From Alphaproteobacteria bacterium (GTDB lineage: Bacteria > Pseudomonadota > Alphaproteobacteria > RF32 > CAG-239), in NCBI GenBank assembly GCA_017479985.1, contig JAFVBL010000031.1, forward strand, positions 1 to 58,554: DNA of 58,554 bases, given 5' to 3'. Both the position numbers and the translations under genes were made by a program. The notes under the pieces were generated by a model. That model was not told the DNA's origin. It worked only from the letters and a program-made list of their open reading frames with translations, and ran no database searches. This document shows positions 1 to 58,554 of this stretch, piece after piece. Positions within the stretch are counted from its first letter, which is position 1. Each line of letters begins with the position of its first letter.

Positions 1-133
1 AAGCTTTAACTCCAGTATGCGAGATAATTTAGCTCGTTTTAATCGCAAGAGCAAACGCTATTCAAAAACCTTAGAAATGCTTGATAACACCTTGCTCCTC
101 TTCTTTAATAAACACATCATCAGTATTAAGTGA
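1..133 (+). mobile_element. 3' end of IS1-family transposase (truncated by window edge)
   Basis: Frame 2 reads SFNSSMRDNLARFNRKSKRYSKTLEMLDNTLLLFFNKHIISIK* (stop TGA 131-133). This matches the IS1/InsB C-terminal pattern ExxNxxxRxxLARxxRKxxxYSKxxEM. Confidence 0.7.
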
Positions 134-208
134 ATAATCTGCATTAAAATGGGGGTTTTCAGCAAAGCTTTTAATAAAACGATTCGTTTAAATAAAGGAG
201 GATATGAA

Positions 209-913
209 ATGAGTGATGAGCAATTAAATCAAGCATTCAGCAAGGAAGAATTGGGTTTTCTTGAAAATGTGGCAAAGCCTGAAATTCAACCAACAGAAGA
301 AGAAAAGAAATTGTTGGTCGATAAAGATTTAGTGCTTATTGAAGATAAGGCAGATGTATTTGGTTATCAGCATAAAGACGGAACAAGAGTTTTAACTCGT
401 TGTGTCAATGTCTATGAAGACCCTGTGACAGGAGGGTATGAAGATGGTGAGGAGATACTTGAGAGCAGTGGAATTGTATTATATGGTGACAAAATAAGAG
501 CGGTTGCACTTATTAAAGGTGAAAATTATGTGCGTCTTGCTTTTAAGCATACTTTCAAGATAGATGATTTCGAAAGCGTAAATTTGAACATTAGCATAGG
601 TAAATTAGGAGAGGATAATAGCCGTGCATCGTTGGATTTCATAGATGAGTATTTTCATAGATATGAAGAAGACGTAGATTATTGGGAATACGATAATGGT
701 TCGATGATAGATGCGGAGATACATAATATTTTAGGCAAAGAAAATCCGGCTCTGCGTGATGTATTCCGACAATATATACCTGAGGGAGTTGATATTGCCA
801 ATACATTGACCAGGCATAGAGAAAATTTAAACACAATGAAAGATGCAACACAAGAGCAAATCAATCAGGCCGTGTTTATGAAAGCATTGGATAAGTGGAA
901 AAATACGAAATAA
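209..913 (+). CDS. Hypothetical acidic protein (AT-rich gene)
   Basis: ORF 149..913. GGAGGA RBS before ATG 209 suggests the later start. No motif recognised. Confidence 0.6.
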   Translation: MSDEQLNQAFSKEELGFLENVAKPEIQPTEEEKKLLVDKDLVLIEDKADVFGYQHKDGTRVLTRCVNVYEDPVTGGYEDGEEILESSGIVLYGDKIRAVALIKGENYVRLAFKHTFKIDDFESVNLNISIGKLGEDNSRASLDFIDEYFHRYEEDVDYWEYDNGSMIDAEIHNILGKENPALRDVFRQYIPEGVDIANTLTRHRENLNTMKDATQEQINQAVFMKALDKWKNTK

Positions 914-942
914 AATTCACGGTAATTTACTTTGAATGTAGA

Positions 943-979
943 AAGCGGCGGATTTTATATCTGTCGCTTCCGATTTTTT
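943..979 (+). terminator. Putative intrinsic terminator
   Basis: AAGCGGCGGAT / ATCTGTCGCTT stem (with G-U pairs) followed shortly by a T run. Confidence 0.5.
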
Positions 980-1166
980 GCCGATTCTGTATTTTTTGCT
1001 TGAAAATTGTGTAAAAATGGTGTAGGTTGCTCTCACTTCTGAGAAGGCAGATTGCGGAGGAGTAGGGTGAGTGAAGGCTTGCCGCTTGTTTTGCAATCTC
1101 GTCGCAAATTGAGGTTTGTGACTATCGGGACAATAATATTAACAACAAAATATAAGGATAAATTTA

Positions 1167-1781
1167 ATGAAAAGTATCGTTTCTGCAAAGAAAAAACTCA
1201 GCCGTAGCTACGGCGACAACCTTTGGGGTGACGGCAACAGTCCGTTTAATAAAAGAAGCTATCGCCCGGGACAACACGGTCAAAGAAGAGCAAAAGTTAC
1301 CGACTACGGTCAACAATTGATTGCCAAACAAAAACTGAAAGTTTATTACGGTAATATTTCCGAAAAACAGTTCGGTAAATATTATGCCGAAGCTATTCGT
1401 CGTTCGGGCGATGCCGCCGAAAACTTAATCGGTTTGCTCGAGTCACGTCTGGATAACTTGGTTTATAAGGCTAAGTTTGTTCCGACCGTTTTTGCGGCAC
1501 GTCAGTTTGTAAACCACGGTCACGTTACCGTTAACGGTAAAAAAGTAAACATTCCGTCCTATATGGTCAAGGCCGGCGATGTGATTGAAGTTCGAGAAAA
1601 ATCCAAGAGTATGGCTATTGTTTCTGCCGCTCTCGAATCGCAAACGCGCGAATGGCCTACATATTTGGAAGTTGATGCCAAAAAAATGAAGGCAACTTAT
1701 ACATTTGTGCCGAAGTTTGAAGATGTTCCGTACGCAGCCGTGATGGAACCGAATTTGGTAATCGAATATTACTCCAGATAG
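1167..1781 (+). CDS. rpsD: 30S ribosomal protein S4
   Basis: Motifs [29 protein letters not shown] and C-terminal VIEYYSR. Confidence 0.98.
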
Positions 1782-1798
1782 TAAAAACTTATATAATT

Positions 1799-1870
1799 GG
1801 CTACTATCAAAGGTTTTTTCCCTTATGTACTACTTTGTACACTGCGGGAGAAAACCTTTTTCTATTAGCC
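1799..1870 (+). terminator. Long hairpin after rpsD (probable terminator) with a central TGTAC-N6-GTACA
   Basis: AAAGGTTTTTTCCC (1809-1822) pairs with GGGAGAAAACCTTT (1846-1859). Outer GGCTA/TAGCC pair also present. Confidence 0.5.
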
Positions 1871-2238
1871 TAATTCTATGAGTTTTTTAAGGTTGATGTA
1901 CCTTTTTGTACACCGCGTCAGCACGCTAACTTCGTATTAACCGCACTAAAAGAGTTTTTAAGGAGTATGGTTCTGACCGCAGGAAATTAACCAAATTCTT
2001 CGAATTTTTTTCGGTGCGGCAGCCGAGCTCTTGAAATAAACGGGAGATGCAATCTTAATCAAATCCTGCCCTGTTTGCTATAAATACGGTTTTGGCGAAG
2101 GCAGCGGTTACAATCGTATCGGTAAAGTTTTAATGAAAATCAGATGAATTGCAAAAATAATGTCTATCAATTTTGCTTGCAATAATATGGCAAGTATTGT
2201 ATAAATTGTGCAAAAATAATATAGCAACGGAGAAAAAA

Positions 2239-3177
2239 ATGAGTACGGATAATTTAGAAAATCAGGCAAGCAATAATATTTTTGAGGCGTATGTGAAGGC
2301 TCTTCGAAATTACTTTAATTTCAAGGGGCGGACTTCCCGATATGATTATTGGGGATTTTGGTTGACCGATATGTTGGTCATTATAATTTTTTCCGTTTTA
2401 AGCGTGTTTTTGAAAGAAACGCCGGCTTTTTCGTCATTGTCGGATAATTTGAAACAAGCATACGGTTTGTTGCTGATTATCCCGAGAATTGCCGCCATTG
2501 TTCGGCGTTTTCACGATACAAACAAAAGTGCCGTCAAATGGATTTTATTGCCGGTTGTGGTATCTTTTCTGTTTTTGTCTGGTATCGTTGCCGTTATAAC
2601 AGATAAAAGTACAGTTTCGATTTGGGCTTCGATGTTGGTTTTGGTATTGATTGTCGGTCTTTGGGTTTGCTTGTTTCGGCGCGGTTTGCCGGAAGATAAT
2701 AAATACGGACCGGCGATTGCGGAAAATAAGGGACAGCATAACAAAGGTATTATTATACCGATTGTTGCGTGGATTATTCCGATTATCGCAGTGCTCTTGG
2801 TCGGTGCAATCGGCGGCTACTCAAAAGCGATGACAGTACATAAGGCCGACCGGACGGCAACATCGGTTTATCGCTTGTTGGGCAGTGCCAAAGGGTTGAA
2901 CGGAGAAACTCCGATTGTTGAAGAAAATCAGGAAGGACGTACGGGAGAGGTTCTGCTGAAAGGTATGATACCTCTGGGCGGTGAAATGAATATCCGACGT
3001 GTGAACGGTTTGTATACGGTAACGCTTGATGAGGTATCGCAGGCAGGCTGTGAGGCTTTGTTTAAGCATAACTGGAGTGAATTGCCGGAATTTATCGGAT
3101 TGCAAATACAAGGTAAGACCGACTGCACAAGTTGTACGGAACAGAATCCTTGCACGCTTGAGTGGATATATAAATAA
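2239..3177 (+). CDS. DUF805 (YhaH-like) membrane protein fused to a C-terminal pilin-like domain
   Basis: N-terminal YFNFKGRTSRYDYW...RRFHD...NKYG is the DUF805 signature. The C-terminus has a hydrophobic helix, GGYSKAM, PLGG and Cys residues, which look pilin-like. Start placed at ATG 2239 after GGAG. Confidence 0.75.
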   Translation: MSTDNLENQASNNIFEAYVKALRNYFNFKGRTSRYDYWGFWLTDMLVIIIFSVLSVFLKETPAFSSLSDNLKQAYGLLLIIPRIAAIVRRFHDTNKSAVKWILLPVVVSFLFLSGIVAVITDKSTVSIWASMLVLVLIVGLWVCLFRRGLPEDNKYGPAIAENKGQHNKGIIIPIVAWIIPIIAVLLVGAIGGYSKAMTVHKADRTATSVYRLLGSAKGLNGETPIVEENQEGRTGEVLLKGMIPLGGEMNIRRVNGLYTVTLDEVSQAGCEALFKHNWSELPEFIGLQIQGKTDCTSCTEQNPCTLEWIYK

Positions 3178-3788
3178 TGGTTAAAGTAATCGGAATTATC
3201 GGTGACAGTATTGCGCACGGCTTTTATGATGCCGAGGATTTGGGCTGGGTAGCGCGTTTGGGGCGTCTTATTTTGCAAACGCGCACAGGTGAATATGTGT
3301 TTAATAATATGGCGCAATCAGGAGATAATATTGCCGATGCATATCATCGCGCGGTTACGGAAGTCGGCTCGCGGCATTTTGATTTAATTATGGTCAATGT
3401 TGGAATTAACGATTTGCGTCGCCGCATAAACAGCGATATGCAACTTGATTTCTCGGAAGGTGCGCGCATAATGTATTGGCAAAAACTTTTGGCTTTTTTG
3501 CTTACGACTGATGCCAAAATCGTGGTGACTGATCTGTTGCCTGTGGTGGAAGAAAAATATACCGAAGATGCGTCGCTTGTGCGCTATAACAGCGATGTCG
3601 AGCGTTATAATGAAATAATTCGCGATATCTGTGCCGACTTTGGAGTGCCGTTTTTGGCGCGCTATGCGGTATGGAAAAATCGTAATTTGCCGGAATTGTA
3701 TCAAGATGCAACGCACCCGAATGCGCAAGGTCATCAGATTTTGGCGGAAGAAATATATGCCTTTTTGCAAGAACAAAGATTGATTTAG
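3177..3788 (+). CDS. SGNH/GDSL hydrolase
   Basis: GDSI block I, GIND block III and DATHP block V. Confidence 0.92.
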   Translation: MVKVIGIIGDSIAHGFYDAEDLGWVARLGRLILQTRTGEYVFNNMAQSGDNIADAYHRAVTEVGSRHFDLIMVNVGINDLRRRINSDMQLDFSEGARIMYWQKLLAFLLTTDAKIVVTDLLPVVEEKYTEDASLVRYNSDVERYNEIIRDICADFGVPFLARYAVWKNRNLPELYQDATHPNAQGHQILAEEIYAFLQEQRLI

Positions 3789-3888
3789 TGGGTTATCGTA
3801 TATTGACTCTCGACTGATATTGTCTATAATATCGAAGATTATCAATTTTTGTTATATCTTATATGTTTCACTAAATTATTTAACGTAT

Positions 3889-4209
3889 ATGCGGAAAAAA
3901 ATTTTTAAAGTTTCTGATTTTCGTAAAGTTTGGGGCAAATTAGTCGAACTGAGAGCGAGAGATTCGATGGACAAATCGGATACGAGTTTTCTGGAGATTC
4001 TGAACACTATGGAACAAATGTCCGACGAACAACTGCTGCAGGCCAAGCTTTATGCCGATTTGGGTATGGATTCTATGAGTTTGGCAGAGATGCTGACCTA
4101 TATGGAATTTACCTGTAAGTTTCATATTTCAGATGAAATCTATACAACTCTCGGGACCGGTGTCACGGTAACGGTACAAAAGTTCATTGATGCCGTGAAC
4201 GCAAAGTAA
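3889..4209 (+). CDS. Divergent acyl carrier protein-like protein
   Basis: DLGMDSMSLAEM phosphopantetheine-attachment motif and C-terminal TVQKFIDAV. Start codon uncertain (ORF opens at 3820). Confidence 0.7.
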   Translation: MRKKIFKVSDFRKVWGKLVELRARDSMDKSDTSFLEILNTMEQMSDEQLLQAKLYADLGMDSMSLAEMLTYMEFTCKFHISDEIYTTLGTGVTVTVQKFIDAVNAK

Positions 4210-4231
4210 GCGCGGTAAGCAAGAGCTAGAA

Positions 4232-4279
4232 AATAAAAACGGACATTTATCTTGTTTCAGATAAGTGTCCGTTTTTATT
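4232..4279. terminator. Bidirectional terminator between convergent genes
   Basis: AATAAAAACGGACATTTATCT / AGATAAGTGTCCGTTTTTATT inverted repeat flanked by A and T tracts. Confidence 0.75.
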
Positions 4280-4303
4280 ATAGAGCGTGACATCTTCTGC
4301 CGC

Positions 4304-4798
4304 TTAATCCAATAAACCGCAATATCGGATATTTGCCGGCGTTTCCGGAGAATAATAGTTCTCTGGCATAGCTTCTTTGCCGCCGTCAAATTTGACAATC
4401 CAATTCAGATTGCCGCCGCGGGCAAAATACGAGCCTTTCAAAAGCGGTTTATCCATAACACGCAGCTGAGCATTGAGGTCATCTTGAAGTTTGTAAACTT
4501 CGAGCCAGATATTCCGATCGGGCAGACGGTTCTGATTGGCTTGATGACGGAGTAAATCCTCATCTTGATTCAGTTCAAGATACCAGTTGCCGGCAAACGG
4601 GAAAATACCAATCGGATTCATTTCTCGGCCTTTGTCAAAGGGCAGACGATACGGCACACCGTGAACGAGACACAGAAGGTCGAACTTTTTCGGCAGAAAA
4701 TCAGGATTTTCCCGTTGTTCGAGTTGTAAATCGCTGACGGTAATCCCGTTCAAATACATTTCGCGCAGAATTTGCACAATTTTTTCTTTTTTGTTCAT
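4304..4798 (-). CDS. Hypothetical protein
   Basis: 164-aa ORF with protein-like composition. No motif recognised. Confidence 0.6.
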   Translation of the reverse strand: MNKKEKIVQILREMYLNGITVSDLQLEQRENPDFLPKKFDLLCLVHGVPYRLPFDKGREMNPIGIFPFAGNWYLELNQDEDLLRHQANQNRLPDRNIWLEVYKLQDDLNAQLRVMDKPLLKGSYFARGGNLNWIVKFDGGKEAMPENYYSPETPANIRYCGLLD

Positions 4799-4940
4799 AA
4801 GCTAGAATAATTGGTGAAACCATAATTGTAAATGTTTGTTTCAGAATAGCATAAATTTGCCAAAAGTCAAGTTTTGCTGTTCTTTCAGGTATCTGGAAAT
4901 TTTTGTATTTGCATATATTTAAATGCACACGGGAGGAAAG

Positions 4941-5150
4941 ATGTTCAGATTGTTTAAATTGATTTTTTTTGCAGTGTTACTGTTTTTGTTTGCCGAAGGA
5001 GCACATAGCTTCAGCCGTATGCACGGCGGTTTCGGGAATATGCTGCATCAATTTGAGAGCGAGCTTTTGCATACAGCGCAGTTGATGTTGCGTCAGGGAA
5101 CGACAGAAATGCAAAAAAAGGCAGAGGATTATATGGATAAGCTGGAATAA
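4941..5150 (+). CDS. Small exported or membrane-anchored hypothetical protein
   Basis: GGAGG RBS before ATG 4941 and an N-terminal hydrophobic signal-like segment. Confidence 0.6.
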   Translation: MFRLFKLIFFAVLLFLFAEGAHSFSRMHGGFGNMLHQFESELLHTAQLMLRQGTTEMQKKAEDYMDKLE

Positions 5151-5158
5151 CGCTGCGG

Positions 5159-6550
5159 TTACTTTCCTTCCAAAATTGCCTTAAACAATTCGTGTACACT
5201 CGGAATATGGTTGTGTGCATACATCGGGTCGGTCGCAAAGCGATAGACATTGTGACCGGCAAACGCCAGATTGTTCTGAATATCTCCGCCGTGTCCGATA
5301 TTCATCAGGGTGTTGTGTATGCAATATGTGCGCGGGTCAGGTATTTTACCGGTGGTGCCGTTTTCACGTGACCAGCTTGAAAATTGACATTGCGAGAGGC
5401 AACCGACACATTCCGAACGTTGTTTTTGCATTTCAATCCATTCGTCCGGTGTCAAAAAGACCAATGTTGAATCCGGCGTTTCTTTAATCATTGAGTAGCC
5501 GAGCGTGCGCTGTTCTTCAACCTTTTTCTTGTCGTCAGGACGGATATAAACCGCTTTATGCGGGGCAATCGGCAATAAGAACGTCAGCTCATTCGTTGCC
5601 GTGCCGCTATACGGAATTTCGGCCTTTTTGCGGCGCATCAGATTGCTGAGGAATTTGTTTTTAATCGCCGAAGAAAAGAAACCGGTCGGGCTGAATTTTT
5701 GTAAAATCACATCACCTTTTTGGGCGTGCATCATTAGGATTTTCCAAGCATCGCTTATCGGGCTTTCCTTGGTAATCATCGGGCGTGTGCCGAATTGAAA
5801 TGCAACATTGCCGAGTTCCGGATTATCGATATAATCCTGCCAATCGCTGAGGCTCCAAACACCGCCGGCAATAATAATCGGCAGATTTTTTAAACCGAGT
5901 TCATTTAAAACGTTGCGTAACGCTACCAATCGTTCATACGGGCGTTCCGGTGCAAGCGGATTTTCGGCGTTGGATAGGCCGTTATGACCGCCGGCGAGCC
6001 ACGGGTCTTCATAAACAACACCACCCAAATATTCGGCATAGTTTTTGAAGGCGCGTTTCCATAAGACGGACATTGCGCGTGCTGAAGATATAATCGGATA
6101 ATAATAAACATTGTGTTCTGAGGCGATTTTGCCTAAGTTATACGGTAAGCCGGCACCGCAAGTCACACCGTGAATCAATCCCTTTGCGCCGTCCAAAACG
6201 CGGGTGATTACCTCTTGCGAATCGGCCATTTCCCACAGCATATTGATATGTATACGACCGTTGCCCGCGGCAATATCGTGTGCAATTTGCGCTTGAGCAA
6301 TACCGCCTCTGATGGCATATTCCACCATTTCGCGATGGCGTTTGGCGCGGATTTTTTCGTGAAAAACTTCCGGAATAATTGTTCCTTCCAAAGAAATGTC
6401 GGTCGGACTGACCATAGAGATAGTGCCGACACCGCCTTCTTTTGCCCACGAACCGGAACTTTTGCCGTCCGTACCGTTTATGCCTTTTCCACCCTCAATC
6501 AACGGATAGACCATTGCTCCCGATATATTGATTTTTCTCAATGCCTTCAT
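5159..6550 (-). CDS. Nitronate monooxygenase / 2-nitropropane dioxygenase-family flavin oxidoreductase with Fe-S motif
   Basis: PLIEGGKG, GAGLP, EDPWLAGGHNG, QFGTR and C-terminal CxxCxxxC. Confidence 0.88.
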   Translation of the reverse strand: MKALRKINISGAMVYPLIEGGKGINGTDGKSSGSWAKEGGVGTISMVSPTDISLEGTIIPEVFHEKIRAKRHREMVEYAIRGGIAQAQIAHDIAAGNGRIHINMLWEMADSQEVITRVLDGAKGLIHGVTCGAGLPYNLGKIASEHNVYYYPIISSARAMSVLWKRAFKNYAEYLGGVVYEDPWLAGGHNGLSNAENPLAPERPYERLVALRNVLNELGLKNLPIIIAGGVWSLSDWQDYIDNPELGNVAFQFGTRPMITKESPISDAWKILMMHAQKGDVILQKFSPTGFFSSAIKNKFLSNLMRRKKAEIPYSGTATNELTFLLPIAPHKAVYIRPDDKKKVEEQRTLGYSMIKETPDSTLVFLTPDEWIEMQKQRSECVGCLSQCQFSSWSRENGTTGKIPDPRTYCIHNTLMNIGHGGDIQNNLAFAGHNVYRFATDPMYAHNHIPSVHELFKAILEGK

Positions 6551-6708
6551 TTTTTGCCTCTCTTGTTTTGTTCACATTCTGTTATTTTCCGAATCGTGTC
6601 GGAATCATATACAGACAATATAATCATTTTTACACGTTTGAAAAGTAGGCACTTTTTCGGGGCTTAGTTTCCTTTAAGGAACTGTTGGGGCAGGTTTTGC
6701 TTTTTTGC

Positions 6709-6736
6709 TTGCAATTTATAAGGTTTGTTTTAATAT
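6709..6736 (+). promoter_or_regulatory. Putative sigma70 promoter of cassette copy 1
   Basis: TTGCAA-N16-TAATAT. Identical in copy 2, and TTGAAT-N16-TATCAT at the equivalent position in copy 3. Confidence 0.6.
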
Positions 6737-6743
6737 AACATTT

Positions 6744-6925
6744 GCCGGCGAGAGGTCGTCGGCGGAGTGTCACAACTCCACGAATAAAAAAATACTCCTC
6801 TGTTGGTGGGGAGCCGGCGGAATATATTGAATACGCCGGACTGATTATTCGCAGTTGTGAACTCCCGACCACTTTTTCGAGTGGTCGCTTTTGTTTTAAT
6901 TTAACAAATTAAGGAGTTCTGAACG
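6744..6925 (+). ncRNA. Structured leader / C4-CI-like antisense RNA candidate, copy 1
   Basis: Hairpins at 6744-6763 and 6764-6779. Cloverleaf 6804-6871 with arms CCGGCG/CGCCGG and ACTG/CAGT. Terminator hairpin 6866-6887 plus T tract. Confidence 0.7.
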
Positions 6926-7159
6926 ATGATAAACAACACAATAACCTTCAAACAACAAAATCTGAAAGAAATCGGACACGCATTATGGTTGGCACGACAG
7001 GAAAAACCTCTGTTTATCTATCAGGTTGCCAAACGCGCAAGAGTACCGATTGATATGATTGACGTAATGGAATTGGGGAAAGCCGTTGATGAATATAATC
7101 TGCGGAAATTACTCAAATTTTATGGTAAAAAAATGCGCATCGTGTTTGAAGAAAAGTGA
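6926..7159 (+). CDS. Small Xre/Cro-like helix-turn-helix protein, copy 1
   Basis: IGHALWLARQEK-x-IYQVAKRARVP-x-IDVMELGK fits the Xre HTH pattern. AAGGAG RBS. Paralogs at 19992 and 24223. Confidence 0.8.
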   Translation: MINNTITFKQQNLKEIGHALWLARQEKPLFIYQVAKRARVPIDMIDVMELGKAVDEYNLRKLLKFYGKKMRIVFEEK

Positions 7160-7173
7160 CTTAGATGCAATAT

Positions 7174-8628
7174 TTATTCGCTCAGTTTAAACCAATCCGA
7201 CGGAATGCCGTTGACAATCAGAAAGGCGATTAAAAGACAGATATAAGCATAAATTTGCAGCATACTTAAAATATTTTCATACTTTTTGTTCGGTAAATGC
7301 GGCGCTAAGATATGCAGGAGTTTATTGACGCCGCTGATGCCGAGTATTATCAGTATGAATTGTATGAAAACGCCGCTGTTTTGCAGTTGTTCTTTAAATG
7401 CAGCGGCTATTTTATGCAAAAACGTGAAAAACACCAACAAAAAAGCCAGAAAACCGTTGAGCGCATAATATTTGATTTTATCAAATTGCTCTTTTTCAAT
7501 TTTTTTGCGGCGCAAGTTTTCCGTAACAAGTTTTTTAACTTCAAGACCGCGGACGGTTTGCGGTTCTTCCTGTTGTTTTTTATAATTATCAACTTGGATT
7601 TTGAACTTTTCCGCCGCAATGCACAGACCGCAGCCCTTCGGCGTGAAATAGACGTGATTCTTATCTTTTTTACAACGTTTGTAATGGTTGAGCAAATAAT
7701 CAAGATGAGCTTGCCATTCAAGCGCAGTCGGTCGTTCTTTGTCTTTGGCGAACGCACGTTCAAACAGGTTCATCGTTTCTTTGTCAAGATAGTCGTGAAT
7801 GCTGTACGGGTGCGGACGCTGATACGAATCCGGCCAAAAACCGTAGGCGTAATGATAGCCGGCAATGCGCTCTTGTATGGAAAGCATATCTTCTTTTTTG
7901 ACCGGCGTGCCCGAAAACGGATGTATGCCGTCATTCAACAGTTTGAAAATAATCACCGCCAACGCAAATTTATCTTGTTCTTCGCCCATTTCTTCGCAGG
8001 TCTGATTCATTCCTTCCGGATAAATATATTCTTCGCTGACAAACTCTGCGGGATAACGTGCGCCGTTTTCACCTTTAATCGAAAAGCCGTCACAGTCAAA
8101 TGCCACCACCAACTGATTTTGTTTGTATATCGAAACGTTGGAAGGTTTCAAATCCACAATGTAGTGTCCGCAAGCGTGCAAGGCCGCAACAACGGATGTA
8201 ATATTATAGGCGGCAAAAACACGGTCGAGATAGCGTTCGCTCAGACCGAGTTTGCGTCGTACGGCTTTTTGAATCAGATAATCAAGCGAAATGGCTTCAG
8301 TTGTATCAATTAGCGGCATAAGATAACCGACACAAAAGCCTTGGGTATCTTCCAAAAGAGCCGTCGGCCAAGCAATTTGGTGATATTCTTTTTCCTTGTA
8401 GGTAATGGTCGGAATATTCGGACGATTGTGAAGCATTGCCTCCAATTTTTGCCGGTTTGTGCCGCTGCGTTCTTTGGTATGAAAGATTTTTGCCACACTG
8501 TTCGGGTGGGTTAAATCACGATAGATTTTACCTGCAGCGCCGCCTTTGTTGAGCAATTCGCCCAAAAGAACGCGTTCGTTATGACCGTCGGGATAAAGCG
8601 CCAAACATAACATACGTGCTTCTGCCAT
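7174..8628 (-). CDS. Ser/Thr protein kinase with C-terminal TM helices (YegI-like, TerY-P triad)
   Basis: GGAAGKIY, VAKIF, IAWP, GYLMP, DLKPSN, DCDGF, DKFALAV, HPFSG. Start ATG 8628 overlaps the phosphatase stop (TAATG). Confidence 0.88.
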   Translation of the reverse strand: MAEARMLCLALYPDGHNERVLLGELLNKGGAAGKIYRDLTHPNSVAKIFHTKERSGTNRQKLEAMLHNRPNIPTITYKEKEYHQIAWPTALLEDTQGFCVGYLMPLIDTTEAISLDYLIQKAVRRKLGLSERYLDRVFAAYNITSVVAALHACGHYIVDLKPSNVSIYKQNQLVVAFDCDGFSIKGENGARYPAEFVSEEYIYPEGMNQTCEEMGEEQDKFALAVIIFKLLNDGIHPFSGTPVKKEDMLSIQERIAGYHYAYGFWPDSYQRPHPYSIHDYLDKETMNLFERAFAKDKERPTALEWQAHLDYLLNHYKRCKKDKNHVYFTPKGCGLCIAAEKFKIQVDNYKKQQEEPQTVRGLEVKKLVTENLRRKKIEKEQFDKIKYYALNGFLAFLLVFFTFLHKIAAAFKEQLQNSGVFIQFILIILGISGVNKLLHILAPHLPNKKYENILSMLQIYAYICLLIAFLIVNGIPSDWFKLSE

Positions 8629-9377
8629 TATACCTCCGCCCATAAAATAGTTTTATCATCTGCATTGAGCCGTTGCGCGCGTGCGTCGTTCAATGTATTG
8701 TTTAAGGCGCGCAGGGCATATGTTTTGTATTTTTCGCGTTCCAGATATTCTACAACCGGAATAAAAAATTTGCGCTGGATTTTGAAAAAGTCGTCCGAAA
8801 AGACAAAGCCGGTTACACCGTCGCTCATCAACATAATGCGATTGATATTTTCAAACGGTTTAAAACGCAGACATTCTTTCCATTCGGGCATTGTGTAAAA
8901 ATAGGTCTCGCACGAAAATGTGCCGTTTTCCGGTTCCGAAATTAAAATATTATCGTAATCACCGGAATTAAATGCAATGCCGGCGCCGTCACCGATGTGG
9001 AAAAAAATGCCTCTGCCGTTGCAATAAAAAAAGCCGACGACGGTTGCCGAAAAATGGCATAAATCCGCCTCTGATTTGCTTTTGTTGTAACGGTGAAAGA
9101 GCAATTTTTGCCGTGCTGTTTCAATGGCGTTTTTGATATCGCGGCGAATGGTTTTATGGTTGGAACGTATGAGTAAATCACATAAGGTTCGGCATATTGT
9201 TTTTGCGCCGATTTGGCCGTAACACGCCGAGCCGGCGCCGTCCGAAACAATGCCCACAAGTTTATTTTTATACCGCTTGCTGCAACAATAATCCTGACAC
9301 GGCATATTGTTTGCCTTATGTAAGGCACCGCGTTGCGAAGTGGCTAAAACCCGTATATGTTCGGATGTTTTCGGCAT
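8628..9377 (-). CDS. PP2C-family Ser/Thr phosphatase (YegK-like, TerY-P triad)
   Basis: GALH..PCQD, VSDGAGSA, HIGDG, MSDG and DDKT motifs. Confidence 0.92.
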   Translation of the reverse strand: MPKTSEHIRVLATSQRGALHKANNMPCQDYCCSKRYKNKLVGIVSDGAGSACYGQIGAKTICRTLCDLLIRSNHKTIRRDIKNAIETARQKLLFHRYNKSKSEADLCHFSATVVGFFYCNGRGIFFHIGDGAGIAFNSGDYDNILISEPENGTFSCETYFYTMPEWKECLRFKPFENINRIMLMSDGVTGFVFSDDFFKIQRKFFIPVVEYLEREKYKTYALRALNNTLNDARAQRLNADDKTILWAEV

Positions 9378-9381
9378 AGAC

Positions 9382-10062
9382 TTATTTCTCGTTCCATTCG
9401 GTTATGTCGTCAAGATATTTGTTGGCGTTCGGGGCGGCTTTGGAAATACACGAAACACTGCGGCTGAGCCAGAGGAAAAATTCGGTGAATTTTAAGCCGG
9501 TCAAACGTTTTGGCGGCAAAACGGAAAACTTTGCGAGTTTTTCCAAGTTTGCACCCTGTGTACCGATGGCGTGAATGACGACTTTTTTGTTTTTTTGCGC
9601 ATAACGGCAGAGTTCTGCCGAATCTTCCCAGCCGTAATCGGTCGGTTCGCCGTCGCTGATGAGGAAAATCCACGGACGTTTTGAGGTTACGCCGCAACTG
9701 TCATACAAGCATTTTTGTTCGTCAATTTTTTGCAAAGCCGTTTCCATTGCTTTGCCGAGCGGTGTTAAACCGCCTGCTTCCATAACGGGAGCCTCAAAGT
9801 TCATCGCGTCTATCCAATCAGATTCGATTTTTACCTCGTCTTTGCCGAAGGCTTTGATAATCAGCAGCTGTACACGTGAGCTGGCGTCAATGTCATCTTT
9901 GAGTTCTTTTTCGAGTGCGGCCAATCCGGCATTCAACTGTTTAATCGGTTCACCGCGCATCGAGCCGGAGCAATCCAACACCAACACGCACGGTGTACGT
10001 TCGTTTGCATTATCGGCAAATTCAACGTAAGGAATCCGTTCTATTGTATTTTGTTCAGTCAT
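9382..10062 (-). CDS. TerY-like von Willebrand factor A domain protein (YegL-like)
   Basis: LVLDCSGSM MIDAS motif, GGLTPLG, RPWIFLISDGEPTD and FTEFFLWLSRS. Confidence 0.92.
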   Translation of the reverse strand: MTEQNTIERIPYVEFADNANERTPCVLVLDCSGSMRGEPIKQLNAGLAALEKELKDDIDASSRVQLLIIKAFGKDEVKIESDWIDAMNFEAPVMEAGGLTPLGKAMETALQKIDEQKCLYDSCGVTSKRPWIFLISDGEPTDYGWEDSAELCRYAQKNKKVVIHAIGTQGANLEKLAKFSVLPPKRLTGLKFTEFFLWLSRSVSCISKAAPNANKYLDDITEWNEK

Positions 10063-10302
10063 TTGCACTCTCCTGAGGGTGCGGATATTGATGCGGAAAT
10101 CCGCTGCCCTCTACCGGATACGGTGCCGAATAGCGTCCGCAGGCACAAAGTGATGCAAAAACAACAAAGCAAATGCAACACAATAAAATTATTTTAAGAA
10201 AATGTTTCATTTATTAACCTTTTTTTGGAATCTTGATATTATATCTAATCTAACGGATAAAAGTTAAAGATAGTTTATTTTTTTGCAGAAAGTTGTAAAC
10301 GA

Positions 10303-10869
10303 ATGAATAAAATTTTGCAAATTAGTGTTGTTTTGTTATTATTTGTCTTTGGGGCAGTGTCCGCCGAGGCAAAAATCAATTTGTTTCCGAAACCGCGATA
10401 CATTCCGGCACTGAATATTTACGGTGACAGCGGAAAAGCTTTTCGTATGTCTGATTTTAAATCCGATTTGTTGGTTGCCGTTGTGTGGTCGCGTACTTGC
10501 GGACCGTGCTTGCAAGACTTGCGCCCGCTCGGTAATTTTACAAATGCGGTAAGAGATGACGGCATAGAGGTTATTTTGATTTCACCCGAAAAAGAATGGC
10601 GTACCGTTGATGAAAAACGCAATTTCTTGCGGCGTTTGGGGGCGAGCAATATAGTAAGTTTTAATGACCGGAATTCGCGGTTTAAAGACGGTATGGGATT
10701 ATCCGTCACGCCGACAACCGTGCTTGTGAATAAAAACGGCGAAGAAGTCGGGCAGATTACCGGCTCGGTTAAGTGGGACAGCGCCGAGGTGATTGACTAT
10801 ATGCGCAAACTTAAAACAAAAGTCTCAGAACAGCTTAATGAGAGCGAATCCGCCGATAAGCAGGATTAA
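10303..10869 (+). CDS. TlpA/ResA-like periplasmic thioredoxin
   Basis: Signal peptide, WSRTCGPC active site and TPTTVLVNKNG. Confidence 0.85.
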   Translation: MNKILQISVVLLLFVFGAVSAEAKINLFPKPRYIPALNIYGDSGKAFRMSDFKSDLLVAVVWSRTCGPCLQDLRPLGNFTNAVRDDGIEVILISPEKEWRTVDEKRNFLRRLGASNIVSFNDRNSRFKDGMGLSVTPTTVLVNKNGEEVGQITGSVKWDSAEVIDYMRKLKTKVSEQLNESESADKQD

Positions 10870-11418
10870 AAACAGCACGGAAAGCCAACCGAGATTTTTT
10901 TCTATAAACATCCGCATTCTTTCGCCGTAGGTTTTTAAAAGCCACGCAATCACAAAAAAGCGCAACCCGCGAGCCAGAATCGATGCAATCGTAAAGACAA
11001 TAAGATTCAGATGCACCACGCCGCTGGCAATGGTGATGATTTTGTACGGAAACGGCGTGATACCGGCGCCGAACACAATCCAAGCACCGTATTCGGTGTA
11101 TAGGTTTTTAAACTCGTTGAATTTATCCGTAAAGTGATAAAAGTTCAAAATAGGTTCGGCGATGAGTTGGAAAAAATACAAGCCGATGACATATCCCAAA
11201 TATGCTCCGACAACACTTGAAACGGTACACACACCGGCAATTTTCCACGCCTGTTTCGGTGCGGCGAGAATCATCGGAATCAACATAATATCCGGCGGAA
11301 TCGGAAAAAACGAACTTTCAATAAATGAAAATGCCGCCAACCACCAAATTGCATATTTTGAGCCGGAAAGATGAATGACTGCATCATAAATCCGGCGTAT
11401 CCATTTTGTAAAAAACAT
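10825..11418 (-). CDS. YqaA/DedA (SNARE-associated) membrane protein
   Basis: FIESSFFPIPPD and TPFPYK motifs. Confidence 0.9.
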   Translation of the reverse strand: MFFTKWIRRIYDAVIHLSGSKYAIWWLAAFSFIESSFFPIPPDIMLIPMILAAPKQAWKIAGVCTVSSVVGAYLGYVIGLYFFQLIAEPILNFYHFTDKFNEFKNLYTEYGAWIVFGAGITPFPYKIITIASGVVHLNLIVFTIASILARGLRFFVIAWLLKTYGERMRMFIEKNLGWLSVLFLILLIGGFALIKLF

Positions 11419-11457
11419 CGAAGTCCTTATATTTTTTAACTTAATTTTGAGGTGATA

Positions 11458-12090
11458 TTAGTGTAAAAATTTTTCGATTTCAGCATTGAGTTGATGTCTA
11501 TCCACATAAAAAATGCGCTGATGCGGCAAGGTATGGCGCGCCGATATAAATTGCGGCGTGTATTCAATTAAAACATTTTGCGGATTGTTTTTTCGTAAAT
11601 AACGTGCGGCAGCGTCAATATTATGCACTTCAAAGTATGTGTAATTGCCGTGATTCAGCATATCGTGCAGCGCATCGCTGTTTTCGGAATACGAATCGAG
11701 CAGCATAAACTGCGGCGTTTTCTGTCCGACACCGTAACTTTCGACAATGTCGGCAAGTTTGGCAAAATCTTGCGGCAGGTGTAAATAATGCGCAATGCGC
11801 GGATGCGGCGTAAAAGATTCATTGCCGGATTTCAATACGATAATCGGAAATTGTCGGGTGTCGGTTTTGTTTTCAAAACTTTCAAAGGTTTCTTTAGCCG
11901 GAGTTTCTCTGTTTTGCAAATTGAAAATCATCACATCGGGCGGGATAATTCGGGCATAACGCAACAGCTGGTATATGTTATCCGTGCCGAAAGTTTTGTA
12001 TGACTGATGGTCATACATATCGGCAAATGCCGAAAGCAACCCTTGATGATTATCATAATAAAAGATGTTTCCGAGCCCTGATGTTTGCAT
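11458..12090 (-). CDS. Hypothetical protein with degenerate receiver-like domains
   Basis: PPDVMIFN, FPIIVL and HYLHLP resemble receiver strands. A second similar unit follows. Confidence 0.5.
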   Translation of the reverse strand: MQTSGLGNIFYYDNHQGLLSAFADMYDHQSYKTFGTDNIYQLLRYARIIPPDVMIFNLQNRETPAKETFESFENKTDTRQFPIIVLKSGNESFTPHPRIAHYLHLPQDFAKLADIVESYGVGQKTPQFMLLDSYSENSDALHDMLNHGNYTYFEVHNIDAAARYLRKNNPQNVLIEYTPQFISARHTLPHQRIFYVDRHQLNAEIEKFLH

Positions 12091-12140
12091 TATATTCCCT
12101 TTCTGTTGATTACAGAAAATATAATCGCAAATTGTGTGAC

Positions 12141-12989
12141 TTAAAGGGGTTGATGTTGAATTATAAAGGCATCGTAAGTGTTTTGCAGAAGCATCGCGAT
12201 TGTCATCGGTCCGACACCGCCCGGTACCGGCGTAACGGCTGCTGCTTTGCCAAGAACATCATCGTAATCAATATCACCGCAGATTTTACCGTCAGCGCGA
12301 TTGATACCGACATCAATCAATATCGAATCGGGTTTTATCCAATCTGCTTTAACAAGTTTTGCCACACCGCACGCCGCAATCAAAATATCCGCCTTGCGCG
12401 TCAGGTCTTGTATGTTTTGTGTGTGAATATGCGTAATACTGACCGTACATTCCTGATTAAGCATCAGGGTGGCAAGCGGACGCCCGACAATCAATGATGC
12501 GCCGATGAGTACAACATTTTTGCCGCATAAGTCAGGACATACTTCTTTAATCAAAGTCATTATGCCGAGCGGGGTGGCGGCAATAAAATACGGCTTTTCG
12601 TTGTTTTGCAGCATTCCGGTATTATAAGGATGAAAGCCGTCAACATCTTTGAGCGGAGATATGCGGTCAATAATGCGATGCGTGTTTATGTGTGCCGGCA
12701 ACGGCAACTGCACAATAATGCCGTTGATGGCGGAATCGTTGTTGCAACGGTCAATCAGTGACAGCAATTCTTCTTCGGCGGTTGTTTCGCTTAAATGAAA
12801 CAATGTTGTTTTCAGACCGATTTCGGCAGCGGCTTTTTGCTTATTGCGCACATAAATCAGGCTCGAATCGTCATTACCTACCAATACGATTGCCAAATGC
12901 GGTGTTTGCGGCAGCAGTGAAATTTTTTGTTGGAGCTCACAGCGAATCCGCATTGCAATTTGTTTCCCGTCAATAATACGTGCCGTCAT
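12141..12989 (-). CDS. folD: Bifunctional methylenetetrahydrofolate dehydrogenase/cyclohydrolase
   Basis: IIDGK, YVRNK, VQLPLP, KDVDG and TPVPGGVGPMT. Confidence 0.97.
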   Translation of the reverse strand: MTARIIDGKQIAMRIRCELQQKISLLPQTPHLAIVLVGNDDSSLIYVRNKQKAAAEIGLKTTLFHLSETTAEEELLSLIDRCNNDSAINGIIVQLPLPAHINTHRIIDRISPLKDVDGFHPYNTGMLQNNEKPYFIAATPLGIMTLIKEVCPDLCGKNVVLIGASLIVGRPLATLMLNQECTVSITHIHTQNIQDLTRKADILIAACGVAKLVKADWIKPDSILIDVGINRADGKICGDIDYDDVLGKAAAVTPVPGGVGPMTIAMLLQNTYDAFIIQHQPL

Positions 12990-13307
12990 TTATTCTTCCT
13001 TTATTAAACTGTTGAGTTTTTCCGTCAGTTGCGGTGTCAGCGGGGTTTGTATGTAAAGTTTTTTGAAATGTATGGTCGCGCCGCTGATTAACTCAATATT
13101 TTGTTTTGGTATTTTAAGCTCTTTGGCAAGCATTTTAATCAGCTCTTTGTTGGCCTTTCCTTTTTCGGGCGCCGTTGTCAGATACACTTTAAGATACGTC
13201 TGTTCATCGGCGTTTACAAACAAACTGCCGAATCCGCAAAAGGCGGCATTCGGGGTCAGTTTGATGCGTACGGCGCAACCGGTTTTATGCGGCTCAAAAA
13301 AACTCAT
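12990..13307 (-). CDS. DUF167 (YggU) family protein
   Basis: APEKGKANKELI motif and yggT-DUF167-folD synteny. Confidence 0.88.
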   Translation of the reverse strand: MSFFEPHKTGCAVRIKLTPNAAFCGFGSLFVNADEQTYLKVYLTTAPEKGKANKELIKMLAKELKIPKQNIELISGATIHFKKLYIQTPLTPQLTEKLNSLIKEE

Positions 13308-13308
13308 C

Positions 13309-13626
13309 TTACATATAACTGTCTATCCATTTTGTAAGGCGCGTCACAAACGAGCCGACCAAAATCAGACCGAACAGTAAGACATACGGTGAAATATCGT
13401 GACCGGAAAGCGGTTTTACTTTTTTGCGAATCTGTTTATATACAGGTTCGGTCAGCATCTTCAAAATTTCCATAAACTTTTCGGCGTACGGGTTGTGTAC
13501 GCTCATCAGTTTATAATGCAACATCCAATACAATATAACATCAACCGCCACAACTTTGAAATAGAGGTCGATGATAATGCTTAACATATCTAACATCGGT
13601 AAAATAAATATTCCGAGAATTCCCAT
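13309..13626 (-). CDS. yggT: YggT family membrane protein
   Basis: LTEPVY...DISPY motif and synteny. Confidence 0.85.
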   Translation of the reverse strand: MGILGIFILPMLDMLSIIIDLYFKVVAVDVILYWMLHYKLMSVHNPYAEKFMEILKMLTEPVYKQIRKKVKPLSGHDISPYVLLFGLILVGSFVTRLTKWIDSYM

Positions 13627-13638
13627 TTGCTTTTCTCC

Positions 13639-14532
13639 TTAATTAACATCTTCGCCGTTTCCATTAAGCGGCGCTTTAGAATTTTCTAACACAAGAAATC
13701 TGTTTTTGTCAAACCCTCTTTTATTATATGTTCCACGTAAACGTGCAATTTGTTCACTGACTTCTTCCGGTGACCGACGGGAAGGTTCATATTCTGCCGG
13801 TGCTGAAGTTTCTGTATTTTCAGACGTTTCGGCGGTTTCCTGACGCAAGCGCAGCAACATAATGCGCTTGAGCCAATTTTCGTGATTAAAATGATCGGAT
13901 AAATCTTCATCGTCTTCGTGGTCTATGCCCAGACTTGCGCGTTCTTTCGGGCTGAAGTGATAGTCATAGCCGAGATTTTGCAAAGATTTGAGCATTTTAT
14001 ACAGCGGCTTGGCGCGTTCAAATTCATCACGGTCGGTGGTTACACCTTGCTCATCACGCGTGTATGTGACTATCAGGTCGTGAATCTCACGAAGCCGGAC
14101 AATGTTCAGCGTCATTTCATTGAGACGCGTCTGATTATCAAAGTTCACGGACTTAAGCAAACAATAGGCGGTAAAAAGTGCAAATTCGTATCGTTCGGTT
14201 GTTTTAAGGAAGTCCTGCCGTTCGGCGTAGTCTTCGTCTGTGATATAACCGTCATTCATATGTTTGATGATTTCTGCCGCCTGCTCGACAATTTCGCGGT
14301 GCGTTTGCTGCGGTGATTCTTCGACACAGCTGCGTGTCAACTGTGTGGCAAGCATCTCCATAATTTGCGCTTTATTGTAACTTTCGGTATTAAATTCGAC
14401 CATATAATCGTCGGGAGCCAAAATCACTTCTCGAAAAATAGTGCGCGCATTTTGTTCGCTGACATACGGAAAACATTTTTCCGTTGCCTCGTATAAAACG
14501 TCAAAATATGTGCATTTTTCGTATCGTCCCAT
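13639..14532 (-). CDS. Hypothetical acidic protein
   Basis: 297-aa ORF, co-oriented and tightly spaced within the operon. Confidence 0.7.
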   Translation of the reverse strand: MGRYEKCTYFDVLYEATEKCFPYVSEQNARTIFREVILAPDDYMVEFNTESYNKAQIMEMLATQLTRSCVEESPQQTHREIVEQAAEIIKHMNDGYITDEDYAERQDFLKTTERYEFALFTAYCLLKSVNFDNQTRLNEMTLNIVRLREIHDLIVTYTRDEQGVTTDRDEFERAKPLYKMLKSLQNLGYDYHFSPKERASLGIDHEDDEDLSDHFNHENWLKRIMLLRLRQETAETSENTETSAPAEYEPSRRSPEEVSEQIARLRGTYNKRGFDKNRFLVLENSKAPLNGNGEDVN

Positions 14533-14535
14533 AAA

Positions 14536-14973
14536 TCAGCTTTCCTCAAAGATAATTCTTGCTTGCTCGAGCCATATAATCCGGTCGATAATCCAATTGC
14601 TGATTTGTTCGATTTTTTCCATCTCAATACCGAGAGTAATACCGACCTTTCCGATGAACAACGTTTCTTCATCGGAAAGCACATTATCTACGTGAGAAAG
14701 TGTGCACATTTCGCGGATAAGTTCCATTGCCAAATGTCTGTTTTTGATAATTTGTACGTTTTTCAAAACGGTTGCTTCGTCGTCATAACCTCGGAGCTCG
14801 TCCAAATTTTCAATCCCTTGAGATTGCGCCGCCTCAGTGATAAATTCGATTTCGGCATCATCACTGTGACCGTCTACACCGGATAAATGCAACAATGTTT
14901 GAAAAAAAACTTTTTTTTCTGCCATTGAAGCCGAATCCAGATAAGAAGGTAAAATATTGTTGATAACGGACAT
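14536..14973 (-). CDS. TerB-like (tellurite resistance / DjlA N-terminal) protein
   Basis: Duplicated motif: VDGHSDDAE and VDNVLSDEE. Confidence 0.75.
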   Translation of the reverse strand: MSVINNILPSYLDSASMAEKKVFFQTLLHLSGVDGHSDDAEIEFITEAAQSQGIENLDELRGYDDEATVLKNVQIIKNRHLAMELIREMCTLSHVDNVLSDEETLFIGKVGITLGIEMEKIEQISNWIIDRIIWLEQARIIFEES

Positions 14974-15108
14974 TGTTTCTCCTTAAACATAATCACAAAA
15001 GCATATTATATGCATTTCCGTTATTTTGCAACACAAAAAAATGTTGAAAAAAAATACGGATTAGCGTATGGATTATATATTGTTTGAATTTAGAAACGGA
15101 AGATTAAG

Positions 15109-16443
15109 GTGTCTGAGAAATATTATATCAAAACTTTCGGGTGTCAGATGAATGTGTATGATTCGTCGCGTATATCCGATATGTTGCAAAAAGAAGGTTA
15201 CGAACCAACCGTTAAACAAACGGAAGCGGATATTGTGTTGTTTAATACCTGCCATATCAGAGAAAAAGCGGCGGAAAAGCTGTTTTCTGATTTGGGACGG
15301 GCAAAACTGATTGCCGATGAGCGTGCCGAACACGGTAAAAATACGGTTATCGGCGTGGTCGGTTGTGTGGTGCAGGCGGAAGATACGCAAATTATTAAAC
15401 GGGCGCCGTTTGTGGATTTTGCGCTCGGACCGCTGATGTATCATAAAATACCGGAAGTTCTGCATCAAATCAAAACAAATAAAGAGCGTCAAAGCGTGGT
15501 CAATACCGATTTTCCGGCAGAAAGTAAGTTTGATTATTTGCCGGAAAACAAAGCTCAGGGTGCGTGTTCTTTTCTGGCAATTCAGGAAGGCTGCAACAAT
15601 TTTTGCACTTATTGCGTAGTACCGTATACGCGCGGGGTGGAATATTCCAGACCGGTGGCAGAGGTGCTTACGGAGGCGCGTCGGCTTTTGGATACAGGTA
15701 CGCTTGAGATTAACCTTTTGGGGCAGAATGTAAACTCTTATCACGGTGAAGATGAAAACGGACACGAGCGTGATTTGGCATATTTGTTGCATCGGGTGGC
15801 CGAGTTGGACGGGATAAAACGTATTCGCTATACAACGTCGTATCCGGCGGATATGAGCGATGAGTTGATTGCCTGTCATAAAGATATTCCGACTCTTATG
15901 CCGTATTTGCATCTGCCGATTCAGTCCGGTTCGGACAGAATTTTGAAGGCGATGAATCGGCGTCATACTTCCGGTGATTATTTGCGAATTGTCGAAAAAT
16001 TGAAAAAAGCGAATCCGAATATCGGTATGTCATCGGATTTTATTGTCGGATTTCCGGGGGAGACAGATGCGGATTTTCGGCAGACGCTTGATGTTGTCAA
16101 TCAGGTTAAATATATTCAGGCGTTTTCTTTCAAATACAGCCGCAGAGCAGGTACACCGGCGGCGGTGATGGATAATCAGGTGGAAGAAAAGGTCAAAAAA
16201 GAGCGGTTGGAAATTTTGCAGAATTTATTGTTTGATTATCAGACCGAGTTTAATCGAAACTGTGTCGGCAAGGTTATGCCGGTGCTGCTGGAGCAAAAAG
16301 GGCGGCATAAAGGACAGCTTATCGGACGCACACCGTATATGCAGAATTTGCACGTTGAAACAAACGGAGCAAACTTGAATAAAATTATTGAAGTAAAAGT
16401 TGCGGAAGCAACCACAAATTCACTTACCGGAAAGGAGATATAA
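15109..16443 (+). CDS. miaB: tRNA-2-methylthio-N6-dimethylallyladenosine synthase
   Basis: TFGCQMN, NTCHIREKA, CNNFCTYC radical SAM motif and C-terminal TRAM domain. Confidence 0.97.
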   Translation: MSEKYYIKTFGCQMNVYDSSRISDMLQKEGYEPTVKQTEADIVLFNTCHIREKAAEKLFSDLGRAKLIADERAEHGKNTVIGVVGCVVQAEDTQIIKRAPFVDFALGPLMYHKIPEVLHQIKTNKERQSVVNTDFPAESKFDYLPENKAQGACSFLAIQEGCNNFCTYCVVPYTRGVEYSRPVAEVLTEARRLLDTGTLEINLLGQNVNSYHGEDENGHERDLAYLLHRVAELDGIKRIRYTTSYPADMSDELIACHKDIPTLMPYLHLPIQSGSDRILKAMNRRHTSGDYLRIVEKLKKANPNIGMSSDFIVGFPGETDADFRQTLDVVNQVKYIQAFSFKYSRRAGTPAAVMDNQVEEKVKKERLEILQNLLFDYQTEFNRNCVGKVMPVLLEQKGRHKGQLIGRTPYMQNLHVETNGANLNKIIEVKVAEATTNSLTGKEI

Positions 16444-16445
16444 CA

Positions 16446-17426
16446 ATGGCGGAAATTTGTTTTGAACTTTTTAACAATCAGTTGGTACAACAGCTCGTCG
16501 GTGAGGCCGACAGTAATTTGCGGCTGATTGAAAAAATGCTGAATGTCGAAATTTTGAGTTTCGGCAATCAAATTACGGTCAAAGGAAGCACCGGCGATGT
16601 CGATAATGCCAAAACGGCGATTGAAATTTTGTATAACAAAGTCAGCCGCGGTGTGGATATCGGCGAACAGGAAGTTAAGGCTGCCGTCAGAATGAGCGGT
16701 GATGTGCATACCGAAGATGACAAGCAGAATTTGACGGATATCGTGCTTAAAACAAAAAAACGCTATATTTATCCGCGCTCGGCGAATCAGGCAAAATATA
16801 TTCAGGAAATGATGAAAAACGAGTTGGTATTCGGCTTGGGACCGGCCGGTACGGGTAAAACGTATTTGGCGGTGGCGTTGGCAGTTTCTATGATGCTTGA
16901 AGGCACAATCGATAAAATTATCTTATCGCGTCCGGCGGTGGAAGCCGGCGAGAATTTAGGCTTTTTACCGGGGGACTTGAAGGAAAAAGTCGACCCGTAT
17001 CTGCGTCCGCTTTACGATGCGCTTTATGAGATGCTTCCGGCAGAACAGGTGGATAAAAAATTAGCTCTCGGCGAAATTGAAATCGCACCGCTTGCTTTTA
17101 TGCGCGGGCGGACGTTGGCAAACTCGTTTGTTATTTTGGACGAAGCGCAAAATACAACGCCGATGCAGATGAAAATGTTTTTGACCCGTTTGGGCGAAAA
17201 TTCGCGAATGGTGGTCAACGGCGACTTAAGTCAGGTTGATTTACCGCGCGGGGTGCTTTCCGGTTTACGTGATGCTTTGGAAACGCTAAAGAATGTGTCG
17301 AACATTTCGTCTGTGACATTCGGTTCCGAAGACGTGGTGCGCCACGGGTTGGTTGCAAAAATCGTCAAAGCCTATGAAGAAAAAAGCAAACGTACACAAG
17401 AGGCGGCACGTTACGAAAATGTCTGA
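16446..17426 (+). CDS. phoH: PhoH-like ATPase
   Basis: GPAGTGKT, RPAVEAGE, FMRGRT and DEAQN. Confidence 0.96.
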   Translation: MAEICFELFNNQLVQQLVGEADSNLRLIEKMLNVEILSFGNQITVKGSTGDVDNAKTAIEILYNKVSRGVDIGEQEVKAAVRMSGDVHTEDDKQNLTDIVLKTKKRYIYPRSANQAKYIQEMMKNELVFGLGPAGTGKTYLAVALAVSMMLEGTIDKIILSRPAVEAGENLGFLPGDLKEKVDPYLRPLYDALYEMLPAEQVDKKLALGEIEIAPLAFMRGRTLANSFVILDEAQNTTPMQMKMFLTRLGENSRMVVNGDLSQVDLPRGVLSGLRDALETLKNVSNISSVTFGSEDVVRHGLVAKIVKAYEEKSKRTQEAARYENV

Positions 17427-17940
17427 GGTTATATTGGATACGGTTGTTGAAGATGAACGTTGGCCGACGGCAATCGAAAACATTGAACAAGTGGCGGATA
17501 AAGTTAAATCCGCCGCTTTCAGCTATTTGAGAACGCACGAGGATTTGGCGTTTTTATCAGGTGAAAAACCGTTGCGTGTGAATTTGTGTCTGAGTGATGA
17601 TGATACGGTGCATCGCCTGAATAAAGAGTTTCGTGGTCAGGATAAGCCGACCAATGTACTCTCGTTTGCCAATTTGGATTTTGAAGATTTTGATGCCGAA
17701 AATGAGCCGTTTGATGAGATTGAACTCGGTGATATCATTGTGGCGTATGAGACAATGGTGCGCGAGGCGGCAGAGCAGGAAATTACGCTTTATGCACATT
17801 TTTGCCATTTGTTGACACACGGTTTGTTGCATCTCTCGGGTTATGACCACATTGAAGCTGATGAGGCGGTGTATATGGAAAATATGGAAAGAGAAATTTT
17901 GCAAACGCTTGATATTGCAAATCCTTATGAGGGGGAATAA
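17419..17940 (+). CDS. ybeY: rRNA maturation endoribonuclease YbeY
   Basis: RGQDKPTNVLSF, LGDI and HGLLHLSGYDH. Start moved to ATG 17419, overlapping the end of phoH. Confidence 0.95.
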   Translation: MSEVILDTVVEDERWPTAIENIEQVADKVKSAAFSYLRTHEDLAFLSGEKPLRVNLCLSDDDTVHRLNKEFRGQDKPTNVLSFANLDFEDFDAENEPFDEIELGDIIVAYETMVREAAEQEITLYAHFCHLLTHGLLHLSGYDHIEADEAVYMENMEREILQTLDIANPYEGE

Positions 17941-19761
17941 ATGGCAAAACAAACTAAAGCACGTGCTAGAGGTAAAAGTGTTCAGAATAAAACGGAAAAA
18001 ACGTCTGCACAAGAAAAAAAAGTGCCGGCTTTGAAAAAAATGACGCCGAAAACGGCAACAGCAAAGGCAGTGTCTGAAACAAAAAAACATAAAGAACGCA
18101 CGGCAAGAACGCGCAATGAAGAAAAATCTGAAAAATCAGCAAAAGCAAATACTTTACAGAAAAATAATTTGCGCACTGAAAAAAATGTCACGCGGATATT
18201 TACGGCTGATTTTTGGGGCGAAAACTTGCAAAAAATTGCACATCACCCGAAAATGACGGCTTTGTTGCTCGGAGTTTTGCTTACGGCCGCTTTGCCGCCG
18301 TTTTATTATACGGTTGCGCTGTTTATAGCCTTTGCCGGTGCAATGTTTTTAGCGTATCGCAACGAAAAATTTTGCACGCTTGCCGCTATCGGTTATTGGT
18401 TTGGTTTCGGATATTTCGGTGCCGGATTTTATTGGATCGGCAATGCGTTATTGATTGATGTGGTGCAGACCGGTTGGCTTTATCCGATTGCATTGTTTTT
18501 AAACGGTGCGTTTTTCGGATTGTTTGTAATTTTGCCGTTTATGGCAACAAAACTCGGCAGAAATGTTGTTACAAAATCGATGTTATTGGCTGCAGTTTGG
18601 TGTTTGGTTTCCGAATGGCTGCGCGGTTTTTTGCTGACGGGGTTTCCGTGGAATCCGGTCAGTTCAATGTTGACGTTCAGTCCGGCAATGATGCATATTT
18701 TATCACTGTTCGGTACATACGGCGTTTCTCTGATATTGGTATTTCTGGCTTCTGTTCCGGCAATATGGTTGGTTAAACCGAATAAAATGCGTTTTTATAC
18801 GGCGGGAAGTTTTGTTCTATGTGTGTGGCTCGGTATTTGGATTTACGGCGGGCACGTTTTGGAAAACAGACCGAAAATTCCGGACGGGCAATCGTTGGTT
18901 GTACGTTTGGTACAGCCGAGTATTCCGCAGACTTTGAAATGGAATCGTGAAACGTTGGAAGAAAATCTGCGTACATATATTGATTTGAGCAAAGAAAACG
19001 ATAACGGTTATGTCGATTTTACGGTCTGGGGTGAAACAGCATATCCGTATGATATCGAATATGATTATAATCATAACCGAATGTTGACATCGGCCGTTCC
19101 GCCTTACGGTTATTTAATCACCGGATTTTTGCGGCGTGAGCACGACGGCTACAAGCATACGGCATATAATTCGTTTGCGGTTGTCAATAAAAAAGGAGAG
19201 CCGGTCGGGTGGTATGATAAGAGTCATTTGGTGCCTTTCGGGGAATTTCTGCCGTTCAGAAAGTATTTGCCGGATTGGGTTAAACCGCTGGCGAGCGTTG
19301 TGGCGGAATTCGGACGCGGAGAAAAGTACAAAATTTTGCAAGTCGGTGATTATCCGGCATTTGCACCGCTGATATGCTATGAGGTTATCTTTTCGGATGA
19401 GGTGGTGAAAAAAGGTTTGGCGAAGCCGACGTGGGCAGTGGTGCTGACAAATGACGGTTGGTATGGTATCAGTGCCGGTCCGTATCAGCATTTGGCGGCG
19501 GCTCAAATGCGGGCGGCGGAGGAAGGAATCTCAATTGTCCGCAGTGCCAACAGCGGCATCAGCGCGGTAATCAATCCGTATGGGGAAATAAAGGCACTGC
19601 TGCCATTGGGAACGCGCGGTGCGACAGATGCTTTGGTTAAGCCTGATGAAGCATATCAGACACTTTTCGGGCAATACGGCAATAAGATTCCGTTGGCTAT
19701 GAGCGGTGTATTGATTCTGTTGGCACTTGTTTGCCGACTGTTTGCGCGTCGTTCGGAATAA
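17941..19761 (+). CDS. lnt: Apolipoprotein N-acyltransferase with a basic N-terminal extension
   Basis: EWLRG..TGFPW, YDKSHLVPFGE, ICYE, TNDGW and QHL motifs. Confidence 0.95.
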   Translation: MAKQTKARARGKSVQNKTEKTSAQEKKVPALKKMTPKTATAKAVSETKKHKERTARTRNEEKSEKSAKANTLQKNNLRTEKNVTRIFTADFWGENLQKIAHHPKMTALLLGVLLTAALPPFYYTVALFIAFAGAMFLAYRNEKFCTLAAIGYWFGFGYFGAGFYWIGNALLIDVVQTGWLYPIALFLNGAFFGLFVILPFMATKLGRNVVTKSMLLAAVWCLVSEWLRGFLLTGFPWNPVSSMLTFSPAMMHILSLFGTYGVSLILVFLASVPAIWLVKPNKMRFYTAGSFVLCVWLGIWIYGGHVLENRPKIPDGQSLVVRLVQPSIPQTLKWNRETLEENLRTYIDLSKENDNGYVDFTVWGETAYPYDIEYDYNHNRMLTSAVPPYGYLITGFLRREHDGYKHTAYNSFAVVNKKGEPVGWYDKSHLVPFGEFLPFRKYLPDWVKPLASVVAEFGRGEKYKILQVGDYPAFAPLICYEVIFSDEVVKKGLAKPTWAVVLTNDGWYGISAGPYQHLAAAQMRAAEEGISIVRSANSGISAVINPYGEIKALLPLGTRGATDALVKPDEAYQTLFGQYGNKIPLAMSGVLILLALVCRLFARRSE

Positions 19762-19767
19762 GAAGAA

Positions 19768-20216
19768 TTTTTGCTTGCAATTTATAAGGTTTGTTTTAAT
19801 ATAACCTTTGCCGGCGAGAGGTCGTCGGCGGAGTATCACAGCTCCTCGTATTAAATAAACTCCTCTATTGGTGGGGAGCCGGCGGAATATATTGAATACG
19901 CCGGACTGCTTATACGACAGTTGTGAACTCCCGACCACTTTTTCGAGTGGTCGCTTTTGTTTTGATTTAACAAATTAAGGAGTTCTGAACGATGATAAAC
20001 AACACAATAACCTTCAAACAGCAAAATCTGAAAGAAATCGGACACGCATTATGGCTGGCACGACAGGAAAAACATCTGTTTATCTATCAGGTTGCCAAAC
20101 GCGCAAGAGTACCGATTGATATGATTGACGTAATGGAATTGGGGAAAGCCGTTGATGAATACAATCTGCGGAAATTGCTCAAATTCTACGGCAAAAAAAT
20201 GCACATCGTGTTTGAA
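19768..20216 (+). repeat. Dispersed promoter-leader RNA-HTH cassette, copy 2
   Basis: Near-identical to copy 1. Begins 7 bp after the lnt stop codon. Confidence 0.95.
19810..19991 (+). ncRNA. Structured leader / C4-CI-like antisense RNA candidate, copy 2
   Basis: Same stems as copy 1. Differences fall in loops and linkers or keep pairing (ACTCC to GCTCC gives a U-G pair). Confidence 0.7.
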
Positions 20217-20219
20217 TAA
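19992..20219 (+). CDS. Small Xre/Cro-like HTH protein, copy 2
   Basis: 73 of 75 residues identical to copy 1. Confidence 0.8.
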   Translation: MINNTITFKQQNLKEIGHALWLARQEKHLFIYQVAKRARVPIDMIDVMELGKAVDEYNLRKLLKFYGKKMHIVFE

Positions 20220-20306
20220 TTCTTAAAATTTAACTTGAAAAATCAATCAAATATGCTACATTGAAACCATAATTGAAATAATTGTGGAATTTAAATATCT
20301 ATCATT

Positions 20307-20663
20307 ATGGAAGAAGTAAGGATTATTTGTACGCCGTTTCTGATTGCCGCAATTGTGTTTACGTTGGCAATGCTGTATTACGAGATGCAGTTCAAAAAGA
20401 AAAATCCGTGGTGGTCGCAAGATGACTGCAGAATGCGTCTGTCTCCGGCAGAGCGGGCTTATCGCCAAAATGAACGCCGCAAACATAACAACGCTCTGAT
20501 GTGTTGGTTTGCCGTGTTGTTTGTGGTGTTGGGGCTGATGATTGTTGTTTTGCTGTCACACATTAACGGCGGTTTCCCGAATATCGGGCATTATTGGTTG
20601 TATTTGGTGCCGTTTGTCGGTGCGGTAGTGTTTGCTTGCAGCTGTATTCAGCGCCGAAAGTGA
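20307..20663 (+). CDS. Hypothetical membrane protein
   Basis: 118 aa with three hydrophobic segments, followed by a terminator-like hairpin. Confidence 0.6.
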   Translation: MEEVRIICTPFLIAAIVFTLAMLYYEMQFKKKNPWWSQDDCRMRLSPAERAYRQNERRKHNNALMCWFAVLFVVLGLMIVVLLSHINGGFPNIGHYWLYLVPFVGAVVFACSCIQRRK

Positions 20664-20710
20664 AGAATTTTTCCCCTTTGCATAAGATATGCCGAGGGGA
20701 AATTTTTTTT
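20662..20710 (+). terminator. Putative intrinsic terminator
   Basis: AATTTTTCCCCTTTGCATA / TATGCCGAGGGGAAATT imperfect stem plus T tract. Confidence 0.55.
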
Positions 20711-20807
20711 GCGTTTACGGGTGCGAGATATGTATACAACATACACAAAATACTTGCGCCGATTTGAGGATTCGTATATTTTTTAAACAAACGGGAGAGA
20801 TAAAAAT

Positions 20808-21467
20808 ATGATTGCTAAATTACGCGGAATTATAGATACGCTCGGCGAAGATTCGTGTATTATCGATGTAAACGGTGTCGGTTATCAGGTGGCGGCATCG
20901 GCAAAAACACTCGGTAAATTGAATGTTGGAGCGGAAACAACGCTTTTGACGATTATGACGGTGCGTGAAGATGATATTTCTCTGTTCGGGTTTGCCGATG
21001 CGTGGGAAAAAGAATGGTTCAATACACTGACCAGAGTGCAGGGCGTGGGCGCAAAAGTCTGCTTGAGTATTCTCTCGGTGCTGACACCGGCGCAACTTTC
21101 TCAAGCCATAAGCGCACAAGATAAGGCATCTTTTTGCCGTGCATCGGGTGTGGGACCGAAATTGGCAGCGCGAATCGTGACTGAGTTAAAGGATAAAATT
21201 GTGACGGTACCGGTTGCGGTCAGCGGTTCGTTTGGGGCAACAACTGCGGCCGATAATGCGGAAACAGCGGTCGAGATTAAGAATCTTCCGACATCTGATA
21301 TGGATTATACCAAGAGCGAAGACGTGACATCAGCTTTGATTAACCTCGGGTATCAGCGTTTGGAAGCATATCGGGCAGCGAGTAAAGTGGTGGCGGAAAA
21401 TCCTCAGGCCGCAATCTCGACGCTTATTCGCTTGGCGCTTAAAGAATTTATCAATAAGGATATTTAA
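20808..21467 (+). CDS. ruvA: Holliday junction branch migration protein RuvA
   Basis: [32 protein letters not shown] and SALINLGY. Confidence 0.96.
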
Positions 21468-21469
21468 CA

Positions 21470-22534
21470 ATGAAAGATGATGCCAGAATAGTCAGCCCGC
21501 AGGCACAGCCGGAAGATACACAGGTCGGCAACAATCCGGTCAGTTTGCGGCCGACATCACTCAAAGATTTTGTCGGACAACGCGAAGTCTGCGATAACCT
21601 TAAGGTGTTTATCGAGGCGGCAAAACAGCGCGGTGAAGCCCTTGACCACGTTTTGTTGTTCGGTCCTCCGGGACTTGGTAAAACCACACTGTCATCGATT
21701 GTGGCAAAAGAACTCGGGGTCGGATTCAGGGCAACTTCCGCGCCGATGATTTCCAAATCGGGCGACTTGGCGGCGATTCTGACAAACCTTGAACGCAATG
21801 ATGTATTGTTTATTGATGAAATTCACCGCCTGAATCCGGCAATTGAGGAAGTTCTTTATTCGGCAATGGAAGATTTTCAGCTTGATTTGATTATCGGCGA
21901 AGGTCCGTCGGCACGTTCTGTGCGAATCGATTTGCAACCGTTTACACTGGTGGGAGCGACGACGCGTTCGGGTTTACTTTCCACGCCGCTGCGTGAACGT
22001 TTCGGTATTCCGATGAGATTGGATTTTTACAGTCACGAAGATTTGAAAAAAATTGTGTTGCGCGGTGCGCATTTGCTGAATATCGAAATTTCGGACAGCG
22101 GAGCAATGGAAATTGCCAAACGTTCACGCGGGACGCCGCGAATCGCCGGCCGATTGCTGCGTCGGGTACGCGATTTCGGTGCGGTTTCAGACAAACAGAT
22201 TATTGATGAGCAGATTTCCGATATGGCTTTGCGTCGGCTTGATGTAGACGATTTCGGACTTGATAATTTTGACCGGCGCTATTTGAATTGCATTATCAAT
22301 AATTACGGCGGCGGTCCGGTCGGAGCAGATACGTTGGCGGCGGCGCTTTCGGAAGAACGTGATACAATTGAAGAAGTCGTTGAGCCGTTTTTGCTTAAAC
22401 TCGGATTTTTGCAACGTACACCGCGCGGACGCGTTATTTCGCAACTCGGGTATAAATATCTCGGGATTAAAATGCCGCAGAAGCAAACAAAACAATATGA
22501 TTTGTTGTCGGAGGCGGAAGATGGCGGATTTTAA
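21470..22534 (+). CDS. ruvB: Holliday junction DNA helicase RuvB
   Basis: [26 protein letters not shown] and RGTPRIA. Confidence 0.98.
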
Positions 22535-22970
22535 AGTGTTGCCGGCAAAAGGCGAAATTATCGGCAAAGTTTTTGCGTATCCGGTGCGTGTGTATTATGA
22601 AGATACCGATGCCGGCGGAATAGTTTATTATGCCAATTACCTCAAGTTTGCCGAACGGGCGCGTACCGAATTTTTGCGCACATTGCAAGTGTGTCAGCAG
22701 GAGGATTTGGAACAAAAACAAACCGGTTTTGTGGTGCGTGCGTGTCATATCGAATATCTGAAATCGGCTGTCTTGGACGATGCTTTGGTTGTAACGTGTC
22801 AAGCGGCGGCGCAGGGGGCGGCAAGTGCAACGATTGCACAAGAGATTTTGCGCGGGGAAGAAGTGCTGGCAACTTTGGAAGTTAAAGTTATTTATATGAA
22901 TATTGCCACACATCGTCCGACGCGTATTCCGGCAGATATGACCGAAAAATTTAAACAGCTTCTTGTATAA
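22521..22970 (+). CDS. ybgC: Tol-pal-associated acyl-CoA thioesterase
   Basis: [26 protein letters not shown]. Start moved to ATG 22521. Confidence 0.93.
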
Positions 22971-23679
22971 GGAAAAAAAGGGGATATTTACGGAAATACA
23001 ACAAAAATTTTTGGAATATGCCGCTTCGCCGTATGCCGGTATTGACGGCGGCGATGAAAATGCCGAGTATTGGTTTGTCGGTATGGAATGGTCATCACGC
23101 GCAGATTTTGCGGAAAGCTATGAAAAATGGCAACAACAAGCTGAGAATCCATATTCAAAAAATGTTGATATCACAAAAGGTTCGTGGGTATTTGAAGAAA
23201 AATTGCAGGATATTTATCGGCGTTTACCGCACACCGTATGCGATAAAATGATTTTTGCCGAAGGTTCAAATTCATTTAAGCTGAATTTGTTTCCGCTTTC
23301 GTTTAATACCGATGATGAGAAGAAGAATTGGGCAAATGATGCAACGGCGCAAAAGACTGGTTTTGCCAATTTTAAGGCATATCAACAGGCGGTTGTTTCG
23401 GCGCGGCAAAAATTGTTTACCGAGCTGTTGAAGCTTAATCGAAAGGAAAAAACGATTTTTTGTTTCGGTACGGGATATTCGGAATATTTCGCTACGGCAT
23501 TTGATATTGCCGAATCGGATTTTGCTGAGCAAACAGCACGTCTTTCGGGTAATCGTCGCTTTTATGTTGCAGCTGCGAAAAATCCGTTAATAAAGAAAAT
23601 TATACTTTGTCCGTTTCCGCGCTATGCGTTTAATGATAAGGATATTGAAAAAATTAGCTCAATTATGATTGGCGTATGA
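22963..23679 (+). CDS. Hypothetical protein, possibly uracil-DNA-glycosylase-like fold
   Basis: GGDENAEYWFVGMEW, FKLNLFP, IFCFG and ILCPFP are spaced like UDG-superfamily motifs. The fold call is inference. Confidence 0.55.
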   Translation: MYKEKKGIFTEIQQKFLEYAASPYAGIDGGDENAEYWFVGMEWSSRADFAESYEKWQQQAENPYSKNVDITKGSWVFEEKLQDIYRRLPHTVCDKMIFAEGSNSFKLNLFPLSFNTDDEKKNWANDATAQKTGFANFKAYQQAVVSARQKLFTELLKLNRKEKTIFCFGTGYSEYFATAFDIAESDFAEQTARLSGNRRFYVAAAKNPLIKKIILCPFPRYAFNDKDIEKISSIMIGV

Positions 23680-23788
23680 TTATCAGATGCATTTTGCGCT
23701 GTCAGATGCGATAAAATAAAGTCATTCTTCGCAATGTGTCGTGCATCAGGTCATTAAGGAATCAGACCTTTACGTAGCGCTGTTTCTT
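23656..23788 (+). repeat. ~133-bp dispersed repeat, copy A (supplies the upstream gene's stop codon)
   Basis: Aligns with 28373-28504 from AGCTCAATTATGATT to TAGCGCTG(T/A)TTCTT. Confidence 0.9.
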
Positions 23789-23980
23789 TTAACGCATATT
23801 TTGAAATAAAGGCAGACACTAAAAGAAACGGAAGACCCTCTGACGATTTTCGCTTAAGCAAAATTCAAATGGTGACTTTATTTTTTTTGCCCAAGGCAGC
23901 ACAGTACTGCAGGAGATTGTCACGTCGCTGCGCTCCTAAAGGTGACGAGTCTTTTCTTTCGTACTGTAGTCTGCAATCAA

Positions 23981-24223
23981 TTAAGTTAAATTTTCATCAA
24001 AAACAATGCGCATTTTTCTGCCGTAAAATTCGGTTAGACGGCGTAATGCGGTGTGTTGAATAAATTTGCCGATTTCCATACCTTCAATCACTCGTGCCGG
24101 CAGATTGGTCCGATAGGCAACAGTGCGTAAATACATTCTTTTTTCGGTACGTAATTTCCATAATTCTGCCCCGATGGCACATAATGTTTCTTTATCCATA
24201 TAACAAGATTTAATTTTGGTCAT
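23981..24223 (-). CDS. Small Xre/Cro-like HTH protein, copy 3 (divergent)
   Basis: About 40% identical to copy 1 by manual alignment. Shares IG..LW..R.EK, VA.R..P..I..ME.GK and FYG.KMRIVF. Confidence 0.8.
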   Translation of the reverse strand: MTKIKSCYMDKETLCAIGAELWKLRTEKRMYLRTVAYRTNLPARVIEGMEIGKFIQHTALRRLTEFYGRKMRIVFDENLT

Positions 24224-24403
24224 TTTCAGAACTCCTTAATTTGTTAAATTAAAACAAAAACGACCACTCAAAAAGCGGTCGGGAGTTCCTAACTGCGAAT
24301 AATCAGTCCGGCGTATTCAATATATTCCGCCGGCTCCCCACCAACAGAGGAGTTAATTTTGTTTGCGGAGTTGTGACACTCCGCCGGCGGCCTCTTATCG
24401 GTA
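24224..24403 (-). ncRNA. Structured leader / C4-CI-like antisense RNA candidate, copy 3
   Basis: Reverse complement reads ...GGAGTGTCACAACTCC...CTCCTCTGTTGGTGGGGAGCCGGCGGAATATATTGAATACGCCGGACTGATTATTCGCAGTTAGGAACTCCCGACC...AAGGAGTTCTGAAAATG. Confidence 0.7.
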
Positions 24404-24409
24404 AAAATT

Positions 24410-24437
24410 ATGATATACAAACTATCGTAAAATTCAA
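24410..24437 (-). promoter_or_regulatory. Putative sigma70 promoter of cassette copy 3
   Basis: TTGAAT-N16-TATCAT on the minus strand, at the same position as in copies 1 and 2. Confidence 0.6.
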
Positions 24438-24467
24438 GTTAAATTTAGGCAAAATAAAAAATTGGTG

Positions 24468-24905
24468 TTAAGCAAAGCGTATTTCCGACGATTTTAAAAT
24501 CTCGTGTGTGCGTTCGATGAACATTATTTCATCAAGAACAAAATCGTTTATTTTAAGAAGTGTGTCATCATCAATTCCAAGAATTTTTGCCGCACAACGG
24601 ATAATCCGGACTTCTTCATCGGATATTTTGCTGTCAATCGAGGTAGCAAACCACAGGCAGTGCAATAAATCAACGGCGACGGCATAATTATTTATCGGTT
24701 GCAAAACAATAGGCAAATCATCAAAATCATTCGGTACGGTTAAGTTTTGCATTAACGCCGGATTGAGCTGAAAACGCGCAATGATTTTTTTTATAAAATC
24801 TTTTTCAATAAAGTTCGGATTTTTATCGGATTTGGCCAGAAAAATAAGCATACGAATATAAACAAGTTTTTGCGAATCAGTTAAATTTACGGGATTATAA
24901 AACAT
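24468..24905 (-). CDS. TerB-like protein (second paralog)
   Basis: KSDKNPNFIE and IDSKISDEE duplicated TerB-type motifs. Same length (145 aa) as 14536..14973. Confidence 0.7.
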   Translation of the reverse strand: MFYNPVNLTDSQKLVYIRMLIFLAKSDKNPNFIEKDFIKKIIARFQLNPALMQNLTVPNDFDDLPIVLQPINNYAVAVDLLHCLWFATSIDSKISDEEVRIIRCAAKILGIDDDTLLKINDFVLDEIMFIERTHEILKSSEIRFA

Positions 24906-24925
24906 ATCAAATCTCCTTTTGTAAA

Positions 24926-25462
24926 TTAAGTTAAATCTCGGTTGCGTTTTAATAAAATATACAGCGCACCTTTACCACCCAAGCGTTCGGACGGATTTTT
25001 AAATATGAGAATCATTGCGCGAATCCGCGGCGCATTAAGCCATTGCGGCGTTTGTCGTTTCAATATGCCGCGCGGTGCGTAAATATCTTCCTGTTGATGC
25101 AATGCGCCTTTGCCCGTAACGATAATGACGCAGCGTTTACCGGTGTTGTAGCATTGTGTTATAAAATCTTCAACTTTTTCAAATGCATCGTCTTCGCGGC
25201 ATCCGTGCAAATCAAGAATGGCCTCAGCCTTAAATTCTTCTTGTTTGAATTTTTTGAGGGTAGCTTTATCAATTCCACCAAAAGACATATCTTCCAATGC
25301 TTTGGAGTAGGTTGTAAATTCTTGTTTTGCGGCAAAATGCCGATGCGGATGTATTTCGATTTTCGCTGTTTCCGGCGGCAGAGGAATCAGGTTTTGCGGC
25401 GTGGGATTGATATCTTTGACCGTTTCAAGCCAAAATTGTTTATCATCTTCATCGGGCAACAT
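24926..25462 (-). CDS. Smr/MutS2 domain endonuclease
   Basis: LDLHG, IIVTGKG and GGKGALYILL. Confidence 0.92.
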   Translation of the reverse strand: MLPDEDDKQFWLETVKDINPTPQNLIPLPPETAKIEIHPHRHFAAKQEFTTYSKALEDMSFGGIDKATLKKFKQEEFKAEAILDLHGCREDDAFEKVEDFITQCYNTGKRCVIIVTGKGALHQQEDIYAPRGILKRQTPQWLNAPRIRAMILIFKNPSERLGGKGALYILLKRNRDLT

Positions 25463-26662
25463 TTAATTTGCTTTCAAAACGGTTTCTTTCGGAACAATAA
25501 TGTAATATTTGCCGGCAGAATTCATTTTTCCGGCGTATTTTAAGGCCTCTTCACCGTGTCCCCAAAAATAATCACCGCGTACCACACCTTTTATGGCACT
25601 TCCGATATCTTGAGCAAACACAATTTTACGAATACTGCGTTTATCCGGACCGGTTGTGTCCAGCCATAGCATTGAACCGAGCGGAATATAGCGCGTATCA
25701 ACCGCCATACTGCGTCCGGCAGTCAGTGAAATACCGAAAGCTCCGACCGGACCGTCGGCATTGGTGATACGCTGAAAAATAAAACGGTCGTTTTCACGCA
25801 TTAAATCTTCGGCTTTGTCAGGGTTTGCGCGTAACCATTCACGAATTTTAGGCATTGAAGAATCGCCGGATTTTATGTATCCTTTTGCAATCAAAATACT
25901 GCCGATTCCTTTAAATTTATGCCCGTTGCTGTCGGCAAAACCGATACGGACTTGCGAACCGTCGTCCATTTGCGCAACGGCAGAGCCTTGAATCTGCATA
26001 AAGTGAATATCCACCAAATCGTCGCCCCACATCAATACCGGTGCTTGAACACCGTTATTTTCAATATCACGGCGGTTATAATAAGGTATAAATTTGCCGT
26101 TTTCGACTCGTCCGACCAAGCGGGTGTTCGGCAATTCGGCATCAAAATCACGCAGATTTATCTCAATTAAGTCACTCGGTTTACCGTAAACGGGATATTT
26201 ATATTTGCCGCTTTTGTTGTATGAGGCACGTATAACGGCTTCGTAGTATGAGGTAAATTTGCCGTCGGCATTGGTGCTGTCGGAAATTGCATAAGGCTTA
26301 AATTCGGCCTCCATAAATTTTTTCATTTCTGCTGCCGTTTTGATGTTTTTTGCCGTGAATTTTTTGCATTTTTCCTGCAAATCCGTTGCTTTGATTTGTA
26401 TAACATCGGCGGAAAAATAAGCGTTTTTGCTTTTTTGGATTTGGCTGCAGTTTTTTGCAAAAACAGGAATAACAGCGGCAAAGTCTTCGTTGTTCCAATC
26501 GGGTAAATTAGAAAAAGATACGGGCTGTAACCGTAAATCACCGCTGATTTCCGGTGTTTGAGTATCTTTTTGACACGCTGACAGACCGCAAATCAATAAG
26601 GCACATATAAATTTAAGCACTCTTTTTTGTTGATACCAAAAGCCAATTTTTGTTTTTTGCAT
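25463..26662 (-). CDS. mltA: Membrane-bound lytic murein transglycosylase A
   Basis: Lipobox LSAC, FTSYYE, FMQIQGS, AQDIGSAIKG and RGDYFWG. Start uncertain. Confidence 0.93.
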   Translation of the reverse strand: MQKTKIGFWYQQKRVLKFICALLICGLSACQKDTQTPEISGDLRLQPVSFSNLPDWNNEDFAAVIPVFAKNCSQIQKSKNAYFSADVIQIKATDLQEKCKKFTAKNIKTAAEMKKFMEAEFKPYAISDSTNADGKFTSYYEAVIRASYNKSGKYKYPVYGKPSDLIEINLRDFDAELPNTRLVGRVENGKFIPYYNRRDIENNGVQAPVLMWGDDLVDIHFMQIQGSAVAQMDDGSQVRIGFADSNGHKFKGIGSILIAKGYIKSGDSSMPKIREWLRANPDKAEDLMRENDRFIFQRITNADGPVGAFGISLTAGRSMAVDTRYIPLGSMLWLDTTGPDKRSIRKIVFAQDIGSAIKGVVRGDYFWGHGEEALKYAGKMNSAGKYYIIVPKETVLKAN

Positions 26663-27281
26663 TTAAAGATCTTTCAAAAGTCCAAACATCGGTAATTTGT
26701 TGCACAAAATTTTCATCACCTTCAATAACTTCACCTTTGTCATTTTTCAGAATATTAACCTGTTCACTTTCAAATTCAACAACTATTTTGACGCTGTTTT
26801 TCAATAATTTAACGTCTTTTATCTCACTTTTCTTAAAGCCGATGAAATCAACTTCCGCCGTCATATTATTCTCTTTTCTGAAGGCGATAATCTGATTCAA
26901 TGCATCCCAAATTTTTTTGCTGACAAGACCTTTTATACTCTCAATATTTCCGGCACTGAATGCTTGCAAAATCATTTCAAAAACACGGCAAGCGCTTTGC
27001 AGAAAGCTTTTTTTATCAAACTCTTCGATTTTTGCAAGAGTCTTATCTTGATCGGATAATTGTTCAAAATCGACAATTTCCGCCGTTTTTTCTTCTTTTT
27101 GCGTTTCTTTGATTATCTGCACGATATTTTCCGCCAGTTTATTTTCCGAATCCTTATCAAGCGATTTGATTATAACGCGAACGTTTTTATCGTCTCCACG
27201 GGTACCAAAGGCGGCATAAAGGCGTGTTACAACAAAAGCAACTACAATCATCAAAAAAATTATATCAATAAAAGAGACCAT
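26613..27281 (-). CDS. Tim44/TimA-like domain protein
   Basis: N-terminal TM segment, FL..A..FEMI..AF and DVWTFER. smr-mltA-tim44-secB synteny. Confidence 0.9.
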   Translation of the reverse strand: MVSFIDIIFLMIVVAFVVTRLYAAFGTRGDDKNVRVIIKSLDKDSENKLAENIVQIIKETQKEEKTAEIVDFEQLSDQDKTLAKIEEFDKKSFLQSACRVFEMILQAFSAGNIESIKGLVSKKIWDALNQIIAFRKENNMTAEVDFIGFKKSEIKDVKLLKNSVKIVVEFESEQVNILKNDKGEVIEGDENFVQQITDVWTFERSLNAKNKNWLLVSTKKSA

Positions 27282-27410
27282 TTTATATTCCTTTTTCTAC
27301 ATTGTTCTACAAATATAATAACAAATTAAATTTTAATCAATACAAAATATTTGACGTAGCCGATTTTTCGTATTATTTCTTAATCACCATTCAGAAAAAA
27401 GGAGAAAAAA

Positions 27411-27902
27411 ATGGCAGAGAAAAAACAAAATACCGTAAATGCGGAACAGCCTCAGGGCTTGATGCTGCATACACAATATATTAAAGATTTATCTTTGGAA
27501 ATTCCGTTTGCACCGGAAATTTTTAAGGAAATTTCAAAACAAAATCCGCAAGTCGGCATAGACATCAATATTGCCAATAAGCCGCTGGAAGATGATATGT
27601 ATGAAGTTTCTTTGACGGCAAAGGTGAATGCTGATGTTGCCGATAAGAAATTGTTTATTTTGGAAGTGACTTATGCAACGGTTGCAACCGTGAAAGTTCC
27701 GGCAGAACATTTGGAACCGGTTTTGTATGTTGAATTGCCGCGCTTGTTGTTCCCGTTTGTTCGCAATATTGTGGCGACAAACTTAACGGAAGCCGGTTTG
27801 CCGCCGATGTTGATTACACCGATTGACTTTGTGGCGCTTTATCAGGCAAGAAAGGCTAAAGAGGCCGAAAACGCTGCTAAAGCGGAAAAAGAAAGCGCCT
27901 AA
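27411..27902 (+). CDS. secB: Protein export chaperone SecB
   Basis: QYIKDLSLE, PRLLFPFVR and PIDFVALY. Confidence 0.96.
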   Translation: MAEKKQNTVNAEQPQGLMLHTQYIKDLSLEIPFAPEIFKEISKQNPQVGIDINIANKPLEDDMYEVSLTAKVNADVADKKLFILEVTYATVATVKVPAEHLEPVLYVELPRLLFPFVRNIVATNLTEAGLPPMLITPIDFVALYQARKAKEAENAAKAEKESA

Positions 27903-27906
27903 ATCT

Positions 27907-28389
27907 ATGCGTCTGGCGTTGTATCAACCGGATATACCGCAAAATACGGGCACGCTCCTGCGTTTGGGAGCGTGTCTTGATTTGGCGGTGGATATTATTG
28001 AGCCGTGCGGTTTTCTGTTTAATGAAAAAGCAATGCGCCGTGCCGGTATGGATTATTTGGATTTTGCCAATTATCGCCGTCATAATTCGTGGGAAGATTT
28101 TTTGGTTTATCGCCAAGCGAATCCTGAAGAATACGGGCGTTTGGTTCTGCTTACGACACACGGAAAACAATCTTTTGTTGATTTTAAATTTCTACCGAAT
28201 GATATTATTTTAATGGGGCGAGAAAGTGCCGGTGTGCCGGAAAATGTGCATCAGATTGCCGATGCGCAACTGTTGATTCCGATGAATCCGAATGCACGCT
28301 CAATCAATATGGCTGTTTCCGCAGCAATGGCAATTACCGAAGGATTGCGGCAAACAAACGGATTTCCGAAAAAGCTCAATTATGATTAG
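27907..28389 (+). CDS. trmL: tRNA (cytidine/uridine-34 2'-O)-methyltransferase TrmL
   Basis: LYQPDIPQNTG, RRAGMDY, GRESAGVP and RSINMA (SPOUT). Start ATG 27907. Confidence 0.94.
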   Translation: MRLALYQPDIPQNTGTLLRLGACLDLAVDIIEPCGFLFNEKAMRRAGMDYLDFANYRRHNSWEDFLVYRQANPEEYGRLVLLTTHGKQSFVDFKFLPNDIILMGRESAGVPENVHQIADAQLLIPMNPNARSINMAVSAAMAITEGLRQTNGFPKKLNYD

Positions 28390-28504
28390 CGTATGATGTA
28401 TCGGATGCATTTTGCGCTGTCAGATGCGATAATAAGGTCATACCTCGCAGTGTGCCGTGCATCGGGTCGTTAAGGAAACAGACCTTTGTGTAGCGCTGAT
28501 TCTT
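28373..28504 (+). repeat. ~133-bp dispersed repeat, copy B (supplies the trmL stop codon)
   Basis: Aligns with 23656-23788. Confidence 0.9.
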
Positions 28505-28537
28505 CAGTTTATGTAAAAAGGCTTATCAATAAAATAT

Positions 28538-28566
28538 TTGACTTTCGTTTATGCGTGTGCTAATTT
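28538..28566 (+). promoter_or_regulatory. Putative sigma70 promoter (extended -10)
   Basis: TTGACT-N17-TAATTT with TG one base upstream of the -10. Confidence 0.6.
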
Positions 28567-28572
28567 TTTATT

Positions 28573-28800
28573 GCATCGGGTAAGTCCCCGATGTGAGGTT
28601 CGAAGACCTCAATAGGTTGTGTAGACATTAGATTATCTTTAATTCTACGCGTAAAAAGCTACTTTCTTGCATTGGCAGGAAGGTAGGAAATAAGGTGTCG
28701 CTCATTCGAGCGGCACCGAATACCTACGCTATACCTATTGTAGTTTTCGACTTCCTGCTATCTTTCTAAGATAGCTTTTTTTATCTGCAAGAAAGGAAAG
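28573..28800 (+). ncRNA. Structured leader with the same architecture as the HTH-cassette leaders (sequence-divergent)
   Basis: Hairpins 28573-28594 and 28595-28610. Cloverleaf closed by GGCAGGAAG/CTTCCTGCT (28674-28759). Terminator GCTATCTT/AAGATAGC plus T7 (28757-28782). Confidence 0.65.
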
Positions 28801-28803
28801 TTG

Positions 28804-29106
28804 ATGAAAAAATATCATATTATGAAAGCGGGCGAATTGGTACGTGTGGTCGAAGATGTGCGAAATGAGTATTTCTTATCGTATCAGGACAGTATGATTA
28901 TGTTGGCGTTGAATTATATGAGCGAATCGCAAAAATTACGGGTGTTGCGCTACATCGTTGAGTTGACCGGCGGCGCAATATTGAACGAAGTGCCGATGAA
29001 ACTGCCGGAAAAAGAAAACGAGGCAAAGTATTTGCGTATTTGCACCAAATGCGGTAACTTGCGCACAGATGATGAGGAACCGAGGTGTATCGAATACCAC
29101 CGATAA
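28804..29106 (+). CDS. Small hypothetical protein with C-terminal CxxC
   Basis: AAGGA RBS, 100 aa and CTKC...C..H near the C-terminus. Confidence 0.65.
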   Translation: MKKYHIMKAGELVRVVEDVRNEYFLSYQDSMIMLALNYMSESQKLRVLRYIVELTGGAILNEVPMKLPEKENEAKYLRICTKCGNLRTDDEEPRCIEYHR

Positions 29107-29248
29107 TTCTATTTTTTTGGGGCTCTATTAAATGACTTTGTTAAAAACTTTTCAGCAAATTTATAAAATAAAACGTTTTGTAAAAAGTTCTTGATTTTTG
29201 TCTACGTTTGGTGTAATATAATCATATATAAGACCGATGAGGAGAAAA

Positions 29249-30307
29249 ATGATGTCCATAAAAGATGATATTAAAAATATGAAAGATAAATTGTTGCTGA
29301 CAGGTATATTGACGGCGGTGTCTTTGAGTGGTAATGCGCAGACGTCGTTTCAGCGCTATCAATCACAAAAACAGAAAGAGTCAACGGAATATAATGCGCA
29401 GAAAGCTCAGCAAATGCAAGATTATAAAGATGCTAAAACGGCGCAATTTAATGCATACGCGAATGGTTCGAGAACATCTGGAGAAGAAATGGTTCCAATG
29501 GTGGATCAACCTGTGGAGACAGGTGTCTCTAAGGCGTGGGTGTCTTGTTACCCTGTTGCAGAGATTTTGAAAATCAATATCAAAGTGGCAGAAGAATCTC
29601 CCGACGGTTCAATGTATTATTACAGCGGGGACAACGGAGTTGCTCTCAAAGCTACCGATGGTAAGTATTACGGAGCGGTTTTAGAAGATGACGGAATACA
29701 TTATTATGAAACTTCCATGAATGAGACCGATACAAAAACAGAAATAAACAATCAAGGGATTCAAAATGCTTTGGCAAAGGTAAATGAGAGATACGGCGAT
29801 GCCGGTTCAGCCTTTTCGCAAGCTTTGCAACAAGTCCAAACTCAAGCACGGACGCAACAAACAACAATAAATGCGTCTCAGGACAATACGCAATGGCAAA
29901 CCATTCAAAATGAACACGGTCAAATCCAATATGCATTTACCGAAGCCGGAATAAAACTTTCTGGAAATATACATATTGATGTCAGTGAACTGATGCCGAC
30001 AAAAACATTTTATAATAAGAAGACAAAGATATATACTGTCGGAACTTCGCAGTCTCATTTTCAAACTCAGGCGCGGAACAATGAAGAACAAAAAATCAGA
30101 ACTCTTGTTGTTCATAATGACATATATAAAGATTTACAACAGCAGCAAAAGGCAGGTAAAATATTGAATACGCAAGAGAGCCGTTTTATGCAGCAACATA
30201 TTAAGGATTTGGCAAAAGAAGGAATTAGTATGAATGCACAGGGCAAATTGATTCAGACAAACAACTATGCAGCCAATACACAGATAAATGGTGGTATGAC
30301 ACGGTAG
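29249..30307 (+). CDS. Hypothetical secreted Gln/Thr-rich protein
   Basis: GAGGAG RBS and signal-like LLLTGILTAVSLSGNAQ. Confidence 0.7.
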   Translation: MMSIKDDIKNMKDKLLLTGILTAVSLSGNAQTSFQRYQSQKQKESTEYNAQKAQQMQDYKDAKTAQFNAYANGSRTSGEEMVPMVDQPVETGVSKAWVSCYPVAEILKINIKVAEESPDGSMYYYSGDNGVALKATDGKYYGAVLEDDGIHYYETSMNETDTKTEINNQGIQNALAKVNERYGDAGSAFSQALQQVQTQARTQQTTINASQDNTQWQTIQNEHGQIQYAFTEAGIKLSGNIHIDVSELMPTKTFYNKKTKIYTVGTSQSHFQTQARNNEEQKIRTLVVHNDIYKDLQQQQKAGKILNTQESRFMQQHIKDLAKEGISMNAQGKLIQTNNYAANTQINGGMTR

Positions 30308-30328
30308 ATAAAAGTGTATCGGACAGAT

Positions 30329-30383
30329 TTATTACTAAAAAAACACCATCAAGAAATTATTGATGGTGTTTTTTTAGTAATAA
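30329..30383. terminator. Perfect 24-bp inverted repeat; bidirectional terminator
   Basis: TTATTACTAAAAAAACACCATCAA-N7-TTGATGGTGTTTTTTTAGTAATAA between convergent genes. Confidence 0.8.
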
Positions 30384-30420
30384 GTTGTTGGTGTTGGCGG
30401 TTATCAATATTTTGCTGAAA

Positions 30421-32886
30421 TTATTTTTTGGCGGTGACGATTTTTATGGCTTCTTCCGCTGTCAGTTCACTCGGAGCATAGCCTTTCGGAATGGCATAAT
30501 TGTTGCGTCCGCATTTCAAATACATTCCGTATCGACCTTTGCTTAACACAATATCTTCCTTTGTTTTCGGATGCTTGGCCAAAACTTTCGGTTCCGGCTT
30601 GGCAATCGCGTGCTGCAATATTTCCGCAGCGCGTTCCGGCGTGATGTTGAAAATATTATCCGTACCGGTCAGAGATTTAGATTTTGTGCCTTGTTTGACG
30701 TATTGCCCGAATTTGCCGATGTTGACTTCAATACCGTTGCCTAAATCGCGCGGCAGAGAAATTAAAATTTCCGCCTGCTTCGGTGTCAGTTCTTCCGGCT
30801 TAACAAACTTAGGCAGAGCAACACGTTTCGGTTTTTCTGTGGTGGCGGTGGCATCTTCGCCGAGCTGAACATAAAAACCGTACGGGCCTTTTTTGAGATA
30901 TACATTCATATCATTGTATTGACACATCAGCTTATTTTCATTTTGCGTCGGACGAATCGCTGTATCGGTTGCATCTTTTTGCTCTTCTTCTTTGGTATCT
31001 GTCAACGGTTTGGTGTAACTGCATTCCGGATAATTCGAACAGCCCAAAAAAGCGCCGTATTTACCGAATTTTATGCTGAGATGTCCGGTATGACACTGCG
31101 GACAACTGCGAGGGTCCGAACCGTCTTCGCGCGGCGGAAACAGGTGTGCCGAAAGTGCCTCATCAATACGGTTGATAACTTCACTCAGCTGCAGCGGTTG
31201 AACACTTTCCACCGTTTTGATGAACTTTGCCCAAAAACCGCCGAGGAGTTTTTTCCATTCCATATTGCCGGCAGAAACGTCATCGAGAAATTCTTCCAAT
31301 TGTGCCGTAAAATCGTATTCCACATATTTTTTGAAAAAATTCTCCAAAAATACGGTTACAATGCGCCCGCGGTCTTCCGGAATAAAGCGCAGTTTTTCGA
31401 CCTTTACGTATTTTCGCTCCTGTAATACGGCAATAATATTGGCATAAGTCGACGGACGCCCGATACCGAGTTCTTCAAGCTTTTTAACCAAACTTGCTTC
31501 GGTAAAGCGCGGCGGCGGCGTGGTAAAGTGTTGCGTCGGTTTTATTTCGCCTTTGCTGACTTTTTCGCCGGTCTCGACATTCGGCAGAATAACATTGTCA
31601 TCATCTTCGTCCGAATCGTCTTTGCTCTCTTGATACAGTTTTAAGAAACCGTCAAATTGAATAACTTGTCCGGTGGCGCGCAGCAATATTTTTTCGTCTG
31701 CCGATTTGGCATCGACCACAACTTTATCGAGAATCGCCGGATTCATCTGACAGGCAACGGTACGTTTCCAAATCAATTCATAAAGTTTGTGCGCGTCGGA
31801 ATCCAGTTTGAGTTCCATTTTTTTCGGGGTATTCATCACATCGGACGGACGGATTGCCTCGTGTGCTTCCTGTGCGTTTTTGGTTTTGTTTTTATATTCT
31901 TTGGCGGTTTTCGGCAAATATGGTGCTCCGAAATATTTTTCAATTGCTTCGCGGCACGCCTTTATCGCATCTTTGGAAAGATTGACGGCATCGGTACGCA
32001 TATAAGTGATAAAACCGTCTTCATACAGTTTTTGTGCCACCTGCATCGTTTTTTTGGCTGAAAAGCGTAATTTACGCGCCGCTTCTTGTTGCAAGGTGGA
32101 GGTTGTAAACGGCGGCGCCGGATAGCGGCTGGCTTTTTTGCGCTCTACGTTGTCAATATGGAAATCCTGTGCTTCGATTTTGGCTTTGGCGTCGGCAGCT
32201 TTTTCTGCCGTGTTTAGTGTAAATTTAGCTAATTTTTTGCCGTCGAGATTGATGAGATGTGTCAGCATTTGCGCATTGTTTTGTGTCAGTAAATTGACAT
32301 CAACCGTCCAATATTCTTCCGGCTTAAATTTTTCGATTTCGTTTTCACGTTCGCAAATCAGACGCAAGGCGACCGATTGTACGCGTCCGGCAGACTTGGA
32401 ACCCGGCAGTTTGCGCCACAAAACCGGTGAAAGCGTAAAGCCCACCAAATAGTCAAGCGCACGCCGCGCCATATAGGCACTGACCAAATCTTGGTCAATT
32501 TCACGCGGATTTTCGATACCTTCTTTAACAGCAGATTTTGTGATTTCGTGGAAAACAACACGCTCTATTTTTTTACCGCTCAGTTTCTTTTTTTCTTTAA
32601 GTTCTTCCAAAATATGCCACGCAATCGCTTCTCCTTCTCTATCCGGGTCGGAGGCGAGAATCAATGTGTCACAGTCTTTTAGGGCGGCAATAATATCGTT
32701 GAGGTGTTTGCGGCCGGCGGCGCTGAACTCCCATTGCATTGCAAAATCGTGTTCAGGGTCAACCGAACCGTCTTTGCTCGGCAAATCGCGAATATGTCCG
32801 TAGCTGGCCAGAACTTTGTAGTCCGAACCCAGATACTTGTTGATTGTTTTGGCTTTTGCCGGAGATTCCACAACGACTAATTTCAT
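30421..32886 (-). CDS. topA: DNA topoisomerase I
   Basis: VVESPAKAK, DPDREGE, SAGRVQS, ITYMRTD, AHEAIRP and a zinc ribbon. Confidence 0.98.
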   Translation of the reverse strand: MKLVVVESPAKAKTINKYLGSDYKVLASYGHIRDLPSKDGSVDPEHDFAMQWEFSAAGRKHLNDIIAALKDCDTLILASDPDREGEAIAWHILEELKEKKKLSGKKIERVVFHEITKSAVKEGIENPREIDQDLVSAYMARRALDYLVGFTLSPVLWRKLPGSKSAGRVQSVALRLICERENEIEKFKPEEYWTVDVNLLTQNNAQMLTHLINLDGKKLAKFTLNTAEKAADAKAKIEAQDFHIDNVERKKASRYPAPPFTTSTLQQEAARKLRFSAKKTMQVAQKLYEDGFITYMRTDAVNLSKDAIKACREAIEKYFGAPYLPKTAKEYKNKTKNAQEAHEAIRPSDVMNTPKKMELKLDSDAHKLYELIWKRTVACQMNPAILDKVVVDAKSADEKILLRATGQVIQFDGFLKLYQESKDDSDEDDDNVILPNVETGEKVSKGEIKPTQHFTTPPPRFTEASLVKKLEELGIGRPSTYANIIAVLQERKYVKVEKLRFIPEDRGRIVTVFLENFFKKYVEYDFTAQLEEFLDDVSAGNMEWKKLLGGFWAKFIKTVESVQPLQLSEVINRIDEALSAHLFPPREDGSDPRSCPQCHTGHLSIKFGKYGAFLGCSNYPECSYTKPLTDTKEEEQKDATDTAIRPTQNENKLMCQYNDMNVYLKKGPYGFYVQLGEDATATTEKPKRVALPKFVKPEELTPKQAEILISLPRDLGNGIEVNIGKFGQYVKQGTKSKSLTGTDNIFNITPERAAEILQHAIAKPEPKVLAKHPKTKEDIVLSKGRYGMYLKCGRNNYAIPKGYAPSELTAEEAIKIVTAKK

Positions 32887-32890
32887 TTTT

Positions 32891-34024
32891 CTATCCTTTT
32901 ATTTTTGCCACTTTGTTGCCGGCGTGCCGTTCGATTTTGCCCGAAAATTCCAAATCAAGAATCTGTGCAAAAAACTCGGATTGCGGCAGACCGCAAGTGC
33001 GTAACAATTCGTCAATATCAACGCCTTCGTACGAAATCAAATCAATCAGCCTGACATTTTCCGCAGGTGTTTCTGAAGTTGAAATCGCTGTTTCTTTATG
33101 TGCAGAAATATTTACTTGATTTTTCGGTTTGTCAAGAGGCAGTTGCAAAGTTTTTTGTTCTTTTATGGCACGATTTTGCCGCATACTTAATACATTAAGT
33201 ATATCATCGGAATTTTCCGTCAGCAATGCGCCTTCTTTAATAAGTCTGTTCGGACCGGCAGAACGCGGTTCCATCGGCGAACCGGGAACGGCAAAAATTT
33301 CTTTGCCTTGTTCAAGCGCCAATTTTGCCGTAATCAGCGAGCCGGAATTTACACTTGCTTCAACCACAAGTGTTGCCTCTGTCAGCGCGGCAATAATTCG
33401 GTTGCGGCGCGGAAAATTCGACACCTGCGCTGCCGTGCCGAGCGGAAACTCCGAAATCAGCAGTCCGTTTTCGCAAATATTATGATAAAGTTCCGTGTTT
33501 TCGGTCGGATACGGAATATCGATGCCGGTACCGAGAACAGCTATGGTGGCACCTTTTTGCTCTTTGGCATAAAGTGCGCCTTTGTGGGCGGCGGCATCGA
33601 TTCCGCGTGCCATACCCGAAACAACCAGAACATCGGCTTCGGTTAAGTCGTATGCAATACGTGAGGCCATTTTTCGTCCGCCGATTGAGGCATTGCGTGC
33701 GCCTACAATCGATACGGAAACGGGGTAATTCAGCAAATCAATACGCCCCGACGCATATAATACGGGTGGTGCATCGTTCAGTTCAAGGAGATTTTGCGGA
33801 TATCTTTTGTCTTGATATGATATGATTTCTGCGCCGATTTTTGTTGCTTTTTCAAGTTCTATTCCCGCCATTTCACGCGGATAAAGCGCGCGTTTTTGCG
33901 CCATAAGATTTAAGGCATTTTTTATATTGCCGGCTTTTTTAATACAGTTATAAAACGTAATCGGACCGACTCCGTCTGTGTTAATCAGCTGTAATATATC
34001 AAGTAATTCGTCGTTTTTTGCCAT
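32891..34024 (-). CDS. dprA: DNA-processing protein DprA
   Basis: IVGAR, VSGMARGID, FPRRNRII, SGSLITA and FAVPG. Confidence 0.96.
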   Translation of the reverse strand: MAKNDELLDILQLINTDGVGPITFYNCIKKAGNIKNALNLMAQKRALYPREMAGIELEKATKIGAEIISYQDKRYPQNLLELNDAPPVLYASGRIDLLNYPVSVSIVGARNASIGGRKMASRIAYDLTEADVLVVSGMARGIDAAAHKGALYAKEQKGATIAVLGTGIDIPYPTENTELYHNICENGLLISEFPLGTAAQVSNFPRRNRIIAALTEATLVVEASVNSGSLITAKLALEQGKEIFAVPGSPMEPRSAGPNRLIKEGALLTENSDDILNVLSMRQNRAIKEQKTLQLPLDKPKNQVNISAHKETAISTSETPAENVRLIDLISYEGVDIDELLRTCGLPQSEFFAQILDLEFSGKIERHAGNKVAKIKG

Positions 34025-34653
34025 TATTTTTTCTTGAAGCTGATTTTGCTTTCTTCACCTTTGAGCAGCCGCGCAATATTTGCGTGATGGCGAATGATGA
34101 CCAACAGCGCCAATGCAGAATAAAATACGGCATAAATCGGCGGGCACATAAACCACGCGATTAACGGCATTGCGGCAGCGGCGGTAAGCGCAGATAACGA
34201 CGAATATCGAAATGTAAATGCCATCGTTAACCAAATACCGAGCGCAATCAGTGCAACATAAGGTTGTGTCAGTAAAATAAAGCCGAATGCGGAAGCAACG
34301 CCTTTACCGCCTTTGAATTTGAGCCAAATCGGAAAATTATGCCCCAAAACACCGAATGTTCCGGCAATCAGCGATGCCAAATCTTTCAGTCCGGCTGTTT
34401 GTCCGTCAAAATATAATTCCGGTGACAATTTATAAGCGGCAAACGCCGCCAAACCGGCTTTGAGTGCGTCTAAAATAACGGTTAAAAGTGCGAGCCATTT
34501 GTTGCCGGTGCGTAAGACATTGGTGGCGCCGATATTATGGGAGCCGATTTTGCGAATATCACCGTATCCGGCCAAATAACAGAGAACCAACCCAAAAGGA
34601 ATTGAGCCGGCAAGGTAGCCGCCGAGGGCGCATAAAATAAGAAATAATATCAT
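34024..34653 (-). CDS. plsY: Glycerol-3-phosphate acyltransferase PlsY
   Basis: GSIPFG, GSHNIGATN, GH.FP..FKGGKGVA and RHHANI. Confidence 0.96.
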   Translation of the reverse strand: MILFLILCALGGYLAGSIPFGLVLCYLAGYGDIRKIGSHNIGATNVLRTGNKWLALLTVILDALKAGLAAFAAYKLSPELYFDGQTAGLKDLASLIAGTFGVLGHNFPIWLKFKGGKGVASAFGFILLTQPYVALIALGIWLTMAFTFRYSSLSALTAAAAMPLIAWFMCPPIYAVFYSALALLVIIRHHANIARLLKGEESKISFKKK

Positions 34654-34833
34654 TTTTGCATCTCCTTATTGAAGTTAATTGTTTTGTACCCGAAATAAAA
34701 AATATTTTCAACTATATTTTTTGTGCCGATTTGCAAATTATAAAAATTCTGTTGAAACCGTGTAAAATAATAATGACAACACAAATAAAATGTTTAACAT
34801 ACAGTTTAGATTTTAAATAAAACAGAGTGGAAA

Positions 34834-35544
34834 ATGAAACCTTTATACAAGAGGATATTGCTGAAATTATCGGGTGAAGGTCTGGCCGGTGCCGGAAAAA
34901 GCGGTATTGATGCGGAGATTGTTATCCGTTTGGCGCGTGAGATTGCGGAAATTCGCAACTCGGGTGTCGATGTTTGTCTGGTTATCGGCGGCGGTAATTT
35001 CTTTCGCGGGGCAAAAGGTATCGGCGATTTTACGGACCGCAGCGTGGCAGATCAAATCGGTATGATGGCAACGGTGATGAATGCGCTTGTGTTAAAATCC
35101 GCTCTGAACAAAACAGGTTGTGCGGCAACGGTTTATTCGGGGCTGAATGTGCCTCAGGCGTGTGAACTGTACAGTTTTCGCAAAGCAATGCAATCACTTG
35201 AAAATAAGGAAATCGTGATTTTTGCCGGCGGAACGGGCAGCCCGTATTTTACGACCGATACCGGCGCCGTTTTGCGCGCCGCGGAGATGCATTGCGATGT
35301 GGTGATGAAAGCAACGCAGGTTGACGGTGTTTACGATTCTGACCCGCGCGTTAATCCGAATGCTGTTCGTTTTGATGAAATAAGCTATGATGAAGCTGTG
35401 GCAAAACATCTGAATGTGATGGATATGACGGCAATAACAATGGCTCGTGAAACAAAAATGCCGATTATGATTTTTGCTCAGGCACAAGAAAATGCATTGC
35501 TTAAAGCGGTATGTAATCAGGTGAAACACACAATTATAAAGTAA
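34834..35544 (+). CDS. pyrH: UMP kinase
   Basis: LLKLSGE, GGGNFFRG, PYFTTD and DGVYDSDP. Confidence 0.97.
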   Translation: MKPLYKRILLKLSGEGLAGAGKSGIDAEIVIRLAREIAEIRNSGVDVCLVIGGGNFFRGAKGIGDFTDRSVADQIGMMATVMNALVLKSALNKTGCAATVYSGLNVPQACELYSFRKAMQSLENKEIVIFAGGTGSPYFTTDTGAVLRAAEMHCDVVMKATQVDGVYDSDPRVNPNAVRFDEISYDEAVAKHLNVMDMTAITMARETKMPIMIFAQAQENALLKAVCNQVKHTIIK

Positions 35545-35557
35545 AAAAGAGGGAAAA

Positions 35558-36121
35558 ATGACAGATTATAATTCGATGAAAGCAGATACTTTGGAAAGAA
35601 TGGATAAGACTCTCGAATCGCTTAAAGGCGATTTCGGCGGATTGCGTGCCGGTCGGGCACACGCCAGTCTTTTGGACGGTATTTTGGTTGAAGCGTACGG
35701 CAGTATGTCGCCGATTAGTCAGGTCGGGACGGTAAGTGTTCCCGATGCGCGCACATTATCGGTCAGTGTTTGGGATAAGTCGTTGCTGAAAAATGTTGAA
35801 AAGGCTTTGCGTGAGAGCGATTTGGGATTGAACCCGATGAATGACGGACAGACGATTCGTATTCCGATTCCGCCGCTGAGTGAAGAACGTCGTAAAGAGC
35901 TGGTCAAAATTGCCGGCAAATATGCCGAACAGGGAAAGGTGGCAATTCGGAATATTCGGCGCGATGCTATGGACGAAGTTAAAAAAATGAAAAAAGATTC
36001 GCTGATTTCCGAAGATGATGAAAAGAAGTATAATAACGATATTCAAAAATGGACCGATGATGCCGTGAAGAAGATTGATGAACAATACGAGGCAAAAGAA
36101 AAAGATATTATGCAGGTATAA
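35558..36121 (+). CDS. frr: Ribosome recycling factor
   Basis: RAGRA, PPLSEERRKEL and AIRNIRRD. Confidence 0.97.
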   Translation: MTDYNSMKADTLERMDKTLESLKGDFGGLRAGRAHASLLDGILVEAYGSMSPISQVGTVSVPDARTLSVSVWDKSLLKNVEKALRESDLGLNPMNDGQTIRIPIPPLSEERRKELVKIAGKYAEQGKVAIRNIRRDAMDEVKKMKKDSLISEDDEKKYNNDIQKWTDDAVKKIDEQYEAKEKDIMQV

Positions 36122-36130
36122 GGTGTCAAA

Positions 36131-36835
36131 GTGAGTAATTCGGGATTGCAGCATATCGCTTTTATTATGGACGGGAACCGTCGCTGGGCAAAACAGCGCG
36201 GTTTGCCTGTTGTGCAGGGTCATAAAAAAGGTGCGGATGTGTTGGTAGAAATTGCTGAGGCGGTCAGAGATGCCGGTATCAAATATATGACGGTATATGC
36301 GTTTTCTACCGAAAATTGGCAGCGTTCGGCAGAGGAAGTCGAACATCTGATGAATCTTTTGCGGCAATATTTGGATACCGGTTTCAAAAAATTGCAAGAA
36401 AGTGATGCGCGAATCGTCTTTATCGGCGAAAGAGAAATGCTGGCATCGGATATTACGGCAAAGATGGCGAAAATTGAGCGTGAAACGGCAGCGAATCAGT
36501 CGGTTACACTTTGCGTGGCACTCAGTTACGGCGGCAGACAGGAAATTGCGACCGCGGCAAGACGTGTGGCGGAAAAAGTGCAGAAAGGTGAACTTGCACC
36601 GGATGAGATTGATTGTAATTTGTTTGCAAAATATTTATATACGTCAGGGATTCCGGATCCGGATTTAATGGTTCGTACCGGCGGTGAAATGCGTGTCAGC
36701 AATTATTTGCCGTGGCAGCTTTCGTATAGTGAGTTTTATTTTTCAGACACATTGTGGCCTGATTTTAAAAAAGACGAGTTAATTCAAATTATCGGAGAAT
36801 ACAGCAAAAGGGAGAGAAGATATGGTAAGTCGTAA
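36131..36835 (+). CDS. uppS: Undecaprenyl diphosphate synthase
   Basis: HIAFIMDGNRRWA, FSTENW, YGGR and RTGGEMRVSNY. Confidence 0.96.
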   Translation: MSNSGLQHIAFIMDGNRRWAKQRGLPVVQGHKKGADVLVEIAEAVRDAGIKYMTVYAFSTENWQRSAEEVEHLMNLLRQYLDTGFKKLQESDARIVFIGEREMLASDITAKMAKIERETAANQSVTLCVALSYGGRQEIATAARRVAEKVQKGELAPDEIDCNLFAKYLYTSGIPDPDLMVRTGGEMRVSNYLPWQLSYSEFYFSDTLWPDFKKDELIQIIGEYSKRERRYGKS

Positions 36836-37730
36836 AACAGGAGCGATGATTAAAAGAATATTGGCGGCGGCGGTGATGATACCGATTGCGATTATTACGT
36901 TGTATATCGGCAGTCCGTATGTGGAAGTGTTGGCAATTACGGTTGGTGGTTTGCTCGCTTGGGAGTGGGCAAATATGCTTTCTGCACCGCATTCAACTTC
37001 GTATTATGTGACGGCGTATATGATGAGTTTGGCTACGGCTATTTGGGCATATAATTTTTCGGTGATTATACCGATGATTGCCATTATTTCTCTGTTTGTC
37101 TGGGCATTGGCCGAAAAAGAGAAACATCGCGGTTTATTGGTACTCGGCGTACCGTATATTTCCATCGGTGTTGCTTCCTTAATATGGATGTATCGCTCGT
37201 TTGACCCGAGTGCCGGTGATTTTGATCCGCGCTACAATTACAGCTTTATTATGACGGCTTGGTTTTTCTTGATGGTTTGGAGTATGGATATCGGCGGTTT
37301 GGTTGTCGGATGCAATGTGCGCGGTCCGAAGTTGGCGCCGACAATCAGCCCGAATAAAACGTGGTCCGGTTTTATCGGCGGTATTTTGCTTGCCGTTTCG
37401 GTCAGCATTATCTTTATGTATTTCTGCACGGCAATAATGGAAATTCCGTTTTATGATTTTGATAAATTCCGCTATATTTCTTTTTCGTATAAACCGCTCG
37501 GTGTGCGTTATGAATGGAATGTCAACAGTCAGATGTTTTATGCCATAATGGCGGTATTCATTGCGGTGTTGGCGCAAATCGGCGACTTAATCGAATCGGC
37601 CATTAAACGCAAAGTCGGGGTGAAAGATTCTTCCAAACTGATACCGGGGCACGGCGGTGTATTTGATCGTATCGACGGTTTAATTTTTGCATCGGCATTT
37701 ACATATTTGTTTTTTGCGTTGATTTTGTGA
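36822..37730 (+). CDS. cdsA: Phosphatidate cytidylyltransferase
   Basis: ISPNKTWSG, GDLIESAIKR and KDSSKLIPGHGGVFDRID. Confidence 0.95.
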   Translation: MVSRKTGAMIKRILAAAVMIPIAIITLYIGSPYVEVLAITVGGLLAWEWANMLSAPHSTSYYVTAYMMSLATAIWAYNFSVIIPMIAIISLFVWALAEKEKHRGLLVLGVPYISIGVASLIWMYRSFDPSAGDFDPRYNYSFIMTAWFFLMVWSMDIGGLVVGCNVRGPKLAPTISPNKTWSGFIGGILLAVSVSIIFMYFCTAIMEIPFYDFDKFRYISFSYKPLGVRYEWNVNSQMFYAIMAVFIAVLAQIGDLIESAIKRKVGVKDSSKLIPGHGGVFDRIDGLIFASAFTYLFFALIL

Positions 37731-37740
37731 GGTTGTCGAG

Positions 37741-39150
37741 ATGGCGATTTTAACAAATATTGTGTATTATATTGTTCCGTTTGTTGTTCTGCTTGGAATA
37801 CTGGTGTTTGTGCACGAGTTTGGGCATTTTCTGGCAGCGCGGCTGCTTGGGGTGAAAGTTGTGGCTTTTTCAATCGGTTTCGGCAAAAAAATATGGAGCC
37901 GGACAGATAAAAAAGGTACGTGTTGGCAGCTTGCGGCAATACCGCTCGGCGGATATTGTCAGTTTTTGGGCGATGCCGATGCCTCATCTTCAACGGTTGA
38001 CGGAACATTGGAAAATCTTACGGAAGAAGAGAAAAAAGGAGCTTTCCCGTTGCAAAAAACGTGGAAGAAAATACTGATTGTCGTGGCGGGACCGTTGTTT
38101 AACTATTTGTTTGCGGTGTTGCTGTTCTGCGGAATTTTTTGGATGTACGGCAAAATGATATATCCGGCGGTTGTCGGTGAAGTTTCGGAAAACAGTGCGG
38201 CACAAAAAGCCGGCATTATGGCAGGTGATAAAATTATCAGCGTTGACGGTGTCGAAGTTGTGGATTTTATGGCTTTGAGCAATGCTATCCAGATGCTGAC
38301 CGAAAATACGGCGGAAGTTGTAATCGAACGTCCGATGAGTGTTAAATTACAACCGGAAATTGTTGAAGCCTGCGGTGAAAATGCGCCGACAAAACTTCTC
38401 GGAGTCAGCGGTCAGATTGTCGAGAGCAATGATGCGGCAGCCGAAAAAATTGTTTTGCCGATAATTAACAAAGTATTGCCGAATAGTCCGGCACAGAAAG
38501 CCGGATTGCAAAAAGGTGATACGCTTGACGCAGTCGATGGAAAAAAACTCGATTTGTTCAAAGAGTTAAAGGAATATGTGACAGCTCACCAAGATGATGA
38601 AATCGAATTGCAATATCATCGCCGTATGGTGCTGGCCGTGCATTGGGATGACGCAGATTTAAACGAGGATAAAAGCACTCAACAGCATCGTTTGTTGGGT
38701 GTGAAGTCAAAACCGGAATTGACGGCGGCAGAGACATATACGTTTCCGCAGGCGGTTGCTGCCGGTGTTAAAGAAACTTATGACATTACCGCAATGACTT
38801 TGCAGGGTGTCTGGCAAATGATAACCGGTCGCCGCGGTGGTGAAGATGTCGGCGGAATTATCAGAATTGCCGAATTGTCCGGAGATGTCAGCAAAACCGG
38901 CGGACTTCTCGGATTTGTTTATTTTATGGCCTTGATTTCAGTAAATTTGGGATTGATTAACCTGTTTCCGATTCCTGTTCTGGATGGCGGAAATTTGGTG
39001 ATTTTCCTGATAGAACTGTTGATAGGTCGTGAGCTTAAACCAAATGTTAAGGATTATATCTTTAAGTTTGGGTTATTGGTCGTTTTGGCTCTTATGGTGT
39101 TTGCGACGTGGAATGATATCGTGCACCTGATTGGCCGTATTTTTAATTGA
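37741..39150 (+). CDS. rseP: RIP metalloprotease RseP (two PDZ domains)
   Basis: HEFGH, AGP and NLFPIPVLDGG. Confidence 0.96.
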   Translation: MAILTNIVYYIVPFVVLLGILVFVHEFGHFLAARLLGVKVVAFSIGFGKKIWSRTDKKGTCWQLAAIPLGGYCQFLGDADASSSTVDGTLENLTEEEKKGAFPLQKTWKKILIVVAGPLFNYLFAVLLFCGIFWMYGKMIYPAVVGEVSENSAAQKAGIMAGDKIISVDGVEVVDFMALSNAIQMLTENTAEVVIERPMSVKLQPEIVEACGENAPTKLLGVSGQIVESNDAAAEKIVLPIINKVLPNSPAQKAGLQKGDTLDAVDGKKLDLFKELKEYVTAHQDDEIELQYHRRMVLAVHWDDADLNEDKSTQQHRLLGVKSKPELTAAETYTFPQAVAAGVKETYDITAMTLQGVWQMITGRRGGEDVGGIIRIAELSGDVSKTGGLLGFVYFMALISVNLGLINLFPIPVLDGGNLVIFLIELLIGRELKPNVKDYIFKFGLLVVLALMVFATWNDIVHLIGRIFN

Positions 39151-39164
39151 TGAGGAATAATACA

Positions 39165-41429
39165 ATGAAAAAAGGAATATATGCCGGATTATTGATGAGC
39201 TGGATTGCATTTCAGGCAAATGCTGCCGGATACTATGTGAAAAACATAGAAGTCAATGGTTTGCAACGTGTGGAAAAAGAAACGGTTTTGGCGTACTTAA
39301 ACTTGAAACAAAATCGCAATATTTCGCAAGACGAACTTGACAATTCTTTTAAGAATCTGTATGCAACCGGTTTGTTCAGCGATATTGACTTTGATGTTTC
39401 GGATAAAAATACGCTTAAAATCAATGTTAAGGAAAATCCGATTATCGGTAAGCGTGCGTTTGATGGTAATGATAAAATCGCCGACAGAACACTTGAAAGC
39501 GAAGTGCAGTTGGGTCCGCGTTCAATTTATGACAAAGCAAAGGTTCAGCAAGATGTTCAGCGCATTTTGGATGTTTATCGCAAAACAGGGCGTTATGCCG
39601 TGACCGTTGAGCCGAAAATTATCGAACGTGAAGATAACCGCGTTGATTTGATTTATGAAATTGATGAGGGTACGGCGGCAAAAATTGATAAAATCAATTT
39701 TATCGGCAATACGCACTACAGCAATTCCGATTTGCGTGATGAGATTATGAGCCGCGAGAGCCGTTGGTATCGTTTCTTCAGCTCGGCAGATGAATATGAT
39801 GCCGAAAAAATGGATTACGATAAAGAAATGCTGCGCCGCTTTTATACAACGCACGGTTATGCTGACTTTAACGTTGAATCGGCGGTTGCCGAACTCAGTG
39901 ACGACAATAAATCTTTTATTTTGACTTTTACGGTTGATGAAGGTCCGCGTTATGAAGTTCGCAATATCAATATTATTTCACAGGTGGAAGGTGTAAATAC
40001 CGACAGATTGTATAAAGATGTGGAGTTCTCCAAAGGAGATTGGTATAATTCGGAAGATGTTGAAAAATCCATTTCGGCAATGACTGAAAGATTGGGTAAA
40101 AAAGGCTTTGCTTTTGTTGATGTGGTGACAGATTTGAATCGTGATGTGGTTGACGGCAAAGGTAAGGTTGATGTGACATTTATTGTCAATGAGAGCGAAC
40201 GTATGTTTGTGAACCGTATTAACATTACCGGAAATGATCGCACGATGGACGAGGTTATTCGCCGCGAGTTCAGAATAGACGAGGGCGATGCGCTTAATAT
40301 TTCAAAATTGCGTGATTCCCGCCGTAATATCGAGAATCTGAATTATTTCAGCAAGGTTGATATGCAAACCGATGTTATTTCGGATAATAAAGTCAATATT
40401 AACACAGTTGTTGAAGAAAAATCGACCGGTTATTTTAATGTCGGTGTGGGATATTCGACAACAAACGGTGCGTTGGTCAGAGCCGGTATTGTGGAAAATA
40501 ACTTCCGCGGTAAGGGACAGGAACTCGGATTTAATGTCGGCGTTTCCGAAAAGAACAAAGATTACAGCATCAGCTTTACGGAGCCGTATTTCTTGGGACG
40601 CCGTCTGAGCGCCGGTATCGATTTATTTATGGAAGATCAGGATTATGAAGATGAGGCATCGTATGATACACGTACAATCGGCGGCCGTACACGTTTCGGG
40701 TGGAAATATACCGACAGACTGTATCACTTTGTACGCTATAATCTGAGTGAAAACGAAATTAAAAATGTTAAAGATTACGCTTCTGAATTTGTGAAGGCGG
40801 AAGAAGGCAAAGCAACGACATCTTCTGTCGGTCAAACATTGGTGTATGATAAACGCGACAGCTCGGTGAATCCGAAAGAAGGGTATTATGTTTCTCTCGG
40901 ACACGATATTTCCGGTTTGGGCGGAGATACAAAGTATAATAAATTCGATGTGAAACTTTCCAAATTCTATACGGTGTTTGATCATTATACTTTCAGATTT
41001 TTCGCAAACGGCGGATATATTGCGGGGTACGGCGGAAAAGATGTCAGAATGTCTGACCGTTATTACTTGGGCGGTGCGAATATGCGCGGTTTCGAATCGG
41101 CCGGTATCGGTGCACGCGACCGCAGAACGGGTGATGCGTTGGGCGGTAATTGGATGGTATATTCCGGTACCGAGTTGACTTTCCCAATCGGTTTGGACGA
41201 ACTCGGCGTGAAAGGACGCTTGTTCTGGGATGTCGGTACCATCGGCAAGCCGGATAATTTTGATGAATACAAAATTGCTTATTCAGGTTTGGTCAGACAA
41301 TCTGTCGGTTTCGGTTTTGACTGGCTGTCACCGATGGGAAGAATTAACCTTGATTTCGGTTTCCCGATTGTTAAGACGGATTATGATGAAAAAGAAGTGT
41401 TCCGTTTGAACTTCGGTACCAGTCTGTAA
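39165..41429 (+). CDS. bamA: Outer membrane protein assembly factor BamA
   Basis: POTRA repeats, MRGF loop and C-terminal FRLNFGTSL. Start ATG 39165 after GAGGA. Confidence 0.96.
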
Positions 41430-41439
41430 GGGGAAAAAT

Positions 41440-42453
41440 ATGGTAGATAAGCATTTTTATGATGCAAAAGAAAACGTGACTTTGGCTCAGACGGCTGAAG
41501 TCACGTCTGCCGTTTTGACAGATGCATCACAGGGCAATACAACGATTGCCGGTATTGCGACAATGAGCTCGGCCGGTGCAGAGGATATTTGCTTTTTTTA
41601 TGACCGTAAAAATAAAGAAAAAGCAATGCAAATGCAGGCAAAAGCCTGTGTGACAACCGAAGAACTAAAGCAATTTGTGCCGGCAAACGTAATTGTTTTG
41701 ATTAGTGAGAATCCTAAGCTTGCATTTATTAAACTCAATGAATTTATGTATGCGGAAAGAAAGCCGGCAGCAGGGGTTGCTGCAAGTGCGAAAATTGCCG
41801 CAAGTGCCAGAATAGGGAAAAATTGTTTTGTCGGCGAAAATGTCGTTATCGGTGAAAATGTTGAAGTGGGTGATAATTGCGTCATTGAGGCAAACACGGT
41901 TATCGCTCAGGGGTGTAAAATCGGCAACAACTGTCGAATCGGCAACAATGCTTCAATTGCGTACAGTTTCATCGGCAATAATTGCTATATTTATACCGGC
42001 GCGCGAATCGGTCAGGACGGTTTCGGATTCCAGCTGATTGGCGGACAACATCATCGTATTCCGCAACTCGGACGTGTTATTGTCGGCAATGATGTGGAAA
42101 TCGGTGCTAACACCTGTATAGACCGTGGGGCGCTTGATGATACGGTTATCGGCGATGGTACGCGAATCGATAATCTGGTGCAGATTGCGCATAATGATAA
42201 GCTTGGACGCGGTTGTGTTATTGTATCGCAAGTCGGTATTGCCGGCAGCTGTACACTCGGAGACTATGTGGTGTTGGGCGGTCAGGTCGGTCTTGCAGAC
42301 CATCTGAATATCGGAAGCGGTGCGCAAGTGGCGGCACAATCGGGTGCTATGCGCGACATCGATGCCGGTGCTGTGGTTATGGGCAGTCCGTGCGTACCGT
42401 TTAAGGACTATATGCGTCAAGTTTCGTTTTTACAGAAAAATTCAAAAAAATAG
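41440..42453 (+). CDS. lpxD: UDP-3-O-acylglucosamine N-acyltransferase
   Basis: Hexapeptide repeats, [17 protein letters not shown] and DNLVQIAHN. Confidence 0.96.
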
Positions 42454-42465
42454 AGGTTCAAAACA

Positions 42466-42918
42466 ATGGAAGAAAAAGTTTATAATATTGATGAAATTAT
42501 GAAAATGCTGCCGCATCGCTATCCGTTTTTGTTGGTGGACAGACTGATTGTGGAAGAGCCGGGAGAAAAGGGTATCGGTATTAAAAATCTGACGATGAAC
42601 GAGTTGTTTTTTCAAGGACATTTCCCAGGCAATCCGATTATGCCGGGGGTGTTGCAGATTGAAGCAATGGCACAGGCGGCCGGTTGTATTGTGATGGCGG
42701 CGGAAGGCGACTATGAAACAAATAAACGCAGTGTGCTTTTTATGTCTGTTGACGGTGTAAAGTTTCGTAAGCCGGTGCGGCCGGGAGACCAACTCAAAAT
42801 GCATTTGGAAAAGGTTAAAGTACGTCATAATATCTTTGTGTTCAAAGGTGTATCCAAAGTTGATGACCAAGTGGTGTCAGAAGCAGAATTGACCGCAATG
42901 ATTATCGGCGACAAATAA
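42466..42918 (+). CDS. fabZ: 3-hydroxyacyl-ACP dehydratase
   Basis: LPHRYPFLLVD and FQGHFP..PIMPGVL..EAMAQ. Confidence 0.97.
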   Translation: MEEKVYNIDEIMKMLPHRYPFLLVDRLIVEEPGEKGIGIKNLTMNELFFQGHFPGNPIMPGVLQIEAMAQAAGCIVMAAEGDYETNKRSVLFMSVDGVKFRKPVRPGDQLKMHLEKVKVRHNIFVFKGVSKVDDQVVSEAELTAMIIGDK

Positions 42919-42936
42919 TCGGAAAAGATAACTTTG

Positions 42937-42979
42937 GCAGGCTTTTATCGGATAATGATAGGAGCCTGTTTTTGTTTTT
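42937..42979 (+). terminator. Intrinsic terminator after fabZ
   Basis: GGCAGGCTTTTATC / GATAGGAGCCTGTT stem plus T tract. Confidence 0.7.
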
Positions 42980-43071
42980 AGGAATCAAAAAAAATAAAAC
43001 ATCTTGACAAAAAACTTGCAAATCGGTTTTAAACGTGATATGATGATAAAAAATGTAAAAGGAGTAATGAT

Positions 43072-43326
43072 ATGAGAAAGAAAATTGCGGAAATACAGCC
43101 GGAAAATAATACCTCTGCTTTGCGTCGTGTCAAAGAGACCGTTAAAAGGGCAATGCATAAGGTAGGCGAAGTGCTTGATGATTTGGGAAATCCGAATAAG
43201 CATATTGATAATCCGGATGGATTAAAATATTATGAAAAAGAAGGATTTGCGGAAAAACGCGAGGCTGAAATTGCTGCGCAAATAGCTGCTTATAAGGACA
43301 AAGGCGATAAAGGGATTGATTATTAA
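43072..43326 (+). CDS. Small hypothetical charged protein
   Basis: AAGGAG RBS and an upstream TTGACA. 84 aa. Confidence 0.65.
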   Translation: MRKKIAEIQPENNTSALRRVKETVKRAMHKVGEVLDDLGNPNKHIDNPDGLKYYEKEGFAEKREAEIAAQIAAYKDKGDKGIDY

Positions 43327-43363
43327 GTTTTGCTTTTTGTTAAGTTTCTTAAAAGGGCGAGAG

Positions 43364-44248
43364 TTAATTCTCGTCCTTTATTGCATTGGCGCCGGAAATA
43401 ACGTCTATCAGCTCTCCGGTAATTTCTTCTTGCCGTTGTTGCTGATATTCCAAATCCATCTCTTCCAGATTTTCATCGATATTTTTTTCAGCATTTTGCA
43501 TATTGGTCATACGTGTAAAATGCTCGGCAGCCAATGAGGAATTGAGGCATTTTGCTAATTCAATTGTCAGTGATTCTTTTAAAAGAGCGGCAAACATTTC
43601 GGTCGGCTTGGACGGCACCATCGGAATATTGTTTGTTTCCCACTTTTTGCGGCGCAACTGCTGCAGACGTTCTACGTCAATCGGCAGGAGTTTCTTGGTT
43701 TTCATTTCTACCGATGCATTTTTTCGGCGTTGATGATAGCAGACGTAAACATCGGATATGCGGTTTTGGCGGATTGCTGTATCGATGCGGATTATTGCCT
43801 GCTCGGCCAAAGAAATAATCGATTTTACCGAGTTGGATGCAGCAAATCCCGACACAATGGCGAATTTTGCCTGTTCTGCCAAAACGGAAAGACGTTTACC
43901 GACAGTGATAAAATATGTGTCTGCAAGGTTGATGTTTTGAGTTTTGATGAAATCTTTGACGTTTTCCGTAAGTTCACGATTAAAACGTCCGACCATACCG
44001 TTGTCCGAGCCAATCAGTATGAATAAGTATCGCGGGTGTGTACGCGGCGGAGTTGTCAGGTTCGGAATGTGGTTATGAATGGCGAGTGCGTGAAAAGCAT
44101 CGCGCAGATTACGCCGATATTCACGCAGTACGGTATTGGCCTGTTCGTATTGCAAAATGCTTACGGACGACAGTGTTTTCATATTACTGACGATTTCACG
44201 TAAGTCTTTGGTGGTTTTAATTTTGCGTTGCAGGGCTTCGGCAGGCAT
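43364..44248 (-). CDS. atpG: N-ATPase gamma subunit
   Basis: GSDNGMVGRFN, EHFTRM and RQEEITGEL. Confidence 0.93.
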   Translation of the reverse strand: MPAEALQRKIKTTKDLREIVSNMKTLSSVSILQYEQANTVLREYRRNLRDAFHALAIHNHIPNLTTPPRTHPRYLFILIGSDNGMVGRFNRELTENVKDFIKTQNINLADTYFITVGKRLSVLAEQAKFAIVSGFAASNSVKSIISLAEQAIIRIDTAIRQNRISDVYVCYHQRRKNASVEMKTKKLLPIDVERLQQLRRKKWETNNIPMVPSKPTEMFAALLKESLTIELAKCLNSSLAAEHFTRMTNMQNAEKNIDENLEEMDLEYQQQRQEEITGELIDVISGANAIKDEN

Positions 44249-44250
44249 TG

Positions 44251-45753
44251 TTATTCTCCGTTTTGCAACACGGCGGCAAAGGTTTGCAGCATCTTATCCA
44301 GTTCGGTGTCGGTCAGCTTTTGCCGTGCCGATATTTTTTGTTCCAATGCACCGAAACGTGTGTTAAAAACGCGTAATACGGTTGTTTGTGCCGCGGCTGT
44401 CTGCTCGGTATTCATAGAGTCAAACAAGCCTGCGTTGGTTGCGGCAAATACGGCAATTTGCTCGGCTGCCGACAGCAGATTGAACCGGCGTTGTTGCAGA
44501 ATCTGACGTACGGCTTGTCCGCGGGAAATTCGCTGCTGCGTTTCTTTATCGAGTTGGGTGCCGAATTTGGTAAACGATTCCAGTTCTTCAAACTGTGCAT
44601 AAAACAGTTTAAGCGGTCCGACGACTGATTTATATGCCGGAAGCTGTGCATCACCGCCGACACGTGATACGGACTTTCCTGTGTCGATTGCCGGCATCAG
44701 TCCTTTTTGAAACATTGGTGCCGAAAGATAGATTTGTCCGTCGGTAATCGAAATAATGTTGGTCGGAATATAGGCGGAAATATTGCCGGCTTCCGTACAT
44801 ACAATCGGCAGAGCTGTCAGTGAACCGCCGCCTTTCTGTGCGCTGAGTTTGGTGGCGCGTTCCAAAAGTCGGGAGTGAATATAGAAAATATCGCCCGGAT
44901 AAGCTTCCCGTCCCGGCGGCCGTCTGAGCAACAGCGACATTTGTCGATAGGCGCGGGCGTGGTTGGTTAAATCATCATACACCACGAGAACATCACGCCC
45001 TTTCTCCATAAAATATTCACCGATAGATGTTGCGGCATAAGGGGCAATAAACTGCATACCGGCCTCGTCGTCGGCGGTTGCCGAAACAATAATTGTTTGC
45101 GCGCTTACGCCATACTTTTGTAAATCGTCAATGACGCTTGCCACTGCCGAATTTCGTTGGCCGACGGCGCAATAAATGCAAATGACGCCGTTGCCTTTTT
45201 GATTGATGATTGCGTCGAGTGCAATGGCAGTTTTACCTGTCTGCCGGTCACCGAGAATCAGCTCGCGTTGACCGCGTCCGATCGGTGTAAAGGCATCTAC
45301 GGCTTTAATTCCTGTTTGCAACGGTGTATCAACCGGCGCACGGTCCATAATCGGCACGGCTTCAACTTCTACCGGACGGCGTTCATCATAAGCATACGGT
45401 CCTCTGCCGTCAAGCGGTTCGCCGAGCGGGTTAATGACACGGCCGAGCATATTTTCACTCACAGGTACATCTAAAACGTGTCCGGTACGGGTGACGCGGT
45501 CGCCGGCCTTGATTAAATCCGGATTGTCCAGAAACACAACACCGACCGAATTGCGATTCAGTGTTTGCACCATTCCCTGAACATTGTGCGGAAAACTCAG
45601 CATCTCGTCCATTTGCGCATTTTCCAAGCCGCTGACAACGGCGGTGCCGGCGGAGATTGACTGAACGATGCTGACTTCTTCTTTTTTCAGTTCGGCCTCG
45701 GTTGCGTCAATTGTCTGTGCGATTGCTTCAAAAGCCTGCTTTGACTTAATCAT
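44251..45753 (-). CDS. atpA: N-ATPase alpha subunit
   Basis: GDRQTGKT, YDDL, PPGREAYPGD and ITDGQI. Confidence 0.97.
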   Translation of the reverse strand: MIKSKQAFEAIAQTIDATEAELKKEEVSIVQSISAGTAVVSGLENAQMDEMLSFPHNVQGMVQTLNRNSVGVVFLDNPDLIKAGDRVTRTGHVLDVPVSENMLGRVINPLGEPLDGRGPYAYDERRPVEVEAVPIMDRAPVDTPLQTGIKAVDAFTPIGRGQRELILGDRQTGKTAIALDAIINQKGNGVICIYCAVGQRNSAVASVIDDLQKYGVSAQTIIVSATADDEAGMQFIAPYAATSIGEYFMEKGRDVLVVYDDLTNHARAYRQMSLLLRRPPGREAYPGDIFYIHSRLLERATKLSAQKGGGSLTALPIVCTEAGNISAYIPTNIISITDGQIYLSAPMFQKGLMPAIDTGKSVSRVGGDAQLPAYKSVVGPLKLFYAQFEELESFTKFGTQLDKETQQRISRGQAVRQILQQRRFNLLSAAEQIAVFAATNAGLFDSMNTEQTAAAQTTVLRVFNTRFGALEQKISARQKLTDTELDKMLQTFAAVLQNGE

Positions 45754-46529
45754 TTTTCACCTCTGCTTAAGAGTTGTTGCACGGTTTTATTCATATTCTG
45801 CCGAAATTCAAGCAAATAGTTTTCAAAATTCCACGCCACGAGCTGTTCGTCGGCAATGATGCAAACGCCGCCGATAAGTTCGGGCTTTGTTTCGTACACA
45901 AATTCTGTATCTGTATGGAGTAACAGGTTTTTGCGTAAAAATTCTTCAAGTTCGGTTCGGAGTTTTTTATCCAACTGCAACGCCGATTGAATCTCAATTT
46001 GCTTTTTTGGCGCAAAAGCATTGATATATTCTTGCTTGTCGGTGACGGATAATGCCGAAATTTTCTGCATCAGCCGATTTACGGCGGCTTTGTTTAAATC
46101 GACATCGGCAAGCTGTTGCATTGCCTTATATGCAAACAAATTGAAATATTGTGCCGCCGCTTTTTGCACGGATAAATCAAAATTTTGTTGTTCTGATTCC
46201 AAGCGTTTGCGCCATTGTTCACGTTTTTGTCGATATTCTTCTTCAGCCTTTTGTTTAAGTTCTTCTGCCAATACGGTTGCATCCTGCTGCGCTTTTTCGA
46301 GTATTTTCTGTTTCTTTTTTTCTAAGCGCTGAGCTGTTGCCAAACTTGCCGTTTCTGCTTGAACGGCCTTCTGTCGGGCATCTTCGGCTGCACTGATTTC
46401 ATCGGCAATCAGCTTTTGCCGCGCTTCTACGGCTTTCAATACCGGCAAATATAAGAATTTGCGCAACAAAAACAGCAAAATAAGCAGGTTTAAAATCTGC
46501 GCAATCAGCGTGAACACATCAATTTCCAT
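45750..46529 (-). CDS. atpF: N-ATPase b subunit (extended, delta-like C-terminus)
   Basis: N-terminal TM AQILNLLILL, a coiled coil and C-terminal PELIGG. Confidence 0.9.
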   Translation of the reverse strand: MEIDVFTLIAQILNLLILLFLLRKFLYLPVLKAVEARQKLIADEISAAEDARQKAVQAETASLATAQRLEKKKQKILEKAQQDATVLAEELKQKAEEEYRQKREQWRKRLESEQQNFDLSVQKAAAQYFNLFAYKAMQQLADVDLNKAAVNRLMQKISALSVTDKQEYINAFAPKKQIEIQSALQLDKKLRTELEEFLRKNLLLHTDTEFVYETKPELIGGVCIIADEQLVAWNFENYLLEFRQNMNKTVQQLLSRGEK

Positions 46530-46548
46530 CGTCCCTCACTTTAATTTG

Positions 46549-46818
46549 CTATTGGTTGACGGCATAGTTCCAAAACGGATTGGCGTAAAGTGCCAAAAAG
46601 GCAATCAATAATGCGTATAACGCCGTTGTTTCGAGCATTGCCAATGTTACAAACATTGTTGAACGGATACGTCCGGCCTCGTCCGGCTGCTGTGCCATTG
46701 CCGTCAGAGCGGCCGCCGCTGCCTGTCCTTCACCGAGAGCCGAGCCCAAGCTGCCGATACCCATACAGATGCAAGCTCCCAAAACCGAAACAGCACCGAT
46801 AATTGCATAAGAATCCAT
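46549..46818 (-). CDS. atpE: N-ATPase c subunit with Na+-type ligands
   Basis: ALGEG, QQPDE loop, ETTALY and ANPF. Confidence 0.95.
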   Translation of the reverse strand: MDSYAIIGAVSVLGACICMGIGSLGSALGEGQAAAAALTAMAQQPDEAGRIRSTMFVTLAMLETTALYALLIAFLALYANPFWNYAVNQ

Positions 46819-46843
46819 AGTTTTTCTCCTTTTCTTTTATAAA

Positions 46844-47578
46844 TTAAACTTTCTCGTTTTCCGCACGTACGCTTGACGTATAAACAAGCGCCAGCAGTGC
46901 GAAAATATATGCCTGAATCGAACCCGTCAACAAACCTAAAGTCTGCATTGTCAGCGGAGCCACAAACGGAATGAACGCGCTTAGAATCCCCGCAAACATT
47001 ACACCGCTCAGCATATTGCCGAACAAACGCAACCCCATTGCAAATACCGAAAACACTTCGCTGAAAATGTTCATCGGCAATAACAACGGAACCGGTTCGA
47101 TAAATTTTTTCAAATATCCCTTTATTCCGGCGTTTTTAACCGAAAAATACGGAATGGCAATAAATACCGTCAGTGCCAACGCCATTGTAGTGCTTAATGA
47201 AGCGGTCGGCGGGCGGAACCACGGAATAAAGGTCAGCAGATTTGCCGTAAAAATAAAACAAAACAATCCGAGTGCCATCTGAAAGTAGCCGTTTTGTGCC
47301 GAACCGCTGGTTTCTTTGGATTCTTTTTGCATCCAGAGTACCAGCATCTCAAGCAAAGTCTGCAATTTTGAAACATCTTTACCGTGACTTATATGTCGTG
47401 TGGCAAGCATTGATACAAGCGTAATTACCGCAATCACAATCCAAGAATTGAAAATAGTGACATTGATATCGAAATTGCCGATTGAAATCAGCTTAATCGC
47501 ATCAAAACTTTCCAAACCGATGGCCTTATCAGACCACGGCAAATCAAGCCAATGTGAAAAATCTGCTTCAAAGTTCAT
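46844..47578 (-). CDS. atpB: N-ATPase a subunit
   Basis: PPTASLSTT, LRLFGNM and IQAYIF. Start moved to ATG 47578. Confidence 0.95.
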   Translation of the reverse strand: MNFEADFSHWLDLPWSDKAIGLESFDAIKLISIGNFDINVTIFNSWIVIAVITLVSMLATRHISHGKDVSKLQTLLEMLVLWMQKESKETSGSAQNGYFQMALGLFCFIFTANLLTFIPWFRPPTASLSTTMALALTVFIAIPYFSVKNAGIKGYLKKFIEPVPLLLPMNIFSEVFSVFAMGLRLFGNMLSGVMFAGILSAFIPFVAPLTMQTLGLLTGSIQAYIFALLALVYTSSVRAENEKV

Positions 47579-47936
47579 TTTTTGCCTTTTCCTCCGTTTG
47601 CGAGATATTTTCATTGTCGGATTTTTCAATGATGAATTTGCCTTTTTCTTTCCATATAATCGCGACTTTGGTTAAGAAAAACGTGCCGATATAAAGCAAT
47701 ATCACTGCCACGTTGCGATGTCCGATGAGCACCAGAACGCCGAAAAATAAAGCAATTCGGCATAATGCAGTCAGACCGAAAAGCCGGAATTTGTGGCTGG
47801 TTTCGCTCATTTTGTTGACTGTCCAACGCAAGCTGTAAAAATAGATAATACCGACAATAATACCGCAGATTGCCGCTGTGATAAGCCGCCAATTTTCTGC
47901 CTGTTGCCACATCAGTTCCAACGATCCGTTACTCAT
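47568..47936 (-). CDS. atpR: N-ATPase AtpR subunit
   Basis: Small membrane protein with YFYSLRWTV at the atpR position. Confidence 0.8.
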   Translation of the reverse strand: MSNGSLELMWQQAENWRLITAAICGIIVGIIYFYSLRWTVNKMSETSHKFRLFGLTALCRIALFFGVLVLIGHRNVAVILLYIGTFFLTKVAIIWKEKGKFIIEKSDNENISQTEEKAKNEL

Positions 47937-48277
47937 TTTTTTATCTCCTTATTCTTAATAACGTTCGATTTCGCCTCAAGTTCATCAATTTTTTTGTTTT
48001 CAATGTTTACCCACATATATGCGTTGAAGGCGCCCCAGACAAAGCCGACAAACAGCAGTGATAATCGCCACGAAAAGCGTTGCGGCAATACATCGTCCAA
48101 CCAGCCGCCGAGCCAAATTCCGAGCAGAATCGGCATAATAATCACACCGCCGAGGGAGGCAATCATTCCGAAATGAGTGCTCCATCGCCGATATGGACGC
48201 CGTTTGAGAAGTTCGGCCTTATGAATCAAATCATCGCGTACTTTGAGGTTTTGCGTCTTTTCAAATTCCACCATCAA
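47933..48277 (-). CDS. atpQ: N-ATPase AtpQ (AtpZ/AtpI-like)
   Basis: G..I..PILLGIWLGGWLD motif and operon position. Confidence 0.85.
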   Translation of the reverse strand: MMVEFEKTQNLKVRDDLIHKAELLKRRPYRRWSTHFGMIASLGGVIIMPILLGIWLGGWLDDVLPQRFSWRLSLLFVGFVWGAFNAYMWVNIENKKIDELEAKSNVIKNKEIKK

Positions 48278-48665
48278 AATCTCCTCTGTTCAGCTGTCCG
48301 AATCCGCGTATGATACCGAGTTCCAAACGTGCCATTGCACTGTTGATTTCTTTGCGTTGTTCATCATTTTGTTTAAATTCGCGTTCGATTACGTTTGTAA
48401 GCTCATCAAGTGTTTCGCCGGCAACGGCATTTTGCGCCGTGATTGTGACGGTATCGCCTTTTTTGACGACAATGCCGCGATGACACGCCACATATTTTTC
48501 CGCACCTGTTTCTGTGGTGTAACTGACAATATTTGCCTCCATTGCCGATGCGAAATCAACGTGTTTCGGCAACAGAGTGTAATAACCGTTTAAGGTCTCA
48601 AAATTTACCTTATTGATTTTGCATTTCAGCACTGTGCCGAGGGGTGTAAAAACCGTCAGTTTCAT
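48261..48665 (-). CDS. atpC: N-ATPase epsilon subunit
   Basis: MKLTVFTP and GYYTLLPKHVD. Confidence 0.9.
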   Translation of the reverse strand: MKLTVFTPLGTVLKCKINKVNFETLNGYYTLLPKHVDFASAMEANIVSYTTETGAEKYVACHRGIVVKKGDTVTITAQNAVAGETLDELTNVIEREFKQNDEQRKEINSAMARLELGIIRGFGQLNRGDFDGGI

Positions 48666-48668
48666 CTT

Positions 48669-50165
<1,497 letters not shown>

Positions 50166-50201
50166 TTAACTTTATCTTAAAGGAGAACAAAAATCGACAG
50201 T

Positions 50202-50678
50202 TCAGAAAAGTCCTAAAATTGCTTCGATAATCGGCTTATCGGCGGGAGCAAAGTCGTATTGCGGCAAATCTTTCGGGTTGACCCATTTATATTGTTCGTG
50301 TTCCAAAACAACCGGAATATCCTTACTCTTGCAGGTTGCCCAAAAAGAATGCAGAATAATGGTGCCGAAGTCATAATCGTATGCGGAATCCACAAAATGT
50401 TCGCGTACAAAAATTTCAAGCTGCATCTCTTCCATCAGTTCGCGTTTAAGGCATTCTTCCAGCGTTTCGCCGATTTCCAACTTGCCGCCCGGAAACTCCC
50501 ATTTATACTCAAGGCTTTTGCCGTGTTTACGCTGTGCAATCAATAACAGTCCGTCACACATAATCAATCCGGCTGCCACATCTCGCTTGGATTTTGGGGC
50601 AGAGATTGTGTTTTGCGCTTTTTTGAGTACAGGTTGGTTTTTTATCAGAATTTTTCCGTTTTTTGTTTTGATAATCAT
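50202..50678 (-). CDS. MutT/NudG-like Nudix hydrolase
   Basis: WEFPGGKLEIGETLEECLKRELMEE Nudix box. Confidence 0.93.
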   Translation of the reverse strand: MIIKTKNGKILIKNQPVLKKAQNTISAPKSKRDVAAGLIMCDGLLLIAQRKHGKSLEYKWEFPGGKLEIGETLEECLKRELMEEMQLEIFVREHFVDSAYDYDFGTIILHSFWATCKSKDIPVVLEHEQYKWVNPKDLPQYDFAPADKPIIEAILGLF

Positions 50679-50744
50679 TTTGTTTCCTTTGGATATATTA
50701 AAAAAGCCGCAATACAGCGGCTCAGAGTGTGAGAACCCGTTTTT

Positions 50745-50969
50745 TTAAGCGTCTTTATGACGGAAGGTGATGCGACCTTTGGTTAAGTCATAAGGTGTCA
50801 TTTCAATATCCACTTTATCACCGACCATAACACGAATACGGAATTTACGCATTTTGCCTGCTGTATGCGCCAAAATTTCGACACCGTTCTCCAGTTTGAC
50901 CCGAAACATTGCGTTCGGCAGTTTTTCAACCACTTCGCCGGTCAGTTCTATCAATTCTTCTTTACTCAT
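50745..50969 (-). CDS. infA: Translation initiation factor IF-1
   Basis: [13 protein letters not shown] and PYDLTKGRI. Confidence 0.98.
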
Positions 50970-51066
50970 ACAAAAACCTCTGCAATATTAAACTTGCCTT
51001 TGGTATAATCGCATAAAATGCAATTTGCAAGCAATTTTTGAAACATTTGCGCAGAATCTGTTGTTT

Positions 51067-51807
51067 TTAATACATAACTTTGTTTAAATAAAGGCCGTAT
51101 GCCGGTGCACTGATGCCGGCCTTGGTCCGGTCGCACGCCTCTAAAATGCGTTTGACGTCTTCCGGCTTTAATTTGCCGCATCCGACCTGCATCAATGTGC
51201 CGACCATATTGCGTACCTGATGATAAATAAATGAGCGTGCTTCTACTGTAAACACAATTTCGTCGCCGGTGCGCTCAATATCAAGTCGGTCCAAAGTTTT
51301 CAGCGGCGATTTTGCTTGACACCCCGAACCGCGGAACGAGCTGAAATCGTGATGTCCGAGCAGGTATTGCGCACCCAGACGCATTTTTTCTACGTTGAGC
51401 GGATAAGTGACGTGCCAGACGCGATTGAGCAGAAGCGGACTGGCACCGCGTCGATTTAAAATCCGATAAATGTAACCGCGTCCTTTGGCTGAAAAACGTG
51501 CGTGAAAATCATCGTCGACTTTTTCGGTTTTAATTACGCTGACCGGAGCCTGAAGTTCGCGCAACAGTGCATTCAGGCTTTCTTGCATTTTGTATTCGCT
51601 TAAGTCAAGTTCAAGGTCAAAATGTGCAACCTGCCCGAGTGCGTGAACACCGGCATCGGTACGGCCGGCGGCAAATACTTCGGTGGTCTGATGCGAGAAA
51701 CCGACAATGGCGTTTTCAAGAAACTCTTGAACGCTTGCACCGTCTTTTTGTTTTTGCCAACCGACCAAATTTGTGCCGTCATATTCTACCGTGATTTTGT
51801 ATCGCAT
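51067..51807 (-). CDS. truA: tRNA pseudouridine(38-40) synthase
   Basis: EYDGT..GWQ, AGRTDAGVHA, FHARFSA and FIYHQVR. Start moved to ATG 51807. Confidence 0.97.
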   Translation of the reverse strand: MRYKITVEYDGTNLVGWQKQKDGASVQEFLENAIVGFSHQTTEVFAAGRTDAGVHALGQVAHFDLELDLSEYKMQESLNALLRELQAPVSVIKTEKVDDDFHARFSAKGRGYIYRILNRRGASPLLLNRVWHVTYPLNVEKMRLGAQYLLGHHDFSSFRGSGCQAKSPLKTLDRLDIERTGDEIVFTVEARSFIYHQVRNMVGTLMQVGCGKLKPEDVKRILEACDRTKAGISAPAYGLYLNKVMY

Positions 51808-51931
51808 ATTTCTTCCTTTTGTGTTTATGTGCCGATTATACACAAAGAGTTTTGCGCGTCAATAAAATAAAACATTTACTTTTACCGAAGCTGTCGTTAT
51901 ATTAAAAGAAATTTTTACAGGGAGAACAAAA

Positions 51932-53140
51932 ATGCATAATACACAGAATGTAACTTCTGATTTGGTTTGGCTCGGCGCTAATGACCGTCGTCTGGCTTTG
52001 TTTGAGAATGTTTATCCGATTCCGAACGGCATTTCTTATAATTCGTATTTGTTGCTTGATGAAAAGACAGTGCTTTTTGATACTGTCGATGCGGCCGTAC
52101 GCCAGCAATTTTTTGAAAATCTGCAATTTGCGCTGAACGGCCGCTCGCTTGATTATATCGTTATTCATCATATGGAGCCGGACCATTGTGCCGAATTGGC
52201 GGCACTTTTGCAACAGCACACGGAAACAACCGTTGTTTGTAATGTGCAGACAAAGAAAATGATTGAGCAGTTTTTTGATTTAAATCTGCCGACAGAAAAA
52301 TATTTGCCGATTAAAGAAGGCGATTCGCTCAACACCGGCAGACATACGCTGAACTTTGTTGCCGCACCGATGGTGCATTGGCCGGAAGTTATGATGACAT
52401 ACGATGCAACCGACAAGATTTTGTTTTCGGCGGACGCATTCGGAACTTTTGGTGCGCTTAACGGTAATATTTTTGCCGATGAAGTGCCGTTTGAAAGCAC
52501 TCATTTATATGAGGCACGTCGATATTATACCAATATTGTCGGAAAATACGGTCCGCAAGTTCAAAATGTGCTCAAAAAGGCCGGTGCACTTGATATTGCA
52601 ATGATTTGTCCGTTGCACGGTTTTGTTTGGCGCAAAGACTTAGATTTCATCATCGGAAAATATGCCAAATGGTCGGCATACGAACCGGAAGATAAAGAGG
52701 TTGTGATTGCGTATGGTTCAATTTACGGCAATACGGCCAATGCTGCCGAAATCTTGGCAACCAAACTGGCAGAAAGAGGTGTGCGCAACGTGCGTGTGTA
52801 TGATGTTTCTGTCACACATCCGTCATATATTATCAGTGAAGCATTTCGCGTTTCGGCTCTGGTGTTTGCCGCACCGACTTATAACGCCGGCATTTTTGTT
52901 AATACGGATAATCTGTTGCGTGAACTGACAGCGCATAATTTACAAAATCGCACAATCGCTCTGATGGATAACGGTACGTGGGCGCCGCTGGCTGCCAAAC
53001 AAATGGCAGATGAAATTGCCAAGTGGAAAAATTGTACGGTTTTAGAACCGAAAGTGTCGCTGAAGTCGGCGCTTAAAAAAGAGCAAATTGCGGAGATTGA
53101 GGTGCTTGCCGATGCTTTGGTGCAAGCATTGCGGGGGTAA
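51932..53140 (+). CDS. fprA: FprA-family flavodiiron protein
   Basis: SYNSYL, HMEPDH, HWPE, FSADAFG and flavodoxin YGSIYGNT. Confidence 0.94.
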   Translation: MHNTQNVTSDLVWLGANDRRLALFENVYPIPNGISYNSYLLLDEKTVLFDTVDAAVRQQFFENLQFALNGRSLDYIVIHHMEPDHCAELAALLQQHTETTVVCNVQTKKMIEQFFDLNLPTEKYLPIKEGDSLNTGRHTLNFVAAPMVHWPEVMMTYDATDKILFSADAFGTFGALNGNIFADEVPFESTHLYEARRYYTNIVGKYGPQVQNVLKKAGALDIAMICPLHGFVWRKDLDFIIGKYAKWSAYEPEDKEVVIAYGSIYGNTANAAEILATKLAERGVRNVRVYDVSVTHPSYIISEAFRVSALVFAAPTYNAGIFVNTDNLLRELTAHNLQNRTIALMDNGTWAPLAAKQMADEIAKWKNCTVLEPKVSLKSALKKEQIAEIEVLADALVQALRG

Positions 53141-53216
53141 ATAGATAAATTAACGATTTACTAAACAAAAGAATATATGATATATTGTTGTATATACAAA
53201 CTTTAGGAGATTTTTG

Positions 53217-54029
53217 ATGAAAAAATATATTGCAGAATTGTTCGGAACATTTGTTCTGGTATTTGTCGGTTGCGGTACGGTTGTATTTTCCGCGCCGTAT
53301 CTTGATTATGTCGGAATTGCCTTGGCATTCGGCTTGGCTTTGACGGCAATGGCATATTGCGTCGGTCCGATTTCGGGCGCTCACGTAAATCCTGCCGTGA
53401 CACTCGGTGTGCTGACAGCCGGTCGGATGAGCCTGAAAGATGCTATCGGCTATATTATTTTCCAGTTTATCGGCGCAACGCTCGGCGCTGCCGTTTTATA
53501 TTATATGTTGAGCGGAAAAATTAACGGTTACAACATTGCCGTCGGCGGTTTGGGTCAAAACGGTTGGGGCGAAAATTACGGCGGCGGATATAATTTTGCG
53601 ACGGCTGCGATTTTTGAACTGATTGCGACATTTATTTTTGTTAAGGTAATTTTGAAAGTAACCGAAGGTGATTTGAAAATTGCCGGTGTCGTTATCGGCT
53701 TGACACTTGCCGTGTTACATATTTTGGGATTGGCAATCACGGGTGTTTCGGTTAATCCGGCGCGCAGCTTCGGTCCGGCTTTGTTTGTCGGCGGTCAGGC
53801 AATGGCACAATTATGGCTGTTCCTGATTGTTCCTTCGGTTGCCGGTATTTTGGCCGGTATTTGCTCTCGTTGCTGCTGTTGCGGTTGTTGCGGCGGTGCG
53901 TGCAAAACAGAAGAAAAAGCTCGTTTGGTAGAAACGCAAGCGGCTGAAAAACCATCCGGTCAGCACAGACGCGGTCCTGCTCATCGCGGTGGTCCGCGCA
54001 GAAGTCCGAGAACGCAAAACAGAGCTTAA
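53217..54029 (+). CDS. MIP-family aquaporin (AqpZ-like) with a Cys-rich tail
   Basis: AELFGT, SGAHVNPA and SVNPARS. Tail CSRCCCCGCCGGAC. Confidence 0.93.
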   Translation: MKKYIAELFGTFVLVFVGCGTVVFSAPYLDYVGIALAFGLALTAMAYCVGPISGAHVNPAVTLGVLTAGRMSLKDAIGYIIFQFIGATLGAAVLYYMLSGKINGYNIAVGGLGQNGWGENYGGGYNFATAAIFELIATFIFVKVILKVTEGDLKIAGVVIGLTLAVLHILGLAITGVSVNPARSFGPALFVGGQAMAQLWLFLIVPSVAGILAGICSRCCCCGCCGGACKTEEKARLVETQAAEKPSGQHRRGPAHRGGPRRSPRTQNRA

Positions 54030-54091
54030 TTCGGTTATAAAAAATTATTCTGTTGATTAAGGCAATTTTGTTAAACAGAACTTAAAAAATC

Positions 54092-54126
54092 AAAAGCACT
54101 CTATTTAGTGAATAGGGTGCTTTTTT
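54092..54126. terminator. Bidirectional terminator
   Basis: AAAAGCACTCTATT / AATAGGGTGCTTTT between convergent genes. Confidence 0.7.
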
Positions 54127-54159
54127 GTACTTTAATGTGTTACATATTTTCAAACGAGG

Positions 54160-55170
54160 CTATTTTGCACCGTGCGGCAGACGGCCGGCGTGCCCGCCGT
54201 AGCCCATACCGACTTTGCGCCCGATACTCATAATTTTGGCACCGATACAGGTTTTACAATGAAGCGGTGTGTCGTCTACGCAAATCTTTCCCGGATATAA
54301 CTCATAGAGTTTGCGATATTCACCTTCGGTCACATTCGGCATTACCACGTTGGCACCGCTTTGCAGAGCCAGAATTCGACCGCGCGGATGCAGACTTTCC
54401 ATCGCTGTTGTTGCCGGAATATTTATGTCCGGCAGCAACAAACGCATAACCGCCATCGTGCGCCGTGCCAAATCCAATGTTCCGCCGGCTTCATCTTTGA
54501 GCGGTGTCTGCGGGTGCGGAATAAATGGTCCGATGCCCGACATATCAACGCCGATTTCTTTTAAATAAATCAAATCGTCGGCAATCGATTCAATGGATTG
54601 ATTCGGTAATCCGACCATAATACCGGAGCCGAGTTCATAGCCGATTTCTTTAAGCGCCATCAGACATTCGTGCCGATTTTGCCACGTCATATTCGGGTCG
54701 AGCCGATGATATAAATCTTTGTCCGTTGTTTCAATGCGAATCAAATAGCGATCGGCACCGGCATCGAACCACGCTTTATAATCGCCATACGAACGTTCGC
54801 CGACCGAAAGAGTGATGGCGACATCAAATTTTTTGATTGCTTCGACAATGCGGCACAAACGGTCACGTGTAAACCACATATCTTCACCCGATTGCATTAC
54901 AATGGTCTTAAATCCCATTTCGGCTGCCTTGCGTGCGGTATCAACCAATTCTTCTTCGCTCATACGATAACGTGCAAGCTGTGGGTTTCCGCGGCGGATT
55001 CCGCAATACATACAGTTATTGCGGCAGATGTTTGAAAATTCGATTAAACCGCGCAAATGCACTTCGTCACCGACATACTCTCGGCGTACGGCATCAGCCT
55101 TCTTGAACAAATCGTTCTGATTTTGCTCATCAGACAATAATCGGATAATTTCTGCTCTTTCAAGTTCCAT
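54160..55170 (-). CDS. hydE: [FeFe]-hydrogenase H-cluster maturase HydE (radical SAM)
   Basis: LRGLIEFSNICRNNCMYC, QSGED, GIGPFIPH..TP, PATTA, GANVVMPN and YELYPGK. Confidence 0.9.
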   Translation of the reverse strand: MELERAEIIRLLSDEQNQNDLFKKADAVRREYVGDEVHLRGLIEFSNICRNNCMYCGIRRGNPQLARYRMSEEELVDTARKAAEMGFKTIVMQSGEDMWFTRDRLCRIVEAIKKFDVAITLSVGERSYGDYKAWFDAGADRYLIRIETTDKDLYHRLDPNMTWQNRHECLMALKEIGYELGSGIMVGLPNQSIESIADDLIYLKEIGVDMSGIGPFIPHPQTPLKDEAGGTLDLARRTMAVMRLLLPDINIPATTAMESLHPRGRILALQSGANVVMPNVTEGEYRKLYELYPGKICVDDTPLHCKTCIGAKIMSIGRKVGMGYGGHAGRLPHGAK

Positions 55171-55276
55171 AAGCAATAGCAATTAAAACGTTAAACCTAT
55201 TTAATAATTTTATAATTGTAAGCATAAAATTTTTAATTCGGGACTAATTTAACATATCAAAAAAATATTGTCAATC

Positions 55277-56293
55277 CTATGTATTGGCGCGCTTACCGTA
55301 CTCTATCAGCCGATGACGCACCAAGCCGCGCAAAGATACTTCCGGACGGGCACCGTAGTGGGTAATCACTTCCGCTGCCGTAATGCCGCCGATGGTGGCG
55401 CAAGTTCCTAAACTGCGGCCGTGCGATAAGCCGTAGAGGAAGCCTGCGGCGTATAAATCACCGGCACCGGTCGAATCGACCACATTTTCTATTTTTTCTG
55501 CTTCAACAAAGATTTTCTCGCGTCCGTGCACCACCACCGAACCGCGGCTGTCACGTGTGACGGCGGCAATATTGACAAGCGGTTTGATTGCATCAAGCGC
55601 CGTTGCCAAGTCGTCTGTTTCAAACAAAAGTTTGAGTTCTTCTTCATTGGCAAACAGAATGTCTACATATTCGGCAATCATTTTAAGCATCGGTGCACGG
55701 TGCTTTCTGATGCACGATTTGGCCGACACGCTGAAAGCAATTTCACGACCGTGTTTATGTGCCAGCTCGCAAGCCTTAAACATTGCTTTTTGCTCACTCG
55801 GTTCGTCCCACAAATAACCTTCCAAAAACAAAAATTTAGACTCACTTATTGTTTTTTCATCAATATCTTCTTCACTCAGTTTACGTGCCGCGCCGAGATA
55901 TGTAAACATTGAGCGTTCGGCATCGGGCGTTACCAATACCACACTGCGGCCGGTTGCCGGTCCTTCCGTCAACGGTTCGGTGAAAAAATCAATGCCGGCC
56001 ATTGCAATGTTGCGCTGAAAAAGTTGTCCGAGCTCATCATCGTGCACTTTGCCGATATAAGCGCAATCGGCACCGAGCGAAGCCATACCGGAAACGGTGT
56101 TTGCCGCCGCGCCGCCCGAAACTTGCAGTTCCGGAATAACATCGGCATAGATTTTGCCTGCGTCAAGTGCTTCCACCAATGTCATCGAGCCTTTATCCAA
56201 ACCGCGTTCGGTCAGAAATGTATCGCCGACTTTAGCTAACACATCGACGATTGCGTTGCCGATACCTACCACATCATAAACCGTTTCTGCCAT
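55277..56293 (-). CDS. PfkB-family adenosine/inosine kinase
   Basis: GIGNAIVD, GGAAANT, EGYLWD and DSTGAGDLY. Confidence 0.92.
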   Translation of the reverse strand: MAETVYDVVGIGNAIVDVLAKVGDTFLTERGLDKGSMTLVEALDAGKIYADVIPELQVSGGAAANTVSGMASLGADCAYIGKVHDDELGQLFQRNIAMAGIDFFTEPLTEGPATGRSVVLVTPDAERSMFTYLGAARKLSEEDIDEKTISESKFLFLEGYLWDEPSEQKAMFKACELAHKHGREIAFSVSAKSCIRKHRAPMLKMIAEYVDILFANEEELKLLFETDDLATALDAIKPLVNIAAVTRDSRGSVVVHGREKIFVEAEKIENVVDSTGAGDLYAAGFLYGLSHGRSLGTCATIGGITAAEVITHYGARPEVSLRGLVRHRLIEYGKRANT

Positions 56294-56303
56294 AGTTCCT
56301 CCT

Positions 56304-56822
56304 TTAAATATGTAAAATCACTCCGACTATTGCCGATGCCGCAATAAAATAAATCGGACTCTTTTTAATCAGTCGCATTGCTACCAGCAACCCGAGCATT
56401 ATGCCGAGTGATTTATAATCGGTTATCGTTTCTTGAGCTATACTCCATCCGGCAAATAAAATCAAGGCTAAAACCGCAGGTCGTAAACCTGACAGAATTT
56501 TGTTGATATTCGGATTATTCTGCCATTTGTTTAATGCTTGAGCAATAAAGTAAATAACAATCATCGACGGCAGAACTTCGCTCAGTGTTGCCGCCAACGC
56601 ACCGCATATACCGGCTGTTTTGTAACCGGCGTATGTTGCCATATTGATTCCGACCGGTCCGGGTGTGGACTGCGATACGGCAATCATATCCGCCAATTCG
56701 CCGGACGTAAACCAACCGTATTCTTCTGCTAAGTCAAACAAAAACGGTACCGTTACCAGACCGCCGCCGATGGCAAATAAACCGATTTTGAAAAATTCAT
56801 AAAAGAGTAGGGCGTATATCAT
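56304..56822 (-). CDS. chrA: Short-chain chromate transporter (second half)
   Basis: FFKIGLFAIGGG and SQSTPGP. Confidence 0.9.
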   Translation of the reverse strand: MIYALLFYEFFKIGLFAIGGGLVTVPFLFDLAEEYGWFTSGELADMIAVSQSTPGPVGINMATYAGYKTAGICGALAATLSEVLPSMIVIYFIAQALNKWQNNPNINKILSGLRPAVLALILFAGWSIAQETITDYKSLGIMLGLLVAMRLIKKSPIYFIAASAIVGVILHI

Positions 56823-57358
56823 TTTTGTGTTCTCCGCAAATCCGGAATAAATGCCGCAAGCGCCGCCAAAATCACAATTGTAATTGCCGACAGATTAAAG
56901 AGCCACAGCAAAAGGGCAGCGGCTGTAAAAACAATATATCCGCGAATTCCTTTAACGCCTTTTTGCCACATATCCCATACGGTATCGATGATTAAAGCAA
57001 TCACACCGATGCGAATGCCGCCAAACGCCCATTGTACATATTGATTGTCCATATATTGCCGCAAAAGCGCCGCCACCAGAACAATAATGATAAGCGATGG
57101 CGAAATAACGCCGAGGGTAGCACTGACCAGTCCGCTGAGTTTGTGCAGTTTATAGCCGATAAACGAAGCGGCATTTACGGCAATAATACCCGGAGTGCAT
57201 TGCCCGATGGAATAATAATTGAGCAACTCTTCTTCTGTCAGCCATTTTTGTTTTTCAACCGCTTCTTTTTTTAAAATGGGTAGCATTGCATAACCGCCGC
57301 CGAATGTAAATAATCCCATTTTGAAAAAAAGTGCGTATAATTTCCAAAGACTTATCAT
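56819..57358 (-). CDS. chrA: Short-chain chromate transporter (first half)
   Basis: FFKMGLFTFGGG and GQCTPG. Start moved to ATG 57358. Confidence 0.9.
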   Translation of the reverse strand: MISLWKLYALFFKMGLFTFGGGYAMLPILKKEAVEKQKWLTEEELLNYYSIGQCTPGIIAVNAASFIGYKLHKLSGLVSATLGVISPSLIIIVLVAALLRQYMDNQYVQWAFGGIRIGVIALIIDTVWDMWQKGVKGIRGYIVFTAAALLLWLFNLSAITIVILAALAAFIPDLRRTQK

Positions 57359-57730
57359 ATTTCTTTTCTTTGACGGAGCGTTTTTCTTATAAGCTTTTAT
57401 ATACATCTTTGCGATTGTTTTCAAGTTTTAATTTACAGGTTATTACCTTTGACCTTATATTTGTATATGTCGAAGCTGTGGTTATATCGGCGAACCTGTC
57501 TTCGGAATCCGGTTTTTATTAACAAACAGCCTTCTTAGCGATACTCCTATCAGTAAAATTTTTCGTTTTCCGGCTATTTATCTTTACTTTTCCGTGATTG
57601 CATTGATTCCTGCATTGCCCGAATGTGTATTTCTCCGATATAATCATTCCGTTGCCGAATGTTTAAAAAACTTGTATGTTTGGCGTGAGTGTGATAAGTT
57701 CAATAAAAAACTTAATTTAGGAAAATAACA

Positions 57731-58063
57731 ATGCAAAAAATATGGTATTGGATTAAGCGTATAATAATTCTTGCAGTGTTTTCACTTGTAATATCGTGGC
57801 TGACGGCATTTCTTTCTTTTACACTGTTCTGTCATTTTTATGACTTAAACGATATTTCAAATATTGAAATACTTAAAATGTTTGAACATAAAGAAGATTT
57901 GTTTTTTGATTGCTTTTGGAGTGATGCGTTCATTGCATTTTTGATAATGAATATTATGGGATTCCCTTTATTAAGAAGTTATAACTTTAAAACTGCTAAA
58001 TTTGCGGTTTTGAGCATCGTCAGTTACCTTTTGTTATTTTTGCTTTTGCTTTTTTTTGCATAA
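57731..58063 (+). CDS. Hypothetical membrane protein (AT-rich)
   Basis: 110 aa, three hydrophobic segments and an AGGA RBS. Confidence 0.6.
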   Translation: MQKIWYWIKRIIILAVFSLVISWLTAFLSFTLFCHFYDLNDISNIEILKMFEHKEDLFFDCFWSDAFIAFLIMNIMGFPLLRSYNFKTAKFAVLSIVSYLLLFLLLLFFA

Positions 58064-58166
58064 GGCTTGAGGCTTTCTTTCCTATATTTAACGATTAGCA
58101 GATATAGCACCTGCGTAGCACCGAAAAGATTTGGTGTAATTTAGGATAAAATATAGGTTTGAGAGA

Positions 58167-58553
58167 ATGAACTCGGTGGGATTGGCTTTGCCGCCCCACC
58201 GCTTCTGCTGTTGGTTCTACGTCAAAGGCAGGGGCAAAGAGTATAAGATTACGCAGGAACTGATGGAGTTGATGAATGAGAAAATGTGCAAATATAAGGA
58301 CTGTAAGCAGCGATTAGTGCCGAAGTTACTGAAGTTTATAGAATTATTAAAAGAATGTGGATTTGAATTATTCAGAAAATTAGGAAGAACGATGGAATAT
58401 TGGCAAGAGGAGATAGGAAGAATGTTTAGATTTACCAGAACAAATGGAATTACCGAGGGATTTCACAGGAAAATGAAGCTGATACAAAGGCGAGCGTATG
58501 GTTTTAGAAATTTTGAAAATTATCGCTTGCGTGTTAGAATTTTATGTGCTTAA
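58167..58553 (+). mobile_element. ISL3-family transposase C-terminal fragment
   Basis: W.EEI..MF...TNGITEGFHRKMKLIQRRAYGFRNFENYRLR is the ISL3 C-terminal signature. Only 128 codons are present, so the N-terminal part is missing. Confidence 0.85.
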
Positions 58554-58554
58554 A

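Follow-up and report, generated by a model that had tools for sequence, protein, structure and literature searches.

A multi-copy leader RNA related to sRNA-Xcc1, probably acting as a two-state switch, precedes small HTH genes and varied other genes in small-genome Alphaproteobacteria

We found a compact cassette to occur three times in the window, the 58,554-nucleotide stretch of DNA analysed here, each copy combining a conserved promoter-like element, a ~155-nt structured RNA closed by an intrinsic terminator, an SD and a gene for an Xre/HipB-like HTH protein of 75-80 aa. Judging from sequence comparison, the cassette probably consists of a sigma-70-type promoter, a cis-acting attenuator or riboswitch-like leader of ~155 nt, and the small Xre/HipB-like gene. 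On our best reading, the known element is the sRNA-Xcc1 family, and what is new is a divergent variant of it with a 5' extension, amplified here together with small regulators. The three copies proposed by a first-pass annotation could all be read directly in the sequence, as discrete units that run from promoter to stop codon, and a fourth, divergent leader lies outside the range which that annotation covered. The features are as follows.

6702-7159 (+): cassette copy 1
6709-6736 (+): copy 1 promoter-like element, TTGCAA-N16-TAATAT, read in the sequence; putative promoter
6742-6897 (+): copy 1 structured leader RNA (model R1 match 6742-6894, 149 bits; covariation; terminator scan)
6744-6763 (+): copy 1 P1
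6764-6768 (+): copy 1 pseudo-SD, GGAGU
6775-6779 (+): copy 1 local hairpin, 3' arm
6781-6787 with 6845-6851 (+): copy 1 P3
6795-6800 with 6808-6813 (+): copy 1 P4
6814-6839 (+): copy 1 P5
6853-6865 (+): copy 1 P2 3' strand, containing the anti-SD GAACUCC
6866-6887 (+): copy 1 intrinsic terminator, followed by a T-tract, found by terminator scan
6805-6878: copy 1 sub-threshold match to sRNA-Xcc1, 26.1 bits
6911-7159 (+): copy 1 SD-plus-CDS segment, with the SD AAGGAG at 6911-6916
6913-6919 (+): copy 1 GGAGUUC, complementary to the anti-SD
6926-7159 (+): copy 1 CDS, 77 aa HTH
19768-20219 (+): cassette copy 2
19775-19963 (+): copy 2 putative promoter (from 19775) and leader RNA (R1 match 19808-19960; terminator from 19932)
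19977-20219 (+): copy 2 SD and CDS (CDS 19992-20219, 75 aa HTH)
23981-24437 (-): cassette copy 3
24422-24438 region (-): copy 3 promoter-like element
24254-24438 (-): copy 3 promoter-like element and leader RNA (R1 match 24254-24404; terminator 24261-24281)
23981-24237 (-): copy 3 SD (24221-24237 region) and CDS (23981-24223), 80 aa HTH
28574-28783 (+): fourth, divergent "long-form" leader (nhmmer match 28668-28782, E 1.2e-3)
28574-28593 (+): fourth copy P1
28673-28760 (+): fourth copy three-way-junction domain
28757-28775 (+): fourth copy terminator
28801-29106 (+): ORF 3' of the fourth leader, 101 aa, by eye no HTH

Copy 2 is 94% identical to copy 1 across the 224-nt leader and 96% identical in DNA across the CDS, while copy 3 shares 90% of the leader (189 nt) and 39% of the protein with copy 1. 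This contrast agrees with the earlier figures of ~90% and ~40%, and together with the strong covariation described below it upholds the view that the RNA is more constrained than the protein. The leader of copy 1 folds far better than shuffled sequences (z = -6.2; 0 of 200 shuffles equally good), which, along with the terminator called at 6866-6887, bears out the proposed structured leader with a terminator. The promoter claimed for each copy stood in part: the TTGCAA and TAATAT hexamers are kept in every printed upstream region of copies from other genomes, whereas the element of copy 1, agreeing at 8 of 12 positions, fell short of the 9 that a consensus scanner requires and was not called, and its role as a promoter is presumptive. 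An assembly artefact was rejected, since the same cassette is present in many other genomes; furthermore, both junctions of copy 1 are bridged by independent contigs from three DNA runs, which may include the window's own sample.

The RNA also occurs outside the cassette. The source assembly (1.18 Mb, 83% complete) holds ~21 RNA copies, confirming the suspicion that more would lie elsewhere: seven full copies of the window form, two cut by contig ends, and 12 further divergent copies, which lie 5' of glycosyltransferases, DNA methyltransferases, a lipoprotein or small proteins, or stand alone. Three of the assembly's copies lack an ORF and carry an extra 3' domain. A covariance model, as had been advised, located the RNA in 122 of the 151 genomes of the same family and in 20 of its 23 genera, all of them small-genome Alphaproteobacteria, as well as in 6 of 150 other families of the class; one related 1.6-Mb genome contains 25 copies, counting the short form alone. 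Related records that were reached through the protein are MAGs from the rumen or gut. Elsewhere in the Alphaproteobacteria, the genes behind the same architecture encode glycosyltransferases, DNA methyltransferases, lipoproteins, a type IVb pilin and secreted proteins, and in most copies the gene begins 13-31 nt 3' of the RNA. The cargo thus varies while the RNA stays conserved, and this mixture of Xre regulators, glycosyltransferases, methyltransferases, lipoproteins and pilin indicates no metabolite, ligand or protein partner. As the same RNA stands 5' of many non-HTH genes, its genomic placement identifies it as a general regulatory leader that is not tied to the HTH gene, rather than as part of the self-contained RNA+HTH module initially envisaged.

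Covariation supports two mutually exclusive folds and a third pairing between anti-SD and SD. When 60 copies were aligned with MAFFT, 96.7% of cells paired in fold 1, compared to only 31-45% in slid controls, and double-sided changes occurred in 26 of 39 pairs (394 cells), a level reached by 0 of 500 shuffles; these controls, like all covariation controls used here, take no account of phylogenetic relatedness, and many of the copies are paralogues from a few genera. For 60 further matches from other genomes, 93.4% of cells pair and 37 of the 39 pairs show double changes, in an alignment built on the fold 1 model and hence biased towards it. Fold 1 is weak at the base of P2, where 5 bp (GGAGU with ACUCC) are invariant in the genus and, in other genera, mismatched in 24 of 60 copies. 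Overall, the leader contains a conserved multi-helix domain with covarying stems and invariant loop and junction bases, as riboswitches do.

Fold 2 is supported by pairings of its own. A contiguous helix of at least 7 bp was found in 106 of 132 copies (7 of the 106 judged mis-assigned), and in distant forms the helix is perfect over 9-12 bp. The duplex between the P4 3' strand and the anti-SD averages -13.9 kcal/mol within a copy vs -10.7 for cross pairs (0 of 300 permutations reach this), and the pair just outside P4's own strand is retained in 50 of 60 copies, among which five pair types occur. In the local hairpin, one pair is maintained in 52 of 60 copies and has 30 double changes, whereas its distal alternative is maintained in only 36 of 60; in the small ACUG/CAGU hairpin, double changes were counted in 10 and 13 sequences. 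A terminator hairpin with a T-tail is present in 94 of 99 copies, in 89 of which it overlaps the 3' strand of the antiterminator by 2-8 nt. From these pairing analyses, the leader possesses the mutually exclusive structures typical of a riboswitch expression platform. The SD flanks covary with the anti-SD flanks of the same copy in 95 copies, the remaining 25 of 120 rows having been left out for lack of an SD or ORF meeting the criteria: position +1 pairs in 87 of 95 (shuffle mean 77.2) and position +3 in 72 of 95 (shuffle mean 48.3), neither of which was matched in 5000 shuffles.

We suggest that the leader switches between these folds. In fold 1, the 5' hairpin P1 would be followed by the long-range helix P2, which stacks on P3, and by a three-way junction that includes the hairpins P4 and P5; this arrangement would leave the terminator free to form, so that transcription stops and an RNA of ~155 nt is released. 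In fold 2, the 3' strand of P4 would instead pair with the CUCC-containing anti-SD and with the opening 2-8 nt of the 5' arm of the terminator, producing an antiterminator helix that encloses P5 and the ACUG/CAGU hairpin, while the 5' GGAGU is held in a local hairpin; the terminator would then not form and the anti-SD would be hidden. In read-through transcripts, the anti-SD could pair with the real SD (GAACUCC with GGAGUUC) and thereby add a second, translational level of control. At the level of the genome, the leader would control many accessory and surface-related genes in this small-genome lineage, would have multiplied together with a family of small HTH regulators, and recombination would have shuffled leaders and coding parts.

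Such a switch would resemble terminating riboswitches and attenuators with dual control, with which the leader shares a terminator and antiterminator that exclude each other, an anti-SD, many copies per genome and varied downstream genes. Riboswitches for c-di-GMP likewise occur in many copies per genome 5' of varied genes. The leader differs from these classes in that it has no Rfam riboswitch match and its cargo points to no metabolite. We tentatively entertain the possibility that the leader and sRNA-Xcc1 together form an orphan riboswitch class answering one global signal, for example a second messenger, of which the Rfam "sRNA-Xcc1" model would cover only the 3' half. If so, Xre regulators, surface glycosyltransferases, pilins, lipoproteins and DNA methyltransferases would constitute a large co-ordinated regulon, amounting to ~2% of all genes in small-genome host-associated Alphaproteobacteria.

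The leader is not without precedent, contrary to its initial description as a candidate new system: its 3' half consistently yields full-length, sub-threshold matches to sRNA-Xcc1 (RF02221), at 23-42 bits against a gathering cut-off of 53 bits that no copy of the source genome reaches. Scores are 26.1 and 23.1 bits for window copies, 38.5 for the best copy in the source genome and 41.6 for the best distant locus; across the class they are continuous from 70 down to 31 bits. The sub-threshold matches align to model positions 1-87 of 87, including the three-way junction, and in 16 of 29 regions scanned they land exactly on the fold 2 domain; all 10 matches in the source genome coincide with independently found copies, and 10 of 20 distant loci have sub-threshold matches. 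Because the fold 2 three-way junction matches sRNA-Xcc1, we assign the leader, on sequence and predicted structure, to that superfamily as a divergent member with a refolding 5' extension. Shared features are an outer helix around a hairpin with an A-rich AUA...GAAUA internal loop, a second small hairpin, multiple copies and placement 5' of small genes. The Rfam model and the mapped 88-nt Xcc RNA, however, comprise the 3' three-way junction only, whereas the present RNA adds ~70 nt at the 5' end (P1, local hairpin, and the 5' strands of P3 and P4) able to refold the junction, and also has a separate terminator and an SD-pairing segment. A similar extension was seen by eye at 4 of 10 above- or near-threshold loci (L161, L163, L169 and L170), and above-threshold RF02221 members in Alphaproteobacteria also lie 5' of Xre HTH and DNA-methyltransferase genes. 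Chen et al. (2011) reportedly described sRNA-Xcc1 as a trans-acting sRNA under HrpG/HrpX control, whereas the present evidence points to a cis-acting switch. According to one report, the APSE phage carries sRNA-Xcc1 5' of a gene for an ORF6N protein (bioRxiv 10.1101/2020.03.17.996009).

The cassette protein is, by structural modeling and profile comparison, probably an Xre-type HTH protein predicted to bind DNA, in line with the original call. A family profile matched Xre regulators among solved structures in the PDB (best E 3e-6), and an AF2 model with pLDDT 89 found HipB antitoxins as its top fold matches (TM 0.72). Against Pfam, the window proteins remain below threshold (HTH_3 12.9 bits, cut-off 23; HTH_25 17.3 bits, cut-off 24.6); of 10 cargo proteins taken from other genomes, 8 have HTH-family matches at E <= 0.01, 4 of these above a curated cut-off, and homologues are annotated with HTH_3, HTH_25 and HTH_31. 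Like HipB/Xre regulators, the proteins have four predicted helices, followed by a conserved C-terminal segment, FYGKKMRIVFE. Unlike them, they are encoded by stand-alone, monocistronic genes that each follow a structured leader and have no toxin gene next to them.

A mainly trans-acting role, which we consider rather unlikely, would have the terminated ~155-nt product bind, through its three CUCC (anti-SD-like) motifs, to SD regions in other mRNAs, those of paralogous cassettes among them, with the 3' gene merely co-located or reached by leaky read-through. A strong terminator indeed separates RNA and gene, the three ORF-less copies carry their extra 3' domain, tandem RNA-RNA-CDS arrangements occur in which each RNA has its own promoter, and the SD regions of paralogues are near-identical, so that cross-pairing is possible. 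According to published reports, sRNA-Xcc1 is a discrete, Northern-confirmed sRNA of 88 nt (PMC2996969), and Xylella transcribes all seven of its copies, five of them in tandem ~381-386 nt apart (PMC12189769). Covariation of the SD flanks with the anti-SD of the same copy nevertheless argues for action in cis, as does the overlap of antiterminator and terminator, which makes sense only there, and the short distance of 13-31 nt to most genes leaves no room for a separate promoter. The two roles are compatible, and given the ORF-less copies, the tandem RNAs and the discrete 88-nt sRNA, a trans-acting role is also possible alongside the cis-acting switch that we favor.

It is improbable, in our estimate, that the cassette is a selfish or addiction-type mobile module, a minimal element spreading within the chromosome and akin to sRNA-Xcc1-symE integron cassettes or to toxin-antitoxin pairs in which an RNA restrains a harmful nucleic-acid-binding protein. 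The check for empty sites did reveal one orthologous site that is occupied in two genomes (G000 and G004) and empty in eight others of the genus, where the flanks of the Hanks-type kinase gene are also present, but no terminal repeats or target duplication were seen by eye at this site, as had been claimed, and no conserved sequence, such as an attC-like end, was seen by eye beyond the stop codon. Copy 2 is located at a synteny break, and leaders and CDSs form mosaic combinations (one copy, C13, has a CDS 97% and a leader only 78% identical to copy 1), whereas other positions, such as that next to uvrA, are common to several species. In Xanthomonas, sRNA-Xcc1 lies 5' of symE in what is described as the most widespread integron cassette there, horizontally transferred (bioRxiv 10.1101/2025.06.18.660453). 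By contrast, the neighbor genes examined around the three cassettes are housekeeping genes (NMO-like, Ser/Thr (Hanks-type) kinase, PP2C, Lnt, RuvA, RuvB, Smr and TerB-like) with no adjoining transposase, integrase or phage gene, in accord with the earlier reading. The predicted HipB-like fold would favor this reading, but neither a HipA-type kinase nor another toxin gene adjoins the cassettes, and glycosyltransferase genes, a lipoprotein gene and other ordinary genes lie behind the same leader. A domesticated phage-immunity switch, with a c4/IsrK-like antisense RNA and a Cro/CI-like repressor, appears very improbable, as does the other initial proposal of a sentinel that incoming elements would de-repress. 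A small Xre-type protein behind a structured RNA with a terminator resembles phage immunity regions in outline, and PMC12189769 lists one Xylella pauca sRNA-Xcc1 copy beside C4 and IsrK RNAs. Yet Rfam gave no gathering-score match to c4, c4-a1b1, c4-2 or IsrK in the window and none with an E value up to 10 for copy 1, the surroundings contain no phage genes, genes other than regulators also follow the same RNA, and the searches run found no relatives in plasmid records or 50,697 phage records and nothing real among the viral contigs of IMG/VR.

Until now, sRNA-Xcc1 has been regarded as a "trans-acting sRNA" of plant pathogens and integron cassettes and is poorly understood; on the present reading, it would be the core of a larger cis-acting switch with a wide distribution among uncultured host-associated Alphaproteobacteria. 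The two-state architecture, with covariation behind each alternative helix, provides testable predictions and a defined target in the search for a ligand or protein partner. The RNA may be among the most abundant structured regulatory RNAs reported for a bacterial genome of this size, and its paired expansion with small HipB-like regulators suggests that these reduced genomes have an unusual layer of regulation.

We confirmed the three repeats where the first-pass annotation had placed them, and their alignment bore out a common sequence extending from just 5' of a TTGCAA-N16-TAATAT element to near the stop codon of a small Xre/HipB-like HTH gene. The leader copies of the window are:

6702-7159, + strand: copy 1 (putative promoter, leader RNA, HTH gene)
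6866-6887, + strand: intrinsic terminator of copy 1, called by a terminator scanner
19768-20219, + strand: copy 2, same layout
23981-24437, - strand: copy 3, same layout
28574-28783 (region to 29106): fourth leader copy, divergent and with an extra hairpin, outside the coordinates of the first-pass annotation

Copy 2 is 94% identical to copy 1 in the leader and 96% in the coding sequence, while the contrast claimed for copy 3 was recovered at 90% leader identity (across 189 nt) versus only 39% protein identity. Folding of the leader compared to shuffled sequences yielded z = -6.2. A promoter scanner made no call on TTGCAA-N16-TAATAT (8/12 matches); both hexamers are kept in the printed copies of other genomes, and we infer that the element serves as a promoter. 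For the HTH proteins of the window, Pfam gave sub-threshold matches, their homologues fall into HTH_3, HTH_25, and HTH_31, a family profile found Xre regulators among solved structures, and an AF2 model (pLDDT 89) resembles HipB antitoxins with a TM of 0.72. No toxin partner was found adjacent to the HTH gene, and the neighbors of the cassettes are housekeeping genes (NMO-like, Hanks kinase, PP2C, Lnt, RuvA, RuvB, Smr, and TerB-like).

The predicted further copies were found elsewhere in the genome, an assembly of 1.18 Mb in 43 contigs (83% complete) in which the window is contig C25. Blastn detected nine leader copies (two run into contig ends) and, at two other contig ends, coding-sequence fragments; R1, a covariance model of the short-form leader built from 60 copies, found seven full copies and one weak match; and a sequence profile of diverse hits added 12 divergent, long-form copies with an extra hairpin, the fourth leader of the window among them, giving about 21 in all. 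R1 matched 122 of 151 genomes and 20 of 23 genera of the same family, 117 of 151 genomes at the level of the order, and 6 of 150 genomes, all small, in other families of the class, with 25 copies in one complete 1.6-Mb genome. A protein-based scan of named records yielded 42 loci; every record title names a rumen or gut MAG, either "Alphaproteobacteria bacterium" or "uncultured Rhodospirillaceae", and blastn placed the leader 5' of the gene in 42/42, two being cut by contig ends. As many independent genomes carry the cassette, we dropped the possibility of an assembly artefact. Contigs from three DNA runs are interrupted at the repeat, and a query for RNA runs with this sequence listed none.

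The genes behind the leader proved to be varied. The fourth leader is followed by a 101-aa ORF (not HTH by eye) within 28574-29106. Taken together, the 12 divergent copies have behind them genes for GT2 glycosyltransferases (three), DNA methyltransferases (two, with DPPY and NPPF motifs assigned by eye, not by Pfam), small proteins (two), one membrane protein, and one PEGA-like lipoprotein, while 3 of the 12 have no ORF and are followed by a further conserved segment of ~90 nt and a terminator only. In the window's own assembly (G000), these loci include:

C22, C42:8816-9010, C11:24859-24955, C12, C41, and C26 (L147, L148, L150-L152, L155): long-form leaders before GT2, DNA methyltransferase, or PEGA-like lipoprotein genes
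C42:5643-5804, C28:48515-48673, and C14:10176-10275 (L149, L153, L156): long-form copies without an ORF

In the latter three, the ~90-nt segment has an SD-like GGAGUU and closes with a strong terminator; these loci may be stand-alone sRNAs of ~260 nt. Of 60 model hits from other genomes, 51 are followed by an ORF that satisfied our criteria; 33 of these ORFs match the HTH family profile and 18 do not. Cargo in more distant genomes comprises lipoproteins, Cys-rich secreted proteins, and pilin-like proteins, including one Pfam-confirmed type IVb pilin. Hence, of the proposed RNA-HTH system, the cassettes are real and multi-copy, while the HTH gene is not an obligate partner of the RNA, given the varied cargo and the ORF-less copies. 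The PEGA-like lipoprotein family also lies behind the leader of a distant genome (L089), and at another locus (L127) the ORF continues into an rve-type transposase fragment, as judged by eye.

The leader maintains two mutually incompatible sets of pairings. In an unbiased MAFFT alignment, 96.7% of cells pair in fold 1 (hairpin P1, long-range P2, P3, and hairpins P4 and P5), with double-sided changes at 26 of 39 pairs and covariation at every pair of P1, P3, and P5; no shuffle reached the observed pairing and slid controls paired at only 31-45%, though all our covariation controls overstate significance because they ignore relatedness, and the range of pair types seen in different genera argues more strongly than the control statistics. 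In an independent set of 60 hits, whose alignment was fitted to the model, 37 of the 39 pairs covary. At 6814-6839 and the corresponding positions of other copies, P5 has in this genus the loop GAAUAUAUUGAAUA, which includes the self-complementary AAUAUAUU; other genera have in its place an 8x8 A-rich internal loop capped by another hairpin. The site may serve in a tertiary contact, protein binding, or a kissing interaction.

Fold 2 rests on complementarity between the 3' strand of P4, together with the preceding loop bases, and the anti-SD segment CUCC with the bases that follow. The first pair beyond the P4 strand itself is kept in 50/60 copies, with pairs of five types; the duplex formed within a copy exceeds cross pairs in stability by 3.2 kcal/mol (reached in 0/300 permutations); and distant copies form 9-12 perfect pairs from quite different sequences. 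Inside this helix lie P5 and a 4-bp ACUG/CAGU hairpin that has the 3' strand of P3 as its loop; two pairs of this hairpin are changed on both sides, in 10 and 13 sequences. In the local hairpin of the 5' GGAGU, one pair is kept in 52/60 copies with 30 double changes, the distal alternative being kept in 36/60, and other genera support the local hairpin. A terminator hairpin with T-tail follows in 94/99 copies; in 89 of these 94, the terminator's 5' arm shares 2-8 nt with the 3' strand of the alternative helix, which, read from the sequence, is the classic antiterminator arrangement. The anti-SD segment also appears to track the SD: covariation links the positions after the SD core to those before the anti-SD core (UUC/GAA, UUG/CAA, UUA/UAA, and CU/AG), and in the 95 of 120 rows analyzed (25 were left out for having no SD or ORF meeting criteria), position +1 pairs in 87 copies versus a shuffle mean of 77 and position +3 in 72 versus 48, neither value being reached in 5000 shuffles.

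We found that the copy 1 site varies in occupancy between genomes, and found no link to phages. A look for empty sites had been proposed as a check: eight other genomes of the genus have the flanking genes of copy 1 next to each other, 10-113 nt separating the alignments, and the site is occupied in G000 and one further genome (G004). The indel runs from just 5' of the promoter to just beyond the stop codon, with no terminal repeats or target duplication seen. Beside copy 1, the stretch 7174-9377 holds neighboring genes for a Hanks-type Ser/Thr kinase and a PP2C phosphatase; as the flank of the kinase gene is also present at the eight empty sites, a link between these two genes and the cassette is improbable. 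The flanks of copy 2 are non-adjacent in other genomes, leader and coding parts occur in mosaic combinations, and cassettes of several different species adjoin the 3' end of uvrA (identified by eye). MITE-like short hairpin repeats, also noted by eye, lie between terminator and SD at two loci (L016, L024) and just 3' of several cassettes (G000 C4 and C43; window ~23890-23960), and one such repeat truncates the coding sequence of the C38 copy. The suggested phage-immunity role was not borne out, as blastn against phages and plasmids gave no match, an IMG/VR motif scan gave three loci with no real instance by R1, and an IMG/VR protein-pattern scan gave no relatives.

Rfam yielded no match in the window at gathering score, and only tRNAs at 10 diverse loci. 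At relaxed thresholds, sRNA-Xcc1 (RF02221; cut-off 53 bits) recurred, always over all 87 model positions and exactly on the three-way junction of fold 2, scoring 26.1 bits on copy 1, 27-38.5 bits in 5/8 long-form copies, and 30-41.6 bits in 10/20 distant loci; its 10 matches in the window's genome all fall on leader copies. Across 151 genomes of the class, scores ran continuously from 70 to 31 bits, with 5 genomes above the cut-off and 25 at E <= 1e-3 (including one weak match in G249, flagged unpublished). Above-threshold members in Alphaproteobacteria also lie 5' of Xre HTH and DNA-methyltransferase genes; at 4/10 such loci we saw by eye a 5' extension with P2/P3-like complementarity, which R1 and a longest-complement test did not confirm, and R1 gave a single weak match (L170, E 0.055) on loci above or near the cut-off. 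Tandem arrays (L019, L020, L006, L025, L115, and L163 in G039) take the forms RNA-RNA-CDS with separate promoters and RNA-CDS-RNA-CDS, and L163 has three above-threshold sRNA-Xcc1 copies spaced by exactly 994 nt.

Chen et al. 2011 is said to be the founding functional paper on sRNA-Xcc1. In the portions of the literature available to us, sRNA-Xcc1 is an 88-nt, Northern-confirmed RNA of Xanthomonas campestris (PMC2996969); in the integron cassette most widespread in Xanthomonas, it sits 5' of symE and runs against the cassette promoter (bioRxiv 10.1101/2025.06.18.660453); it occurs in seven copies in Xylella, five in tandem ~381-386 nt apart (PMC12189769), and precedes an ORF6N protein gene in APSE phages (bioRxiv 10.1101/2020.03.17.996009). 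These portions describe no 5' extension or cis-acting switch, and we found no published account of the present leader, though supplements may hold more on both.

Several other explanations were set aside: a retron (no reverse transcriptase), a type III toxin-antitoxin RNA (no tandem RNA repeats), a leader peptide (no conserved ORF seen in the leader by eye), and fold 2 reduced to its local hairpin without the antiterminator helix, a model with weak support in the genus alone (double changes in just 2-3 sequences). We favor, with moderate confidence, cis-acting control, in which the terminator, antiterminator, and SD-sequestering helices would compete with one another. That the leader RNA instead acts as an sRNA in trans seems unlikely to us, and such a role may coexist with cis-acting control. 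Overall, rather than as an RNA-HTH system, we would describe the cassettes as small regulators that expanded in this lineage behind a general, switch-like leader of the sRNA-Xcc1 superfamily.

What the first reader, a model, noticed from the sequence alone, without database searches (positions are those of the whole stretch)
6764..6924. Leader encodes an antisense segment with targets upstream and over the RBS (C4/CI-like logic)
Seen in copy 1: AGTTGTGAACTCC (6853-6865) can form 13 bp with upstream GGAGT-G-TCACAACT (6764-6777, one bulged base). It also matches 10 of 12 positions of GGAGTTCTGAAC (6913-6924), which covers the Shine-Dalgarno. It lies in the 3' junction of a cloverleaf closed by TGGTGGGGAG (6804-6813) / CTCCCGACCA (6862-6871). 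That 3' strand alternatively forms the terminator CGACCACT/AGTGGTCG (6866-6887) before a T tract. ACTCCTC (6794-6800) can pair with GGGGAG or with the RBS. Established: P1/P7 C4 and P4 CI RNAs are processed from their own leader and bind flanking targets to block translation or cause termination. Inference: the same auto-silencing switch controls the HTH gene and could act in trans between copies.
Basis: partly seen in the sequence, partly recalled or inferred. Interest (0 to 1): 0.85.

Follow-up and report, generated by a model that had tools for sequence, protein, structure and literature searches.

The report
Self-pairing leader RNA before regulator gene
This is one copy of a widespread, uncatalogued folded leader RNA of small gut Alphaproteobacteria that sits before a small DNA-binding regulator gene, and the proposed antisense piece really pairs, but mainly with its own upstream partner in the same molecule.

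Summary
The 13-bp pairing of 6853-6865 with 6764-6777 is real and selected. In 127 distinct copies from this genus, all 8 core pairs form in 114. At least nine compensated sequence classes occur, and an adjacent copy-specific helix (6781-6787 with 6845-6851) extends the duplex to about 20 bp.

This long-range helix is the ground state of a roughly 150-nt leader with its own promoter and an intact terminator. The leader precedes a 77-aa XRE-type HTH gene.

The cloverleaf is a higher-energy alternative, about 13 kcal/mol worse, and it erodes the terminator. It is also supported: one G of GGGGAG covaries with both of its rival partners.

The match to the ribosome-binding site is only a constant GGAGUU(C)/(G)AACUCC and shows no covariation in this genus.

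The C4/CI reading is only partly supported. There is no C4 match, no phage context and no conserved CCA, and trans action is untested.

The closest published analogue is the Bartonella Brt RNA/Trp HTH pairs. The closest Rfam family is sRNA-Xcc1, at sub-threshold scores.

This scan had already found the same RNA family on other DNA. I rate it a new variant of a known kind.

The parts
6709..6736 (+). Promoter-like TTGCAA, 16-nt spacer, TAATAT
   Evidence: CTTGCA and TAATAT are kept at this spacing in 5 of 7 own-genome copies that reach this far (alignment). It scores 8 of 12 and so is not listed by the consensus scan. This is an inference from conservation.
6744..6763 (+). P0, the 5' hairpin GCCGGCGA/TCGTCGGC
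   Evidence: 7 of 8 pairs show changes on both sides on alignment A2. It is 98.0% paired on A5 and 99.2% on A6.
6764..6779 (+). Upstream partner ('target') GGAGTGTCACAACTCC. It can also fold alone as the hairpin H1 (GGAGT/ACTCC).
   Evidence: It pairs with 6853-6865. The motif occurs only in the 3 leader copies of the window, against 0.03 expected.
6781..6787 (+). X, the copy-specific strand CGAATAA that pairs with X' (6845-6851)
   Evidence: All 7 pairs show changes on both sides. The self duplex is better than the mean cross duplex in 115 of 117 copies.
6794..6813 (+). P2 hairpin ACUCCUC...GGGGAG. The GGGGAG strand is shared with the rival cloverleaf stem.
   Evidence: 98.0% paired on A2. 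Outside the genus the pair 72/95 is CG 40, UA 15, UG 10.
6814..6839 (+). P3 hairpin CCGGCG/CGCCGG with the near-invariant loop GAATATATTGAATA
   Evidence: 6 of 6 pairs show changes on both sides. The loop is invariant in the 7 own-genome copies.
6840..6855 (+). ACTG...CAGT (P4 of the cloverleaf), enclosing X' TTATTCG (6845-6851)
   Evidence: The P4 pairs are invariant and so uninformative. Where the fourth pair varies it fits the long-range helix and not P4.
6853..6865 (+). 'Antisense' segment AGTTGTGAACTCC (3' strand of P1b and P1a)
   Evidence: It falls into at least 9 compensated classes, such as TGTG, TTCG, TAGG, TACG, CGTT, TTTG and TGCT.
6805..6870 (+). Alternative cloverleaf (S2), closed by GGTGGGGAG (6805-6813) with CTCCCGACC (6862-6870)
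   Evidence: Sub-threshold match to sRNA-Xcc1, 26.1 bits at 6805-6878. The seventh pair is formed in 80 of 104 copies, against a shuffle mean of 60.6. Outside the genus the sixth pair is GC 46, AU 14, GU 4, other 1.
6866..6897 (+). Intrinsic terminator CGACCACT/AGTGGTCG plus T tract
   Evidence: Its 5' strand overlaps the 3' strand of the cloverleaf stem.
6913..6919 (+). Shine-Dalgarno GGAGTTC, complementary to GAACTCC (6859-6865)
   Evidence: GGAGTT is present in 97 of 102 copies. There is no covariation.
6926..7159 (+). 77-aa XRE-type helix-turn-helix gene
   Evidence: 19 of 26 family members match Pfam HTH_25. The profile hits HigA 6af3 at E 2.2e-6. The AlphaFold2 model has pLDDT 87.3 and four helices.
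19808..20219 (+). Copy 2: leader (19808-19937 by the covariance model) and a 75-aa HTH gene (19992-20219)
   Evidence: 132.2 bits.
23981..24404 (-). Copy 3: leader (24404-24276) and an 80-aa HTH gene (24223-23981). Its upstream half does not match its own antisense class.
   Evidence: 108.8 bits; 2 mismatches in the 8-bp core.

Best explanation
The stretch is the core of a self-contained, cis-acting leader RNA that can take several folds.

Transcription most likely starts near 6742, after a promoter-like TTGCAA-16-TAATAT. In the ground state (S1) the 'antisense' segment and the strand before it (6845-6865) pair with the 'target' and the strand after it (6764-6787). This makes an interrupted helix of about 20 bp that closes a junction holding hairpins P2 and P3. 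The terminator at 6866-6897 then forms, so the main product should be a stable RNA of about 150 nt and the HTH gene stays mostly silent.

A rival cloverleaf (S2) re-pairs GGGGAG with CUCCC(C). It releases the target, the antisense segment and ACUCCUC, and it takes bases from the foot of the terminator, which would allow read-through.

In read-through RNA the same GAACUCC can instead mask the Shine-Dalgarno GGAGUUC.

Shown here: S1 and the shared-strand alternative are both under selection. Inferred: that switching between them sets termination and translation. What flips the switch is unknown.
For: S1 covaries on three alignments:
- A2, MAFFT, 33 copies: 95.9% paired against 84.5% shuffled.
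- A5, 105 copies from this genus: 95.3% against 79.7%.
- A6, 66 copies from other genera: 93.5% against 69.5%.
In each case 0 of 500 shuffles reach the observed value, and slid controls give 31-49%.

G-U pairs are frequent (for example 40 of 104 at pair 36/126). This means the constraint acts on the RNA of this strand.

For the terminated transcript, the MFE equals S1 in 102 of 105 parsed copies. S2 is on average 13.1 kcal/mol worse. Pairs in the terminator region fall from 8.6 to 4.4, and are fewer in 96 of 105 copies.

The first G of GGGGAG covaries with both of its partners. Counted as P2 partner / G / closing partner, the 66 copies give C/G/C 38, U/A/U 14, U/G/C 8, C/G/U 2, U/G/U 2, U/A/C 1 and one with a gap.

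A distant relative carries CUUCUG / CCAGAAG / CUUCUGG at the same three places.

The expression platform varies. It is a terminator in 127 of 127 genus copies. In two copies from another family the SD GGGAG lies 10-11 nt after CUCCC and there is no terminator.

The leader is coupled to the HTH gene. Of 118 assessable copies, 108 have HTH similarity directly downstream: 91 intact, 11 cut by the end of the DNA and 6 disrupted.

The published analogue behaves this way. The 3' stem-loop of Brt1 acts as an attenuator of trp1 (passages of PMC8070961; sections 16 and 26 of PMC5387305).
Against: There are no expression data; no RNA run holds this DNA.

S2 is about 13 kcal/mol less stable, so it needs a trigger that I could not identify.

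Within this genus the five inner pairs of the closing stem and P4 are invariant and so uninformative. 24 of 104 copies do not pair at the seventh position.

The A variants that carry the triple covariation come from few lineages (5 genomes in 4 genera), so the number of independent events is small.

A5 and A6 were aligned to a model built on S1 and so lean towards S1.

SD masking rests on predicted thermodynamics only (mean probability of SD-antisense pairing 0.37) and on constant bases.
Confidence: 0.6

Rival explanations
1. One reading: a C4/CI-like antisense RNA. A cloverleaf of about 70-90 nt is cut out of the leader, for example by RNase P. It then binds the upstream target and the RBS of nascent transcripts from its own copy or from same-class copies, which silences the HTH gene. 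The class dinucleotides would act as specificity groups.
For: - The cloverleaf has the layout of sRNA-Xcc1. Sub-threshold hits of 25.5-29 bits fall on the same segment in the window and in 6 of 20 loci.
- sRNA-Xcc1 lies upstream of symE and of an ORF6N gene, and next to C4 and isrK hits in Xylella (passages).
- Freed of its 5' part, 6804-6896 is predicted to pair GGGAG with CUCCC around P3.
- Discrete compensated classes exist.
- Seven leaders have no ORF of their own; three of them are leader-leader tandems.
- Three copies combine a target of one class with an antisense segment of another.
- In distant relatives a downstream element follows changes in the antisense box: GGAAG with CUUCC, and CCAGAAGUU with AACUUCUGG.
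Against: - The pairing is the cis ground state.
- The X/X' extension is specific to each copy.
- The RBS does not covary with the class bases.
- There is no C4 hit.
- ARAGORN finds no tRNA-like gene.
- ACCA follows the stem in a minority of copies.
- There is no phage context.
- The own genome holds no un-bulged target on a transcribed strand outside the leaders themselves.
Confidence: 0.2
2. The terminated leader is chiefly a trans-acting small RNA, as proposed for Brt1. Its targets lie in other mRNAs, and the HTH gene is only a leaky passenger.
For: - The 14-nt P3 loop is near-invariant and unpaired, which suggests an outside partner.
- Some leaders have no ORF.
- The Brt1 authors propose trans action, with pull-down data they describe as unpublished (passages of PMC8070961).
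Against: - 108 of 118 assessable copies keep an HTH reading frame directly downstream.
- In other genera the P3 loop is replaced by a longer hairpin.
- No target was identified.
Confidence: 0.12
3. The repeats work as DNA, for example as a recombination site or the end of a mobile element, and not as RNA.
For: The cassettes are multi-copy and scattered, they often lie at contig ends, and some form tandems.
Against: - The many G-U pairs would be C-A mismatches on the other strand.
- A promoter, a terminator and an RBS lie in the right order.
- No terminal inverted repeats were seen in the alignments.
Confidence: 0.03

Closest known systems
Bartonella Brt1-9 RNAs with downstream Trp (XRE HTH) genes (Tu et al. 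2016, PMC5387305; review PMC8070961)
   Same: Both are in Alphaproteobacteria. Both are multi-copy and lineage-restricted, with copy number varying between genomes. In both, a highly structured RNA ending in a stem-loop attenuator sits directly before a small XRE HTH gene, and some downstream genes are pseudogenes. Both have been proposed to act in cis and in trans, and in both the trigger is unknown.
   Different: Brt is 194-203 nt and ends 10-18 nt from trp. Here the leader is about 150 nt and the terminator lies about 30 nt before the start codon. The Brt genes cluster in a plastic 277-kb region, whereas these copies are scattered among housekeeping genes. No sequence homology was shown: model R1 does not hit the B. 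grahamii plasmid pBGR3, and none of the 120 listed relatives of the protein profile bears a Bartonella name. The sections and passages of the two Brt papers that I read give no covariation-based structure.
sRNA-Xcc1 (Rfam RF02221)
   Same: The layout matches: a roughly 9-bp closing stem, two adjacent hairpins, a short single-stranded junction and a 3' tail. It is also placed upstream of, and in the same direction as, a small gene. It lies before symE in Xanthomonas integron cassettes and an ORF6N gene in APSE phages, and it forms tandem arrays in a Xylella island. On pBGR3 it scores 49.5 bits in a leader of about 225 nt.
   Different: Scores here are 25.5-29 bits, against a gathering score of 53. 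No hit appears at E <= 1 in 20 loci from other genera. This RNA also has a 5' extension that pairs with the junction.
P1/P7 C4 RNA and P4 CI RNA
   Same: An RNA embedded in the leader of the operon it controls has a complementary element upstream and partial complementarity at the RBS. Discrete, compensated specificity classes recall the P1/P7 difference. The a1b1/a2b2 and seqA/seqC details are recalled from memory and come from no call; only the c4-icd-ant operon was read (passages of PMC8198154).
   Different: There is no match to the Rfam C4 model and no phage context. The downstream target does not covary within this genus, CCA is not conserved, and the pairing is the cis ground state.

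Membership tests
C4 antisense RNA (Rfam RF01695) / P4 CI | Match to the family covariance model | tested here: not met
   No C4 hit at E <= 10 in window 6600-7000 or in 20 loci. Nothing reaches the gathering score anywhere in the window.
C4 antisense RNA (Rfam RF01695) / P4 CI | Downstream target over the RBS that is complementary to the same antisense bases as the upstream target | tested here: inconclusive
   Only a constant 6-7 bp, GGAGUU(C)/(G)AACUCC. No covariation (77.2% against 77.0%; both class bases pair in 6 of 102). Two distant relatives show matching changes.
C4 antisense RNA (Rfam RF01695) / P4 CI | Sits in a prophage or plasmid immunity region, upstream of an antirepressor or lytic genes | tested here: not met
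   The genes checked beside copies 2 and 3 are lnt, ruvA, ruvB, MltA, Smr and TerB-like. The gene controlled is an XRE HTH.
C4 antisense RNA (Rfam RF01695) / P4 CI | Processed out of the leader by RNase P, with a tRNA-like end | not testable with these tools
   No RNA data. Indirect signs: ARAGORN finds nothing, and ACCA follows the stem in 19 of the 91 tallied rows shown (of 104).
sRNA-Xcc1 (Rfam RF02221) | Score at or above the gathering threshold of 53 bits | tested here: not met
   26.1 bits; 25.5-29 bits in 6 of 20 loci; no hit in 20 loci from other genera.
sRNA-Xcc1 (Rfam RF02221) | Closing stem, two hairpins, junction and tail | tested here: met
   The alignment to the model covers positions 1-87 with this layout. 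The closing stem is supported by covariation.
Brt/Trp cassettes of Bartonella | Multi-copy, lineage-restricted structured RNA with its own promoter and a 3' stem-loop attenuator | tested here: met
   7 full and 2 partial copies in the own genome. Found in 39 of 50 genomes of the genus and in 110 of 151 genomes of the order sample, with up to 21 per genome. Only 5 of 150 genomes from other families hit, weakly. A terminator is present in 127 of 127 copies. All of this is by prediction, not by RNA data.
Brt/Trp cassettes of Bartonella | A small XRE HTH gene directly downstream | tested here: met
   108 of 118 assessable copies. HTH family assignment.
Brt/Trp cassettes of Bartonella | Sequence or structure homology to Brt | tested here: inconclusive
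   No Brt sequence was at hand; the paper's Table S1 and Figure S1 are supplements that I could not see. As a proxy I used pBGR3 of B. grahamii, which the paper says carries one copy. R1 finds nothing there, while the sRNA-Xcc1 model scores 49.5 bits in a leader before a non-HTH gene.

The most novel reading that the evidence does not exclude
Each cassette may be a self-addressed RNA circuit. The cloverleaf half, once freed from its 5' partner by processing or by co-transcriptional trapping, would bind the target hairpin and the copy-specific X strand of nascent transcripts from its own locus. It would bind same-class loci more weakly. That would flip those transcripts between terminating, read-through and SD-masked folds. 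The roughly ten compensated dinucleotide classes would then act as immunity-like specificity groups, as between P1 and P7. A 1.5-Mb genome could in this way run up to about 20 insulated RNA-plus-HTH switches.
Probability: 0.15. Interest if true: 0.8.

Novelty: new variant of a known kind. Interest (0 to 1): 0.58.

Why it matters
Rfam has no family that captures this RNA, yet it is one of the commonest structured elements in a whole family of small-genome gut and rumen Alphaproteobacteria. It was found in 110 of 151 sampled genomes, with up to 21 copies each.

Its published analogue, Brt/Trp, controls a major adhesin in Bartonella, and the papers I read give no established mechanism for it.

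This analysis supplies a covariation-backed structural model: a long-range self-complementary helix, an alternative fold that shares a strand with it, and interchangeable terminator or SD-masking platforms. The model says which bases to mutate to find the trigger. It also gives a concrete test of whether the Brt, sRNA-Xcc1 and C4 RNAs share one logic.

Tried and rejected
- **Rfam, gathering threshold.** Nothing anywhere in the window.
- **tRNA and tmRNA scan.** Nothing.
- **RNA expression.** No RNA holder is listed for window 6500-7400. Four DNA runs from one study hold it, and I did not lay reads.
- **tblastn of the copy-3 HTH against plasmids.** No match at E <= 1.
- **Protein homologues.** One search found 8 clusters. 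The profile search found 123, of which 120 are listed; every organism name given is an uncultured Alphaproteobacteria bin, and none is a Bartonella name.
- **Model R1 on pBGR3 with filters off.** Best score 8.9 bits, which is noise.
- **sRNA-Xcc1 on 20 loci from other genera.** No hit at E <= 1.
- **Extending the SD pairing 5' of GGAG.** No pattern.
- **Genome-wide search for un-bulged 13-nt targets of three classes.** The only exact hits are the opposite strand of the antisense segments themselves.
- **One constraint** ('P1b+c + RBS') overlapped itself and was not enforced. I ignore that line.
- **First ORF census.** It used a crude start finder and misclassified intact genes. One search replaces it.
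- **Chen et al. 2011 on sRNA-Xcc1.** The paper is not held.
- **Parsing losses.** The regex parsers dropped 10 of 127 copies, 22 of 127 and 25 of 127.

Full report
**What is there.** Window 6700-7160 is one cassette: a promoter-like element, a structured leader, an intrinsic terminator, an RBS and a 77-codon gene. The window holds three copies, at 6700 (+), 19768 (+) and 24446 (-). The assembly is 1.18 Mb in 43 contigs, 83% complete. By BLAST it holds nine matches, and four of them (five of nine if the rough 'near contig ends' sense is used) lie at contig ends. Seven of the nine are full-length matches to my covariance model. The genes checked beside copies 2 and 3 are ordinary housekeeping genes (lnt, ruvA, ruvB, MltA-like, Smr, TerB-like). 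This is not a prophage region.

**The gene.** The product is a small XRE-type HTH protein.
- 19 of 26 aligned family members match Pfam HTH_25.
- The profile's best solved relative is the antitoxin HigA (6af3, E 2.2e-6).
- An AlphaFold2 model has pLDDT 87.3 and four helices.
- A single-sequence search found 8 homologue clusters. A profile search found 123, of which 120 are listed. Every organism name given is an uncultured Alphaproteobacteria bin.

**The observation.** The pairing of 6853-6865 with 6764-6777 is much better than chance within this copy (-16.9 kcal/mol against -8.6 +/- 1.9; 1 of 2000 shuffles reaches it). More tellingly, it covaries.
- The own-genome copies already show TCACAACT/AGTTGTGA, TCCTAACT/AGTTAGGA and TCGAAACT/AGTTTCGA.
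- I collected 127 distinct full-length copies from the genus. The eight core pairs all form in 114, with one mismatch in 10, two in 2 and three in 1. They fall into at least nine compensated classes.
- Directly next to this core, 6781-6787 pairs with 6845-6851. This helix differs in nearly every copy. There are 68 distinct 3' strands among 117 parsed copies. The self duplex averages -5.9 kcal/mol against -0.9 for cross pairs, and self is better in 115 of 117.

Together these make an interrupted helix of about 20 bp. Counts of the whole long-range structure give:
- 95.9% paired against 84.5% shuffled on a structure-blind MAFFT alignment of 33 copies;
- 95.3% against 79.7% on 105 copies from the genus;
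- 93.5% against 69.5% on 66 copies from other genera.

In each case 0 of 500 shuffles reach the observed value, and slid controls give 31-49%. The last two alignments were fitted to this structure and so lean towards it; the first was not. The many G-U pairs show that the constraint acts on the RNA of this strand.

GGAGTT is present in 97 of 102 copies that have a start codon, and it is complementary to AACUCC. The class-defining bases pair with the RBS at both positions in only 6 of 102 copies. Extending the pairing 5' of the SD shows no pattern.

Thermodynamically the pairing is plausible. In read-through RNA of copy 1, the fold with the SD masked (-73.3 kcal/mol) and the fold with the SD free (-72.9) are nearly equal. 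Across copies the predicted probability that the SD pairs with this segment averages 0.37.

Distant relatives give some support. Two copies from another family have no terminator and place GGGAG 10-11 nt after CUCCC. One relative has CUUCC and an SD of GGAAG. Another has AACUUCUGG and a downstream CCAGAAGUU. These are few events.

**Two competing folds.** For the terminated transcript the unconstrained minimum-energy fold is the long-range structure in 102 of 105 parsed copies. Forcing the cloverleaf stem costs 13.1 kcal/mol on average. It also lowers the number of pairs in the terminator region from 8.6 to 4.4, and the number is lower in 96 of 105 copies.

Within the genus the inner pairs of the cloverleaf stem never vary, so they say nothing. 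The seventh pair forms in 80 of 104 copies, against a shuffle mean of 60.6 (0 of 5000 shuffles reach it).

The clearest evidence comes from other genera. The first G of GGGGAG pairs with C of CUCCUC in one fold and with C of CUCCCC in the other. When it is A, both partners are U. Counted as P2 partner / G / closing partner, the 66 copies give C/G/C 38, U/A/U 14, U/G/C 8, C/G/U 2, U/G/U 2, U/A/C 1 and one with a gap (pair tables). A relative from another family has CUUCUG, CCAGAAG and CUUCUGG at these three places.

So both mutually exclusive helices appear to be maintained, which is the mark of a switch. One caveat applies. The A variants come from five genomes in four genera, so there may be few independent changes.

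**Distribution and coupling.**
- BLAST finds the leader only within the genus: 25 of 36 other genomes of the genus. Among 24 genomes from other families there is one marginal hit.
- The covariance model finds it in 39 of 50 genomes of the genus and in 110 of 151 genomes of an order-level sample, 19 of 20 genera, with up to 21 matches per genome.
- It finds weak matches in 5 of 150 genomes representing other alphaproteobacterial families.
- Within the genus, 118 of the 127 copies have enough flanking DNA to assess. Of these, 108 have HTH similarity directly downstream: 91 intact, 11 cut by the end of the DNA and 6 disrupted. Seven leaders lack an ORF of their own, three of them being leader-leader tandems. 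Three have no HTH nearby.
- In distant relatives the downstream genes differ. The first ORFs found are a 494-aa protein, a 138-aa protein and others; I did not annotate them.

**How it most likely works.** I read this as a cis-acting leader with several folds. The default fold locks the 'antisense' segment onto its own upstream partner and lets the terminator form. That gives a stable short RNA and a silent HTH gene. An unknown input favours the cloverleaf, which weakens the terminator. In read-through RNA the freed CUCC segment can also mask the SD. The helices are shown by the data; the regulatory consequences are inferred.

**Why the C4/CI model is not my first choice.** The model resembles this in layout, but several things count against it.
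- The pairing is the intramolecular ground state.
- The helix is extended by a copy-specific 'address'.
- The RBS does not follow the class bases.
- No C4 model match appears.
- There is no tRNA-like call.
- ACCA is not conserved after the stem.
- There is no phage context.

It is not excluded. Discrete classes, leaders without an ORF and three class-mismatched copies, including the window's copy 3, would fit an RNA that also acts in trans.

**Comparison with known systems.** A lead from earlier notes of this scan pointed to the Bartonella Brt/Trp pairs. I read sections 16 (part 1) and 26 (part 1) of PMC5387305 and passages of PMC8070961. They describe nine Brt RNAs of 194-203 nt that are highly expressed and genus-specific, with copy number varying between 0 and 34. 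Each lies 10-18 nt before an XRE HTH gene that is poorly transcribed. The 3' stem-loop acts as an attenuator. The trigger is unsettled, and trans action is proposed but not shown.

The architecture and genetics match closely, but homology is not shown. R1 does not hit pBGR3 of B. grahamii. On that plasmid the sRNA-Xcc1 model does score 49.5 bits inside a promoter-to-RBS leader of about 225 nt, before a beta-solenoid gene.

sRNA-Xcc1 itself matches the cloverleaf here only at 25.5-29 bits, against a threshold of 53, and not at all in 20 loci from other genera. Published passages place sRNA-Xcc1 upstream of symE in integron cassettes (bioRxiv 10.1101/2025.06.18.660453) and upstream of an ORF6N gene in APSE phages (PMC7313666). 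They also place it in tandem arrays and beside C4 and isrK hits in Xylella (PMC12189769).

The details of the C4 a1b1/a2b2 and P4 seqA/seqC targets are recalled from memory. I read only passages on the c4-icd-ant operon (PMC8198154).

**Novelty.** I searched 'Brt1/Bartonella/Trp1' and 'sRNA-Xcc1'. The listings of these two searches and the parts of the papers I read show no covariation-based structure for this class and no description of it in gut Alphaproteobacteria. Supplements, which I could not see, may hold predicted Brt structures. Earlier agents of this scan had already reported the same RNA family on other DNA, including another piece of this genome. This finding is therefore a further instance. 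What it adds is the compensated self-pairing classes, the strand-sharing covariation and the tight link to HTH genes.

Noticed in passing
window 24276-24446 (-), copy 3: This is a hybrid copy. Its upstream half carries a CACA-class target and a diverged X strand. Its downstream half carries a TAGG-class antisense segment and the X' of copies 1 and 5. That gives 2 mismatches in the 8-bp core and the lowest model score of the own-genome copies (108.8 bits). The 80-aa HTH frame is intact. It could be a recombinant, a decaying copy, or a copy regulated by others.
   Followed up: partly
L039:1496-1927; L078; L082 (genomes G008 and G006): Leaders stand in tandem about 230 nt apart. The first one has a terminator but no ORF, and the next one has its own HTH gene. 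This resembles the tandem sRNA-Xcc1 arrays reported in a Xylella island.
   Followed up: partly
window 6820-6833 and all copies in the genus: The 14-nt P3 loop GAATATATTGAATA is almost invariant and contains the palindrome AATATATT, so it could in principle form loop-loop dimers between RNAs. In other genera an extra apical hairpin replaces the middle of the loop, while ATA...CGAATAA is kept.
   Followed up: no
G000 C21:1367-1382 (-) and C40:16154-16167 (-): A target-like motif (GGAGTGTGAGAACTCC) and a P3-loop-like motif (GAATATATCGAATA) each occur alone, outside the nine recognised copies. They may belong to diverged relatives.
   Followed up: no
L214, L219 (genome G060, another family): Distant relatives of the leader have no terminator. 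The SD (GGGAG) lies 10-11 nt after the CUCCC box, in front of genes whose products start MNRTQKGSITVE. I have not annotated this gene family.
   Followed up: partly
window 7174-10068 (-): Downstream of copy 1, and convergent with it, lie three genes. By eye their translations look like a serine/threonine protein kinase with a membrane tail, a PP2C-type phosphatase and a von Willebrand A domain protein. I did not check them against any library.
   Followed up: no
L150 (NC_012847, pBGR3) 25880-25967 (-): A near-threshold sRNA-Xcc1 match (49.5 bits) lies inside a leader before a YdcK-like beta-solenoid gene on a Bartonella plasmid. Its RBS reads AAAGGAGTTCATTATG and so shares GGAGTTC with the cassettes studied here.
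   Followed up: partly

Follow-up and report, generated by a model that had tools for sequence, protein, structure and literature searches.

In ON riboswitches of the pbuE adenine type, a three-way junction is closed by a stem, P1, that shares bases with the 5' arm of the terminator, and stabilisation of P1 blocks termination. The C4 antisense RNA of phages P1 and P7 (RF01695) and isrK (RF01394) are structured RNAs, processed or terminated, that lie upstream of an mRNA region with which they can pair. The Brt RNAs of Bartonella (Brt1-9) are abundant transcripts of about 200 nt that end ahead of poorly transcribed XRE-type (Trp) genes (Tu et al. 2016; PMC5387305). They were described as specific to the genus Bartonella and always tied to trp genes. 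Their authors proposed an antitermination riboswitch, in which the terminator region at the 3' end can refold into an antiterminating form, and a knock-down of Brt1 altered the expression of badA (PMC5387305). The sRNA-Xcc1 RNAs, of about 87 nt, are reported from Xanthomonas integron cassettes; their Xylella homologs are annotated as stand-alone small RNAs and occur in multiple copies, in tandem gene-less arrays (PMC12189769).

The present analysis concerns one of four leader loci in a stretch of 58,554 nt from an alphaproteobacterium of the RF32 lineage (contig JAFVBL010000031.1, positions 1 to 58,554), the whole of which is called the window. Copies 1-3 precede small XRE-type helix-turn-helix (HTH) genes, and locus 4 precedes a gene of another kind (Table 1).

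Table 1. Positions of the HTH leader copies and of the parts of the locus 4 leader in the window
Feature	Position	Strand	Details
HTH leader copy 1	6740-7159	+	leader 6740-6898; XRE-type ORF 6926-7159
HTH leader copy 2	19806-20219	+	leader 19806-19964; XRE-type ORF 19992-20219
HTH leader copy 3	23981-24406	-	leader 24250-24406; XRE-type ORF 23981-24223
Locus 4's own promoter, sigma-70-type	28538-28566	+	-35 TTGACT 28538-28543, 17-nt spacer, -10 TAATTT 28561-28566
Hairpin 1, 8 bp, in both folds	28573-28594	+	28573-28580 with 28587-28594 (fold prediction)
Switch strand	28595-28617	+	in the junction fold, hairpin 2: 28595-28600 with 28605-28610
Switch strand, rod fold	28595-28607 with 28743-28754; 28610-28617 with 28733-28740	+	long-range partners downstream
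Variable hairpin 3, 13 bp	28619-28650	+	fold prediction
A-run and pyrimidine "anti" strand	28653-28671	+	anti strand 28662-28671; free in the junction fold
Anti strand, rod fold	28659-28670 with 28675-28686	+	96.7 % of cells paired across 20 relatives
Three-way junction	28673-28760	+	closing stem P1: 28673-28682 with 28751-28760
Junction arm 1	28683-28727	+	28683-28687 with 28723-28727; 28694-28703 with 28708-28717
Junction arm 2	28728-28744	+	28728-28733 with 28739-28744
Intrinsic terminator	28757-28782	+	8-bp stem 28757-28764 with 28768-28775, then T7 28776-28782
Ribosome-binding region and cargo ORF	28786-29106	+	ribosome-binding region 28786-28800; ORF 28804-29106, 100 aa from ATG

Locus 4 probably forms a self-contained transcription unit in which a promoter of its own drives a leader RNA of roughly 210 nt that ends in an intrinsic terminator, with a gene behind it, a view that we hold jointly with the two-fold read-through explanation given below. 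An earlier note on this DNA had listed the hairpins, the anti strand, its complement at the ribosome-binding site, the junction and the terminator with its T7 run, and all of them lie where it had placed them. It had also read a promoter at this place, and this reading agrees with the relatives: in 18 aligned upstream regions the only conserved columns are TTGAC, a 17-nt spacer and TAnnnT. The output of a simple promoter scanner did not include the locus 4 promoter. Judging from the sequence, transcription would start near 28573. The length of hairpin 3 varies among copies, being long at locus 4 and in its ortholog and short or absent elsewhere.

Covariance models show, at the level of sequence and predicted helices, that locus 4 and the three HTH leaders belong to one many-copy leader family, in which locus 4 is a divergent member. 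Two models, R2 and R3, were built from locus-4-type leaders, R3 leaving out the intermediate copy L021; the model is defined by the ortholog and 17 other relatives together with locus 4, and the HTH leaders are outside the training set. R2 scores locus 4, one of its own training sequences, at 149.5 bits and aligns the HTH leaders from end to end, every helix matched to its counterpart, at 44.7, 43.7 and 25.6 bits. The corresponding values for R3 are 155.1 bits for locus 4, again as a training sequence, and 37.3, 37.2 and 23.2 bits for the HTH leaders (E 1.8e-7 to 4.9e-4), the next unrelated match reaching 11.6 bits. R3 also matches 36 of 36 further copies, belonging to three sequence types, over their full length. 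The reverse comparison uses R1, a model made from 33 HTH leaders (copies 1-3 and 30 homologs). Its effective sequence number is 1.78, and it falls short of the length of locus 4 by about 50 nt. A model of this kind is what the earlier note had put forward as a test, and in this narrow form the outcome goes against the note: R1 reaches locus 4 with 10.6 bits (E 0.49) over part of the locus only (28570-28647), with no full match.

An independent curated model, that of sRNA-Xcc1 (RF02221), also matches leader copies, below its threshold. The junction of locus 4 (28674-28767) aligns to model positions 1-87 with 24.7 bits, which does not reach the gathering threshold of 53, and all four loci of the window match the model end to end, likewise below threshold. 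The genome to which the window belongs contains 12 such sub-threshold matches (21-38.5 bits, E 1.6e-5 to 0.22), and every one of the 12 coincides with a leader copy. Over the whole window, an Rfam scan returned no family above its gathering threshold and hence no riboswitch family. Under permissive settings (E up to 10), sRNA-Xcc1 (E 0.087) was joined in 28400-29250 by nothing more than a PyrR match at chance level (E 1), and a permissive scan of the entire window gave only miRNA-like matches, on a terminator palindrome. No tRNA or tmRNA was found in the window.

Could the likeness of locus 4 to the HTH leaders nevertheless be due to chance or convergence, locus 4 representing a separate RNA family? 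The low R1 score would fit, as would the fact that no BLAST-level similarity between locus 4 and copies 1-3 was reported. This explanation is hardly credible, however, given that the models built in the other direction recover every helix in unchanged order, with the E-values quoted above, that all 36 further copies are recognised, that a curated model matches the four loci, and that one copy in the same genome (C42:5641) joins an HTH-type 5' half to a locus-4-type junction. The earlier note had spoken of unrelated sequence and full sequence turnover, a description that has to be given up since R2 and R3 align the HTH leaders, intermediates between the sequence types exist, and the types have several blocks in common, at the loop of hairpin 2, in the 3' strand of the junction, in the AAUA/GAAUAC loop of arm 1 and in the purine-rich strand of the closing stem. 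Its central proposal, a real RNA family with interchangeable cargo, is borne out by these alignments, by the recognised copies and the RF02221 matches, and by the diversity of the downstream genes.

This diversity becomes apparent when other genomes are considered. Members of the family turn up in 126 of the 151 genomes of the order and in all 20 genera sampled, the hosts being uncultured Alphaproteobacteria of the rumen and gut. A genome of 1.2-1.8 Mb carries about 20 units ahead of unrelated genes, which encode outer-membrane or opacity-like proteins, pilins, glycosyltransferases, an envelope enzyme of the sulfatase family, orphan DNA methylases, and XRE-type or other small regulators. Neither locus 4 nor copy 1 had a match when a plasmid collection was searched by blastn, a result that concerns BLAST-level similarity only. 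So many copies per genome may call to mind a repeated DNA element (REP, MITE or integron attC-like) whose palindromes act as DNA, all the more so as the module with the ortholog cargo has other chromosomal neighbours in a second species and contigs break within leader copies. However, G-U pairs abound on the strand given here (among the HTH leaders, one pair is U-G in 29 of 33 rows and another is G-U in 13 of 33), and the opposite strand scores far lower, with 16.3 against 155.1 bits for R3 and 15.1 against 167.4 bits in the R1 search. Moreover, the promoter and the T-tract terminator keep a fixed orientation to the downstream ORF, and an unsystematic look noticed no terminal repeats or target duplications. 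An element acting as DNA is thus very improbable.

The cargo of locus 4 is a small helical orphan protein from a tiny, lineage-restricted family. It had been described as a 100-aa CxxC protein without HTH; its length and the absence of an HTH signal hold, but none of the aligned relatives shares the CxxC motif with the protein of the window, so that one cannot speak of a CxxC protein family. The protein belongs to no Pfam family, and a profile search found no relative of solved structure. Its AlphaFold model consists of four helices (mean pLDDT 70.9), for which Foldseek gave no match at E 0.001 or better; the best Z in VIA-align was 3.0. A sequence search returned seven library matches, two of which are long repeat proteins with only low-complexity Pfam signals. 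As to the cargo of copies 1-3, its profile matches XRE-fold structures (best E 3e-6), and a search with a single HTH protein found only relatives from rumen and gut MAGs plus one weak other match.

The leader family has two mutually exclusive folds, a rod and a junction, both of whose helix sets we count as demonstrated. The 245-nt leader of locus 4 has a folding energy of -96.6 kcal/mol compared to -55.8 +/- 4.6 for shuffled sequences (z -8.87; 0 of 200 as good). The rod is the unconstrained minimum-energy fold of the locus 4 leader (-92.1 kcal/mol) and contains the long-range helix of 12 + 8 bp, including the 12-bp bulged pairing that the earlier note had pointed out. Compensatory changes in the alignments strongly support this fold. 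In 20 relatives 97.1 % of the rod cells are paired and both sides have changed in 31 cells, while the cognate partner of the long-range helix ranks best of all partners in 18 of the 20. Among the 33 HTH leaders, changes on both sides affect 23 of 38 rod pairs (174 cells), and the equivalent of hairpin 1 has changed on both sides in 6 of 7 pairs; the rod helices of copy 3 contain mismatches.

The predicted fold of 28672-28785 is a three-way junction with a closing stem and two hairpins, and the junction by itself is again more stable than shuffled sequences (z -6.04). Its helices are paired in 93.8 % of the cells of relatives, as opposed to 41-55 % when the partner is slid as a control, and 7 of 24 pairs, P1 and arm 2 among these, have changed on both sides. 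The 9-bp complementarity of P1, between 28674-28682 and 28751-28759, is not needed for the rod fold. In the 33 HTH leaders P1 and arm 2, the helices specific to the junction fold, never vary and so yield no covariation. The junction fold is less stable than the rod, by 7.8 kcal/mol at locus 4 and by a mean of 11.0 kcal/mol over the 18 relatives scored.

The most likely explanation, based on the predicted folds and on analogy with the Bartonella Brt/Trp modules, is that the leader acts as a read-through switch for the downstream gene. In the more stable rod fold, hairpin 2 and the bases that follow it would pair with arm 2 and the 3' junction strand, and the anti strand would take the 5' junction strand. 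The terminator forms in full in the rod, so that transcription would most likely stop at 28782 with the release of a short RNA. In the junction fold, P1 would take four bases of the terminator stem and leave a weak remnant of 4-5 bp; with the stem thus weakened, transcription should continue into the cargo gene. The junction fold would be favoured by some trigger, for which a ligand, a protein or a second RNA may be considered, as may the kinetics of transcription itself. We infer that termination is the regulated step, which of the two folds is "on", and that a trigger exists.

Fold predictions for the relatives bear on this coupling. Their terminator arms favour their own partner, and in 19 of 20 the rod leaves the terminator intact. 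When the junction is enforced through P1, the terminator is wholly missing in 17 of 20, and a second count, limited to 18 relatives with a scorable terminator, finds it lost in 15. At locus 4, bases 28757-28760 are common to P1 and the terminator stem, which gives the exclusivity between sensor stem and terminator that is a feature of ON-type riboswitches. Among the HTH leaders, however, the terminator survives enforcement of P1 in 22 of 33 and is lost in 11, and the overlap mechanism is therefore not cleanly general across the family. In a control on the locus-4 group, leaders with a shuffled anti strand still lose the terminator in 60 % of trials. A specific antiterminator helix, in which the A-run and anti strand (28653-28664) pair with the 3' arm of the terminator and the U-tract (28768-28780), was seen in the P1-enforced fold. 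In view of this control it was rejected as a conserved feature, and also because the cognate partner is no better than others, 13 of 19 non-cognates being equal or better at locus 4.

Control might instead be exerted mainly on translation, the free anti strand hiding the ribosome-binding site of the read-through mRNA and the rod sequestering the anti strand to free this site. The anti strand has a perfect 10-nt complement at 28786-28795, and when P1 is enforced on the leader plus the ribosome-binding site, the minimum-energy fold joins the two. Accessibility and pairing of the downstream region were computed over fixed 45-nt windows: in the junction fold the anti strand receives 0.47 of the region's pairing at locus 4 and at least 0.19 in 11 of 19 relatives, and in the rod it receives none. 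However, the share is about 0 in the other 8 relatives, the 45 nt downstream at locus 4 show little change in their mean probability of being unpaired (from 0.60 to 0.48), and ortholog L002 lacks the perfect complement. The pairing between anti strand and ribosome-binding site that the earlier note had proposed is thus perfect at this locus, but it is confined to the junction fold and to part of the relatives. Acting alone, it would also clash with the logic of the terminator, since the very fold that permits read-through would hide the ribosome-binding site, and we regard translation as an unlikely main level of control. In our own reading of the alignment, the ribosome-binding region of several relatives is a copy of the P1 purine strand, an observation that counts on the side of translation.

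The rod fold with its full terminator raises another question, namely whether the short RNA is the actual product. A stand-alone small RNA would always end at 28782 and act in trans via its exposed pyrimidine and purine strands, and the gene would be expressed by leakage or be unrelated. The locus has its own promoter and, in its most stable fold, a full terminator; three copies in the same genome (C42:5641, C14:10174 and C28:48513) have no convincing ORF downstream, and neither do 2 of 30 loci in other genomes, where no ORF of at least 50 aa starts within about 150 nt. Such a role was also proposed for Brt1 and sRNA-Xcc1, and the badA effect of the Brt1 knock-down (PMC5387305) and the gene-less arrays of sRNA-Xcc1 homologs in Xylella (PMC12189769) speak for it. 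Yet in 28 of the 30 loci of other genomes an ORF starts at most about 33 nt from the RNA end, and at 22 of 29 HTH-type loci an ORF of about 75 aa lies within about 33 nt. At locus 4 only 21 nt separate the T-run from the ATG, which leaves no room for a second promoter, and a plain small RNA needs no two conserved exclusive folds. A purely trans-acting RNA therefore seems rather doubtful, although a small-RNA role and a switch role are compatible with each other.

What locus 4 adds is that the HTH leaders and a locus of different sequence make up one family, with cargo beyond regulators. If the read-through switch is true, one RNA design would govern about 20 unrelated units per small genome in a widespread rumen and gut group, the products of most units being parts of the cell surface, enzymes for surface sugars, DNA methylases or small regulators. 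The Brt and sRNA-Xcc1 RNAs, which are poorly understood, would gain from it a concrete model of structure, with two covarying folds that can each be locked by mutation, and it would define an orphan switch whose trigger can be sought. It is tempting, if speculative, to go further and see here a new class of RNA switches gating "contingency-type" genes, in which a common signal or a stochastic choice between rod and junction, made during transcription, resets surface and methylome together. Such a system would be the RNA-level counterpart of the DNA-level phase variation of other host-adapted bacteria.

How does the family compare with the systems described so far? With C4 and isrK the leader may share a layout, complementary strands on both sides of the RNA; in the genome of the window the C4 model matched no leader and had one match at E 2.83 elsewhere, and none of 14 weak isrK matches fell at a leader. 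Neither family figures among the permissive Rfam matches in 28400-29250. The likeness to pbuE-type riboswitches lies in P1, which closes the leader's junction and likewise overlaps the 5' arm of the terminator. Unlike metabolite riboswitches, however, the leader family has a long rod supported by covariation and about 20 copies per genome before unrelated genes. The junction is laid out like sRNA-Xcc1, with a stem that closes it, two hairpins and a U-rich 3' junction strand left unpaired, but here it makes up no more than the 3' half of the leader of some 210 nt, which has a competing rod fold, its own promoter and a cargo gene. With the Brt RNAs, compared by their published description only, the family has in common that it is alphaproteobacterial, that it occurs in many copies, and that the RNA, of about 200 nt and with extensive structure, has a predicted end at a terminator-like hairpin immediately upstream of a small gene, and for copies 1-3 this gene also encodes a small XRE-type HTH protein. 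A two-fold structure with covariation does not figure in the part of the Brt account of PMC5387305 used for this comparison. The families differ further in that the cargo of locus 4 is a non-HTH orphan and that the present family precedes many kinds of genes, in lineages of the rumen and gut.

Locus 4 lies on contig C25, which is the window, in a 1.18 Mb draft genome (83 % complete) whose relatives are MAGs of uncultured rumen and gut Alphaproteobacteria. A 414-nt spacer separates a trmL-like gene (end 28389) from the 100-aa cargo ORF (28804-29106), and all motifs that an earlier note had named in this spacer are found where it placed them (see table). The leader has a folding energy of -96.6 kcal/mol (z -8.87), which none of 200 shuffles equalled; the three-way junction on its own reaches z -6.04 relative to shuffles. 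A simple promoter scan did not list the TTGACT/TAATTT site (28538-28566). An alignment of 18 upstream regions from relatives, however, is conserved only in TTGAC, a 17-nt spacer and TAnnnT, which argues that the element has its own promoter; transcription would start near 28573.

Features of locus 4 and of the HTH leaders in the window
Feature	Positions	Strand	Remark
HTH leader copy 1	6740-6898	+	
HTH leader copy 2	19806-19964	+	
HTH leader copy 3	24250-24406	-	
Promoter	28538-28543, 28561-28566		TTGACT, 17-nt spacer, TAATTT; read from sequence
Hairpin 1	28573-28594		
Hairpin 2	28595-28610		
Rod helix	28595-28607 with 28743-28754		bulged 12 bp
Rod helix	28610-28617 with 28733-28740		
Rod helix, anti strand	28659-28670 with 28675-28686		
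Pyrimidine anti strand	28662-28671		
P1	28673-28682 with 28751-28760		
Three-way junction, closing stem	28674-28682 with 28751-28759		
Terminator stem, then T7	28757-28775, 28776-28782		
Complement of anti strand	28786-28795		perfect, 10 nt; at ribosome-binding site

Several other elements surround the locus. A 34-nt palindrome directly past the stop codon of the trmL-like gene (28399-28432) recurs with 97 % identity at 23681-23714, directly past that of ORF 22963-23679. Directly behind the cargo lies ORF 29237-30307, with a promoter-like site nearby (29141-29169); the encoded protein (356 aa) is glutamine-rich, has a signal-like N-terminus and belongs to no Pfam family. Between this ORF and the convergent topA (30421-32886, minus strand), a near-perfect 27-nt inverted repeat (30329-30383, 96 %), which gave miRNA-like Rfam noise, is probably a bidirectional terminator.

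No Rfam family exceeded its threshold anywhere in the window. In a permissive search, 28674-28767 aligned to the entire sRNA-Xcc1 model (RF02221, positions 1-87) with 24.7 bits (E 0.087; gathering score 53 bits), and the three HTH leaders gave sub-threshold matches of 26.1, 23.1 and 21.8 bits. All 12 sub-threshold matches in the draft genome (E 1.6e-5 to 0.22) fall in leader-like elements, while just 2 of 14 control genomes contain any match at E up to 10.

By sequence, the leader copies form three types: A precedes HTH genes, B precedes glycosyltransferases and other genes, and C is the locus-4 type. The earlier note expected a covariance model of the HTH leaders to align locus 4 and, in this narrow form, the expectation fails: R1, built from 33 HTH-type leaders, scores the window's own three copies at 140-167 bits and locus 4 at 10.6 bits (E 0.49), over 28570-28647 only. 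The reverse search gave a different picture. R2, built from 20 locus-4-type leaders, finds locus 4 itself, a training member, at 149.5 bits and matches the three HTH leaders over their full length (44.7, 43.7 and 25.6 bits; E 1.6e-9, 3e-9 and 9e-5), the next-best matches in the window being locus 4 antisense (16.4 bits) and an unrelated one (15.4). In these alignments, hairpins 1 and 2, P1, both junction arms and the terminator are each aligned to their counterpart. Since one R2 member, copy C42:5641 of the draft genome, has an HTH-type 5' half, the model was rebuilt without it (R3). The HTH leaders then score 37.3, 37.2 and 23.2 bits (E 1.8e-7, 1.9e-7 and 4.9e-4), against 11.6 bits for the best remaining unrelated match, and R3 matches 36 of 36 other loci with leader copies (30 of type A, five of type B, one of type C), with a single full-length match apiece (E 1.4e-14 to 6.4e-3). 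The four loci thus belong to one family, whose members, judged from the model alignments, are diverged in sequence yet related. Covariance models built in both directions, together with shared covariation, support the proposal of a single RNA family whose cargo can be exchanged; the "full sequence turnover" claimed with it is not supported.

The unconstrained minimum-energy fold of 28569-28785 is a rod rather than the junction (-92.1 kcal/mol; -84.3 when P1 is enforced). It incorporates the bulged 12-bp pairing that had been pointed out earlier and leaves the terminator of locus 4 intact. An alignment-free comparison over the 20 locus-4-type leaders ranks the cognate downstream partner above every other distinct partner in 18; at locus 4 it yields -25.6 kcal/mol versus a mean of -13.0, equalled by none of 19 others. 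On A1, an alignment of locus-4-type leaders, 97.1 % of the cells of the rod are paired versus 38-61 % with a slid partner, and 7 of 24 pairs have changed on both sides (31 cells). The 33 HTH leaders show such changes in 23 of 38 pairs (174 cells), and the 7-pair helix that joins linker and arm-2 loop is represented in full. Covariation across these alignments argues strongly for the rod.

The junction is likewise maintained on A1 (93.8 % of cells paired versus 41-55 % slid), with changes on both sides in 7 of 24 pairs, to which P1 contributes one and arm 2 three. P1 and arm 2 are invariant in the HTH leaders, which are therefore uninformative for or against this fold. The rod does not need the 9-bp complementarity of P1 and leaves the invariant arm-2 strands unpaired. 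We take both folds to be real, the junction with less proof than the rod. Two relatives' leaders that carry distant paralogs of the locus 4 cargo (L020 and L013) show by eye, in the apical loop of arm 1, the same pyrimidine word as the anti strand of locus 4. In copy 3 of the window, hairpin 1 and both rod helices contain mismatches (R1 alignment), and the junction is favoured over the rod (E(J)-E(R) = -12.2 kcal/mol), which is so in few copies; this leader may be fixed in the "on" state or decaying.

P1 and the terminator stem (28757-28764) have four bases in common. The rod of 19 of the 20 locus-4-type leaders contains an intact terminator, and the P1-enforced fold of 17 has none of it; a second count, on 18 leaders with a scorable terminator, gave loss in 15. 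When the anti strand is shuffled, this loss persists in 60 % of trials (100 % at locus 4), and in such modelling it is due mostly to the overlap itself. The HTH leaders share only 1-2 bases between P1 and terminator, and 22 of 33 keep the terminator despite P1. An antiterminator helix (28653-28664 with 28768-28780) was rejected as a conserved feature, as it showed no cognate preference. The best reading of these predicted folds is a read-through switch: the rod would be the default and lead to termination, and some trigger would shift it to the junction, upon which transcription would read on into the cargo. The terminated RNA may also have a role in trans. An additional layer of translational control may exist. 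The previously suggested base-pairing between anti strand and ribosome-binding site is predicted at locus 4 when P1 is enforced on the leader together with that site; as a family feature it does not hold up, the anti strand's share of downstream pairing being at least 0.19 in only 11 of 19 relatives and nil in the rod.

The cargo is varied. A 75-80-aa ORF begins about 27 nt past each of the three HTH leaders; Pfam alone gives weak HTH matches, but a profile built from 17 ORFs of this kind matches PDB proteins of the XRE fold, best HigA (E 3e-6). Among 30 locus-4-type leaders from 30 genomes, 28 are followed within about 33 nt by an ORF of at least 50 aa. Pfam identifies outer-membrane beta-barrels (three), GT2 glycosyltransferases (two) and a PLD-like protein, a pilin and a zinc-ribbon protein (one each); by eye, at least five proteins start like type IV pilins and several carry lipoprotein signals. 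Cargo in the draft genome includes an N6/N4 DNA methylase, an EcoRI-type adenine methylase, three GT2 enzymes and a sulfatase-family protein. The two methyltransferase genes, C12:29220-30425 and C41:65162-66151, lie directly behind leader copies (N6_N4_Mtase, E 3e-35; EcoRI_methylase, E 1.7e-137).

The 100-aa protein of locus 4 has two relatives in 5.8 billion clusters and seven matches in 1.84 billion representatives (five true relatives, two repeat proteins). Three more distant paralogs stand behind other leaders (L020, L013 and C21:1214 of the draft genome). Neither a Pfam family nor a PDB relative was found for the locus 4 protein, nor any match by fold, and its predicted model comprises four helices (mean pLDDT 70.9). 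The label "CxxC protein" should be dropped, as the motif occurs in the window's protein only among nine aligned. In another genome (G036) the orthologous module adjoins lpxD/fabZ-like genes and not trmL, hence either the module moved or its surroundings changed.

Among 36 other genomes of the genus, BLAST locates locus-4-type leaders in 13, of which one copy (L002) is 79 % identical across the entire leader; HTH-type leaders occur in 30 of 49, with up to 13 matches each (nine in the draft genome). Within the order, R2 has matches in 126 of 151 genomes and in all 20 genera sampled, with up to at least 16 per genome; across the class, sampled as one genome per family, it matches 11 of 151. The draft genome holds at least 21 leader loci (nine of type A, five of B, seven of C). 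Contigs end inside or beside HTH-type copies (C38:35873-35934, C4:22771-22832, C13:214-343, C7:33225-33382); the assembly thus breaks at these repeats, which makes the copy numbers minimum values. Three locus-4-type copies (C42:5641-5828, C14:10174-10359, C28:48513-48697; all minus strand, 99-111 bits with R2) are without a convincing ORF behind them and have a conserved downstream stretch in common; they may be gene-less small RNAs, or another structured RNA may lie downstream.

The C4 and isrK models match none of the leader copies of the draft genome. In listings and abstracts, the literature on Brt follow-ups and sRNA-Xcc1 does not describe the family or its two folds, which is weak evidence of absence from print. 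sRNA-Xcc1 is the nearest catalogue entry, through a sub-threshold match. Nearest in layout is the Bartonella Brt/Trp system, in which nine abundant RNAs of ~200 nt each end before a poorly transcribed XRE gene and an antitermination riboswitch has been proposed (PMC5387305). By analogy, we class the family with Brt/sRNA-Xcc1-type leaders, among which its two covarying folds, copy number and cargo spectrum are its notable features.
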